Shown here in pieces: positions 1 to 64,000 of a stretch of DNA of 64,000 nt (positions are counted from its first letter, which is position 1; every line of letters starts with the position of its first letter). Under the pieces are notes generated by a model, which was given only the letters and a program-made list of their open reading frames with translations, made no database searches and had not been told where the DNA came from. Made by a program: the position numbers and the translations under genes. The stretch is taken from assembly GCA_964016885.1 (NCBI GenBank), contig OZ024744.1:131564001-131628000 (forward strand), written 5' to 3'. Origin of the DNA: Eledone cirrhosa (taxonomy: Eukaryota).

Positions 1-2132
1 TAAGTTAAGTTGGGGGCAAGTTAAGTTGGGGTTAAGTTAAGTTGGGGTTAAATTAAGTTGGGGTTAAGTTTAGTTGGTGTTAAGTTAAGTTGGGGTTTAT
101 TTAAGTTGGGGTTAATTAAGTTGGGGTTAAGTTAAGTTGGGGTTAAGTTAAGTTGGGGTTAATTTAAGTTGGGGTTGAGTTAAGTTGGGGTTAAGTTAAG
201 TTGGGTTTATATTAAGTTGGGGTTAAGTTAAGTTGGGGTTAAGTTAAGTTGGGGTTCAGTTAAGTTGCGGTTAAGTTAAGTTGGGGTTAAGTTAAGTTGG
301 GGTTAAGTTAAGTTGGGGTTAAGTTAAGTTGGGGTTAATTTAAGTTGGTGTTAAGTTAAGTTGGGGCTGAGTTAAGTTGGGGCTGAGTTAAGTTGGGGTT
401 AAGTTAAGTTGGGGTTGAGTTAAGTTGGGGTTAAGTTAAGTTGGGGTTAAGTTAAGTTGGGGTTAAGTTAAGTTGGGTTTAAGTTAAGTTGGGGTTTAGT
501 TAAGTTGGGGTTCAGTTAAGTTGGGGTTAAGTTAAGTTTGGGTTAAGTTGGGGTTAAATTAATTTGGGGTTAAGTTAAGTTGGGGTTTAGTTTAGTTGGG
601 GTTAAGTTAAGTTGGGGTTAATTTAAGTTGGGGTTAAGTTAAGTTGCGGGTAATTTAAGTTGGGATTAAGTTAAGTTGGGGTTAAGTTAAGATGGGGTTA
701 AGTTAAGTTGGGGTTAAGTTAAGTTGGGGTTAAGTTAAATTGGGGGTAAGTTAAGTTGGGGGTAAGTTAAGTTGGGGGCAAGTTAAGTTGGGGTTCAGTT
801 AAGTTGGGGTTAAATTAAGTTGGGGTTAAGTTTAGTTGGTGTTAAGTTAAGTTGGGGTTTATTTAAGTTGGGGTTAATTAAGTTGGGGTTAAGTTAAGTT
901 GGGGTTAAGTTAAGTTGGGGTTTAGTTAAGTTGGGGTTCAGTTAAGTTGGGGTTAAGTTAAGTTTGGGTTAAGTTGGGGTTAAATTAATTTGGGGTTAAG
1001 TTAAGTTGGGGTTTAGTTTAGTTGGGGTTAATATAAGTTGCGGGTAATTTAAGTTGGGGTTAAGTTAAGTTGGGGTTAAGTTAGTTGGGGTTAAGTTAAG
1101 TTGGGGTTAAGTTAAGTTGGGGTTAAGTTATGTTGGGGGTAAGTTAAGTTGGGGGTAAGTTAAGTTGGGGTTAAGTTAAGTTGGGGTTAAGTTAAGTTAG
1201 GGTTAAGTTAAGTTGGGGTTAAGTTAAGTTGGGGTTAAGTTAAATTGGGGTTAAGTTAAGTTGGGGTTGAGTTAAGTTGGGGTTAAGTTAAGTTGGGGTT
1301 ATGTTAAGTTGGGGTTAAGTTAAGTTGCGGTTAAGTTAAGTTGGGGTTAAGTTGGGGTTAAGTTAAGTGGTGGTTATGTTAAGTTGGGGTTAAGTTAAGT
1401 TGGGGTTAATTTAAATTGAGGTTAAGTTAACTTTGTGGTTAAGTTAAGTTGGGGCTAAATTATGTTGGGGCCAAGTTAAGTTGGGGCTAACTTAAGTTGG
1501 CTTTCAGTTAAGTTGGGGTTAAGTTAAGTTTGGGTTAAGTTGGGGTTAAATTAAGTTGGGGTTAAGTTAAGTTGGGGTTTAGTTAAGTTGGGGTTAAGTT
1601 AAGTTGGGGTTAATTTAAGTTGGGGTTAAGTTAAGTGGTGGTTATGTTAAGTTGGGGTTAAGTTAAGTTGGGGTTAATTTAAATTGGGGTTAAGTTAACT
1701 TTGTGGTTAAGTTAAGTTGGGGTTAAGTTAAGTTGGGGTTAAGTTAAGTTGGGGTTCAGTTAAGTTGCGGTTAAGTTAAGTTGCGGTTAAGTTAAGTTGG
1801 GGTTAAGTTAAGTTGGGGTTAAGTTAAGTTGGGGTCAAGTTAAGCTGGGGTTAAGTTAAGTTGGGGTTAAGTTAAGTTGGTTAGTTAAGTTGAGTTTAAG
1901 TTAAGCTGGGGTTAATTTAAGTTGGGTTTAAGTTAAGTTGGGGTTAAGTTAAGTTGGGGTTAAGTTAAGTTGGGGTTAAGTTAATTTGGGGTTCAGTTAA
2001 GTTGGGGTTAAGTCAAGTTGGGGTTAAGTTGGGGTTAAATTAATTTGGGGTTAAGTTAAGTTGGGGTTAAGTTAAGTTGGGGTTAAGTTAAGTTGGGGTT
2101 AAGTTAATTTGTGGTTAAGTTAAGTTGGGGTT

Positions 2133-2558
2133 AACCCCAACTTCACTCAACCCCACCTTAACTCAACCCCAACTTAACTTAACCCCAACTTCACTCAACC
2201 CCAACTTAACTTAACCCCAACTTCACTCAACCCCAACTTAACTCAACCCCAACTTAACTTAACCCCAACTTAACTTAACCCTAACTTAACTTAACCCCGA
2301 CTTAACTTAACTTCGACTTAACTTAATCCCAACTTAACTTAACCCCAACTTAACTTAACCCCAACTTAACTTAACCACAAATTAACTTAACCCCAACTTA
2401 AATTAACCCCAACTTAAATTAACCCCAACTTAACTTAACCCCAACTTAACTTAACCCCAACTTAACTCACACCCAACTTAACTTACCCCCAACTTAACTT
2501 AACCCCAACTTAGACTTAACCCAAACTTTACTTAACCCCAACTTAACTTAACCCCAAA
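2133..2558 (-). repeat. Inverted satellite island 1 (426 bp, type A)
   Basis: Switches to (AACCCCAACTTAACTT)n at GGGGTT|AACCCC and returns at CCCCAAATTCGGGG. Markers AATCCC, TTAGACTT and CCAAACTTTAC are shared with island 17. Confidence 0.97.
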
Positions 2559-5500
2559 TTCGGGGTTAAGTTAAGTTGGGGTTAAGTTAAGTTAGGCTTA
2601 ACTTAAGTTGGGGTTAAGTTAAGTTGGGGGTAAGTTAAGTTCTGGGTAAGTTAAGTTGGGGTTAAGTTAAGTTGGGGTTAAGTTGGGGTTAATTTAAGTT
2701 AGGGTTAAGTTAAGTTGGGGTTGAGTTAAGTTGGGGTTAAGTTAAGTTGGGGTTAAGTTAAGTTGGGGTCAAGTTAAGTTGGGGTTAAAATTAAGTTGGG
2801 GTTAAGTCAAGTTGGGGTTAAGTTAAGTTGGGTTTAATTTAGTTGGGGTTAAGTTAAGTTGGGGCTAAGTTAAGTTGAGGCTAAGTTAAGTTGGGGCTAA
2901 GTTAAGTTGGGGTTAAGTTAAGTTGGGGTTAAGTTAAGTTGGGGTTAATTTAAATTGGGGTTAAGTTAACTTTGTGGTTAAGTTAAGTTGGGGTTAAGTT
3001 AAGTTGGGGCTAAGTTAAGTTGGGGTTAAGTTAAGTTGGGGTTAAGTTAAGTTGGGGTTGAGTTAAGTTGGGGTTGAGTGAAGTTGGGGTTAATTTAAGT
3101 TGGGGTTAAATTAAGTTGGCGTTAAGTTAAGTTGGGTTTGAGTTAAGTTGGGGTTGAGTTAATTTAGGGTTAAGTTAAGTTGGGGTTAAGTTAAGTTGGG
3201 TTTAAGTTAAGTTGGGGTTAAATTAAGTTGGGGTTAAATTAAGTTGGGGTTAAGTTAAGTTGGGGTTTAGTTAAGTTGGAGTTAAGTTAAGTTGGGGTTA
3301 ATTTAAGTTGGGGTTAAGTTAAGTTGGTGTTAAGTTAAGTGGTGGTTATGTTAAGTTGGGGTTAAGTTAAGTTGGGGTTAATTTAAATTGGGGTTAAGTT
3401 AACTTTGTGGTTAAGTTAAGTTGGGGTTAAGTTAAGTTGGGGTTAATTTAAGTTGGGGTTGAGTTAAGTTGGGGTTGAGTTAATTTAGGGTTAAGTTAAG
3501 TTGGGCTTAAGTTAAGTTGGGTTTAAGTTAAGTTGGGGTTAAATTAAGTTGGGGTTAAGTTAAGTTGGGGGTAAGTTAAGTTGGGGGCAAGTTAAGTTGG
3601 GGTTAAGTTAAGTTGGGGTTAAATTAAGTTGGGGTTAAGTTTAGTTGGTGTTAAGTTAAGTTGGGGTTTATTTAAGTTGGGGTTAATTAAGTTGGGGTTA
3701 AGTTAAGTTGGGGTTAAGTTAAGTTGGGGTTAATTTAAGTTGGGGTTGAGTTAAGTTGGGGTTAAGTTAAGTTGGGTTTATATTAAGTTGGGGTTAAGTT
3801 AAGTTGGGGTTAAGTTAAGTTGGGGTTCAGTTAAGTTGCGGTTAAGTTAAGTTGGGGTTAAGTTAAGTTGGGGTTAAGTTAAGTTGGGGTTAAGTTAAGT
3901 TGGTGTTAAGTTAAGTTGGGGCTGAGTTAAGTTGGGGCTGAGTTAAGTTGGAGTTAAGTTAAGTTGGGGTTGAGTTAAGTTGGGGTTAAGTTAAGTTGGG
4001 GTTAAGTTAAGTTGGGGTTAAGTTAAGTTGGGTTTAAGTTAAGTTGGGGTTTAGTTAAGTTGGGGTTCAGTTAAGTTGGGGTTAAGTTAAGTTTGGGTTA
4101 AGTTGGGGTTAAATTAATTTGGGGTTAAGTTAAGTTGGGGTTAATTTAAGTTGGGGTTAAGTTAAGTTGCGGGTAATTTAAGTTGGGATTAAGTTAAGTT
4201 GGGGTTAAGTTAAGATGGGGTTAAGTTAAGTTGGGGTTACGTTAAGTTGGGGTTAAGTTAAATTGGGGGTAAGTTAAGTAGGGGGTAAGTTAAGATGGGG
4301 TTAAGTTAAGTTGGGGTTAAGTTAAGTTAGGGTTAAGTTAAGTTGGGGTTGAGTTCAGTTGGGGTTAAGTTAAGTTGGGGTTATGTTAAGTTGGGGTTAA
4401 GTTAAGTTGCGGTTAAGTTAAGTTGGGGTTAAGTTAAGTTGGGGTTAAGTTAAATTGGGGTTAAGTTAAGTTGGGGTTGAGTTAAGTTGGGGTTAAGTTA
4501 AGTTGGGGTTATGTTAAGTTGGGGTTAAGTTAAGTTGCGGTTAAGTTAAGTTGGGGTTAAGTTGGGGTTAAGTTAAGTTGGTGTTAAGTTAAGTTGGTGT
4601 TAAGTTAAGTTGGGGTTAAGTTAAGTTGGGGTTAATTTAAATTGGGGTTAAGTTAACTTTGTGGTTAAGTTAAGTTGGGGCTAAATTAAGTTGGGGCTAA
4701 GTTAAGTTGGGTCTAAGTTAAGTTGGGGTTCAGTTAAGTTGGGGTTAAGTTAAGTTTGGGTTAAGTTGGGTTTAAGTTAAGTTGGGGTTAAGTTAAGTTG
4801 GGGTTAATTTAAGTTGGGGTTAAGTTAAGTTGGGGTTAAGTTAAGTGGTGGTTATGTTAAGTTGAGGTTAAGTTAAGTTGGGGTTAATTTAAATTGGGGT
4901 TAAGTTAACTTTGTGGTTAAGTTAAGTTGGGGTTAAGTTAAGTTGGGGTTAAGTTAAGTTGGGGTTCAGTTAAGTTGCGGTTAAGTTAAGTTGGGGTTAA
5001 GTTAAGTTGGGGTCAAGTTAAGCTGGGGTTAAGTTAAGTTGGGGTTAAGTTAAGTTGGTTAGTTAAGTTGAGTTTAAGTTAAGTTGGGGTTAATTTAAGT
5101 TGGGTTTAAGTTAAGTTGGGGTTAAGTTAAGTTGGGGTTAAGTTAAGTTGGGGTTCAGTTAAGTTGGGGTTAAGTTAAGTTGGGGTTAAGATGGGGTTAA
5201 ATTAAGTTGGGGTTAAGTTAAGTTGGGGTTAAGTTAAGTTGGGGTTGAGTCGGGGTTAAGTTAAGTCGGGGTTATGTTAAGTTAGGGTTAAGTTAAGTTT
5301 GAGTTAAGTTAAGTTGGGGTGAGTTAAGTTGGGGTTGAGTTAAATTGGGGTGGAGTTAAGTTGGGGTTGAGTTAAGTTGGTGTTGAGTTAAGTTGGGGTT
5401 AAGTTAAGTTGCAGTTAAGTTAAGTTGAGGTTAAGTTAAGTAGGGGTTAAGTTAAGTTGGGGTTAAGTTAAGTTGGGGCTAAGTTAAGTTGGGGCTAAGT

Positions 5501-6267
5501 TAAGTTGGGGCTAAGTTAAGTTGGGGTTCAGTTAAGTTGGGGTTAAGTTAAGTTTGGGTTAAGTTGGGGTTAAATTAAGTTGGGGTTAAGTTAAGTTGGG
5601 GTTTAGTTAAGTTGGGGTTAAGTTAAGTTGGGGTTAATTTAAGTTGGGGTTAATTTAAGTTGGGGTCAACTTAAATTGGGGTTAAGTTAAGTTGGGTTTA
5701 AGTTAAGTTGGGGTTAAGTTAAGTGGGGGTTAAGTTAAGTTGGGGTTAATTTAAGTTGGTGTTAAGTTAAGTTGGGGCTAAGTTAAGTTGGGGCTAAGTT
5801 AAGTTGGGGTTAAGTTAAGTTGGGGTTAAGTTAAGGTGGGGTTAATTTAAGTTGGGGTCAACTTAAATTGGGGTTAAGTTAAGTTGGGTTTAAGTTAAGT
5901 TGGGGTTAAGTTAAGTGGGGGTTAAGTTAAGTTGGGGTTAATTTAAGTTGGTGTTAAGTTAAGTTGGGGTTAAGTTAAGTTGGGGTTAAGTTAAGTTGGT
6001 TAGTTAAGTTGAGTTTAAGTTAAGTTGGGGTTAATTTAAGTTGGGGTTAAGTTAAGTTGGGGTTAAGTTAAGTTGGGGTTAAGTTAAGTTGGGGTTAAGT
6101 TAATTTGGGGTTCAGTTAAGTTGGGGTTAAGTCAAGTTGGGGTTAAGTTGGGGTTAAATTAATTTGGGGTTAAGTTAAGTTGGGGTTAAGTTAAGTTGGG
6201 GTTAAGTTAAGTTGGGGTTAAGTTAAGTTGGGGTTAAGTTAATTTGTGGTTAAGTTAAGTTGGGGTT

Positions 6268-6692
6268 AACCCCACCTTCACTCAACCCCACCTTAATTCA
6301 ACCCCAACTTAACTTAACCCCAACTTCACTCAACCCCAACTTAACTTAACCCCAACTTCACTCAACCCCAACTTAACTCAACCCCAACTTAACTTAACCC
6401 CAACTTAACTTAACGCTAACTTAACTGAACCCCGACTTAACTTAACTTCGACTTAACTTAACCCCAACTTAAATTAACCCCAACTTAACTTAACCCCAAC
6501 TTAACTTAACCACAAATTAACTTAACCCCAACTTAAATTAACCCCAACTTAAATTAACCCCAACTTAACTTAACCCCAACTTAACTTAACCCCAACTTAA
6601 CTCACACCCAACTTAACTTACCCCCAACTTAACTTAACCCCAACTTGACTTAACCCCAACTTAACTTAACCCCAACTTAACTTAACCCCAAA
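6268..6692 (-). repeat. Inverted satellite island 2 (425 bp, type A)
   Basis: Same junctions. Markers CCCCACCTTCAC, AATTCAAC, AACGCTAAC and ACTGAACC are shared with island 3. Confidence 0.97.
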
Positions 6693-9600
6693 TTCGGGGT
6701 TAAGTTAAGTTGGGGTTAAGTTAAGTTAGGCTTAACTTAAGTTGGGGTTAAGTTAAGTTGGGGGTAAGTTAATTTCTGGGTAAGTTAAGTTGGGGTTAAG
6801 TTAAGTTGGGGTTAAGTTGGGGTTAAGTTAAGTTAGGGTTAAGTTAAGTTGGGGTTGAGTTAAGTTGGGGTTAAGTTAAGTTGGGGTTAAGTTAAGTTGG
6901 GGTAAAGTTAAGTTGGGTTTAAGTTAAGTTGGGGTTAAATTAAGTTGGGGTTAAATTAAGTTGGGGTTAAGTTAAGTTGGGGTTAAGTTAAGTTGGGGTT
7001 AAATTAAGTTGGGGTTACGTTAAGTTGGTGTTAAGTTAAGTTGGGGTTAATTTAAGTTGGGGTTAATTAAGTTAGGGTTCAGTTAAGTTGGGGTTAAGTT
7101 AAGTTGGGGTTAATTTAAGTTGGGGTTGAGTTAAGTTAGGGTTAAGTTAATTTGGGGTTATATTAAGTTGGGGTTAAGTTAAGGTGGGGTTAAGTTAAGT
7201 TGGGGTTCAGTTAAGTTGCGGTTAAGTTAAGTTGGGGTTAAGTTAAGTTGGGGTTAAGTTAAGTTGGGGTTAAGTTAAGTTGGGGTCAAGTTAAGTTGGG
7301 GTTAAGTTAAGTTGGGGTTAAGTTAAGTTGGTTAGTTAAGTTGAGTTTAAGTTAAGTTGGGGTTAATTTAAGTTGGGGTTAAGTTAAGTTGGTGTTAAGT
7401 TAAGTTGGGGCTAAGTTAAGTTGGGGCTGAGTTAAGTTGGGGTTAAGTTAAGTTGGGGTTGAGTTAAGTTGGGGTTAAGTTAAGTTGGGGTTAAGTTAAG
7501 TTGGGGTTTAGTTAAGTTGGGGTTCAGTTAAGTTGGGGTTAAGTTAAGTTGGGGTTAAGATGGGGTTAAATTAAGTTGGGGTTAAGTTAAGTTGGGGCTA
7601 AGTTAAGTTGGGGCTGAGTTAAGTTGGGGTTAAGTTAAGTTGGGGTTCAGTTAAGTCGGGGTTAAGTTAAGTCGGGGTTAAGTTAAGTTAGGGTTAAGTT
7701 AAGTTGGAGTTAAGTTAAGTTCTGGGTAAGTTAAGTTGGGGTTAAGTTAAGTTGGGGTTAAGATGGGGTTAAATTAAGTTGGGGTTAAGTTAAGTTGGGG
7801 TTAAGTTAAGTTGGGGTTAAGTTAAGTTGGGGTTAAGTTAAGTCGGGGTTAAGTTAAGTCGGGGTTAAGTTAAGTTGGGGTTAAGTTAAGTTGGGGTTAA
7901 GTTAAGTTAGGCTTAACTTAAGTTGGGCTTAAGTTAAGTTGGGGGTAAGTTAAGTTCTGGGTAAGTTAATTTGGGGTTAAGTTAAGTTGGATTTAAGTTG
8001 GGGTTAAGTTAAGTTAGGGTTAAGTTAAGTTGGGGTTGAGTTAAGTTGGGGTTAAGTTAAGTTGGGGTTAAGTTAAGTTGGGGTCAAGTTAAGTTGGGGT
8101 TAAAATTAAGTTGGGGTTAAGTCAAGTTGGGGTTAAGTTAAGTTGGGGTTAATTTAGTTGGGGTTAAGTTAAGTTGGGGCTAAGATAAGTTGGGGCTAAG
8201 TTAAGTTGGGGCTAAGTTAAGTTGGGGTTAAGTTAAGTTAGGGTTAAGTTAAGTTGGGGTTAATTTAAATTGGGGTTAAGTTAACTTTGTGGTTAAGTTA
8301 AGTTGGGGTTAAGTTAAGTTGGGGTTAAGTTAAGTTGGGGTTGAGTTAAGTTGGGGTTGAGTGAAGTTGGGGTTAAGTTACGTTGGGGTTAAGTTAAGAT
8401 GGCGTTAAGTTAAGTTGGGGTTGAGTTAAGTTGGGGTTGAGTTAATTTAGGGTTAAGTTAAGTTGGGGTAAAGTTAAGTTGGGTTTAAGTTAAGTTGGGG
8501 TTAAATCAAGTTGGGGTTAAGTTAAGTTGGTGTTAATTTAGTTGGGGTTAAGTTAAGTTGGGGCTAAGTTAAGTTGGGGTTAAGTTAAGTTGGGGTTAAG
8601 TTAAGTTGGTTAGTTAAGTTGAGTTTAAGTTAAGTTGGGGTTAATTTAAGTTGGGGTTAAGTTAAGTTGGTGTTAAGTTAAGTTGGGGCTAAGTTAAGTT
8701 GGGGCTGAGTTAAGTTGGGGTTAAGTTAAGTTGGGGTTGAGTTAAGTTGGGGTTAAGTTAAGTTGGGGTTAAGTTAAGTTGGGGTTTAGTTAAGTTGGGG
8801 TTCAGTTAAGTTGGGGTTAAGTTAAGTTGGGGTTAAGATGGGGTTAAATTAAGTTGGGGTTAAGTTAAGTTGGGGCTGAGTTAAGTTGGGGTTAAGTTAA
8901 GTTGGGGTTCAGTTAAGTCGGGGTTAAGTTAAGTCGGGGTTAAGTTAAGTTAGGGTTAAGTTAAGTTGGAGTTAAGTTAAGTTCTGGGTAAGTTAAGTTG
9001 GGGTTAAGTTAAGTTGGGGTTAAGATGGGGTTAAATTAAGTTGGGGTTAAGTTAAGTTGGGGTTAAGTTAAGTTGGGGTTAAGTTAAGTTGGGGTTAAGT
9101 TAAGTCGGGGTTAAGTTAAGTCGGGGTTAAGTTAAGTTGGGGTTAAGTTAAGTTGGGGTTAAGTTAAGTTAGGCTTAACTTAAGTTGGGCTTAAGTTAAG
9201 TTGGGGGTAAGTTAAGTTCTGGGTAAGTTAATTTGGGGTTAAGTTAAGTTGGGGTTAAGTTGGGGTTAAGTTAAGTTAGGGTTAAGTTAAGTTGGGGTTG
9301 AGTTAAGTTGGGGTTAAGTTAAGTTGGGGTTAAGTTAAGTTGGGGTCAAGTTAAGTTGGGGTTAAAATTAAGTTGGGGTTAAGTCAAGTTGGGGTTAAGT
9401 TAAGTTGGGGTTAATTTAGTTGGGGTTAAGTTAAGTTGGGGCTAAGATAAGTTGGGGCTAAGTTAAGTTGGGGCTAAGTTAAGTTGGGGTTAAGTTAAGT
9501 TAGGGTTAAGTTAAGTTGGGGTTAATTTAAATTGGGGTTAAGTTAACTTTGTGGTTAAGTTAAGTTGGGGTTAAGTTAAGTTGGGGTTAAGTTAAGTTGG

Positions 9601-10140
9601 GGTTGAGTTAAGTTGGGGTTGAGTGAAGTTGGGGTTAAGTTAAGTTGGGGTTAATTTAAGTTGGGGTTAAGTTAAGTCGGGCTTAAGTTAAGTTGGGGTT
9701 GAGTTAAGTTGGGGTTAATTTAAGTTGGGGCTAAGTTAATTTGTGGTTAAGTTAAGTTGGGGTTAAGTTAAGTTGGGGTTAAGTTAAGTTGGGGTTGAGT
9801 TAAGTTGGGGTTGAGTTAATTTAGGGTTAAGTTAAGTTGGGGTTAAGTTAAGTTGGGGTTAAGTTAAGTTGGTTAGTTAAGTTGAGTTTAAGTTAAGTTG
9901 GGGTTAATTTAAGTTGGGGTTAAGTTAAGTTGGGGTTAAGTTAAGTTGGGGTTAAGTTAAGTTGGGGTTAAGTTAATTTGGGGTTCAGTTAAGTTGGGGT
10001 TAAGTCAAGTTGGGGTTAAGTTGGGGTTAAATTAATTTGGGGTTAAGTTAAGTTGGGGTTAAGTTAAGTTGGGGTTAAGTTAAGTTGGGGTTAAGTTAAG
10101 TTGGGGTTAAGTTAATTTGTGGTTAAGTTAAGTTGGGGTT

Positions 10141-10565
10141 AACCCCACCTTCACTCAACCCCACCTTAATTCAACCCCAACTTAACTTAACCCCAACTTC
10201 ACTCAACCCCAACTTAACTTAACCCCAACTTCACTCAACCCCAACTTAACTCAACCCCAACTTAACTTAACCCCAACTTAACTTAACGCTAACTTAACTG
10301 AACCCCGACTTAACTTAACTTCGACTTAACTTAACCCCAACTTAAATTAACCCCAACTTAACTTAACCCCAACTTAACTTAACCACAAATTAACTTAACC
10401 CCAACTTAAATTAACCCCAACTTAAATTAACCCCAACTTAACTTAACCCCAACTTAACTTAACCCCAACTTAACTCACACCCAACTTAACTTACCCCCAA
10501 CTTAACTTAACCCCAACTTGACTTAACCCCAACTTAACTTAACCCCAACTTAACTTAACCCCAAA
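10141..10565 (-). repeat. Inverted satellite island 3 (425 bp, type A)
   Basis: Appears identical to island 2 at offset 3873. Confidence 0.97.
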
Positions 10566-13500
10566 TTCGGGGTTAAGTTAAGTTGGGGTTAAGTTAAGTT
10601 AGGCTTAACTTAAGTTGGGGTTAAGTTAAGTTGGGGGTAAGTTAATTTCTGGGTAAGTTAAGTTGGGGTTAAGTTAAGTTGGGGTTAAGTTGGGGTTAAG
10701 TTAAGTTAGGGTTAAGTTAAGTTGGGGTTGAGTTAAGTTGGGGTTAAGTTAAGTTGGGGTTAAGTTAAGTTGGGGTAAAGTTAAGTTGGGTTTAAGTTAA
10801 GTTGGGGTTAAATTAAGTTGGGGTTAAATTAAGTTGGGGTTAAGTTAAGTTGGGGTTAAGTTAAGTTGGGGTTAAATTAAGTTGGGGTTACGTTAAGTTG
10901 GTGTTAAGTTAAGTTGGGGTTAATTTAAGTTGGGGTTAATTAAGTTAGGGTTCAGTTAAGTTGGGGTTAAGTTAAGTTGGGGTTAATTTAAGTTGGGGTT
11001 GAGTTAAGTTAGGGTTAAGTTAATTTGGGGTTATATTAAGTTGGGGTTAAGTTAAGGTGGGGTTAAGTTAAGTTGGGGTTCAGTTAAGTTGCGGTTAAGT
11101 TAAGTTGGGGTTAAGTTAAGTTGGGGTTAAGTTAAGTTGGGGTTAAGTTAAGTTGGGGTCAAGTTAAGTTGGGGTTAAGTTAAGTTGGGGTTAAGTTAAG
11201 TTGGTTAGTTAAGTTGAGTTTAAGTTAAGTTGGGGTTAATTTAAGTTGGGGTTAAGTTAAGTTGGTGTTAAGTTAAGTTGGGGCTAAGTTAAGTTGGGGC
11301 TGAGTTAAGTTGGGGTTAAGTTAAGTTGGGGTTGAGTTAAGTTGGGGTTAAGTTAAGTTGGGGTTAAGTTAAGTTGGGGTTTAGTTAAGTTGGGGTTCAG
11401 TTAAGTTGGGGTTAAGTTAAGTTGGGGTTAAGATGGGGTTAAATTAAGTTGGGGTTAAGTTAAGTTGGGGCTAAGTTAAGTTGGGGCTGAGTTAAGTTGG
11501 GGTTAAGTTAAGTTGGGGTTCAGTTAAGTCGGGGTTAAGTTAAGTCGGGGTTAAGTTAAGTTAGGGTTAAGTTAAGTTGGAGTTAAGTTAAGTTCTGGGT
11601 AAGTTAAGTTGGGGTTAAGTTAAGTTGGGGTTAAGATGGGGTTAAATTAAGTTGGGGTTAAGTTAAGTTGGGGTTAAGTTAAGTTGGGGTTAAGTTAAGT
11701 TGGGGTTAAGTTAAGTCGGGGTTAAGTTAAGTCGGGGTTAAGTTAAGTTGGGGTTAAGTTAAGTTGGGGTTAAGTTAAGTTAGGCTTAACTTAAGTTGGG
11801 CTTAAGTTAAGTTGGGGGTAAGTTAAGTTCTGGGTAAGTTAATTTGGGGTTAAGTTAAGTTGGGGTTAAGTTGGGGTTAAGTTAAGTTAGGGTTAAGTTA
11901 AGTTGGGGTTGAGTTAAGTTGGGGTTAAGTTAAGTTGGGGTTAAGTTAAGTTGGGGTCAAGTTAAGTTGGGGTTAAAATTAAGTTGGGGTTAAGTCAAGT
12001 TGGGGTTAAGTTAAGTTGGGGTTAATTTAGTTGGGGTTAAGTTAAGTTGGGGCTAAGATAAGTTGGGGCTAAGTTAAGTTGGGGCTAAGTTAAGTTGGGG
12101 TTAAGTTAAGTTAGGGTTAAGTTAAGTTGGGGTTAATTTAAATTGGGGTTAAGTTAACTTTGTGGTTAAGTTAAGTTGGGGTTAAGTTAAGTTGGGGTTA
12201 AGTTAAGTTGGGGTTGAGTTAAGTTGGGGTTGAGTGAAGTTGGGGTTAAGTTACGTTGGGGTTAAGTTAAGATGGCGTTAAGTTAAGTTGGGGTTGAGTT
12301 AAGTTGGGGTTGAGTTAATTTAGGGTTAAGTTAAGTTGGGGTAAAGTTAAGTTGGGTTTAAGTTAAGTTGGGGTTAAATCAAGTTGGGGTTAAGTTAAGT
12401 TGGTGTTAATTTAGTTGGGGTTAAGTTAAGTTGGGGCTAAGTTAAGTTGGGGTTAAGTTAAGTTGGGGTTAAGTTAAGTTGGTTAGTTAAGTTGAGTTTA
12501 AGTTAAGTTGGGGTTAATTTAAGTTGGGGTTAAGTTAAGTTGGTGTTAAGTTAAGTTGGGGCTAAGTTAAGTTGGGGCTGAGTTAAGTTGGGGTTAAGTT
12601 AAGTTGGGGTTGAGTTAAGTTGGGGTTAAGTTAAGTTGGGGTTAAGTTAAGTTGGGGTTTAGTTAAGTTGGGGTTCAGTTAAGTTGGGGTTAAGTTAAGT
12701 TGGGGTTAAGATGGGGTTAAATTAAGTTGGGGTTAAGTTAAGTTGGGGCTGAGTTAAGTTGGGGTTAAGTTAAGTTGGGGTTCAGTTAAGTCGGGGTTAA
12801 GTTAAGTCGGGGTTAAGTTAAGTTAGGGTTAAGTTAAGTTGGAGTTAAGTTAAGTTCTGGGTAAGTTAAGTTGGGGTTAAGTTAAGTTGGGGTTAAGATG
12901 GGGTTAAATTAAGTTGGGGTTAAGTTAAGTTGGGGTTAAGTTAAGTTGGGGTTAAGTTAAGTTGGGGTTAAGTTAAGTCGGGGTTAAGTTAAGTCGGGGT
13001 TAAGTTAAGTTGGGGTTAAGTTAAGTTGGGGTTAAGTTAAGTTAGGCTTAACTTAAGTTGGGCTTAAGTTAAGTTGGGGGTAAGTTAAGTTCTGGGTAAG
13101 TTAATTTGGGGTTAAGTTAAGTTGGGGTTAAGTTGGGGTTAAGTTAAGTTAGGGTTAAGTTAAGTTGGGGTTGAGTTAAGTTGGGGTTAAGTTAAGTTGG
13201 GGTTAAGTTAAGTTGGGGTCAAGTTAAGTTGGGGTTAAAATTAAGTTGGGGTTAAGTCAAGTTGGGGTTAAGTTAAGTTGGGGTTAATTTAGTTGGGGTT
13301 AAGTTAAGTTGGGGCTAAGATAAGTTGGGGCTAAGTTAAGTTGGGGCTAAGTTAAGTTGGGGTTAAGTTAAGTTAGGGTTAAGTTAAGTTGGGGTTAATT
13401 TAAATTGGGGTTAAGTTAACTTTGTGGTTAAGTTAAGTTGGGGTTAAGTTAAGTTGGGGTTAAGTTAAGTTGGGGTTGAGTTAAGTTGGGGTTGAGTGAA

Positions 13501-14658
13501 GTTGGGGTTAAGTTAAGTTGGGGTTAATTTAAGTTGGGGTTAAGTTAAGTCGGGCTTAAGTTAAGTTGGGGTTGAGTTAAGTTGGGGTTAATTTAAGTTG
13601 GGGCTAAGTTAATTTGTGGTTAAGTTAAGTTGGGGTTAAGTTAAGTTGGGGTTAAGTTAAGTTGGGGTTGAGTTAAGTTGGGGTTGAGTTAATTTAGGGT
13701 TAAGTTAAGTTGGGGTTAAGTTAAGTTGGGTTTAAGTTAAGTTGGGGTTAAATTAAGTTGGGGTTAAATTAAGTTGGGGTTAAGTTAAGTTGGGGGTAAG
13801 TTAAGTTGGGGGCAAGTTAAGTTGGGGTTAAGTTAAGTTGGGGTTAAATTAAGTTGGGGTTAAGTTTAGTTGGTGTTAAGTTAAGTTGGGGTTTATTTAA
13901 GTTGGGGTTAATTAAGTTGGGGCTGAGTTAAGTTGGGGCTGAATTAAGTTGGGGTTAAGTTAAGTTGGGGTTGAGTTAAGTTGGGGTTAAGTTAAGTTGG
14001 GGTTAAGTTAAGTTGGGGTTAAGTTAAGTTGGGGTTTAGTTAAGTTGGGGTTCAGTTAAGTTGGGGTTAAGTTGGGGTTAAATTAATTTGGGGTTAAGTT
14101 AAGTTGGGGTTTAGTTTAGTTGGGGTTAAATTAAGTTGGGGTTAATTTAAGTTGGTGTTAAGTTAAGTTGCGGGTAATTTAAGTTGGGGTCAAGTTAAGT
14201 TGGGGTTAAGTTAAGTTGGGGTTAAGTTAAGTTGGGGTTAAGTTAAGTTGGGGGTAAGTTAAGTTGGGGGTAAGTTAAGTTGGGGGTAAGTTAAGTTGGG
14301 GTTAAGTTATGTTGGGGTTAAGTTAAGTTAGGGTTAAGTTAAGTTGGGGTTGAGTTAAGTTGGGGTTAAGTTAAGTTGGGGTTATGTTAAGTTGGGGTTA
14401 AGTTAAGTTGGTTCGTTAAGTTGAGTTTAAGTTAAGTTGGGGTTAATTTAAGTTGGGGTTAAGTTAAGTTGGGGTTAAGTTGGGGTTAAGTTAAGTTGGG
14501 GTTCAGTTAAGTTGGGGTTAAGTCAAGTTGGGGTTAAGTTGGGGTTAAATTAATTTGGGGTTAAGTTAAGTTGGGGTTAAGTTAAGTTGGGGTTATGTTA
14601 AGTTGGGGTTAAGTTAAGTTGGGGTTAAGTTAATTCGTGGTTAAGTTAAGTTGTGGTT

Positions 14659-15082
14659 AACCCCAACTTCACTCAACCCCACCTTAACTCAACCCCAACT
14701 TAACTTAACCCCAACTTCACTCAACCCCAACTTAACTTAACCCCAACTTCACTCAACCCCAACTTAACTCAACCCCAACTTAACTTAACCCCAACTTAAC
14801 TTAACCCTAACTTAACTTAACCCGACTTAACTTAACTTCGACTTAACTTAACCCCAACTTAACTTAACCCCAACTTAACTTAACCCCAACTTAACTTAAC
14901 CACAAATTAACTTAACCCCAACTTAAATTAACCCCAACTTAAATTAACCCCAACTTAACTTAACCCCAACTTAACTTAACCCCAACTTAACTCACACCCA
15001 ACTTAACTTACCCCCAACTTAACTTAACCCCAACATGACTTAACACCAAATTAACTTAACCCCAACTTAACTTAACCCCAAA
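14659..15082 (-). repeat. Inverted satellite island 4 (424 bp, type B)
   Basis: Left junction GTGGTT|AACCCC, 1-bp shorter AACCCGAC, AACACCAAATT marker; right junction followed directly by the TAGGCTTAAC unit. Confidence 0.97.
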
Positions 15083-18000
15083 TTCGGGGTTAAGTTAAGT
15101 TAGGCTTAACTTAAGTTGGGGTTAAGTTAAATTGGGGGTAAGTTAAGTTCTGGGTAAGTTAAGTTGGGGTTAAGTTAAGTTGGTTTAAGTTGGGGTTAAG
15201 TTAAGTTAGGGTTAAGTTAAGTTGGGGTTGAGTTAAGTTGGTGTTAAGTTAAGTTGGGGTTAATTTAAGTTGGGGCTAAGTTAAGTTGGGGCTAAGTTAA
15301 GTTGGGGCTAAGTTAAGTTGGGGTTCAGTTAAGTTGGGGTTAAGTTAAGTTGGGGTTAAGTTAAGTTGGGGTCAAGTTAAGTTGGGGTTAAAATTAAGTT
15401 GGGGTTAAATCAAGTTGGGGTTAAGTTAAGTTGGGGTTAATTTAAATTGGGGTTAAGTTAACTTTGTGGTTAAGTTAAGTTGGGGTTAAGTTAAGTTGGG
15501 GTTAAGTTAAGTTGGGGTTGAGTTAAGTTGGGGTTGAGTGAAGTTGGGGTTAAGTTAAGTTGGGGTTAAGTTGGCGTTAAGTTAAGTTGGGGTTGAATTA
15601 AGTTGGGGTTGAGTTAATTTAGGGTTAAGTTAAGTTGGGGTTAAGTTAAGTTGGGTTTAAGTTAGGTTGGGGTTAAATTAAGTTGGGGTTAAATTAAGTT
15701 GGGGTTAAGTTAAGTTGGGGGTAAGTTAAGTTGGTGTTAAGTTAAGTTGGGGTTAAGTTAAGTTGGGGTTAAGTTAAGTTGGGGTCAAGTTAAGTTGGGG
15801 TTAAAATTAAGTTGGGGTTAAGTCAAGTTGGGGTTAAGTTAAGTTTGAGTTAATTTAGTTGGGGTTAAGTTAAGTTGGGGCTAAGTTAAGTTAGGGCTAA
15901 GTTAAGTTGGGGCTGAGTTAAGTTGGGGTTAAGTTAAGTTGGGGTTAATTAAGGTGGGGTTAATTTAAGTTGGGGTTAAGTTAAGTTGGTGTTAAGTTAA
16001 GTTGGGGCTAAGTTAACTTGGGGCTGAGTTAAGTTGGGGCTGAGTTAAGTTGGGGTAAATTTAAGTTGGGGTTGAGTTAAGTTGGGGTTAAGTTAAGTTG
16101 GGGTTAAGTTAAGTTGGGGTTAAGTTAAGTTGGGGTTAAGTTAAGTTGGGGTTCAGTTAAGTTGGGGTTAAGTTAAGTTGGGGTTAGGATGGGGTTAAAT
16201 TAAGTTGGGGTTAAGTTAAGTTGGGGTTAAGTTAAGTTGGGGTTAAGTTAAGTTGGGGTTAAGTTAAGTCGGGGTTAAGTTAAGTCGTGGTTAAGTTAAG
16301 TTAGGGTTAAGTTAAGTTGGAGTTAAGTTAAGTTGGGGTTGAGTTAAGTTGGGGTTGAGTTAAATTGGGGTGGAGTTAAGTTGGGGTTGAGTTAAGTTGG
16401 TGTTGAGTTAAGTTGGGATTAAGTTAAGTTGGGGTTAAGTTAAGTTGCAGTTAAGTTAAGTTGAGGTTAAGTTAAGTTGGGGTTAAGTTAAGTTGGGGTT
16501 AAGTTAAGTTGGGGCTACGTTAAGTTGGGGCTAAGTTAAGTTGGGGCTCAGTTAAGTTGGGGTTCAGTTAAGTTGGGGTTAAGTTAAGTTTGGGTTAAGT
16601 TGGGGTTAAATTAAGTTGGGGTTAAGTTAAGTTGGGGTTTAGTTAAGTTGGGGTTAAGTTAAGTTGGGGTTAATTTAAGTTGGGGTTAAGTTAAGTTGGG
16701 GTTAAGTTGGCGTTAAGTTAAGTTGGGGTTGAATTAAGTTGGGGTTGAGTTAATTTAGGGTTAAGTTAAGTTGGGGTTAAGTTAAGTTGGGTTTAAGTTA
16801 AGTTGGGGTTAAATTAAGTTGGGGTTAAATTAAGTTGGGGTTAAGTTAAGTTGGGGGTAAGTTAAGTTGGTGTTAAGTTAAGTTGGGGTTAAGTTAAGTT
16901 GGGGTTAAGTTAAGTTGGGGTCAAGTTAAGTTGGTGTTAAGTTAAGTTGGGGTTAAGTTAAGTTGGGGCTCAGTTAAGTTGGGGCTAAGTTAAGTTGGGG
17001 CTAATTTAAGTTGGGGTTAAGTTAAGTTGGGGTTAAGTTAAGGTGGGGTTAATTTAAGTTGGGGTCAACTTAAATTGGGGTTAAGTTAAGTTGGGGTTAA
17101 GTTAAGTTGGGGTTAAGTTAAGTTGGGGTTAAGTTAAGTTGGGGTTAAGTTAAGTTGGGGTTGAGTTAAGTTGGGGTTAAGTTAAGTTGGGGGTAAGTTA
17201 AGTTGGGGGCAAGTTAAGTTGGGGTTAAGTTAAGTTGGGGTTAAATTAAGTTGGGGTTAAGTTTAGTTGGTGTTAAGTTAAGTTGGGGTTTATTTAAGTT
17301 GGGGTTAATTAAGTTGGGGCTGAGTTAAGTTGGGGCTGAATTAAGTTGGGGTTAAGTTAAGTTGGGGTTGAGTTAAGTTGCGGTTAAGTTAAGTTGGGGT
17401 TAAGTTAAGTTGGGGTTAAGTTAAGTTGGGGTTGAGTTAAGTTGGGGTTAAGTTAAGTTGGGGTTCAGTTAAGTTGGTGTTAAGTTAAGTTGGGGTTAAG
17501 ATGGGGTTAAATTAAGTTGGGGTTAAGTTAAGTTGGGGTTAAGTTAAGTTGGGGTTAAGTTAAGTTGGGGTTAAGTTAAGTCGGGGTTAAGTTAAGTCGG
17601 GGTTAAGTTAAGTTAGGGTTAAGTTAAGTTGGAGTTAAGTTAAGTTGGGGTCAAGTTAAGTTGGGGTTAAGTTAAGTTGGGGTTAAGTTAAGTTGGGGTT
17701 AAGTTAAGTTGGGGGTAAGTTAAGTTGGGGGTAAGTTAAGTTGGGGGTAAGTTAAGTTGGGGTTAAGTTAAGTTGGGGTTAAGTTAAGTTAGGGTTAAGT
17801 TAAGTTGGGGTTGAGTTAAGTTGGGGTTAAGTTAAGTTGGGGTTATGTTAAGTTGGGGTTAAGTTAAGTTGGTTCGTTAAGTTGAGTTTAAGTTAAGTTG
17901 GGGTTAATTTAAGTTGGGGTTAAGTTAAGTTGGGGTTAAGTTAAGTTGGGGTTAAGTTAAGTTGGGGTTCAGTTAAGTTGGGGTTAAGTCAAGTTGGGGT

Positions 18001-18124
18001 TAAGTTGGGGTTAAATTAATTTGGGGTTAAGTTAAGTTGGGGTTAAGTTAAGTTGGGGTTATATTAAGTTGGGGTTAAGTTAAGTTGGGGTTAAGTTAAT
18101 TTGTTGTTAAGTTAAGTTGTGGTT

Positions 18125-18548
18125 AACCCCAACTTCACTCAACCCCACCTTAACTCAACCCCAACTTAACTTAACCCCAACTTCACTCAACCCCAACTTA
18201 ACTTAACCCCAACTTCACTCAACCCCAATTTGACTCAACCCCAACTTAACTTAACCCCAACTTAACTTAACCCTAACTTAACTTAACCCGACTTAACTTA
18301 ACTTCGACTTAACTTAACCCCAACTTAACTTAACCCCAACTTAACTTAACCCCAACTTAACTTAACCACAAATTAACTTAACCCCAACTTAAATTAACCC
18401 CAACTTAAATTAACCCCAACTTAACTTAACCCCAACTTAACTTAACCCCAACTTAACTCACACCCAACTTAACTTACCCCCAACTTAACTTAACCCCAAC
18501 TTGACTTAACACCAAATTAACTTAACCCCAACTTAACTTAACCCCAAA
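18125..18548 (-). repeat. Inverted satellite island 5 (424 bp, type B)
   Basis: Type B markers; CCCAATTTGACTC shared with island 7. Confidence 0.97.
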
Positions 18549-21212
18549 TTCGGGGTTAAGTTAAGTTAGGCTTAACTTAAGTTGGGGTTAAGTTAAATTG
18601 GGGGTAAGTTAAGTTCTGGGTAAGTTAAGTTGGGGTTAAGTTAAGTTGGGGTTAAGTTGGGGTTAAGTTAAGTTAGGGTTAAGTTAAGTTAGGGTTAAGT
18701 TAAGTTGGGGTTGAGTTAAGTTGGTGTTAAGTTAAGTTGGGGTTAAGTTAAGTTGGGGCTAAGTTAAGTTGGGGCTAAGTTAAGTTGGGGCTAAGTTAAG
18801 TTGGGGTTCAGTTAAGTTGGGGTTAAGTTAAGTTGGGGTTAAGTTAAGTTGGGGTCAAGTTAAGTTGGGGTTAAAATTAAGTTGGGGTTAAATCAAGTTG
18901 GGGTTAAGTTAAGTTGGGGTTAATTTAAATTGGGGTTAAGTTAACTTTGTGGTTAAGTTAAGTTGGGGTTAAGTTAAGTTGGGGTTAAGTTAAGTTGGGG
19001 TTGAGTTAAGTTGGGGTTGAGTGAAGTTGGGGTTAAGTTAAGTTGGGGTTAAGTTGGCGTTAAGTTAAGTTGGGGTTGAATTAAGTTGGGGTTGAGTTAA
19101 TTTAGGGTTAAGTTAAGTTGGGGTTAAGTTAAGTTGGGTTTAAGTTAAGTTGGGGTTAAATTAAGTTGGGGTTAAATTAAGTTGGGGTTAAGTTAAGTTG
19201 GGGGTAAGTTAAGTTGGTGTTAAGTTAAGTTGGGGTTAAGTTAAGTTGGGGTTAAGTTAAGTTGGGGTCAAGTTAAGTTGAGGTTAAAATTAAGTTGGGG
19301 TTAAGTCAAGTTGGGGTTAAGTCAAGTTTGAGTTAATTTAGTTGGGGTTAAGTTAAGTTGGGGCTAAGTTAAGTTGGGGCTAAGTTAAGTTGGGGCTGAG
19401 TTAAGTTGGGGTTAAGTTAAGTTGGGGTTAATTAAGGTGGGGTTAATTTAAGTTGGGGTTAATTTATGTTGGTGTGAAGTTAAGTTGGGGCTAAGTTAAT
19501 TTGGGGCTGAGTTAAGTTGGGGCTGAGTTAAGTTGGGGTTAATTTAAGTTGGGGTTGAGTTAAGTTGGGGTTAACTTAAGTTGGGGTTAAGTTAAGTTGG
19601 GGTTAAGTTAAGTTGGGGTTGAGTTAAGTTGGGGTTAAGTTAAGTTGGGGTTAAGTTAAGTTGGGTTCAGTTAAGTTGGGGTTAAGTTAAGTTGGGGTTA
19701 AGATGGGGTTAAATTAAGTTGGGGTTAAGTTAAGTTGGGGTTAAGTTAATTTGGGGTTAAGTTAAGTTGGGGTTAAGTTAAGTCGGGGTTAAGTTAAGTC
19801 GTGGTTAAGTTAAGTTAGGGTTAAGTTAAGTTGGAGTTAAGTTAAGTTGGGGTTGAGTTAAGTTGGGGTTGAGTTAAATTGGGGTGGAGTTAAGTTGGGG
19901 TTGAGTTAAGTTGGTGTTGAGTTAAGTTGGGATTAAGTTAAGTTGGGGTTAAGTTAAGTTGCAGTTAAGTTAAGTTGAGGTTAAGTTAAGTTGGGGTTAA
20001 GTTAAGTTGGGGTTAAGTTAAGTTGGGGCTAAGTTAAGTTGGGGCTAAGTTAAGTTGGGGCTAAGTTAAGTTGGGGTTCAGTTAAGTTGGGGTTAAGTTA
20101 AGTTTGGGTTAAGTTGGGGTTAAATTAAGTTGGGGTTAAGTTAAGTTGGGGTTTAGTTAAGTTGGGGTTAAGTTAAGTTGGGGTTAATTTAAGTTGGGGT
20201 TAAGTTAAGTTGGGGTTAAGTTGGCGTTAAGTTAAGTTGGGGTTGAATTAAGTTGGGGTTGAGTTAATTTAGGGTTAAGTTAAGTTGGGGTTAAGTTAAG
20301 TTGGGTTTAAGTTAAGTTGGGGTTAAATTAAGTTGGGGTTAAATTAAGTTGGGGTTAAGTTAAGTTGGGGGTAAGTTAAGTTGGTGTTAAGTTAAGTTGG
20401 GGTTAAGTTAAGTTGGGGTTAAGTTAAGTTGGGGTCAAGTTAAGTTGGTGTTAAGTTAAGTTGGGGTTAAGTTAAGTTGGGGCTAAGTTAAGTTGGGGCT
20501 AAGTTAAGTTGGGGCTAAGTTAAGTTGGGGTTAAGTTAAGTTGGGGTTAAGTTAAGGTGGGGTTAATTTAAGTTGGGGTCAACTTAAATTGGGGTTAAGT
20601 TAAGTTGGGGTTAAGTTAAGTTGGGGTTAAGTTAAGTTGGGGTTAAGTTAAGTTGGGGTTAAGTTAAGTTGGGGTTGAGTTAAGTTGGGGTTAAGTTAAG
20701 TTGGGGTTCAGTTAAGTTGGTGTTAAGTTAAGTTGGGGTTAAGATGGGGTTAAATTAAGTTGGGGTTAAGTTAAGTTGGGGTTAAGTTAAGTTGGGGTTA
20801 AGTTAAGTTGGGGTTAAGTTAAGTCGGGGTTAAGTTAAGTCGGGGTTAAGTTAAGTTAGGGTTAAGTTAAGTTGGAGTTAAGTTAAGTTGGGGTTGAGTT
20901 AAGTTGGGGTTAAGTTAAGTTGGGGTTAAGTTAAGTTGGGGTTAAGTTAAGTTGGGGGTAAGTTAAGTTGGGGGTAAGCTAAGTTGGGGGTAAGTTAAGT
21001 TGGGGTTAAGTTAAGTTGGGGTTAAGTTAAGTTGGGGTTAAGTTAAGTTGGTTCGTTAAGTTGAGTTTAAGTTAAGTTGGGGTTAATTTAAGTTGGGGTT
21101 AAATTAATTTGGGGTTAAGTTAAGTTGGGGTTAAGTTAAGTTGGGGTTATGTTAAGTTGGGGTTAAGTTAAGTTGGGGTTAAGTTAATTTGTTGTTAAGT
21201 TAAGTTGTGGTT

Positions 21213-21636
21213 AACCCCAACTTCACTCAACCCCACCTTAACTCAACCCCAACTTAACTTAACCCCAACTTCACTCAACCCCAACTTAACTTAACCCCAA
21301 CTTCACTCAACCCCAACTTAACTCAACCCCAACTTAACTTAACCCCAACTTAACTTAACCCTAACTTAACTTAACCCGACTTAACTTAACCTCGACTTAA
21401 CTTAACCCCAACTTAACTTAACCCCAACTTAACTTAACCCCAACTTAACTTAACCACAAATTAACTTAACCCCAACTTAAATTAACCCCAACTTAAATTA
21501 ACCCCAACTTAACTTAACCCCAACTTAACTTAACCCCAACTTAACTCACACCCAACTTAACTTACCCCCAACTTAACTTAACCCCAACTTGACTTAACAC
21601 CAAATTAACTTAACCCCAACTTAACTTAACCCCAAA
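21213..21636 (-). repeat. Inverted satellite island 6 (424 bp, type B)
   Basis: Type B markers; AACCTCGAC shared with island 8. Confidence 0.97.
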
Positions 21637-24631
21637 TTCGGGGTTAAGTTAAGTTAGGCTTAACTTAAGTTGGGGTTAAGTTAAATTGGGGGTAAGTTAA
21701 GTTCTGGGTAAGTTAAGTTGGGGTTAAGTTAAGTTGGGGTTAAGTTGGGGTTAAGTTAAGTTAGGGTTAAGTTAAGTTAGGGTTAAGTTAAGTTGGGGTT
21801 GAGTTAAGTTGGTGTTAAGTTAAGTTGGGGTTAAGTTAAGTTGGGGCTAAGTTAAGTTGGGGCTAAGTTAAGTTGGGGCTAAGTTAAGTTGGGGTTCAGT
21901 TAAGTTGGGGTTAAGTTAAGTTGGGGTTAAGTTAAGTTGGGGTCAAGTTAAGTTGGGGTTAAAATTAAGTTGGGGTTAAATCAAGTTGGGGTTAAGTTAA
22001 GTTGGGGTTAATTTAAATTGGGGTTAAGTTAACTTTGTGGTTAAGTTAAGTTGGGGTTAAGTTAAGTTGGGGTTAAGTTAAGTTGGGGTTGAGTTAAGTT
22101 GGGGTTGAGTGAAGTTGGGGTTAAGTTAAGTTGGGGTTAAGTTGGCGTTAAGTTAAGTTGGGGTTGAATTAAGTTGGGGTTGAGTTAATTTAGGGTTAAG
22201 TTAAGTTGGGGTTAAGTTAAGTTGGGTTTAAGTTAAGTTGGGGTTAAATTAAGTTGGGGTTAAATTAAGTTGGGGTTAAGTTAAGTTGGGGGTAAGTTAA
22301 GTTGGTGTTAAGTTAAGTTGGGGTTAAGTTAAGTTGGGGTTAAGTTAAGTTGGGGTCAAGTTAAGTTGGGGTTAAAATTAAGTTGGGGTTAAGTCAAGTT
22401 GGGGTTAAGTCAAGTTTGAGTTAATTTAGTTGGGGTTAAGTTAAGTTGGGGCTAAGTTAAGTTGGGGCTAAGTTAAGTTGGGGCTGAGTTAAGTTGGGGT
22501 TAAGTTAAGTTGGGGTTAATTAAGGTGGGGTTAATTTAAGTTGGGGTTAAGTTATGTTGGTGTGAAGTTAAGTTGGGGCTAAGTTAATTTGGGGCTGAGT
22601 TAAGTTGGGGCTGAGTTAAGTTGGGGTTAATTTAAGTTGGGGTTGAGTTAAGTTGGGGTTAAGTTAAGTTGGGGTTAAGTTAAGTTGGGGTTAAGTTAAG
22701 TTGGGGTTGAGTTAAGTTGGGGTTAAGTTAAGTTGGGGTTAAGTTAAGTTGGGGTTCAGTTAAGTTGGGGTTAAGTTAAGTTGGGGTTAAGATGGGGTTA
22801 AATTAAGTTGGGGTTAAGTTAAGTTGGGGTTAAGTTAAGTTGGGGTTAAGTTAAGTTGGGGTTAAGTTAAGTCGGGGTTAAGTTAAGTCGTGGTTAAGTT
22901 AAGTTAGGGTTAAGTTAAGTTGGAGTTAAGTTAAGTTGGGGTTGAGTTAAGTTGGGGTTGAGTTAAATTGGGGTGGAGTTAAGTTGGGGTTGAGTTAAGT
23001 TGGTGTTGAGTTAAGTTGGGATTAAGTTAAGTTGGGGTTAAGTTAAGTTGCAGTTAAGTTAAGTTGAGGTTAAGTTAAGTTGGGGTTAAGTTAAGTTGGG
23101 GTTGAGTTAAGTTGGGGCTAAGTTAAGTTGGGGCTAAGTTAAGTTGGGGCTAAGTTAAGTTGGGGTTCAGTTAAGTTGGGGTTAAGTTAAGTTTGGGTTA
23201 AGTTGGGGTTAAATTAAGTTGGGGTTAAGTTAAGTTGGGGTTTAGTTAAGTTGGGGTTAAGTTAAGTTGGGGTTAATTTAAGTTGGGGTTAAGTTAAGTT
23301 GGGGTTAAGTTGGCGTTAAGTTAAGTTGGGGTTGAATTAAGTTGGGGTTGAGTTAATTTAGGGTTAAGTTAAGTTGGGGTTAAGTTAAGTTGGGGTTAAG
23401 TTAAGTTGGGGTTAAGTTAAGTTGGGGTCAAGTTAAGTTGGTGTTAAGTTAAGTTGGGGTTAAGTTAAGTTGGGGCTCAGTTAAGTTGGGGCTAAGTTAA
23501 GTTGGGGCTAATTTAAGTTGGGGTTAAGTTAAGTTGGGGTTAAGTTAAGGTGGGGTTAATTTAAGTTGGGGTCAACTTAAATTGGGGTTAAGTTAAGTTG
23601 GGGTTAAGTTAAGTTGGGGTTAAGTTAAGTTGGGGTTAAGTTAAGTTGGGGTTAAGTTAAGTTGGGGTTGAGTTAAGTTGGGGTTAAGTTAAGTTGGGGG
23701 TAAGTTAAGTTGGGGGCAAGTTAAGTTGGGGTTAAGTTAAGTTGGGGTTAAATTAAGTTGGGGTTAAGTTTAGTTGGTGTTAAGTTAAGTTGGGGTTTAT
23801 TTAAGTTGGGGTTAATTAAGTTGGGGCTGAGTTAAGTTGGGGCTGAATTAAGTTGGGGTTAAGTTAAGTTGGGGTTGAGTTAAGTTGCGGTTAAGTTAAG
23901 TTGGGGTTAAGTTAAGTTGGGGTTAAGTTAAGTTGGGGTTGAGTTAAGTTGGGGTTAAGTTAAGTTGGGGTTCAGTTAAGTTGGTGTTAAGTTAAGTTGG
24001 GGTTAAGATGGGGTTAAATTAAGTTGGGGTTAAGTTAAGTTGGGGTTAAGTTAAGTTGGGGTTAAGTTAAGTTGGGGTTAAGTTAAGTCGGGGTTAAGTT
24101 AAGTCGGGGTTAAGTTAAGTTAGGGTTAAGTTAAGTTGGAGTTAAGTTAAGTTGGGGTCAAGTTAAGTTGGGGTTAAGTTAAGTTGGGGTTAAGTTAAGT
24201 TGGGGTTAAGTTAAGTTGGGGGTAAGTTAAGTTGGGGGTAAGTTAAGTTGGGGGTAAGTTAAGTTGGGGTTAAGTTAAGTTGGGGTTAAGTTAAGTTAGG
24301 GTTAAGTTAAGTTGGGGTTGAGTTAAGTTGGGGTTAAGTTAAGTTGGGGTTATGTTAAGTTGGGGTTAAGTTAAGTTGGTTCGTTAAGTTGAGTTTAAGT
24401 TAAGTTGGGGTTAATTTAAGTTGGGGTTAAGTTAAGTTGGGGTTAAGTTAAGTTGGGGTTAAGTTAAGTTGGGGTTCAGTTAAGTTGGGGTTAAGTCAAG
24501 TTGGGGTTAAGTTGGGGTTAAATTAATTTGGGGTTAAGTTAAGTTGGGGTTAAGTTAAGTTGGGGTTATATTAAGTTGGGGTTAAGTTAAGTTGGGGTTA
24601 AGTTAATTTGTTGTTAAGTTAAGTTGTGGTT

Positions 24632-25055
24632 AACCCCAACTTCACTCAACCCCACCTTAACTCAACCCCAACTTAACTTAACCCCAACTTCACTCAACCC
24701 CAACTTAACTTAACCCCAACTTCACTCAACCCCAATTTGACTCAACCCCAACTTAACTTAACCCCAACTTAACTTAACCCTAACTTAACTTAACCCGACT
24801 TAACTTAACTTCGACTTAACTTAACCCCAACTTAACTTAACCCCAACTTAACTTAACCCCAACTTAACTTAACCACAAATTAACTTAACCCCAACTTAAA
24901 TTAACCCCAACTTAAATTAACCCCAACTTAACTTAACCCCAACTTAACTTAACCCCAACTTAACTCACACCCAACTTAACTTACCCCCAACTTAACTTAA
25001 CCCCAACTTGACTTAACACCAAATTAACTTAACCCCAACTTAACTTAACCCCAAA
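24632..25055 (-). repeat. Inverted satellite island 7 (424 bp, type B)
   Basis: Copy of island 5 at offset 6507. Confidence 0.97.
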
Positions 25056-27720
25056 TTCGGGGTTAAGTTAAGTTAGGCTTAACTTAAGTTGGGGTTAAGT
25101 TAAATTGGGGGTAAGTTAAGTTCTGGGTAAGTTAAGTTGGGGTTAAGTTAAGTTGGGGTTAAGTTGGGGTTAAGTTAAGTTAGGGTTAAGTTAAGTTAGG
25201 GTTAAGTTAAGTTGGGGTTGAGTTAAGTTGGTGTTAAGTTAAGTTGGGGTTAAGTTAAGTTGGGGCTAAGTTAAGTTGGGGCTAAGTTAAGTTGGGGCTA
25301 AGTTAAGTTGGGGTTCAGTTAAGTTGGGGTTAAGTTAAGTTGGGGTTAAGTTAAGTTGGGGTCAAGTTAAGTTGGGGTTAAAATTAAGTTGGGGTTAAAT
25401 CAAGTTGGGGTTAAGTTAAGTTGGGGTTAATTTAAATTGGGGTTAAGTTAACTTTGTGGTTAAGTTAAGTTGGGGTTAAGTTAAGTTGGGGTTAAGTTAA
25501 GTTGGGGTTGAGTTAAGTTGGGGTTGAGTGAAGTTGGGGTTAAGTTAAGTTGGGGTTAAGTTGGCGTTAAGTTAAGTTGGGGTTGAATTAAGTTGGGGTT
25601 GAGTTAATTTAGGGTTAAGTTAAGTTGGGGTTAAGTTAAGTTGGGTTTAAGTTAAGTTGGGGTTAAATTAAGTTGGGGTTAAATTAAGTTGGGGTTAAGT
25701 TAAGTTGGGGGTAAGTTAAGTTGGTGTTAAGTTAAGTTGGGGTTAAGTTAAGTTGGGGTTAAGTTAAGTTGGGGTCAAGTTAAGTTGAGGTTAAAATTAA
25801 GTTGGGGTTAAGTCAAGTTGGGGTTAAGTCAAGTTTGAGTTAATTTAGTTGGGGTTAAGTTAAGTTGGGGCTAAGTTAAGTTGGGGCTAAGTTAAGTTGG
25901 GGCTGAGTTAAGTTGGGGTTAAGTTAAGTTGGGGTTAATTAAGGTGGGGTTAATTTAAGTTGGGGTTAATTTATGTTGGTGTGAAGTTAAGTTGGGGCTA
26001 AGTTAATTTGGGGCTGAGTTAAGTTGGGGCTGAGTTAAGTTGGGGTTAATTTAAGTTGGGGTTGAGTTAAGTTGGGGTTAACTTAAGTTGGGGTTAAGTT
26101 AAGTTGGGGTTAAGTTAAGTTGGGGTTGAGTTAAGTTGGGGTTAAGTTAAGTTGGGGTTAAGTTAAGTTGGGGTTCAGTTAAGTTGGGGTTAAGTTAAGT
26201 TGGGGTTAAGATGGGGTTAAATTAAGTTGGGGTTAAGTTAAGTTGGGGTTAAGTTAATTTGGGGTTAAGTTAAGTTGGGGTTAAGTTAAGTCGGGGTTAA
26301 GTTAAGTCGTGGTTAAGTTAAGTTAGGGTTAAGTTAAGTTGGAGTTAAGTTAAGTTGGGGTTGAGTTAAGTTGGGGTTGAGTTAAATTGGGGTGGAGTTA
26401 AGTTGGGGTTGAGTTAAGTTGGTGTTGAGTTAAGTTGGGATTAAGTTAAGTTGGGGTTAAGTTAAGTTGCAGTTAAGTTAAGTTGAGGTTAAGTTAAGTT
26501 GGGGTTAAGTTAAGTTGGGGTTAAGTTAAGTTGGGGCTAAGTTAAGTTGGGGCTAAGTTAAGTTGGGGCTAAGTTAAGTTGGGGTTCAGTTAAGTTGGGG
26601 TTAAGTTAAGTTTGGGTTAAGTTGGGGTTAAATTAAGTTGGGGTTAAGTTAAGTTGGGGTTTAGTTAAGTTGGGGTTAAGTTAAGTTGGGGTTAATTTAA
26701 GTTGGGGTTAAGTTAAGTTGGGGTTAAGTTGGCGTTAAGTTAAGTTGGGGTTGAATTAAGTTGGGGTTGAGTTAATTTAGGGTTAAGTTAAGTTGGGGTT
26801 AAGTTAAGTTGGGTTTAAGTTAAGTTGGGGTTAAATTAAGTTGGGGTTAAATTAAGTTGGGGTTAAGTTAAGTTGGGGGTAAGTTAAGTTGGTGTTAAGT
26901 TAAGTTGGGGTTAAGTTAAGTTGGGGTTAAGTTAAGTTGGGGTCAAGTTAAGTTGGTGTTAAGTTAAGTTGGGGTTAAGTTAAGTTGGGGCTAAGTTAAG
27001 TTGGGGCTAAGTTAAGTTGGGGCTAAGTTAAGTTGGGGTTAAGTTAAGTTGGGGTTAAGTTAAGGTGGGGTTAATTTAAGTTGGGGTCAACTTAAATTGG
27101 GGTTAAGTTAAGTTGGGGTTAAGTTAAGTTGGGGTTAAGTTAAGTTGGGGTTAAGTTAAGTTGGGGTTAAGTTAAGTTGGGGTTGAGTTAAGTTGGGGTT
27201 AAGTTAAGTTGGGGTTCAGTTAAGTTGGTGTTAAGTTAAGTTGGGGTTAAGATGGGGTTAAATTAAGTTGGGGTTAAGTTAAGTTGGGGTTAAGTTAAGT
27301 TGGGGTTAAGTTAAGTTGGGGTTAAGTTAAGTCGGGGTTAAGTTAAGTCGGGGTTAAGTTAAGTTAGGGTTAAGTTAAGTTGGAGTTAAGTTAAGTTGGG
27401 GTTGAGTTAAGTTGGGGTTAAGTTAAGTTGGGGTTAAGTTAAGTTGGGGTTAAGTTAAGTTGGGGGTAAGTTAAGTTGGGGGTAAGCTAAGTTGGGGGTA
27501 AGTTAAGTTGGGGTTAAGTTAAGTTGGGGTTAAGTTAAGTTGGGGTTAAGTTAAGTTGGTTCGTTAAGTTGAGTTTAAGTTAAGTTGGGGTTAATTTAAG
27601 TTGGGGTTAAATTAATTTGGGGTTAAGTTAAGTTGGGGTTAAGTTAAGTTGGGGTTATGTTAAGTTGGGGTTAAGTTAAGTTGGGGTTAAGTTAATTTGT
27701 TGTTAAGTTAAGTTGTGGTT

Positions 27721-28144
27721 AACCCCAACTTCACTCAACCCCACCTTAACTCAACCCCAACTTAACTTAACCCCAACTTCACTCAACCCCAACTTAACTT
27801 AACCCCAACTTCACTCAACCCCAACTTAACTCAACCCCAACTTAACTTAACCCCAACTTAACTTAACCCTAACTTAACTTAACCCGACTTAACTTAACCT
27901 CGACTTAACTTAACCCCAACTTAACTTAACCCCAACTTAACTTAACCCCAACTTAACTTAACCACAAATTAACTTAACCCCAACTTAAATTAACCCCAAC
28001 TTAAATTAACCCCAACTTAACTTAACCCCAACTTAACTTAACCCCAACTTAACTCACACCCAACTTAACTTACCCCCAACTTAACTTAACCCCAACTTGA
28101 CTTAACACCAAATTAACTTAACCCCAACTTAACTTAACCCCAAA
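27721..28144 (-). repeat. Inverted satellite island 8 (424 bp, type B)
   Basis: Copy of island 6 at offset 6508. Confidence 0.97.
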
Positions 28145-31100
28145 TTCGGGGTTAAGTTAAGTTAGGCTTAACTTAAGTTGGGGTTAAGTTAAATTGGGGG
28201 TAAGTTAAGTTCTGGGTAAGTTAAGTTGGGGTTAAGTTAAGTTGGGGTTAAGTTGGGGTTAAGTTAAGTTAGGGTTAAGTTAAGTTAGGGTTAAGTTAAG
28301 TTGGGGTTGAGTTAAGTTGGTGTTAAGTTAAGTTGGGGTTAAGTTAAGTTGGGGCTAAGTTAAGTTGGGGCTAAGTTAAGTTGGGGCTAAGTTAAGTTGG
28401 GGTTCAGTTAAGTTGGGGTTAAGTTAAGTTGGGGTTAAGTTAAGTTGGGGTCAAGTTAAGTTGGGGTTAAAATTAAGTTGGGGTTAAATCAAGTTGGGGT
28501 TAAGTTAAGTTGGGGTTAATTTAAATTGGGGTTAAGTTAACTTTGTGGTTAAGTTAAGTTGGGGTTAAGTTAAGTTGGGGTTAAGTTAAGTTGGGGTTGA
28601 GTTAAGTTGGGGTTGAGTGAAGTTGGGGTTAAGTTAAGTTGGGGTTAAGTTGGCGTTAAGTTAAGTTGGGGTTGAATTAAGTTGGGGTTGAGTTAATTTA
28701 GGGTTAAGTTAAGTTGGGGTTAAGTTAAGTTGGGTTTAAGTTAAGTTGGGGTTAAATTAAGTTGGGGTTAAATTAAGTTGGGGTTAAGTTAAGTTGGGGG
28801 TAAGTTAAGTTGGTGTTAAGTTAAGTTGGGGTTAAGTTAAGTTGGGGTTAAGTTAAGTTGGGGTCAAGTTAAGTTGGGGTTAAAATTAAGTTGGGGTTAA
28901 GTCAAGTTGGGGTTAAGTCAAGTTTGAGTTAATTTAGTTGGGGTTAAGTTAAGTTGGGGCTAAGTTAAGTTGGGGCTAAGTTAAGTTGGGGCTGAGTTAA
29001 GTTGGGGTTAAGTTAAGTTGGGGTTAATTAAGGTGGGGTTAATTTAAGTTGGGGTTAAGTTATGTTGGTGTGAAGTTAAGTTGGGGCTAAGTTAATTTGG
29101 GGCTGAGTTAAGTTGGGGCTGAGTTAAGTTGGGGTTAATTTAAGTTGGGGTTGAGTTAAGTTGGGGTTAAGTTAAGTTGGGGTTAAGTTAAGTTGGGGTT
29201 AAGTTAAGTTGGGGTTGAGTTAAGTTGGGGTTAAGTTAAGTTGGGGTTAAGTTAAGTTGGGGTTCAGTTAAGTTGGGGTTAAGTTAAGTTGGGGTTAAGA
29301 TGGGGTTAAATTAAGTTGGGGTTAAGTTAAGTTGGGGTTAAGTTAAGTTGGGGTTAAGTTAAGTTGGGGTTAAGTTAAGTCGGGGTTAAGTTAAGTCGTG
29401 GTTAAGTTAAGTTAGGGTTAAGTTAAGTTGGAGTTAAGTTAAGTTGGGGTTGAGTTAAGTTGGGGTTGAGTTAAATTGGGGTGGAGTTAAGTTGGGGTTG
29501 AGTTAAGTTGGTGTTGAGTTAAGTTGGGATTAAGTTAAGTTGGGGTTAAGTTAAGTTGCAGTTAAGTTAAGTTGAGGTTAAGTTAAGTTGGGGTTAAGTT
29601 AAGTTGGGGTTGAGTTAAGTTGGGGCTAAGTTAAGTTGGGGCTAAGTTAAGTTGGGGCTAAGTTAAGTTGGGGTTCAGTTAAGTTGGGGTTAAGTTAAGT
29701 TTGGGTTAAGTTGGGGTTAAATTAAGTTGGGGTTAAGTTAAGTTGGGGTTTAGTTAAGTTGGGGTTAAGTTAAGTTGGGGTTAATTTAAGTTGGGGTTAA
29801 GTTAAGTTGGGGTTAAGTTGGCGTTAAGTTAAGTTGGGGTTGAATTAAGTTGGGGTTGAGTTAATTTAGGGTTAAGTTAAGTTGGGGTTAAGTTAAGTTG
29901 GGTTTAAGTTAGGTTGGGGTTAAATTAAGTTGGGGTTAAATTAAGTTGGGGTTAAGTTAAGTTGGGGGTAAGTTAAGTTGGTGTTAAGTTAAGTTGGGGT
30001 TAAGTTAAGTTGGGGTTAAGTTAAGTTGGGGTCAAGTTAAGTTGGGGTTAAAATTAAGTTGGGGTTAAGTCAAGTTGGGGTTAAGTTAAGTTTGAGTTAA
30101 TTTAGTTGGGGTTAAGTTAAGTTGGGGCTAAGTTAAGTTGGGGCTAAGTTAAGTTGGGGCTGAGTTAAGTTGGGGTTAAGTTAAGTTGGGGTTAATTAAG
30201 GTGGGGTTAATTTAAGTTGGGGTTAAGTTAAGTTGGTGTTAAGTTAAGTTGGGGCTAAGTTAATTTGGGGCTGAGTTAAGTTGGGGCTGAGTTAAGTTGG
30301 GGTAAATTTAAGTTGGGGTTGAGTTAAGTTGGGGTTAAGTTAAGTTGGGGTTAAGTTAAGTTGGGGTTAAGTTAAGTTGGGGTTGAGTTACGTTGGGGTT
30401 AGGATGGGGTTAAATTAAGTTGGGGTTAAGTTAAGTTGGGGTTAAGTTAAGTTGGGGTTAAGTTAAGTTGGGGTTAAGTTAAGTCGGGGTTAAGTTAAGT
30501 CGTGGTTAAGTTAAGTTAGGGTTAAGTTAAGTTGGAGTTAAGTTAAGTTGGGGTTGAGTTAAGTTGGGGTTGAGTTAAATTGGGGTGGAGTTAATTTGGG
30601 GTTGAGTTAAGTTGGTGTTGAGTTAAGTTGGGATTAAGTTAAGTTGGGGTTAAGTTAAGTTGCAGTTAAGTTAAGTTGAGGTTAAGTTAAGTTGGGGTTA
30701 AGTTAAGTTGGGGTTAAGTTAAGTTGGGGCTACGTTAAGTTGGGGCTAAGTTAAGTTGGGGCTCAGTTAAGTTGGGGTTCAGTTAAGTTGGGGTTAAGTT
30801 AAGTTTGGGTTAAGTTGGGGTTAAATTAAGTTGGGGTTAAGTTAAGTTGGGGTTTAGTTAAGTTGGGGTTAAGTTAAGTTGGGGTTAATTTAAGTTGGGG
30901 TTAAGTTAAGTTGGGGTTAAGTTGGCGTTAAGTTAAGTTGGGGTTGAATTAAGTTGGGGTTGAGTTAATTTAGGGTTAAGTTAAGTTGGGGTTAAGTTAA
31001 GTTGGGGTTAAGTTAAGTTGGGGCTCAGTTAAGTTGGGGCTAAGTTAAGTTGGGGCTAATTTAAGTTGGGGTTAAGTTAAGTTGGGGTTAAGTTAAGGTG

Positions 31101-32179
31101 GGGTTAATTTAAGTTGGGGTCAACTTAAATTGGGGTTAAGTTAAGTTGGGGTTAAGTTAAGTTGGGGTTAAGTTAAGTTGGGGTTAAGTTAAGTTGGGGT
31201 TAAGTTAAGTTGGGGTTGAGTTAAGTTGGGGTTAAGTTAAGTTGGGGGTAAGTTAAGTTGGGGGCAAGTTAAGTTGGGGTTAAGTTAAGTTGGGGTTAAA
31301 TTAAGTTGGGGTTAAGTTTAGTTGGTGTTAAGTTAAGTTGGGGTTTATTTAAGTTGGGGTTAATTAAGTTGGGGCTGAGTTAAGTTGGGGCTGAATTAAG
31401 TTGGGGTTAAGTTAAGTTGGGGTTGAGTTAAGTTGCGGTTAAGTTAAGTTGGGGTTAAGTTAAGTTGGGGTTAAGTTAAGTTGGGGTTGAGTTAAGTTGG
31501 GGTTAAGTTAAGTTGGGGTTCAGTTAAGTTGGTGTTAAGTTAAGTTGGGGTTAAGATGGGGTTAAATTAAGTTGGGGTTAAGTTAAGTTGGGGTTAAGTT
31601 AAGTTGGGGTTAAGTTAAGTTGGGGTTAAGTTAAGTCGGGGTTAAGTTAAGTCGGGGTTAAGTTAAGTTAGGGTTAAGTTAAGTTGGAGTTAAGTTAAGT
31701 TGGGGTCAAGTTAAGTTGGGGTTAAGTTAAGTTGGGGTTAATTTAAGTTGGGGTTAAGTTAAGTTGGGGGTAAGTTAAGTTGGGGGTAAGTTAAGTTGGG
31801 GGTAAGTTAAGTTGGGGTTAAGTTAAGTTGGGGTTAAGTTAAGTTAGGGTTAAGTTAAGTTGGGGTTGAGTTAAGTTGGGGTTAAGTTAAGTTGGGGTTA
31901 TGTTAAGTTGGGGTTAAGTTAAGTTGGTTCGTTAAGTTGAGTTTAAGTTAAGTTGGGGTTAATTTAAGTTGGGGTTAAGTTAAGTTGGGGTTAAGTTAAG
32001 TTGGGGTTAAGTTAAGTTGGGGTTCAGTTAAGTTGGGGTTAAGTCAAGTTGGGGTTAAGTTGGGGTTAAATTAATTTGGGGTTAAGTTAAGTTGGGGTTA
32101 AGTTAAGTTGGGGTTATATTAAGTTGGGGTTAAGTTAAGTTGGGGTTAAGTTAATTTGTTGTTAAGTTAAGTTGTGGTT

Positions 32180-32603
32180 AACCCCAACTTCACTCAACCC
32201 CACCTTAACTCAACCCCAACTTAACTTAACCCCAACTTCACTCAACCCCAAATTAACTTAACCCCAACTTCACTCAACCCCAATTTAACTCAACCCCAAC
32301 TTAACTTAACCCCAACTTAACTTAACCCTAACTTAACTTAACCCGACTTAACTTAACTTCGACTTAACTTAACCCCAACTTAACTTAACCCCAACTTAAC
32401 TTAACCCCAACTTAACTTAACCACAAATTAACTTAACCCCAACTTAAATTAACCCCAACTTAAATTAACCCCAACTTAACTTAACCCCAACTTAACTTAA
32501 CACCAACTTAACTCACACCCAACTTAACTTACCCCCAACTTAACTTAACCCCAACTTGACTTAACACCAAATTAACTTAACCCCAACTTAACTTAACCCC
32601 AAA
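32180..32603 (-). repeat. Inverted satellite island 9 (424 bp, type B)
   Basis: Type B markers; CCCAATTTAACTC relates it to islands 5 and 7. Confidence 0.97.
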
Positions 32604-35343
32604 TTCGGGGTTAAGTTAAGTTAGGCTTAACTTAAGTTGGGGTTAAGTTAAATTGGGGGTAAGTTAAGTTCTGGGTAAGTTAAGTTGGGGTTAAGTTAAG
32701 TTGGGGTTAAGTTGGGGTTAAGTTAAGTTAGGGTTAAGTTAAGTTAGGGTTAAGTTAAGTTGGGGTTGAGTTAAGTTGGTGTTAAGTTAAGTTGGGGTTA
32801 AGTTAAGTTGGGGCTAAGTTAAGTTGGGGCTAAGTTAAGTTGGGGCTAAGTTAAGTTGGGGTTCAGTTAAGTTGGGGTTAAGTTAAGTTGGGGTTAAGTT
32901 AAGTTGGGGTCAAGTTAAGTTGGGGTTAAAATTAAGTTGGGGTTAAATCAAGTTGGGGTTAAGTTAAGTTGGGGTTAATTTAAATTGGGGTTAAGTTAAC
33001 TTTGTGGTTAAGTTAAGTTGGGGTTAAGTTAAGTTGGGGTTAAGTTAAGTTGGGGTTGAGTTAAGTTGGGGTTGAGTGAAGTTGGGGTTAAGTTAAGTTG
33101 GGGTTAAGTTGGCGTTAAGTTAAGTTGGGGTTGAATTAAGTTGGGGTTGAGTTAATTTAGGGTTAAGTTAAGTTGGGGTTAAGTTAAGTTGGGTTTAAGT
33201 TAAGTTGGGGTTAAATTAAGTTGGGGTTAAATTAAGTTGGGGTTAAGTTAAGTTGGGGGTAAGTTAAGTTGGTGTTAAGTTAAGTTGGGGTTAAGTTAAG
33301 TTGGGGTTAAGTTAAGTTGGGGTCAAGTTAAGTTGGGGTTAAAATTAAGTTGGGGTTAAGTCAAGTTGGGGTTAAGTCAAGTTTGAGTTAATTTAGTTGG
33401 GGTTAAGTTAAGTTGGGGCTAAGTTAAGTTGGGGCTAAGTTAAGTTGGGGCTGAGTTAAGTTGGGGTTAAGTTAAGTTGGGGTTAATTAAGGTGGGGTTA
33501 ATTTAAGTTGGGGTTAATTTATGTTGGTGTGAAGTTAAGTTGGGGCTAAGTTAATTTGGGGCTGAGTTAAGTTGGGGCTGAGTTAAGTTGGGGTTAATTT
33601 AAGTTGGGGTTGAGTTAAGTTGGGGTTAAGTTAAGTTGGGGTTAAGTTAAGTTGGGGTTAAGTTAAGTTGGGGTTGAGTTAAGTTGGGGTTAAGTTAAGT
33701 TGGGGTTAAGTTAAGTTGGGGTTCAGTTAAGTTGGGGTTAAGTTAAGTTGGGGTTAAGATGGGGTTAAATTAAGTTGGGGTTAAGTTAAGTTGGGGTTAA
33801 GTTAATTTGGGGTTAAGTTAAGTTGGGGATAAGTTAAGTCGGGGTTAAGTTAAGTCGTGGTTAAGTTAAGTTAGGGTTAAGTTAAGTTGGAGTTAAGTTA
33901 AGTTGGGGTTGAGTTAAGTTGGGGTTGAGTTAAATTGGGGTGGAGTTAAGTTGGGGTTGAGTTAAGTTGGTGTTGAGTTAAGTTGGGATTAAGTTAAGTT
34001 GGGGTTAAGTTAAGTTGCAGTTAAGTTAAGTTGAGGTTAAGTTAAGTTGGGGTTAAGTTAAGTTGGGGTTAAGTTAAGTTGGGGCTAAGTTAAGTTGGGG
34101 CTAAGTTAAGTTGGGGCTAAGTTAAGTTGGGGTTAAGTTAAGTTTGGGTTAAGTTGGGGTTAAATTAAGTTGGGGTTAAGTTAAGTTGGGGTTTAGTTAA
34201 GTTGGGGTTAAGTTAAGTTGGGGTTAATTTAAGTTGGGGTTAAGTTAAGTTGGGGTTAAGTTGGCGTTAAGTTAAGTTGGGGTTGAATTAAGTTGGGGTT
34301 GAGTTAATTTAGGGTTAAGTTAAGTTGGGGTTAAGTTAAGTTGGGTTTAAGTTAAGTTGGGGTTAAATTAAGTTGGGGTTAAATTAAGTTGGGGTTAAGT
34401 TAAGTTGGGGGTAAGTTAAGTTGGTGTTAAGTTAAGTTGGGGTTAAGTTAAGTTGGGGTTAAGTTAAGTTGGGGTCAAGTTAAGTTGGTGTTAAGTTAAG
34501 TTGGGGTTAAGTTAAGTTGGGGCTAAGTTAAGTTGGGGCTAAGTTAAGTTGGGGCTAAGTTAAGTTGGGGTTAAGTTAAGTTGGGGTTAAGTTAAGGTGG
34601 GGTTAATTTAAGTTGGGGTCAACTTAAATTGGGGTTAAGTTAAGTTGGGGTTAAGTTAAGTTGGGGTTAAGTTAAGTTGGGGTTAAGTTAAGTTGGGGTT
34701 AAGTTAAGTTGGGGTTGAGTTAAGTTGGGGTTAAGTTAAGTTGGGGTTCAGTTAAGTTGGTGTTAAGTTAAGTTGGGGTTAAGATGGGGTTAAATTAAGT
34801 TGGGGTTAAGTTAAGTTGGGGTTAAGTTAAGTTGGGGTTAAGTTAAGTTGGGGTTAAGTTAAGTCGGGGTTAAGTTAAGTCGGGGTTAAGTTAAGTTAGG
34901 GTTAAGTTAAGTTGGAGTTAAGTTAAGTTGGGGTTGAGTTAAGTAGGGGTTAAGTTAAGTTGGGGTTAAGTTAAGTTGGGGTTAAGTTAAGTTGGGGGTA
35001 AGTTAAGTTGGGGGTAAGTTAAGTTGGGGGTAAGTTAAGTTGGGGTTAAGTTAAGTTGGGGTTAAGTTAAGTTGGGGTTAAGTTAAGTTGGTTCGTTAAG
35101 TTGAGTTTAAGTTAAGTTGGGGTTAATTTAAGTTGGGGTTAAGTTAAGTTGGGGATAAGTTAAGTTGGGGTTAAGTTAAGTTGGGGTTCAGTTAAGTTGG
35201 GGTTAAGTCAAGTTGGGGTTAAGTTGGGGTTAAATTAATTTGGGGTTAAGTTAAGTTGGGGTTAAGTTAAGTTGGGGTTATGTTAAGTTGGGGTTAAGTT
35301 AAGTTGGGGTTAAGTTAATTTGTTGTTAAGTTAAGTTGTGGTT

Positions 35344-35704
35344 AAACCCAACTTCACTCAACCCCACCTTAACTCAACCCCAACTTAACTTAACCCCAAC
35401 TTCACTCAACCCCAACTTAACTTAACCCCAACTTCACTCAACCCCAACTTAACTCAACCCCAACTTAACTTAACCCCAACTTAACTTAACCCTAACTTAA
35501 CTTAACCCCAACTTAACTTAACCACAAATTAACTTAACCCCAACTTAAATTAACCCCAACTTAAATTAACCCCAACTTAACTTAACCCCAACTTAACTTA
35601 ACCCCAACTTAACTCACACCCAACTTAACTTACCCCCAACTTAACTTAACCCCAACTTGACTTAACACCAAATTAACTTAACCCCAACTTAACTTAACCC
35701 CAAA
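35344..35704 (-). repeat. Inverted satellite island 10 (361 bp, type B with 63-bp internal deletion)
   Basis: Left junction TTAAACCCAA; lacks the CCCGAC/TTCGAC units; keeps AACACCAAATT and the right junction. Confidence 0.96.
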
Positions 35705-38332
35705 TTCGGGGTTAAGTTAAGTTAGGCTTAACTTAAGTTGGGGTTAAGTTAAATTGGGTGTAAGTTAAGTTCTGGGTAAGTTAAGTTGGGGTTAAGTTAA
35801 GTTGGGGTTAAGTTGGGGTTAAGTTAATTTAGGGTTAAGTTAAGTTAGGGTTAAGTTAAGTTGGGGTTGAGTTAAGTTGGTGTTAAGTTAAGTTGGGGTT
35901 AAGTTAAGTTGGGGCTAAGTTAAGTTGGGGCTAAGTTAAGTTGGGGCTAAGTTAAGTTGGGGTTCAGTTAAGTTGGGGTTAAGTTAAGTTGGGGTTAAGT
36001 TAAGTTGGGGTCAAGTTAAGTTGGGGTTAAAATTAAGTTGGGGTTAAATCAAGTTGGGGTTAAGTTAAGTTGGGGTTAATTTAAATTGGGGTTAAGTTAA
36101 CTTTGTGGTTAAGTTAAGTTGGGGTTAAGTTAAGTTGGGGTTAAGTTAAGTTGGGGTTGAGTTAAGTTGGGGTTGAGTGAAGTTGGGGTTAAGTTAAGTT
36201 GGGGTTAAGTTGGCGTTAAGTTAAGTTGGGGTTGAATTAAGTTGGGGTTGAGTTAATTTAGGGTTAAGTTAAGTTGGGGTTAAGTTAAGTTGGGTTTAAG
36301 TTAAGTTGGGGTTAAATTAAGTTGGGGTTAAATTAAGTTGGGGTTAAGTTAAGTTGGGGTCAAGTTAAGTTGGGGTTAAAATTAAGTTGGGGTTAAGTCA
36401 AGTTGGGGTTAAGTCAAGTTTGAGTTAATTTAGTTGGGGTTAAGTTAAGTTGGGGCTAAGTTAAGTTGGGGCTAAGTTAAGTTGGGGCTGAGTTAAGTTG
36501 GGGTTAAGTTAAGTTGGGGTTAATTAAGGTGGGGTTAATTTAAGTTGGGGTTAAGTTATGTTGGTGTGAAGTTAAGTTGGGGCTAAGTTAATTTGGGGCT
36601 GAGTTAAGTTGGGGCTGAGTTAAGTTGGGGTTAATTTAAGTTGGGGTTGAGTTAAGTTGGGGTTAAGTTAAGTTGGGGTTAAGTTAAGTTGGGGTTAAGT
36701 TAAGTTGGGGTTGAGTTAAGTTGGGGTTAAGTTAAGTTGGGGTTAAGTTAAGTTGGGGTTCAGTTAAGTTGGGGTTAAGTTAAGTTGGGGTTAAGATGGG
36801 GTTAAATTAAGTTGGGGTTAAGTTAAGTTGGGGTTAAGTTAAGTTGGGGTTAAGTTAAGTTGGGGTTAAGTTAAGTCGGGGTTAAGTTAAGTCGTGGTTA
36901 AGTTAAGTTAGGGTTAAGTTAAGTTGGAGTTAAGTTAAGTTGGGGTTGAGTTAAGTTGGGGTTGAGTTAAATTGGGGTGGAGTTAAGTTGGGGTTGAGTT
37001 AAGTTGGTGTTGAGTTAAGTTGGGATTAAGTTAAGTTGGGGTTAAGTTAAGTTGCAGTTAAGTTAAGTTGAGGTTAAGTTAAGTTGGGGTTAAGTTAAGT
37101 TGGGGTTGAGTTAAGTTGGGGCTAAGTTAAGTTGGGGCTAAGTTAAGTTGGGGCTAAGTTAAGTTGGGGTTCAGTTAAGTTGGGGTTAAGTTAAGTTTGG
37201 GTTAAGTTGGGGTTAAATTAAGTTGGGGTTAAGTTAAGTTGGGGTTTAGTTAAGTTGGGGTTAAGTTAAGTTGGGGTTAATTTAAGTTGGGGTTAAGTTA
37301 AGTTGGGGTTAAGTTGGCGTTAAGTTAAGTTGGGGTTGAATTAAGTTGGGGTTGAGTTAATTTAGGGTTAAGTTAAGTTCGGTTTAAGTTAAGTTGGGGG
37401 TAAGTTAAGTTGGTGTTAAGTTAAGTTGGGGTTAAGTTAAGTTGGGGTTAAGTTAAGTTGGGGTCAAGTTAAGTTGGTGTTAATTTAAGTTGGGGTTAAG
37501 TTAAGTTGGGGCTAAGTTAAGTTGGGGCTAAGTTAAGTTGGGGCTAAGTTAAGTTGGGGTTAAGTTAAGTTGGGGTTAAGTTAAGGTGGGGTTAATTTAA
37601 GTTGGGGTCAACTTAAATTGGGGTTAAGTTAAGTTGGGGTTAAGTTAAGTTGGGGTTAAGTTAAGTTGGGGTTAAGTTAAGTTGGGGTTAAGTTAAGTTG
37701 GGGTTGAGTTAAGTTGGGGTTAAGTTAAGTTGGGGTTCAGTTAAGTTGGTGTTAAGTTAAGTTGGGGTTAAGATGGGGTTAAATTAAGTTGGGGTTAAGT
37801 TAAGTTGGGGTTAAGTTAAGTTGGGGTTAAGTTAAGTTGGGGTTAAGTTAAGTCGGGGTTAAGTTAAGTCGGGGTTAAGTTAAGTTAGGGTTAAGTTAAG
37901 TTGGAGTTAAGTTAAGTTGGGGTTGAGTTAAGTTGGGGTTAAGTTAAGTTGGGGTTAAGTTAAGTTGGGGTTAAGTTAAGTTGGGGGTAAGTTAAGTTGG
38001 GGGTAAGTTAAGTTGGGGGTAAGTTAAGTTGGGGTTAAGTTAAGTTGGGGTTAAGTTAAGTTGGGGTTAAGTTAAGTTGGTTCGTTAAGTTGAGTTTAAG
38101 TTAAGTTGGGGTTAATTTAAGTTGGGGTTAAGTTAAGTTGGGGTTAAGTTAAGTTGGGGTTAAGTTAAGTTGGGGTTCAGTTAAGTTGGGGTTAAGTCAA
38201 GTTGGGGTTAAGTTGGGGTTAAATTAATTTGGGGTTAAGTTAAGTTGGGGTTAAGTTAAGTTGGGGTTATGTTAAGTTGGGGTTAAGTTAAGTTGGGGTT
38301 AAGTTAATTTGTTGTTAAGTTAAGTTGTGGTT

Positions 38333-38756
38333 AAACCCAACTTCACTCAACCCCACCTTAACTCAACCCCAACTTAACTTAACCCCAACTTCACTCAACC
38401 CCAACTTAACTTAACCCCAACTTCACTCAACCCCAACTTAACTCAACCCCAACTTAACTTAACCCCAACTTAACTTAACCCTAACTTAACTTAACCCGAC
38501 TTAACTTAACTTCGACTTAACTTAACCCCAACTTAACTTAACCCCAACTTAACTTAACCCCAACTTAACTTAACCACAAATTAACTTAACCCCAACTTAA
38601 ATTAACCCCAACTTAAATTAACCCCAACTTAACTTAACCCCAACTTAACTTAACCCCAACTTAACTCACACCCAACTTAACTTACCCCCAACTTAACTTA
38701 ACCCCAACTTGACTTAACACCAAATTAACTTAACCCCAACTTAACTTAACCCCAAA
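38333..38756 (-). repeat. Inverted satellite island 11 (424 bp, type B)
   Basis: Left junction TTAAACCCAA shared with island 10; full length. Confidence 0.97.
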
Positions 38757-41700
38757 TTCGGGGTTAAGTTAAGTTAGGCTTAACTTAAGTTGGGGTTAAG
38801 TTAAATTGGGGGTAAGTTAAGTTCTGGGTAAGTTAAGTTGGGGTTAAGTTAAGTTGGGGTTAAGTTGGGGTTAAGTTAAGTTAGGGTTAAGTTAAGTTAG
38901 GGTTAAGTTAAGTTGGGGTTGAGTTAAGTTGGTGTTAAGTTAAGTTGGGGTTAAGTTAAGTTGGGGCTAAGTTAAGTTGGGGCTAAGTTAAGTTGGGGCT
39001 AAGTTAAGTTGGGGTTCAGTTAAGTTGGGGTTAAGTTAAGTTGGGGTTAAGTTAAGTTGGGGTCAAGTTAAGTTGGGGTTAAAATTAAGTTGGGGTTAAA
39101 TCAAGTTGGGGTTAAGTTAAGTTGGGGTTAATTTAAATTGGGGTTAAGTTAACTTTGTGGTTAAGTTAAGTTGGGGTTAAGTTAAGTTGGGGTTAAGTTA
39201 AGTTGGGGTTGAGTTAAGTTGGGGTTGAGTGAAGTTGGGGTTAAGTTAAGTTGGGGTTAAGTTGGCGTTAAGTTAAGTTGGGGTTGAATTAAGTTGGGGT
39301 TGAGTTAATTTAGGGTTAAGTTAAGTTGGGGTTAAGTTAAGTTGGGTTTAAGTTAAGTTGGGGTTAAATTAAGTTGGGGTTAAATTAAGTTGGGGTTAAG
39401 TTAAGTTGGGGGTAAGTTAAGTTGGTGTTAAGTTAAGTTGGGGTTAAGTTAAGTTGGGGTTAAGTTAAGTTGGGGTCAAGTTAAGTTGGGGTTAAAATTA
39501 AGTTGGGGTTAAGTCAAGTTGGGGTTAAGTCAAGTTTGAGTTAATTTAGTTGGGGTTAAGTTAAGTTGGGGCTAAGTTAAGTTGGGGCTAAGTTAAGTTG
39601 GGGCTGAGTTAAGTTGGGGTTAAGTTAAGTTGGGGTTAATTAAGGTGGGGTTAATTTAAGTTGGGGTTAAGTTATGTTGGTGTGAAGTTAAGTTGGGGCT
39701 AAGTTAATTTGGGGCTGAGTTAAGTTGGGGCTGAGTTAAGTTGGGGTTAATTTAAGTTGGGGTTGAGTTAAGTTGGGGTTAAGTTAAGTTGGGGTTAAGT
39801 TAAGTTGGGGTTAAGTTAAGTTGGGGTTGAGTTAAGTTGGGGTTAAGTTAAGTTGGGGTTAAGTTAAGTTGGGGTTCAGTTAAGTTGGGGTTAAGTTAAG
39901 TTGGGGTTAAGATGGGGTTAAATTAAGTTGGGGTTAAGTTAAGTTGGGGTTAAGTTAAGTTGGGGTTAAGTTAAGTTGGGGTTAAGTTAAGTCGGGGTTA
40001 AGTTAAGTCGTGGTTAAGTTAAGTTAGGGTTAAGTTAAGTTGGAGTTAAGTTAAGTTGGGGTTGAGTTAAGTTGGGGTTGAGTTAAATTGGGGTGGAGTT
40101 AAGTTGGGGTTGAGTTAAGTTGGTGTTGAGTTAAGTTGGGATTAAGTTAAGTTGGGGTTAAGTTAAGTTGCAGTTAAGTTAAGTTGAGGTTAAGTTAAGT
40201 TGGGGTTAAGTTAAGTTGGGGTTGAGTTAAGTTGGGGCTAAGTTAAGTTGGGGCTAAGTTAAGTTGGGGCTAAGTTAAGTTGGGGTTCAGTTAAGTTGGG
40301 GTTAAGTTAAGTTTGGGTTAAGTTGGGGTTAAATTAAGTTGGGGTTAAGTTAAGTTGGGGTTTAGTTAAGTTGGGGTTAAGTTAAGTTGGGGTTAATTTA
40401 AGTTGGGGTTAAGTTAAGTTGGGGTTAAGTTGGCGTTAAGTTAAGTTGGGGTTGAATTAAGTTGGGGTTGAGTTAATTTAGGGTTAAGTTAAGTTGGGGT
40501 TAAGTTAAGTTGGGTTTAAGTTAAGTTGGGGTTAAATTAAGTTGGGGTTAAATTAAGTTGGGGTTAAGTTAAGTTGGGGGTAAGTTAAGTTGGTGTTAAG
40601 TTAAGTTGGGGTTAAGTTAAGTTGGGGTTAAGTTAAGTTGGGGTCAAGTTAAGTTGGTGTTAAGTTAAGTTGGGGTTAAGTTAAGTTGGGGCTAAGTTAA
40701 GTTGGGGCTAAGTTAAGTTGGGGCTAAGTTAAGTTGGGGTTAAATTAAGTTGGGGTTAAGTTAAGGTGGGGTTAATTTAAGTTGGGGTCAACTTAAATTG
40801 GGGTTAAGTTAAGTTGGGGTTAAGTTAAGTTGGGGTTAAGTTAAGTTGGGGTTAAGTTAAGTTGGGGTTAAGTTAAGTTGGGGTTGAGTTAAGTTGGGGT
40901 TAAGTTAAGTTGGGGTTCAGTTAAGTTGATGTTAAGTTAAGTTGGGGTTAAGATGGGGTTAAATTAAGTTGGGGTTAAGTTAAGTTGGGGTTAAGTTAAG
41001 TTGGGGTTAAGTTAAGTTGGGGTTAAGTTAAGTCGGGGTTAAGTTAAGTCGGGGTTAAGTTAAGTTAGGGTTAAGTTAAGTTGGAGTTAAGTTAAGTTGG
41101 GGTTGAGTTAAGTTGGGGTTGAGTTAAATTGGGGTGGAGTTAAGTTGGGGTTGAGTTAAGTTGGTGTTGAGTTAAGTTGGGGTTAAGTTAAGTTGGGGTT
41201 AAGTTAAGTTGCAGTTAAGTTAAGTTGAGGTTAAGTTAAGTTGGGGTTAAGTTAAGTTGGGGTTAAGTTAAGTTGGGGCTAAGTTAAGTTGGGGCTAAGT
41301 TAAGTTGGGGCTAAGTTAAGTTGGGGTTCAGTTAAGTTGGGGTTAAGTTAAGTTTGGGTTAAGTTGGGGTTAAATTAAGTTGGGGTTAAGTTAAGTTGCG
41401 GTTTAGTTAAGTTGGGGTTAAGTTAAGTTGGGGTTAATTTAAGTTGGGGTTAAGTTAAGTTGGGGTTAAGTTAAGTGGTGGTTATGTTAAGTTGGGGTTA
41501 AGTTAAGTTGGGGTTAATTTAAATTGGGGTTAAGTTAACTTTGTGGTTAAGTTAAGTTGGGGTTAAGTTAAGTTAGGGTTAAGTTAAGTTGGGGTTCAGT
41601 TAAGTTGCGGTTAAGTTAAGTTGGGGTTAAGTTAAGTTGGGGTTAAGTTAAGTTGGGGTTAAGTTAAGTTGGGGTCAAGTTAAGTTGGGGTTAAGTTAAG

Positions 41701-41973
41701 TTGGGGTTAAGTTAAGTTGGTTAGTTAAGTTGAGTTTAATTTAAGTTGGGGTTAATTTAAGTTGGGGTTAAGTTAAGTTGGGGTTAAGTTAAGTTGGGGT
41801 TAGGTTAATTTGGGGTTCAGTAAAGTTGGGGTTAAGTCAAGTTGGGGTTAAGTTGGGGTTAAATTAATCTGGGGTTAAGTTATTGTTGGGGTTAAGTTAA
41901 GTTGGGGTTAAGTTAAGTTGGGGTTAAGTTAAGTTGGAGTTAAGTTAATTTGTGGTTAAGTTATGTTGGGGTT

Positions 41974-42366
41974 AACCCCAACTTCACTCAACCCCACCTT
42001 AACTCAACCCCAACTTAACTTAACCCCAACTTCACTCAACCCCAACTTAACTTAACCCCAACTTCACTCAACCCCAACTTAACTCAACCCCAACTTAACT
42101 TAACCCCAACTTAACTTAACGCTAACTTAACTTAACCCCGACTTAACTTAACTTCGACTTAACTTAACCCCAACTTAACTTAACCCCAACTTAAATTAAC
42201 CCCAACTTAACTTAACCACAAATTAACTTAACCCCAACTTAAATTAACCCCAACTTAACTTAACCCCAACTTAACTCACACCCAACTTAACTTACCCCCA
42301 ACTTAACTTAACCCCAACTTGAATTAACCCAAACTTAACTTAACCCCAACTTAACTTAACCCCAAA
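41974..42366 (-). repeat. Inverted satellite island 12 (393 bp, type A, two monomers shorter)
   Basis: TTATGTTGGGGTT|AACCCC, GAATTAAC and downstream AGGCTTCAC are shared with island 14. Confidence 0.96.
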
Positions 42367-43277
42367 TTCGGGGTTAAGTTAAGTTGGGGTTAAGTTAAGT
42401 TAGGCTTCACTTAAGTTGGGGTTATGTTAAGTTGGGGGTAAGTTAAGTTCTGGGTAAGTTAAGTTGGGGTTAAGTTAAGTTGGGGTTAAGTTGGGATTAA
42501 GTTGAGTTAGGGTTAAGTTAAGTTGGGGTTGAGTTAAGTTGGGGTTAAGTTAAGTTGGGGTTAAGTCAAGTTGGGGTTAAGTTAAGTTGGGGTTAATTTA
42601 GTTGGGGTTAAGTTAAGTTGGGGCTAAGTTAAGTTGGGGCTAAGTTAAGTTGGGGCTAAGTTAAGTTGGGGTTAAGTTAAGTTGGGGTTAATTTAAATTG
42701 GGGTTAAGTTAACTTTGTGGTTAAGTTAAGTTGGGGTTAAGTTAAGTTGGGGTTAAGTTAAGTTGGGGTTGAGTTAAGTTGGGGTTGAGTGAAGTTGGGG
42801 TTAAGTTAAGTTGGGGTTAAGTTACGTTGGCGTTAAGTTAAGTTGGGGTTGAGTTAAGTTGGGGTTGAGTTAATTTAGGGTTAAGTTAAGTTGGGGTTAA
42901 GTTAAGTTGGGTTTAAGTTAAGTTGGGGTTAAATTAAGTTGGGGTTAAATTAAGTTGGGGTTAAGTTAAGTTGGGGGTAAGTTAAGTTGGGGTTAAGTTA
43001 AGTTGGGGTTAAGTTAAGTTGGGGTTAAGTTAAGTTGGGGTTTAAATTAAGTTGGGGTTAAGTCAAGTTGGGGTTAAGTTAAGTTGGGGTTAATTTAGTT
43101 GGGGTTAAGTTAAGTTGGGGCTAAGTTAAGTTGGGGCTAAGTTAAGTTGGGGTTAAGTTGGGGTTAAATTAATTTGGGGTTAAGTTAAGTTGGGGTTAAG
43201 TTAAGTTGGGGTTATGTTAAGTTGGGGTTAAGTTAAGTTGGGGTTAAGTTAATTTGTTGTTAAGTTAAGTTGTGGTT

Positions 43278-43701
43278 AACCCCAACTTCACTCAACCCCA
43301 CCTTAACTCAACCCCAACTTAACTTAACCCCAACTTCACTCAACCCCAACTTAACTTAACCCCAACTTCACTCAACCCCAACTTAACTCAACCCCAACTT
43401 AACTTAACCCCAACTTAACTTAACCCTAACTTAACTTAACCCGACTTAACTTAACTTCGACTTAACTTAACCCCAACTTAACTTAACCCCAACTTAACTT
43501 AACCCCAACTTAACTTAACCACAAATTAACTTAACCCCAACTTAAATTAACCCCAACTTAAATTAACCCCAACTTAACTTAACCCCAACTTAACTTAACC
43601 CCAACTTAACTCACACCCAACTTAACTTACCCCCAACTTAACTTAACCCCAACTTGACTTAACACCAAATTAACTTAACCCCAACTTAACTTAACCCCAA
43701 A
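43278..43701 (-). repeat. Inverted satellite island 13 (424 bp, type B)
   Basis: Type B markers; starts only 1304 bp after the start of island 12. Confidence 0.97.
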
Positions 43702-46700
43702 TTCGGGGTTAAGTTAAGTTAGGCTTAACTTAAGTTGGGGTTAAGTTAAATTGGGGGTAAGTTAAGTTCTGGGTAAGTTAAGTTGGGGTTAAGTTAAGTT
43801 GGGGTTAAGTTGGGGTTAAGTTAAGTTAGGGTTAAGTTAAGTTGGGGTTGAGTTAAGTTGGTGTTAAGTTAAGTTGGGGTTAAGTTAAGTTGGGGCTAAG
43901 TTAAGTTGGGGCTAAGTTAAGTTGGGGCTAAGTTAAGTTGGGGTTCAGTTAAGTTGGGGTTAAGTTAAGTTGGGGTTAAGTTAAGTTGGGGTCAAGTTAA
44001 GTTGGGGTTAAAATTAAGTTGGGGTTAAATCAAGTTGGGGTTAAGTTAAGTTGGGGTTAATTTAAATTGGGGTTAAGTTAAATTTGTGGTTAAGTTAAGT
44101 TGGGGTTAAGTTAAGTTGGGGTTAAGTTAAGTTGGGGTTGAGTTAAGTTGGGGTTGAGTGAAGTTGGGGTTAAGTTAAGTTGGGGTTAAGTTGGCGTTAA
44201 GTTAAGTTGGGGTTGAATTAAGTTGGGGTTGAGTTAATTTAGGGTTAAGTTAAGTTGGGGTTAAGTTAAGTTGGGTTTAAGTTAAGTTGGGGTTAAATTA
44301 AGTTGGGGTTAAATTAAGTTGGGCTTAAGTTAAGTTGGGGGTAAGTTAAGTTGGTGTTAAGTTAAGTTGGGGTTAAGTTAAGTTGGGGTTAAGTTAAGTT
44401 GGGGTCAAGTTAAGTTGGGGTTAAAATTAAGTTGGGGTTAAGTCAAGTTGGGGTTAAGTCAAGTTTGAGTTAATTTAGTTGGGGTTAAGTTAAGTTGGGG
44501 CTAAGTTAAGTTGGGGCTAAGTTAAGTTGGGGCTGAGTTAAGTTGGGGTTAAGTTAAGTTGGGGTTAATTAAGGTGGGGTTAATTTAAGTTGGGGTTAAG
44601 TTATGTTGGTGTGAAGTTAAGTTGGGGCTAAGTTAATTTGGGGCTGAGTTAAGTTGGGGCTGAGTTAAGTTGGGGTTAATTTAAGTTGGGGTTGAGTTAA
44701 GTTGGGGTTAAGTTAAGTTGGGGTTAAGTTAAGTTGGGGTTAAGTTAAGTTGGGGTTGAGTTAAGTTGGGGTTAAGTTAAGTTGGTGTTAAGTTAAGTTG
44801 GGGTTCAGTTAAGTTGGGGTTAAGTTAAGTTGGGGTTAAGATGGGGTTAAATTAAGTTGGGGTTAAGTTAAGTTGGGGTTAAGTTAAGTTTGGGTTAAGT
44901 TAAGTTGGGGTTAAGTTAAGTCGGGGTTAAGTTAAGTCGTGGTTAAGTTAAGTTAGGGTTAAGTTAAGTTGGAGTTAAGTTAAGTTGGGGTTGAGTTAAG
45001 TTGGGGTTGAGTTAAATTGGGGTGGAGTTAAGTTGGGGTTGAGTTAAGTTGGTGTTGAGTTAAGTTGGGATTAAGTTAAGTTGGGGTTAAGTTAAGTTGC
45101 AGTTAAGTTAAGTTGAGGTTAAGTTAAGTTGGGGTTAAGTTAAGTTGGGGTTAAGTTAAGTTGGGGCTAAGTTAAGTTGGGGCTAAGTTAAGTTGGGGCT
45201 AAGTTAAGTTGGGGTTCAGTTAAGTTGGGGTTAAGTTAAGTTTGGGTTAAGTTGGGGTTAAATTAAGTTGGGGTTAAGTTAAGTTGGGGTTTAGTTAAGT
45301 TGGGGTTAAGTTAAGTTGGGGTTAATTTAAGTTGGGGTTAAGTTAAGTTGGGGTTAAGTTGGCGTTAAGTTAAGTTGGGGTTGAATTAAGTTGGGGTTGA
45401 GTTAATTTAGGGTTAAGTTAAGTTGGGGTTAAGTTAAGTTGGGTTTAAGTTAAGTTGGGGTTAAATTAAGTTGGGGTTAAATTAAGTTGGGGTTAAGTTA
45501 AGTTGGGGGTAAGGTAAGTTGGTGTTAAGTTAAGTTGGGGTTAAGTTAAGTTGGGGTTAAGTTAAGTTGGGGTCAAGTTAAGTTGGTGTTAAGTTAAGTT
45601 GGGGTTAAGTTAAGTTGGGGCTAAGTTAAGTTGGGGCTAAGTTAAGTTGGGGCTAAGTTAAGTTGGGGTTAAGTTAAGTTGGGGTTAAGTTAAGGTGGGG
45701 TTAATTTAAGTTGGGGTCAACTTAAATTGGGGTTAAGTTAAGTTGGGGTTAAGTTAAGTTGGGGTTAAGTTAAGGTGGGGTTAAGTTAAGTTGGGGTTAA
45801 GTTAAGTTGGGGTTGAGTTAAGTTGGGGTTAAGTTAAGTTGGGGTTCAGTTAAGTTGGTGTTAAGTTAAGTTGGGGTTAAGATGGGGTTAAATTAAGTTG
45901 GGGTTAAGTTAAGTTGGGGTTAAGTTAAGTTGGGGTTAAGTTAAGTTGGGGTTAAGTTAAGTCGGGGTTAAGTTAAGTCGGGGTTAAGTTAAGTTAGGGT
46001 TAAGTTAAGTTGGAGTTAAGTTAAGTTGGGGTTAAGTTAAGTTGCAGTTAAGTTAAGTTGAGGTTAAGTTAAGTTGGGGTTAAGTTAAGTTGGGGTTAAG
46101 TTAAGTTGGGGCTAAGTTAAGTTGGGGCTAAGTTAAGTTGGGGCTAAGTTAAGTTGGGGTTCAGTTAAGTTGGGGTTAAGTTAAGTTTGGGTTAAGTTGG
46201 GGTTAAATTAAGTTGGGGTTAAGTTAAGTTGGGGTTTAGTTAAGTTGGGGTTAAGGTAAGTTGGGGTTAATTTAAGTTGGGGTTAAGTTAAGTGGTGGTT
46301 ATGTTAAGTTGGGGTTAAGTTAAGTTGGGGTTAATTTAAATTGGGGTTAAGTTAACTTTGTGGTTAAGTTAAGTTGGGGTTAAGTTAAGTTAGGGTTAAG
46401 TTAAGTTGGGGTTCAGTTAAGTTGCGGTTAAGTTAAGTTGGGGTTAAGTTAAGTTGGGGTTAAGTTAAGTTGGGGTTAAGTTAAGTTGGTTAGTTAAGTT
46501 GAGTTTAATTTAAGTTGGGGTTAATTTAAGTTGGGGTTAAGTTAAGTTGGGGTTAAGTTAAGTTGGGGTTAGGTTAATTTGGGGTTCAGTTAAGTTGGGG
46601 TTAAGTCAAGTTGGGGTTAAGTTGGGGTTAAATTAATCTGGGGTTAAGTTATTGTTGGGGTTAAGTTAAGTTGGGGTTAAGTTAAGTTGGGGTTAAGTTA

Positions 46701-46742
46701 AGTTGGGGTTAAGTTAATTTGTGGTTAAGTTATGTTGGGGTT

Positions 46743-47087
46743 AACCCCAACTTCACTCAACCCCACCTTAACTCAACCCCAACTTAACTTAACCCCAACT
46801 TCACTCAACCCCAACTTAACTTAACCCCAACTTCACTCAACCCCAACTTAACTTAACCCCGACTTAACTTAACTTCGACTTAACTTAACCCCAACTTAAC
46901 TTAACCCCAACTTAAATTAACCCCAACTTAACTTAACCACAAATTAACTTAACCCCAACTTAAATTAACCCCAACTTAACTTAACCCCAACTTAACTCAC
47001 ACCCAACTTAACTTACCCCCAACTTAACTTAACCCCAACTTGAATTAACCCAAACTTAACTTAACCCCAACTTAACTTAACCCCAAA
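46743..47087 (-). repeat. Inverted satellite island 14 (345 bp, type A, five monomers shorter)
   Basis: Same private markers as island 12 plus a further 48-bp deletion. Confidence 0.96.
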
Positions 47088-49437
47088 TTCGGGGTTAAGT
47101 TAAGTTGGGGTTAAGTTAAGTTAGGCTTCACTTAAGTTGGGGTTATGTTAAGTTGGGGGTAAGTTAAGTTCTGGGTAAGTTAAGTTGGGGTTAAGTTGGG
47201 ATTAAGTTGAGTTAGGGTTAAGTTAAGTTGGGGTTGAGTTAAGTTGGGGTTAAGTTAAGTTGGGGTTAAGTCAAGTTGGGGTTAAGTTAAGTTGGGGTTA
47301 ATTTAGTTGGGGTTAAGTTAAGTTGGGGCTAAGTTAAGTTGGGGCTAAGTTAAGTTGGGGCTAAGTTAAGTTGGGGTTAAGTTAAGTTGGGGTTAATTTA
47401 AATTGGGGTTAAGTTAACTTTGTGGTTAAGTTAAGTTGGGGTTAAGTTAAGTTGGGGTTAAGTTAAGTTGGGGTTGAGTTAAGTTGGGGTTGAGTGAAGT
47501 TGGGGTTAAGTTAAGTTGGGGTTAAGTTACGTTGGCGTTAAGTTAAGTTGGGGTTGAGTTAAGTTGGGGTTGAGTTAATTTAGGGTTAAGTTAAGTTGGG
47601 GTTAAGTTAAGTTGGGTTTAAGTTAAGTTGGGGTTAAATTAAGTTGGGGTTAAATTAAGTTGGGGTTAAGTTAAGTTGGGGGTAAGTTAAGTTGGGGTTA
47701 AGTTAAGTTGGGGTTAAGTTAAGTTGGGGTTAAGTTAAGTTGGGGTCAAGTTAAGTTGGGGTTTAAATTAAGTTGGGGTTAAGTCAAGTTGGGGTTAAGT
47801 TAAGTTGGGGTTAACTTAGTTGGGGTTAAGTTAAGTTGGGGCTAAGTTAAGTTGGGGCTAAGTTAAGTTGGGGCTAAGTTAAGTTGGGGTTAAGTTAAGT
47901 TTAGGTTAAGTTAAGGTGGGGTTAATTTAAGTTGGGTTAACTTAAATTGGGGTTAAGTTAAGTTGGGGTTAAGTTAAGTTGGGGTTAAGTTAAGTTGGGG
48001 TTAAGTTAAGTTGGTGTTAAGTTAAGTTGGGGCTAAGTTAAGTTGGGGCTGAGTTAAGTTGGGGCTGAGTTAAGTTGGGGTTAAGTTAAGTTGGGGTTGA
48101 GTTAAGTTGGGGTTAAGTTAAGTTGGCGTTAAGTTAAGTTGGGGTTAAGTTAAGTTGGGGTTAAGTTAAGTTGGTGTTGAGTTAAGTTGGGGTTAAGTTA
48201 AGTTGGGGTTCAGTTAAGTTGGGGTTAAGTTAAGTTGGGGTTAAGATGGGGTTAAATTAAGTTGGGGTTAAGTTAAGTTGGGGTTAAGTTTAGTTGGGGT
48301 TAAGTTAAGTTGGGGTTAAGTTAAGTCGGGGTTAAGTTCAGTCGGGGTTAAGTTAAGTTAGGGTTAAGTTAAGTTGGAGTTAAGTTAAGTTGGGGTTGAG
48401 TTAAGTTGGGGTTGAGTTAAATTGGGGTTAAGTTAAGTTGGGGCTAAGTTAAATTGGGGTTAAGTTAAGTTGGGGTTAAGTTAAGTTGCAGTTAAGTTAA
48501 GTTGAGGTTAAGTTAAGTTGGGGTTAAGTTAAGTTGGGGTTAAGTTAAGTTGGGGCTAAGTTAAGTTGGGGTTGAGTTAAGTTGGGGTTAAGTTAAGTTG
48601 GGGTTATGTTAAGTTGGGGTTAAGTTAAGTTGCGGTTAAGTTAAGTTGGGGTTAAGTTGGGGTTAAGTTAAGTGGTGGTTATGTTAAGTTGGGGTTAAGT
48701 TAAGTTGGGGTTAATTTAAATTGGGGTTAAGTTAACTTTGTGGTTAAGTTAAGTTGGGGCTAAATTAAGTTGGGGCCAAGTTAAGTTGGGGCTAAGTTAA
48801 GTTGGGGTTCAGTTAAGTTGGGGTTAAGTTAAGTTTGGGTTAAGTTGGGGTTAAATTAAGTTGGGGTTAAGTTAAGTTGGGGTTTAGTTAAGTTGGGGTT
48901 AAGTTAAGTTGGGGTTAATTTAAGTTGGGGTTAAGTTAAGTGGTGGTTATGTTAAGTTGGGGTTAAGTTAAGTTGGGGTTAATTTAAATTGGGGTTAAGT
49001 TAACTTTGTGGTTAAGTTAAGTTGGGGTTAAGTTAAGTTGGGGTTAAGTTAAGTTGGGGTTCAGTTAAGTTGCGGTTAAGTTAAGTTGCGGTTAAGTTAA
49101 GTTGGGGTTAAGTTAAGTTGGGGTTAAGTTAAGTTGGGGTCAAGTTAAGCTGGGGTTAAGTTAAGTTGGGGTTAAGTTAAGTTGGTTAGTTAAGTTGAGT
49201 TTAAGTTAAGTTGGGGTTAATTTAAGTTGGGTTTAAGTTAAGTTGGGGTTAAGTTAAGTTGGGGTTAAGTTAAGTTGGGGTTAAGTTAATTTGGGGTTCA
49301 GTTAAGTTGGGGTTAAGTCAAGTTGGGGTTAAGTTGGGGTTAAATTAATTTGGGGTTAAGTTAAGTTGGGGTTAAGTTAAGTTGGGGTTAAGTTAAGTTG
49401 GGGTTAAGTTAATTTGTGGTTAAGTTAAGTTGGGGTT

Positions 49438-49862
49438 AAGCCCAAATTCACTCAACCCCACCTTAACTCAACCCCAACTTAACTTAACCCCAACTTCACT
49501 CAACCCCAACTTAACTTAACGCCAACTTCACTCAACCCCAACTTAACTCAACCCCAACTTAACTTAACCCCAACTTAACTTAACCCTAACTTAACTTAAC
49601 CCCGACTTAACTTAACTTCGACTTAACTTAACCCCAACTTAACTTAACCCCAACTTAACTTAACCCCAACTTAACTTAACCACAAATTAACTTAACCCCA
49701 ACTTAAATTAACCCCAACTTAAATTAACCCCAACTTAACTTAACCCCAACTTAACTTAACCCCAACTTAACTCACACCCAACTTAACTTACCCCCAACTT
49801 AACTTAACCCCAACTTGACTTAACCCAAACTTAACTTAACCCCAACTTAACTTAACCCCAAA
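49438..49862 (-). repeat. Inverted satellite island 15 (425 bp, type A)
   Basis: Mutated left junction GGGGTTAAGCCCAAATTCAC; AACGCCAAC shared with island 16. Confidence 0.96.
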
Positions 49863-52684
49863 TTCGGGGTTAAGTTAAGTTGGGGTTAAGTTAAGTTAGG
49901 CTTAACTTAAGTTGGGGTTAAGTTAAGTTGGGGGTAAGTTAAGTTCTGGGTAAGTTAAGTTGGGGTTAAGTTAAGTTGGGGTTAAGTTGGGGTTAATTTA
50001 AGTTAGGGTTAAGTTAAGTTGGGGTTGAGTTAAGTTGGGGTTAAGTTAAGTTGGGGTTAAGTTAAGTTGGGGTCAAGTTAAGTTGGGGTTAAAATTAAGT
50101 TGGGGTTAAGTCAAGTTGGGGTTAAGTTAAGTTGGGGTTAATTTAGTTGGGGTTAAGTTAAGTTGGGGCTAAGTTAAGTTGGGGCTAAGTTAAGTTGGGG
50201 CTAAGTTAAGTTGGGGTTAAGTTAAGTTGGGGTTAAGTTAAGTTGGGGCTAAGTTAAGTTGGGGCTGAGTTAAGTTGGGGCTGAGTTAAGTTGGGGTTAA
50301 GTTAAGTTGGGGTTGACTTAAGTTGGGGTTAAGTTAAGTTGGGGTTGAGTTAAGTTGGGGTTAAGTTAAGTTGGGGTTCAGTTAAGTTGGGGTTAAGTTA
50401 AGTTGGGGTTAAGATGGGGTTAAATTAAGTTGGGGTTAAGTTAAGTTGGGGTTAAGTTTAGTTGGGGTTAAGTTAAGTTGGGGTTAAGTTAAGTCGGGGT
50501 TAAGTTAAGTCGGGGTTAAGTTAAGTTAGGGTTAAGTTAAGTTGGAGTTAAGTTAAGTTGGGGTTGAGTTAAGTTGGGGTTGAGTTAAATTGGGGTTAAG
50601 TTAAGTTGGGGCTAAGTTAAGTTGGGGTTAAGTTAAGTTGGGGTTAAGTTAAGTTGCAGTTAAGTTAAGTTGAGGTTAAGTTAAGTTGGGGTTAAGTTAA
50701 GTTGGGGTTAAGTTAAGTTGGGGCTAAGTTAAGTTGGGGCTAAGTTAAGTTGGGGCTAAGTTAAGTTGGGGTTCAGTTAAGTTAGGGTTTAAGTTAAGTT
50801 TGGGTTAAGTTGGGGTTAAATTAAGTTGGGGTTAATTTAAGTTGGGGTTTAGTTAAGTTGGAGTTAAGTTAAGTTGGGGTTAATTTAAGTTGGGGTTAAG
50901 TTAAGTTGGTGTTAAGTTAAGTGGTGGTTATGTTAAGTTGGGGTTAAGTTAAGTTGGGGTTAATTTAATTTGGGGTTAAGTTAACTTTGTGGTTAAGTTA
51001 AGTTGGGGTTAAGTTAAGTTGGGGTTGAGTTAAGTTGGGGTTGAGTGAAGTTGGGGTTAAGTTAAGTTGGGGTTAATTTAAGTTGGGGTTAAGTTAAGTC
51101 GGGGTTAAGTTAAGTTGGGGTTGAGTTAGGTTGGGGATAATTTAAGTTGGGGCTAAGTTAATTTGTGGTTAAGTTAAGTTGGGGTTAAGTTAAGTTGGGG
51201 TTAAGTTAAGTTGGGGTTGAGTTAAGGTGGGGTTGAGTTAATTTAGGGTTAAGTTAAGTTGGGGTTAAGTTAAGTTGGGTTTAAGTTAAGTTGGGTTTAA
51301 ATTAAGTTGGGGTTAAGTTAAGTTGGGGGTAAGTTAAGTTGGGGGCAAGTTAAGTTGGGGTTCAGTTAAGTTGGGTTTAAATTAAGTTGGGGTTAAGTTT
51401 AGTTGGTGTTAAGTTAAGTTGGGGTTTATTTAAGTTGGGGTTAATTAAGTTGGGGTTAAGTTAAGTTGGGGTTAAGTTAAGTTGGGGTTTAGTTAAGTTG
51501 GGGTTCAGTTAAGTTGGGGTTAAGTTAAGTTTGGGTTAAGTTGGGGTTAAATTAATTTGGGGTTAAGTTAAGTTGGGGTTTAGTTTAGTTGGGGTTAAGT
51601 TAACTTGGGGTTAATTTAAGTTGCGGGTAATTTAAGTTGGGGTTAAGTTAAGTTGGGGTTAAGTTAAGTTGGGGTTAAGTTAAGTTGGGGTTAAGTTAAG
51701 TTGGGGGTAAGTTAAGTTGGGGGTAAGTTAAGTTGGGGTTAAGTTAAGTTGGGTTTAAGTTAAGTTAGGGTTAAGTTAAGTTGGGGTTAAGTTAAGTTGG
51801 GGTTAAGTTAAGTTGGGGTTGAGTTAAGTTGGGGTTAAGTTAAGTTGGGGTTATGTTAAGTTGGGGTTAAGTTAAGTTGCGGTTAAGTTAAGTTGGGGTT
51901 AAGTTGGGGTTAAGTTAAGTGGTGGTTATGTTAAGTTGGGGTTAAGTTAAGTTGGGGTTAATTTAAATTGGGGTTAAGTTAACTTTGTGGTTAAGTTAAG
52001 TTGGGGCTAAATTAAGTTGGGGCCAAGTTAAGTTGGGGCTAAGTTAAGTTGGGGTTCAGTTAAGTTGGGGTTAAGTTAAGTTTGGGTTAAGTTGGGGTTA
52101 AATTAAGTTGGGGTTAAGTTAAGTTGGGGTTTAGTTAAGTTGGGGTTAAGTTAAGTTGGGGTTAATTTAAGTTGGGGTTAAGTTAAGTGGTGGTTATGTT
52201 AAGTTGGGGTTAAGTTAAGTTGGGGTTAATTTAAATTGGGGTTAAGTTAACTTTGTGGTTAAGTTAAGTTGGGGTTAAGTTAATTTGGGGTTAAGTTAAG
52301 TTGGGGTTCAGTTAAGTTGCGGTTAAGTTAAGTTGCGGTTAAGTTAAGTTGGGGTTAAGTTAAGTTGGGGTTAAGTTAAGTTGGGGTCAAGTTAAGCTGG
52401 GGTTAAGTTAAGTTGCGGTTAAGTTAAGTTGGTTAGTTAAGTTGAGTTTAAGTTAAGTTGGGGTTAATTTAAGTTGGGTTTAAGTTAAGTTGGGGTTAAG
52501 TTAAGTTGGGGTTAAGTTAAGTTGGGGTTAAGTTAATTTGGGGTTCAGTTAAGTTGGGGTTAAGTCAAGTTGGGGTTAAGTTGGGGTTAAATTAATTTGG
52601 GGTTAAGTTAAGTTGGGGTTAAGTTAAGTTGGGGTTAAGTTAAGTTGGGGTTAAGTTAATTTGTGGTTAAGTTAAGTTGGGGTT

Positions 52685-53061
52685 AACCCCAACTTCACTC
52701 AACCCCACCTTAACTCAACCCCAACTTAACTTAACCCCAACTTCACTCAACCCCAACTTAACTTAACGCCAACTTCACTCAACCCCAACTTAACTCAACC
52801 CCAACTTAACTTAACCCCAACTTAACTTAACCCTAACTTAACTTAACCCCGACTTAACTTAACTTCGACTTAACTTAACCCCAACTTAACTTAACCCCAA
52901 CTTAACTTAACCCCAACTTAACTTAACCACAAATTAACTTAACCCCAACTTAAATTAACCCCAACTTAAATTAACCCCAACTTAACTTAACCCCAACTTA
53001 ACTCACACCCAACTTAACTTACCCCCAACTTAACTTAACCCCAACTTAACTTAACCCCAAA
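52685..53061 (-). repeat. Inverted satellite island 16 (377 bp, type A, three monomers shorter)
   Basis: AACGCCAAC marker; standard junctions. Confidence 0.96.
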
Positions 53062-56000
53062 TTCGGGGTTAAGTTAAGTTGGGGTTAAGTTAAGTTAGGC
53101 TTAACTTAAGTTGGGGTTAAGTTAAGTTGGGGGTAAGTTAAGTTCTGGGTAAGTTAAGTTGGGGTTAAGTTAAGTTGGGGTTAAGTTGGGGTTAATTTAA
53201 GTTAGGGTTAAGTTAAGTTGGGGTTGAGTTAAGTTGGGGTTAAGTTAAGTTGGGGTTAAGTTAAGTTGGGGTCAAGTTAAGTTGGGGTTAAAATTAAGTT
53301 GGGGTTAAGTCAAGTTGGGGTTAAGTTAAGTTGGGGTTAATTTAGTTGGGGTTAAGTTAAGTTGGGGCTAAGTTAAGTTGGGGCTAAGTTAAGTTGGGGC
53401 TAAGTTAAGTTGGGGTTAAGTTAAGTTGGGGTTAAGTTAAGTTGGGGTTAATTTAAATTGGGGTTAAGTTAACTTTGTGGTTAAGTTAAGTTGGGGTTAA
53501 GTTAAGTTGGGGCTAAGTTAAGTTGGGGTTAAGTTAAGTTGGGGTTAAGTTAAGTTGGGGTTGAGTTAAGTTGGGGTTGAGTGAAGTTGGGGTTAAGTTA
53601 AGTTGGGGTTAAGTTAAGTTGGCGTTAAGTTAAGTTGGGGTTGAGTTAAGTTGGGGTTGAGTTAATTTAGGGTTAAGTTAAGTTGGGGTTAAGTTAAGTT
53701 GGGTTTAAGTTAAGTTGGGGTTAAATTAAGTTGGGGTTAAATTAAGTTGGGGTTAAGTTAAGTTGGGGGTAAGTTAAGTTGGGGGTAAGTTAAGTTGGGG
53801 TTCAGTTAAGTTGGGGTTAAGTTAAGTTTGGGTTAAGTTGGGGTTAAATTAAGTTGGGGTTAAGTTAAGTTGGGGTTTAGTTAAGTTGGAGTTAAGTTAA
53901 GTTGGGGTTAATTTAAGTTGGGGTTAAGTTAAGTTGGTGTTAAGTTAAGTGGTGGTTATGTTAAGTTGGGGTTAAGTTAAGTTGGGGTTAATTTAAATTG
54001 GGGTTAAGTTAACTTTGTGGTTAAGTTAAGTTGGGGTTAAGTTAAGTTGGGGTTAAGTTAAGTTGGGGTTGAGTTAAGTTGGGGTTGAGTTAATTTAGGG
54101 TTAAGTTAAGTTGGGCTTAAGTTAAGTTGGGTTTAAGTTAAGTTGGGGTTAAATTAAGTTGGGGTTAAGTTAAGTTGGGGGTAAGTTAAGTTGGGGGCAA
54201 GTTAAGTTGGGGTTAAGTTAAGTTGGGGTTAAATTAAGTTGGGGTTAAGTTTAGTTGGTGTTAAGTTAAGTTGGGGTTTATTTAAGTTGGGGTTAATTAA
54301 GTTGGGGTTAAGTTAAGTTGGGGTTAAGTTAAGTTGGGGTTAATTTAAGTTGGGGTTGAGTTAAGTTGGGGTTAAGTTAAGTTGGGTTTATATTAAGTTG
54401 GGGTTAAGTTAAGTTGGGGTTAAGTTAAGTTGGGGTTCAGTTAAGTTGCGGTTAAGTTAAGTTGGGGTTAAGTTAAGTTGGGGTTAAGTTAAGTTGGGGT
54501 TAAGTTAAGTTGGGGTTAAGTTAAGTTGGTGTTAAGTTAAGTTGGGGCTGAGTTAAGTTGGGGTTAAGTTAAGTTGGGGTTGAGTTAAGTTGGGGTTAAG
54601 TTAAGTTGGGGTTAAGTTAAGTTGGGGTTAAGTTAAGTTGGGGTTAAGTTAAGTTGGGGTTTAGTTAAGTTGGGGTTCAGTTAAGTTGGGGTTAAGTTAA
54701 GTTTGGGTTAAGTTGGGGTTAAATTAATTTGGGGTTAAGTTAAGTTGCGGTTTAGTTTAGTTGGGGTTAAGTTAAGTTGGGGTTAATTTAAGTTGGGGTT
54801 AAGTTAAGTTGCGGGTAATTTAAGTTGGGGTTAAGTTAAGTTGGGGTTAAGTTAAGATGGGGTTAAGTTAAGTTGGGGTTAAGTTAAGTTGGGGTTAAGT
54901 TAAATTGGGGGTAAGTTAAGTTGGGGGTAAGTTAAGTTGGGGGTAAGTTAAGTTGGGGTTAAGTTAAGTTGCGGTTAAGTTAAGTTGGGGTTAAGTTAAG
55001 TTGGGGTTAAGTTAAATTGGGGTTAAGTAAAGTTGGGGTTGAGTTAAGTTGGGGTTAAGTTAAGTTGGGGTTATGTTAAGTTGGGGTTAAGTTAAGTTGC
55101 GGTTAAGTTAAGTTGGGGTTAAGTTGGGGTTAAGTTAAGTGGTGGTTATGTTAAGTTGGGGTTAAGTTAAGTTGGGGTTAATTTAAATTGGGGTTAAGTT
55201 AACTTTGTGGTTAAGTTAAGTTGGGGCTAAATTAAGTTGGGGCTAAGTTAAGTTGGGTCTAAGTTAAGTTGGGGTTCAGTTAAGTTTGGGTTAAGTTAAG
55301 TTTGGGTTAAGTTGGGGCTAAATTAAGTTGGGGTTAAGTTAACTTGGGGTTTAGTTAAGTTGGGGTTAAGTTAAGTTGGGGTTAATTTAAGTTGGGGTTA
55401 AGTTAAGTTGGGGTTAAGTTAAGTGGTGGTTATGTTAAGTTGGGGTTAAGTTAAGTTGGGGTTAATTTAAATTGGGGTTAAGTTAACTTTGTGGTTAAGT
55501 TAAGTTGGGGTTAAGTTAAGTTGGGGTTAAGTTAAGTTGGGGTTCAGTTAAGTTGCGGTTAAGTTAAGTTGGGGTTAAGTTAAGTTGGGGTCAAGTTAAG
55601 CTGGGGTTAAGTTAAGTTGGGGTTAAGTTAAGTTGGTTAGTTAAGTTGAGTTTAAGTTAAGTTGGGGTTAATTTAAGTTGGGTTTAAGTTAAGTTGGGGT
55701 TAAGTTAAGTTGGGGTTAAGTTAAGTTGGGGTTCAGTTAAGTTGGGGTTAAGTTAAGTTGGGGTTAAGATGGGGTTAAATTAAGTTGGGGTTAAGTTAAG
55801 TTGGGGTTAAGTTAAGTTGGGGTTAAGTTAAGTCGGGGTTAAGTTAAGTCGGGGTTAAGTTAAGTTAGGGTTAAGTTAAGTTTGAGTTAAGTTAAGTTGG
55901 GGTTGAGTTAAGTTGGGGTTGAGTTAAATTGGGGTGGAGTTAAGTTGGGGTTGAGTTAAGTTGGTGTTGAGTTAAGTTGGGGTTAAGTTAAGTTGGGGTT

Positions 56001-57879
56001 AAGTTAAGTTGCAGTTAAGTTAAGTTGAGGTTAAGTTAAGTAGGGGTTAAGTTAAGTTGGGGTTAAGTTAAGTTGGGGCTAAGTTAAGTTGGGGCTAAGT
56101 TAAGTTGGGGCTAAGTTAAGTTGGGGTTCAGTTAAGTTGGGGTTAAGTTAAGTTTGGGTTAAGTTGGGGTTAAATTAAGTTGGCGTTAAGTTAAGTTGGG
56201 GTTTAGTTAAGTTGGGGTTAAGTTAAGTTGGGGTTAATTTAAGTTGGGGTTAAGTTAAGTTGGTGTTAAGTTAAGTGGTGGTTATGTTAAGTTGGGGTTA
56301 AGTTAAGTTGGGGTTAATTTAAATTGGGGTTAAGTTAACTTTGTGGTTAAGTTAAGTTGGGGTTAAGTTAAGTTGGGGTTAAGTTAAGTTGGGGTTTAGT
56401 TAAGTTGGGGTTGAGTGAAGTTGGGGTTAAGTTAAGTTGGGGTTAATTTATGTTGGGGTTAAGTTAAGTCGGGGTTAAGTTAAGTTGGGGTTGAGTTAAG
56501 TTGGGGTTAATTTAAGTTGGGGCTAAGTTAATTTGTGGTTAAGTTAAGTTGGGGTTAAGTTAAGTTGGGGTTAAGTTAAGTTGGGGTTGAGTTAAGTTGG
56601 GGTTGAGTTAATTTAGGGTTAAGTTAAGTTGGGGTTAAGTTAAGTTGGGTTTAAGTTAAGTTGGGGTTAAATTAAGTTGGGGTTAAGTTAAGTTGGGGGT
56701 AAGTTAAGTTGGGGGCAAGTTAAGTTGGGGTTAAGTTAAGTTGGGGTTAAATTAAGTTGGGGTTAAGTTTACTTGGTGTTAAGTTAAGTTGGGGTTTATT
56801 TAAGTTGGGGTCAACTTAAATTGGGGTTAAGTTAAATTGGGGGTAAGTTAAGTTGGGGTTACGTTAAGTTGGGGTTAAGTTAAGTTGGGGTTAAGCTAAG
56901 TTGGGGTCAAGTTAAGTTGGGGTTTAAATTAAGTTGGGGTTAAGTCAAGTTGGGGTTAAGTTAAGTTGGGGTTAATTTAGTTGGGGTTAAGTTAAGTTGG
57001 GGCTAAGTTAAGTTGGGGCTAAGTTAAGTTGGGGCTAAGTTAAGTTGGGGTTAAGTTAAGTTGGGGTTAAGTTAAGGTGGGGTTAATTTAAGTTGGGTTA
57101 ACTTAAATTGGGGTTAAGTTAAGTTGGGGTTAAGTTAAGTTGGGGTTAAGTTCAGTTGGGGTTAAGTTAAGTTGGTGTTAAGTTAAGTTGGGGCTAAGTT
57201 AAGTTGGGGCTGAGTTAAGTTGGGGCTGAGTTAAGTTGGGGTTAAGTTAAGTTGGGGTTGAGTTAAGTTGCGGTTAAGTTAAGTTGGCGTTAAGTTAAGT
57301 TGGGGTTAAGTTAAGTTGGGGTTAAGTTAAGTTGGGGTTGAGTTAAGTTGGGGTTAAGTTAAGTTGGGGTTCAGTTAAGTTGGGGTTAAGTTAAGTTGGG
57401 GTTAAGATGGGGTTAAATTAAGTTGGGGTTAAGTTAAGTTGGGGTTAAGTTTAGTTGGGGTTGAGTTAAGTTGGGGTTAAGTTAAGTCGGGGTTACGTTA
57501 AGTCGGGGTTAAGTTAAGTTAGGGTTAAGTTATTAAGTTGGAGTTAAGTTAAGTTGGGGTTGAGTTAAGTTGGGGTTGAGTTAAATTGGGGTTAAGTTAA
57601 GTTGGGGCTAAGTTAAGTTGGGGTTAAGTTAAGTTGGGGTTAAGTTAAGTTGCAGTTAAGTTAAGTTGAGGTTAAGTTAAGTTGGGGTTAAGTTAAGTTG
57701 GGGTTAAGTTAAGTTGGGGCTAAGTTAAGTTGGGGCTAAGTTAAGTTGGGGCTAAGTTAAGTTGGGGTTCAGTTAAGTTGGGTTTAAGTTAAGTTTGGGT
57801 TAAGTTGGGGTTAAATTAAGTTGGGGTTAAGTTAAGTTGGGGTTTAGTTAAGTTGGAGTTAAGTTAAGTTGGGGTTAAT

Positions 57880-60800
57880 TTAAGTTGGGGTTAAGTTAAG
57901 TTGGTGTTAAGTTAAGTGGTGGTTATGTTAAGTTGGGGTTAAGTTAAGTTGGGGTTAATTTAAATTGGGGTTAAGTTAACTTTGTGGTTAAGTTAAGTTG
58001 GGGTTAAGTTAAGTTGGGGTTGAGTTAAGTTGGGGTTGAGTGAAGTTGGGGTTAAGTTAAGTTGGGGTTAATTTAAGTTGGGGTTAAGTTAAGTCGGGGT
58101 TAAGTTAAGTTGGGGTTGAGTTAGGTTGGGGTTAATTTAAGTTGGGGCTAAGTTAATTTGTGGTTAAGTTAAGTTGGGGTTAAGTTGGGGTTAAGTTAAG
58201 TTGGGGTTGAGTTAAGGTGGGGTTGAGTTAATTTAGGGTTAAGTTAAGTTGGGGTTAAGTTAAGTTGGGTTTAAGTTAAGTTGGGGCTAAGTTAAGTTGG
58301 GGTTAAGTTAAGTTGGGGTTAAGTTAAGTTGGGGTTAAGTTAAGTTGGGGTTAATTTAAATTGGGGTTAAGTTAACTTTGTGGTTAAGTTAAGTTGGGGT
58401 TAAGTTAAGTTGGGGTAAGTTAAGTTGGGGTTAAGTTAAGTTGGGGTTAAGTTAAGTTGGGGTTGAGTTAAGTTGGGGTTGAGTGAAGTTGGGGTTAAGT
58501 TAAGTTGGGGTTAAGTTAAGTTGGCGTTAAGTTAAGTTGGGGTTGAGTTAAGTTGGGGTTGAGTTAATTTAGGGTTAAGTTAAGTTGGGGTTAAGTTAAG
58601 TTGGGTTTAATTTAAGTTGGGGTTAAATTAAGTTGGGGTTAAATTAAGTTGGGGTTAAGTTAAGTTGGGGGTAAGTTAAGTTGGGGTTAAGTTAAGTTGG
58701 GGTTCAGTTAAGTTGGGGTTAAGTTAAGTTTGGGTTAAGTTGGGGTTAAATTAAGTTGGGGTTAAGTTAAGTTGGGGTTTAGTTAAGTTGAAGTTAAGTT
58801 AAGTTGGGGTTAATTTAAGTTGGGGTTAAGTTAAGTTGGTGTTAAGTTAAGTGGTGGTTATGTTAAGTTGGGGTTAAGTTAAGTTGGGGTTAATTTAAAT
58901 TGGGGTTAAGTTAACTTTGTGGTTAAGTTAAGTTGGGGTTAAGTTAAGTTGGGGTTAAGTTAAGTTGGGGTTAAGTTAAGTTGGGGTTGAGTTAAGTTGG
59001 GGTTGAGTTAATTTAGGGTTAAGTTAAGTTGGGCTTAAGTTAAGTTGGGTTTAAGTTAAGTTGGGGTTAAATTAAGTTGGGGTTAAGTTAAGTTGGGGGT
59101 AAGTTAAGTTGGGGGCAAGTTAAGTTGGGGTTAAGTTAAGTTGGGGTTAAATTAAGTTGGGGTTAAGTTTAGTTGGTGTTAAGTTAAGTTGGGGTTTATT
59201 TAAGTTGGGGTTAATTAAGTTGGGGTTAAGTTAAGTTGGGGTTAAGTTAAGTTGGGGTTAATTTAAGTTGGGGTTGAGTTAAGTTGGGGTTAAGTTAAGT
59301 TGGGTTTATATTAAGTTGGGGTTAAGTTAAGTTGGGGTTAAGTTAAGTTGGGGTTCAGTTAAGTTGCGGTTAAGTTAAGTTGGGGTTAAGTTAAGTTGGG
59401 GTTAAGTTAAGTTGGGGTTAAGTTAAGTTGGTGTTAAGTTAAGTTGGGGCTGAGTTAAGTTGGGGCTGAGTTAAGTTGGGGTTAAGTTAAGTTGGGGTTG
59501 AGTTAAGTTGGGGTTAAGTTAAGTTGGGGTTAAGTTAAGTTGGGGTTAAGTTAAGTTGGGTTTAAGTTAAGTTGGGGTTTAGTTAAGTTGGGGTTCAGTT
59601 AAGTTGGGGTTAAGTTAAGTTTGGGTTAAGTTGGGGTTAAATTAATTTGGGGTTAAGTTAAGTTGGGGTTTAGTTTAGTTGGGGTTAAGTTAAGTTGGGG
59701 TTAATTTAAGTTGGGGTTAAGTTAAGTTGCGGGTAATTTAAGTTGGGATTAAGTTAAGTTGGGGTTAAGTTAAGATGGGGTTAAGTTAAGTTGGGGTTAA
59801 GTTAAGTTGGGGTTAAGTTAAATTGGGGGTAAGTTAAGTTGGGGGTAAGTTAAGTTGGGGGCAAGTTAAGTTGGGGTTCAGTTAAGTTGGGGTTAAATTA
59901 AGTTGGGGTTAAGTTTAGTTGGTGTTAAGTTAAGTTGGGGTTTATTTAAGTTGGGGTTAATTAAGTTGGGGTTAAGTTAAGTTGGGGTTAAGTTAAGTTG
60001 GGGTTTAGTTAAGTTGGGGTTCAGTTAAGTTGGGGTTAAGTTAAGTTTGGGTTAAGTTGGGGTTAAATTAATTTGGGGTTAAGTTAAGTTGGGGTTAAGT
60101 TAAGTTGGTGTTAAGTTAAGTGGTGGTTATGTTAAGTTGGGGTTAAGTTAAGTTGGGGTTAATTTAAATTGGGGTTAAGTTAACTTTGTGGTTAAGTTAA
60201 GTTGGGGTTAAGTTAAGTTGGGGTTGAGTTAAGTTGGGGTTGAGTGAAGTTGGGGTTAAGTTAAGTTGGGGTTAATTTAAGTTGGGGTTAAGTTAAGTCG
60301 GGGTTAAGTTAAGTTGGGGTTGAGTTAGGTTGGGGTTAATTTAAGTTGGGGCTAAGTTAATTTGTGGTTAAGTTAAGTTGGGGTTAAGTTGGGGTTAAGT
60401 TAAGTTGGGGTTGAGTTAAGGTGGGGTTGAGTTAATTTAGGGTTAAGTTAAGTTGGGGTTAAGTTAAGTTGGGTTTAAGTTAAGTTGGGGCTAAGTTAAG
60501 TTGGGGTTAAGTTAAGTTGGGGTTAAGTTAAGTTGGGGTTAAGTTAAGTTGGGGTTAATTTAAATTGGGGTTAAGTTAACTTTGTGGTTAAGTTAAGTTG
60601 GGGTTAAGTTAAGTTGGGGTAAGTTAAGTTGGGGTTAAGTTAAGTTGGGGTTAAGTTAAGTTGGGGTTGAGTTAAGTTGGGGTTGAGTGAAGTTGGGGTT
60701 AAGTTAAGTTGGGGTTAAGTTAAGTTGGCGTTAAGTTAAGTTGGGGTTGAGTTAAGTTGGGGTTAAGTTAATTTAGGGTTAAGTTAAGTTGGGGTTAAGT

Positions 60801-62290
60801 TAAGTTGGGTTTAAGTTAAGTTGGGGTTAAATTAAGTTGCGGTTAAATTAAGTTGGGGTTAAGTTAAGTTGGGGGTAAGTTAAGTTGGGGTTAAGTTAAG
60901 TTGGGGTTCAGTTAAGTTGGGGTTAAGTTAAGTTTGGGTTAAGTTGGGGTTAAATTAAGTTGGGGTTAAGTTAAGTTGGGGTTTAGTTAAGTTGGAGTTA
61001 AGTTAAGTTGGGGTTAATTTAAGTTGGGGTTAAGTTAAGTTGGTGTTAAGTTAAGTGGTGGTTATGTTAAGTTGGGGTTAAGTTAAGTTGGGGTTAATTT
61101 AAATTGGGGTTAAGTTAACTTTGTGGTTAAGTTAAGTTGGGGTTAAGTTAAGTTGGGGTTAAGTTAAGTTGGGGTTAAGTTAAGTTGGGGTTGAGTTAAG
61201 TTGGGGTTGAGTTAATTTAGGGTTAAGTTAAGTTGGGCTTAAGTTAAGTTGGGTTTAAGTTAAGTTGGGGTTAAATTAAGTTGGGGTTAAGTTAAGTTGG
61301 GGGTAAGTTAAGTTGGGGGCAAGTTAAGTTGGGGTTAAGTTAAGTTGGGGTTAAATTAAGTTGGGGTTAAGTTTAGTTGGTGTTAAGTTAAGTTGGGGTT
61401 TATTTAAGTTGGGGTTAATTAAGTTGGGGTTAAGTTAAGTTGGGGTTAAGTTAAGTTGGGGTTAATTTAAGTTGGGGTTGAGTTAAGTTGGGGTTAAGTT
61501 AAGTTGGGTTTATATTAAGTTGGGGTTAAGTTAAGTTGGGGTTAAGTTAAGTTGGGGTTCAGTTAAGTTGCGGTTAAGTTAAGTTGGGGTTAAGTTAAGT
61601 TGGGGTTAAGTTAAGTTGGGGTTAAGTTAAGTTGGTGTTAAGTTAAGTTGGGGCTGAGTTAAGTTGGGGCTGAGTTAAGTTGGGGTTAAGTTAAGTTGGG
61701 GTTGAGTTAAGTTGGGGTTAAGTTAAGTTGGGGTTAAGTTAAGTTGGGGTTAAGTTAAGTTGGGTTTAAGTTAAGTTGGGGTTTAGTTAAGTTGGGGTTC
61801 AGTTAAGTTGGGGTTAAGTTAAGTTTGGGTTAAGTTGGGGTTAAATTAATTTGGGGTTAAGTTAAGTTGGGGTTTAGTTTAGTTGGGGTTAAGTTAAGTT
61901 GGGGTTAATTTAAGTTGGGGTTAAGTTAAGTTGCGGGTAATTTAAGTTGGGATTAAGTTAAGTTGGGGTTAAGTTAAGATGGGGTTAAGTTAAGTTGGGG
62001 TTAAGTTAAGTTGGGGTTAAGTTAAATTGGGGGTAAGTTAAGTTGGGGGTAAGTTAAGTTGGGGGCAAGTTAAGTTGGGGTTCAGTTAAGTTGGGGTTAA
62101 ATTAAGTTGGGGTTAAGTTTAGTTGGTGTTAAGTTAAGTTGGGGTTTATTTAAGTTGGGGTTAATTAAGTTGGGGTTAAGTTAAGTTGGGGTTAAGTTAA
62201 GTTGGGGTTTAGTTAAGTTGGGGTTCAGTTAAGTTGGGGTTAAGTTAAGTTTGGGTTAAGTTGGGGTTAAATTAATTTGGGGTTAAGTTA
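57880..62290 (+). repeat. Higher-order tandem duplication, period 2204 bp (2 copies), without inverted island
   Basis: Marker offsets TTAGGTT 58123/60327 and GGGGGCAAG 59116/61320 are both 2204. Boundaries are approximate. Confidence 0.85.
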
Positions 62291-63467
62291 AGTTGGGGTT
62301 TAGTTTAGTTGGGGTTAAGTTAAGTTGGGGTTAATTTAAGTTGGGGTTAATTTAAGTTGCGGGTAATTTAAGTTGGGGTTAAGTTAAGTTGGGGTTAAGT
62401 TAGTTGGGGTTAAGTTAAGTTGGGGTTAAGTTAAGTTGGGGTTAAGTTATGTTGGGGGTAAGTTAAGTTGGGGGTAAGTTAAGTTGGGGTTAAGTTAAGT
62501 TGGGGTTAAGTTAAGTTAGGGTTAAGTTAAGTTGGGGTTAAGTTAAGTTGGGGTTAAGTTAAATTGGGGTTAAGTTAAGTTGGGGTTGAGTTAAGTTGGG
62601 GTTAAGTTAAGTTGGGGTTATGTTAAGTTGGGGTTAAGTTAAGTTGCGGTTAAGTTAAGTTGGGGTTAAGTTGGGGTTAAGTTAAGTGGTGGTTATGTTA
62701 AGTTGGGGTTAAGTTAAGTTGGGGTTAATTTAAATTGGGGTTAAGTTAACTTTGTGGTTAAGTTAAGTTGGGGCTAAATTAAGTTGGGGCCAAGTTAAGT
62801 TGGGGATAAGTTAAGTTGGGGTTCAGTTAAGTTGGGGTTAAGTTAAGTTTGGGTTAAGTTGGGGTTAAATTAAGTTGGGGTTAAGTTAAGTTGGGGTTTA
62901 GTTAAGTTGGGGTTAAGTTAAGTTGGGGTTAATTTAAGTTGGGGTTAAGTTAAGTGGTGGTTATGTTAAGTTGGGGTTAAGTTAAGTTGGGGTTAATTTA
63001 AATTGGGGTTAAGTTAACTTTGTGGTTAAGTTAAGTTGGGGTTAAGTTAAGTTGGGGTTAAGTTAAGTTGGGGTTCAGTTAAGTTGCGGTTAAGTTAAGT
63101 TGCGGTTAAGTTAAGTTGGGGTTAAGTTAAGTTGGGGTTAAGTTAAGTTGGGGTCAAGTTAAGCTGGGGTTAAGTTAAGTTGGGGTTAAGTTAAGTTGGT
63201 TAGTTAAGTTGAGTTTAAGTTAAGCTGGGGTTAATTTAAGTTGGGTTTAAGTTAAGTTGGGGTTAAGTTAAGTTGGGGTTAAGTTAAGTTGGGGTTAAGT
63301 TAATTTGGGGTTCAGTTAAGTTGGGGTTAAGTCAAGTTGGGGTTAAGTTGGGGTTAAATTAATTTGGGGTTAAGTTAAGTTGGGGTTAAGTTAAGTTGGG
63401 GTTAAGTTAAGTTGGGGTTAAGTTAAGTTGGGGTTAAGTTAATTTGTGGTTAAGTTAAGTTGGGGTT

Positions 63468-63893
63468 AACCCCAACTTCACTCAACCCCACCTTAACTCA
63501 ACCCCAACTTAACTTAACCCCAACTTCACTGAACCCCAACTTAACTTAACCCCAACTTCACTCAACCCCAACTTAACTCAACCCCAACTTAACTTAACCC
63601 CAACTTAACTTAACCCAAACTTAACTTAACCCCGACTTAACTTAACTTCGACTTAACTTAATCCCAACTTAACTTAACCCAAACTTAACTTAACCCCAAC
63701 TTAACTTAACCACAAATTAACTTAACCCCAACTTAAATTAACCCCAACTTAAATTAACCCCAACTTAACTTAACCCCAACTTAACTTAACCCCAACTTAA
63801 CTCACACCCAACTTAACTTACCCCCAACTTAACTTAACCCCAACTTAGACTTAACCCAAACTTTACTTAACCCCAACTTAACTTAACCCCAAA
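63468..63893 (-). repeat. Inverted satellite island 17 (426 bp, type A)
   Basis: Shares AATCCC, TTAGACTT and CCAAACTTTAC with island 1. Confidence 0.97.
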
Positions 63894-64000
63894 TTCGGGG
63901 TTAAGTTAAGTTGGGGTTAAGTTAAGTTAGGCTTAACTTAAGTTGGGGTTAAGTTAAGTTGGGGGTAAGTTAAGTTCTGGGTAAGTTAAGTTGGGGTTAA

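What the first reader, a model, noticed from the sequence alone, without database searches (positions are those of the whole stretch)
2133..63893. One ~425-bp inverted island with fixed junctions is repeated 17 times through the satellite
Seen: strand polarity flips for ~26.5 monomers at 2133, 6268, 10141, 14659, 18125, 21213, 24632, 27721, 32180, 35344, 38333, 41974, 43278, 46743, 49438, 52685 and 63468. Each copy has the same breakpoints and the same internal order of variants (CTTCACTC x3, CCTAAC, CCGAC, TTCGAC, CCACAAATT, CTCACACCC, TACCCCC), apart from whole-monomer deletions. Start-to-start spacing is mostly 2.7-4.5 kb, with outliers of 1304 and 10783 bp, while the forward sequence between islands is reshuffled. 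Inference: a single inversion was amplified as the landmark of a variable higher-order repeat. Each island can pair with either flank, so the array carries periodic long fold-back/cruciform-competent sites, and read-through transcription would give ~400-bp hairpin dsRNA. That could be a built-in siRNA source for heterochromatin or a non-B-DNA centromere/recombination signal. The function is hypothesis only.
Basis: partly seen in the sequence, partly recalled or inferred. Interest (0 to 1): 0.8.

Follow-up and report, generated by a model that had tools for sequence, protein, structure and literature searches.

The report
One old satellite inversion, copied hundreds-fold
A short flipped patch in a 16-base repeat array is real and recurs hundreds of times along one chromosome end, most likely because it arose once by a copying slip and was then carried along as the array duplicated itself, with no sign so far that it has a job.

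Summary
There are 17 of 17 reversed islands at the stated places, and all share one right junction. They belong to one homologous family: 197 reversed segments in 664 kb around the window, and roughly 700-900 junctions over C28:124.6-135 Mb. Island length runs from 144 to 492 bp, mostly in whole-monomer steps. A short-read unitig spans the left junction.

Fixed junctions and even spacing need no function. A neutral duplication/deletion model in which only same-orientation monomers exchange gave spacing as even as observed in 55 of 150 runs. About 3 Mb of the same satellite shows no island junction.

The origin is likely a replication template switch. An independent 3-copy island on C18 mirrors its own upstream flank, and all 4 distinct head-to-head junctions found sit on the monomer's self-complementary TTAA. 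Hairpins are predicted, but no RNA or chromatin data exist.

Conserved, amplified inversion breakpoints in satellites are published (human HSat3B5, Tribolium TfSat01). Verdict: new member of a known kind, with an unusually readable birth-and-spread record. Interest 0.33.

The parts
1..64000 (+). 16-bp satellite (consensus AAGTTAAGTTGGGGTT), about 4000 copies, G-rich strand on +; patchwork of recurring variant blocks
2133..2561 (-). inverted island 1 (429 bp); left junction is a palindrome centred at 2132/2133, right junction a 6-nt-loop quasi-palindrome at 2552-2565
6268..6695 (-). island 2 (428 bp)
10141..10568 (-). island 3 (428 bp), identical to island 2
14659..15085 (-). island 4 (427 bp); left junction spanned by a short-read unitig
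18125..18551 (-). island 5 (427 bp)
21213..21639 (-). island 6 (427 bp)
24632..25058 (-). island 7 (427 bp)
27721..28147 (-). island 8 (427 bp)
32180..32606 (-). island 9 (427 bp)
35344..35707 (-). island 10 (364 bp, internal deletion)
38333..38759 (-). island 11 (427 bp)
41974..42369 (-). island 12 (396 bp)
43278..43704 (-). island 13 (427 bp)
46743..47090 (-). island 14 (348 bp)
49441..49865 (-). island 15 (425 bp; small loss at the left junction)
52685..53064 (-). island 16 (380 bp)
63468..63896 (-). island 17 (429 bp)

Best explanation
The islands are homologous copies of one short inverted segment of the 16-bp satellite, likely born once by a replication template switch at the monomer's self-complementary TTAA and likely spread passively by the array's own duplications. 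Step 1 (inferred from a younger, independent case on C18): the polymerase jumps to the opposite strand at a TTAA, copies a short run of monomers backwards and returns, leaving two hairpin-shaped junctions. Step 2 (duplications shown, passivity inferred): 1-90 kb duplications and deletions copy the island with its flanks. Step 3 (modelled): such events join only monomers of the same orientation, so forward blocks are cut and shuffled at any monomer, while the island is mostly copied whole, lost whole or resized by whole monomers. Its junctions therefore look fixed and its spacing looks even. Step 4 (one clear case in 664 kb): islands occasionally pair with forward monomers and seed larger flips without making new junctions.
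For: One origin: islands sampled from 124.6 to 135.0 Mb share the variant core, both junction geometries and mostly the downstream marker monomer; 145 of 195 lengths are 12 modulo 16. Duplication: 66% of 160-mers in 664 kb have an earlier exact copy; offsets 70 and 88 kb stand out. Sheltering: median homologous run 37-46 monomers from island anchors against 3-31 from 7 forward landmarks. In all 6 simulation settings islands had longer runs and lower spacing CV than forward markers, and 55 of 150 accepted runs had CV at or below 0.67. Birth: the 144-bp C18 island (3 copies) has both junctions on TTAA and mirrors its upstream flank, whose marker dimer occurs forward only at those 3 places in 90 kb. 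4 of 4 distinct head-to-head junctions are centred on GTT|AAC. Dispensable in places: no left-junction match listed between 124.69 and 130.25 Mb, and 0 switches in 4 of 4 10-kb samples there.
Against: The main island no longer mirrors its flank, so its birth mechanism is borrowed from the C18 case. Its right junction is not on TTAA. The two new C28 junctions do not mirror beyond the first monomer or so, so TTAA joining is not always fold-back. Spacing is more even than random placement (CV 0.67 against 0.87, 1st percentile 0.75) and than 11 of 11 unlinked forward landmarks (0.88-1.91). Two simulation settings rarely reached 0.67 (4 of 25, 2 of 25). The simulation has an invented size law, no point mutation, and was conditioned on island density. 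No functional data exist either way.
Confidence: 0.72

Rival explanations
1. The islands are kept by selection as hairpin-RNA (siRNA) sources or cruciform sites that mark the chromatin of this array.
For: Predicted fold-back is strong: -588 and -595 kcal/mol as RNA for 862 nt across either junction, against -218 for pure forward array; perfect runs of 20-46 bp. Spacing is more even than random. A similar role is hypothesised for Tribolium inversion points.
Against: Any inversion in a tandem array folds this way. Left-arm mismatch is 9.4 per 64 bp against a null median of 9; common variants cut the left perfect arm to 3-4 bp in 78 of 197. About 3 Mb of the array and the sampled C3 array show no islands. 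The neutral model suffices.
Confidence: 0.12
2. The islands have no benefit for the host but raise local duplication, because hairpins stall forks or break, so island-bearing blocks out-amplify plain ones.
For: One event reached hundreds of copies over about 10 Mb. Islands bound a secondary inversion and one end of a large reversed block.
Against: The independent C18 island has only 3 copies. Island-free stretches are as long as island-bearing ones. Island density does not rise along the 664 kb: mean spacing goes from about 2.0-2.4 kb to 5.2 kb.
Confidence: 0.1
3. Island plus downstream flank is a non-autonomous foldback or piggyBac-like element that inserts at TTAA sites (TTAA targeting recalled from memory).
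For: Junctions sit on TTAA; island and downstream flank form inverted arms; the downstream flank is somewhat better conserved than the upstream one (11 against 8 monomers).
Against: The same upstream marker block precedes islands of most sub-families, which independent insertions would not share. There is no foreign sequence, and listed junction matches lie only in the C28 arrays.
Confidence: 0.03
4. The islands are an assembly or sequencing artefact (fold-back reads, collapsed or expanded repeats).
For: The array has scaffold gaps, and some large orientation changes abut them. RAD reads of three other individuals show almost no depth at the left junction.
Against: Copies carry nested, lineage-specific point variants (107 distinct of 197). 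A unitig spans the left junction at depth 251. The RAD reads are largely chimeric (96-97% run on unlike) and so say little.
Confidence: 0.03

Closest known systems
Tribolium freemani TfSat01/TfSat03 macro-dyad arrays (bioRxiv 10.1101/2024.12.02.626372 = PMC12581902; seen: 12 passages and one discussion section)
   Same: Orientation switches fall into a few conserved junction types made only of truncated monomers, amplified to many near-identical copies; hairpin and centromere roles are hypothesised.
   Different: There the inverted subarrays are kb-long, tend to dyad symmetry and are shared by 3-7 chromosomes. Here a short island makes up 11% of the array, has one origin, and was found on one contig only.
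Human HSat3B5 (chr9) and beta-satellite arrays, nested tandem repeats (bioRxiv 10.1101/2021.07.12.452052; seen: 9 passages)
   Same: Simple-repeat-derived satellite with multi-kb nested repeats and over 200 inversion breakpoints.
   Different: The passages seen count breakpoints but do not say whether they descend from one event. Here common descent and a young independent case are traced.
Tribolium brevicornis, T. madens MAD2 and T. audax TAUD2 satellites (seen only as cited)
   Same: An inversion became part of the amplified repeat unit.
   Different: Fixed 0.7-1.4 kb units of two inverted subunits; here the unit has no fixed length (461-12,699 bp between islands).
Short-range template switching (PMC5453318, PMC7954356, 10.1101/2021.04.15.439925; seen: search listing and abstract starts only)
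   Same: Creates a reverse-complement copy of nearby sequence and hence a hairpin, as in the C18 island.
   Different: Described there for mutation clusters and RNA stems; amplification inside a satellite was not in the text I saw.

Membership tests
Nested tandem repeat with amplified inversion breakpoints (HSat3B5-like) | Short ancestral monomer with diverged copies | tested here: met
   16-bp period, 87% matches; 35% of monomers are consensus
Nested tandem repeat with amplified inversion breakpoints (HSat3B5-like) | Multi-kb repeat units nested over the monomer | tested here: met
   Nearest exact 160-mer copies lie mostly 1-80 kb apart, with no single period
Nested tandem repeat with amplified inversion breakpoints (HSat3B5-like) | Hundreds of strand switches in one array | tested here: met
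   197 reversed segments in 664 kb
Nested tandem repeat with amplified inversion breakpoints (HSat3B5-like) | Pericentromeric position | not testable with these tools
   Distal 12 Mb of a 136.5-Mb contig; no centromere data
Tribolium-type macro-dyad satellite | Conserved junctions of truncated monomers without foreign sequence | tested here: met
Tribolium-type macro-dyad satellite | Kb-long direct and inverted subarrays tending to dyad symmetry | tested here: not met
   11% reversed, islands 144-492 bp
Tribolium-type macro-dyad satellite | Same junction on non-homologous chromosomes | tested here: not met
   First 100 listed matches of each junction pattern all on C28; none on C3 or C18, which list earlier; unlisted later contigs not seen
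Classical higher-order repeat (alpha-satellite type) | Fixed number and order of monomers per unit | tested here: not met
   58-658 monomers between islands in the window
Template-switch inverted duplication | Inverted segment is a copy of adjacent sequence | tested here: inconclusive
   Met for the C18 island; not visible for the window's family, whose variants do occur in forward blocks
Template-switch inverted duplication | Microhomology at the switch points | tested here: met
   5 of 6 distinct junctions join TTAA to TTAA; the main right junction does not
Foldback/piggyBac-like element | Independent insertions with unrelated flanks | tested here: not met
   Upstream marker block shared across most sub-families
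Hairpin-RNA (endo-siRNA) locus | Read-through transcript and small RNAs from the arms | not testable with these tools
   No RNA run of this organism among 21 listed; no Rfam match in the window

The most novel reading that the evidence does not exclude
This satellite breeds its own hairpins. Template switches at the monomer's TTAA repeatedly create short inverted islands, and the family that reached hundreds of copies is now a selected, evenly spaced source of hairpin RNA or cruciform DNA that sets the chromatin of a multi-megabase domain. Island-free stretches of the same repeat give a built-in control.
Probability: 0.12. Interest if true: 0.72.

Novelty: new member of a known kind. Interest (0 to 1): 0.33.

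Why it matters
Conserved inversion points in satellites have been read as signs of function (Tribolium). This array shows that a neutral rule, exchange only between same-orientation monomers, can give fixed junctions and fairly even spacing. It also holds a young and an old island side by side, so birth and spread can be read from sequence. Island-bearing and island-free megabases of the same 16-mer lie next to each other, which makes the dyad-symmetry and hairpin-RNA ideas directly testable with one ChIP or small-RNA data set.

Tried and rejected
RAD-seq reads of three other individuals (one of them again): 96-99% chimeric and almost no depth at the junctions, so they say nothing on presence in the population.

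Run X4 (another organism) holds monomers, but no listed piece crosses the right junction.

Palindrome perfection: 3 of 197 right junctions are perfect palindromes, but they share flanks and look like one lineage, and other junction changes lower symmetry; rejected as evidence. Extra conservation at junctions: the column count is biased by my filter and by indels; not used. A pre-inversion allele was not found in the island-free samples. The first simulation timed out.

Papers: no description of this monomer (3 unrelated hits). Searches for inverted monomers or amplified strand switches returned 0 or only the Tribolium paper. A cephalopod guess, recalled from a SINE-like flank, gave nothing relevant; the taxon is not established. 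Most subscription papers and all bioRxiv supplements were out of reach; the supplements of the human centromere paper may say whether HSat3B5 breakpoints share an origin.

Earlier findings: none by place or words; two unrelated low-share hits by sequence.
Full report
Setting. The window is C28:131,564,001-131,628,000 of a 3.0-Gb genome; the contig is 136.5 Mb long. It is pure 16-bp satellite, about 4000 copies at 87% matches. The same satellite occupies most of C28 127.0-135.2 Mb, a block at 124.6 Mb, and arrays on C3 (184.8 Mb of 378.9 Mb) and C18. The taxon was not determined; a histone 3' stem-loop nearby points to an animal.

Observation. All 17 share the right junction, a quasi-palindrome with a 6-nt loop. 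Thirteen islands are 425-429 bp and four are 348-396 bp. A 105-nt unitig of run X1 spans the left junction with no difference at depth 251. Pieces of X1 and X3 cross the right junction with fewer than 31 nt a side. These runs are one sample and may be the assembly's own, so they argue against an artefact but are not population evidence.

Extent and common descent. In 664 kb of contiguous sequence there are 197 reversed segments, 11% of the bases, in 107 distinct versions. Of these, 195 are islands of 144-492 bp and 2 are parts of one secondary inversion. The right junction has the loop AAATTC in 151, AAAGTC in 31, AAAGCC in 10 and GAATTC in 3, and is read in reverse in 2. 145 of 195 lengths are 12 modulo 16, so change is mostly by whole monomers. 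Islands sampled at 124.6, 130.25, 130.5-131.1, 132.0-132.8, 133.0, 133.35 and 135.0 Mb have the same variant core and junction shapes. Genome-wide exact patterns give 131 long-type right junctions, 413 short-type and 824 forward / 692 reverse left junctions, symmetric ones counted on both strands: roughly 700-900 copies, as lower bounds. The first 100 listed matches of each are all on C28. One event, not 17, is the simplest reading.

How it spread. 66% of 160-mers have an earlier exact copy, mostly 1-80 kb away; 70-kb and 88-kb offsets tie the window to sequence upstream. The forward DNA is a patchwork of recurring variant blocks, 58-658 monomers between islands, so there is no fixed higher-order unit. 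Random pairs of islands stay homologous for a median 37-46 monomers, against 3-31 for 7 forward landmarks. Spacing has CV 0.67, more even than random placement (0.87; 1st percentile 0.75) and than 11 of 11 unlinked forward landmarks (0.88-1.91; two island-linked ones gave 0.67 and 0.74). That is the best sequence argument for selection, so I simulated it. Duplications and deletions were allowed only between monomers of the same orientation, in six settings, keeping 25 runs each out of 66-94 tried (at least 40 islands, mean spacing 100-500 monomers). CV was at or below 0.67 in 12, 8, 4, 2, 16 and 13 of 25, or 55 of 150. In all six settings islands had lower median CV and longer runs than forward markers of like copy number, and median length stayed at 27-35 monomers. 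The model is crude (invented size law, no point mutation), but it shows that fixed junctions and even spacing follow from orientation alone.

How it was born. A search for head-to-head junctions with other spacings found 52 sites. Of the 50 listed, 46 are the standard junction with a nearby variant and 4 are centred on the monomer's other TTAA: three on C18 and one at C28 131,964,580. Another such junction lies at 132,859,240. The C18 sites are 3 copies of an independent 144-bp island with both junctions on TTAA. In 2 of 3 copies it mirrors five monomers of its upstream flank, offset by two monomers and with one extra; the third shares the two-monomer marker. That marker occurs forward only at these 3 places in 90 kb. 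This is the footprint of an inverted duplication by template switching (mechanism known from PMC5453318 and related papers; listing and abstract starts seen). In all, 4 of 4 distinct head-to-head junctions and 5 of 6 junctions join TTAA to TTAA; by my arithmetic a random join does so about 8% of the time. Against a single story: the two new C28 junctions do not mirror beyond about one monomer, the main right junction is off TTAA, and the main island does not mirror its present flank, though its variants occur in forward blocks. Its birth by template switch is therefore inferred.

Consequences. At 131,323,655-131,326,141 a 2.5-kb stretch with a whole island is flipped; it begins inside one island and ends inside another, with no new junction. 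A reversed block of about 560 kb (interior only sampled) ends at an island junction at 133.355 Mb but starts at a scaffold gap. Islands thus serve as occasional hinges.

Function. Single-stranded, island and flank are predicted to fold (-588 and -595 kcal/mol RNA, -366 and -371 DNA, against -218 and -58 for plain array); arms are 88-91% identical with perfect runs of 20-46 bp in 16 islands tested. Any inversion in a tandem array does this. The left arms are not tuned: 9.4 mismatches per 64 bp against a null median of 9; the right arms have 7.8. No left-junction match is listed between 124.69 and 130.25 Mb, and 4 of 4 10-kb samples there, 46 kb at 133.36 Mb and 24 kb on C3 show no switch. No RNA run of this organism was offered and Rfam finds nothing in the window. 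The siRNA and centromere ideas remain untested.

Comparison. Tribolium freemani arrays have conserved, amplified inversion segments of truncated monomers with the same functional hypotheses. Human HSat3B5 and beta satellite carry over 200 inversion breakpoints in nested repeats. This array works like those, but fails the Tribolium tests of kb-long dyad subarrays and sharing across chromosomes, and it is not a fixed-unit higher-order repeat. Searches found no description of this monomer or of a one-origin island traced in this way, within a library that lacks most subscription papers.

Verdict. Real, larger than reported, and best explained as a neutral passenger (0.72). New member of a known kind; interest 0.33, mostly for the young-and-old pair, the TTAA rule and the built-in control domain.

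Noticed in passing
G000:C18:10,129,119; 10,132,219; 10,188,795 (L124, L125, L129): Independent 144-bp inverted island, 3 copies, both junctions perfect palindromes on TTAA, mirroring its upstream flank.
   Followed up: yes
G000:C28:131,394,072 and two further copies (first in L026): 390-bp island variant whose interior carries four marker monomers in the mirror order of the usual upstream flank; possible conversion between island and flank. Exact register not checked.
   Followed up: partly
G000:C28:131,323,655-131,326,141 (L058-L059): 2.5-kb secondary inversion bounded by islands, holding one island in forward orientation.
   Followed up: yes
G000:C28:131,384,956; 131,396,904; 131,482,940: Right junction is a perfect 14-bp palindrome in 3 related copies; 2 of the 3 have deletions next to it.
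   Followed up: partly
L088:1839-1883: Histone 3' UTR stem-loop (Rfam RF00032, 36.6 bits) just after a scaffold gap beside the satellite.
   Followed up: no
L088:3080-9260: About 1.6-kb tandem unit with long internal inverted repeats: a second dyad-rich satellite adjoining the array. RAD reads join its sequence to the 16-mer.
   Followed up: no
L075, L076, L095, L106, L109: An 18-22% GC satellite interleaved with the 16-mer at 132.1-132.8 Mb, forming composite units.
   Followed up: no
L083:1-9600: A longer, more diverged repeat with GGGG runs and TAAG motifs directly upstream of the 124.6-Mb block; possibly related to the 16-mer.
   Followed up: no
L080:650-4000: The contig ends in a roughly 26-bp C-rich repeat with many indels, not a short canonical telomere motif.
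   Followed up: no
L133:1740-2300: Degenerate AACCT-type and then C-rich simple repeat right after a gap; possibly a low-quality read end or a simpler relative of the monomer.
   Followed up: no
window:1-64000: G4Hunter-type mean score about +0.98 on forward array and -1.03 in an island: the G-run strand is borderline for quadruplex and flips at each island.
   Followed up: partly
L139 (C28:126.0 Mb) and L102 (C28:135.8 Mb): Two further unrelated tandem repeats flank the array; the distal 12 Mb sampled is nearly all satellite.
   Followed up: no
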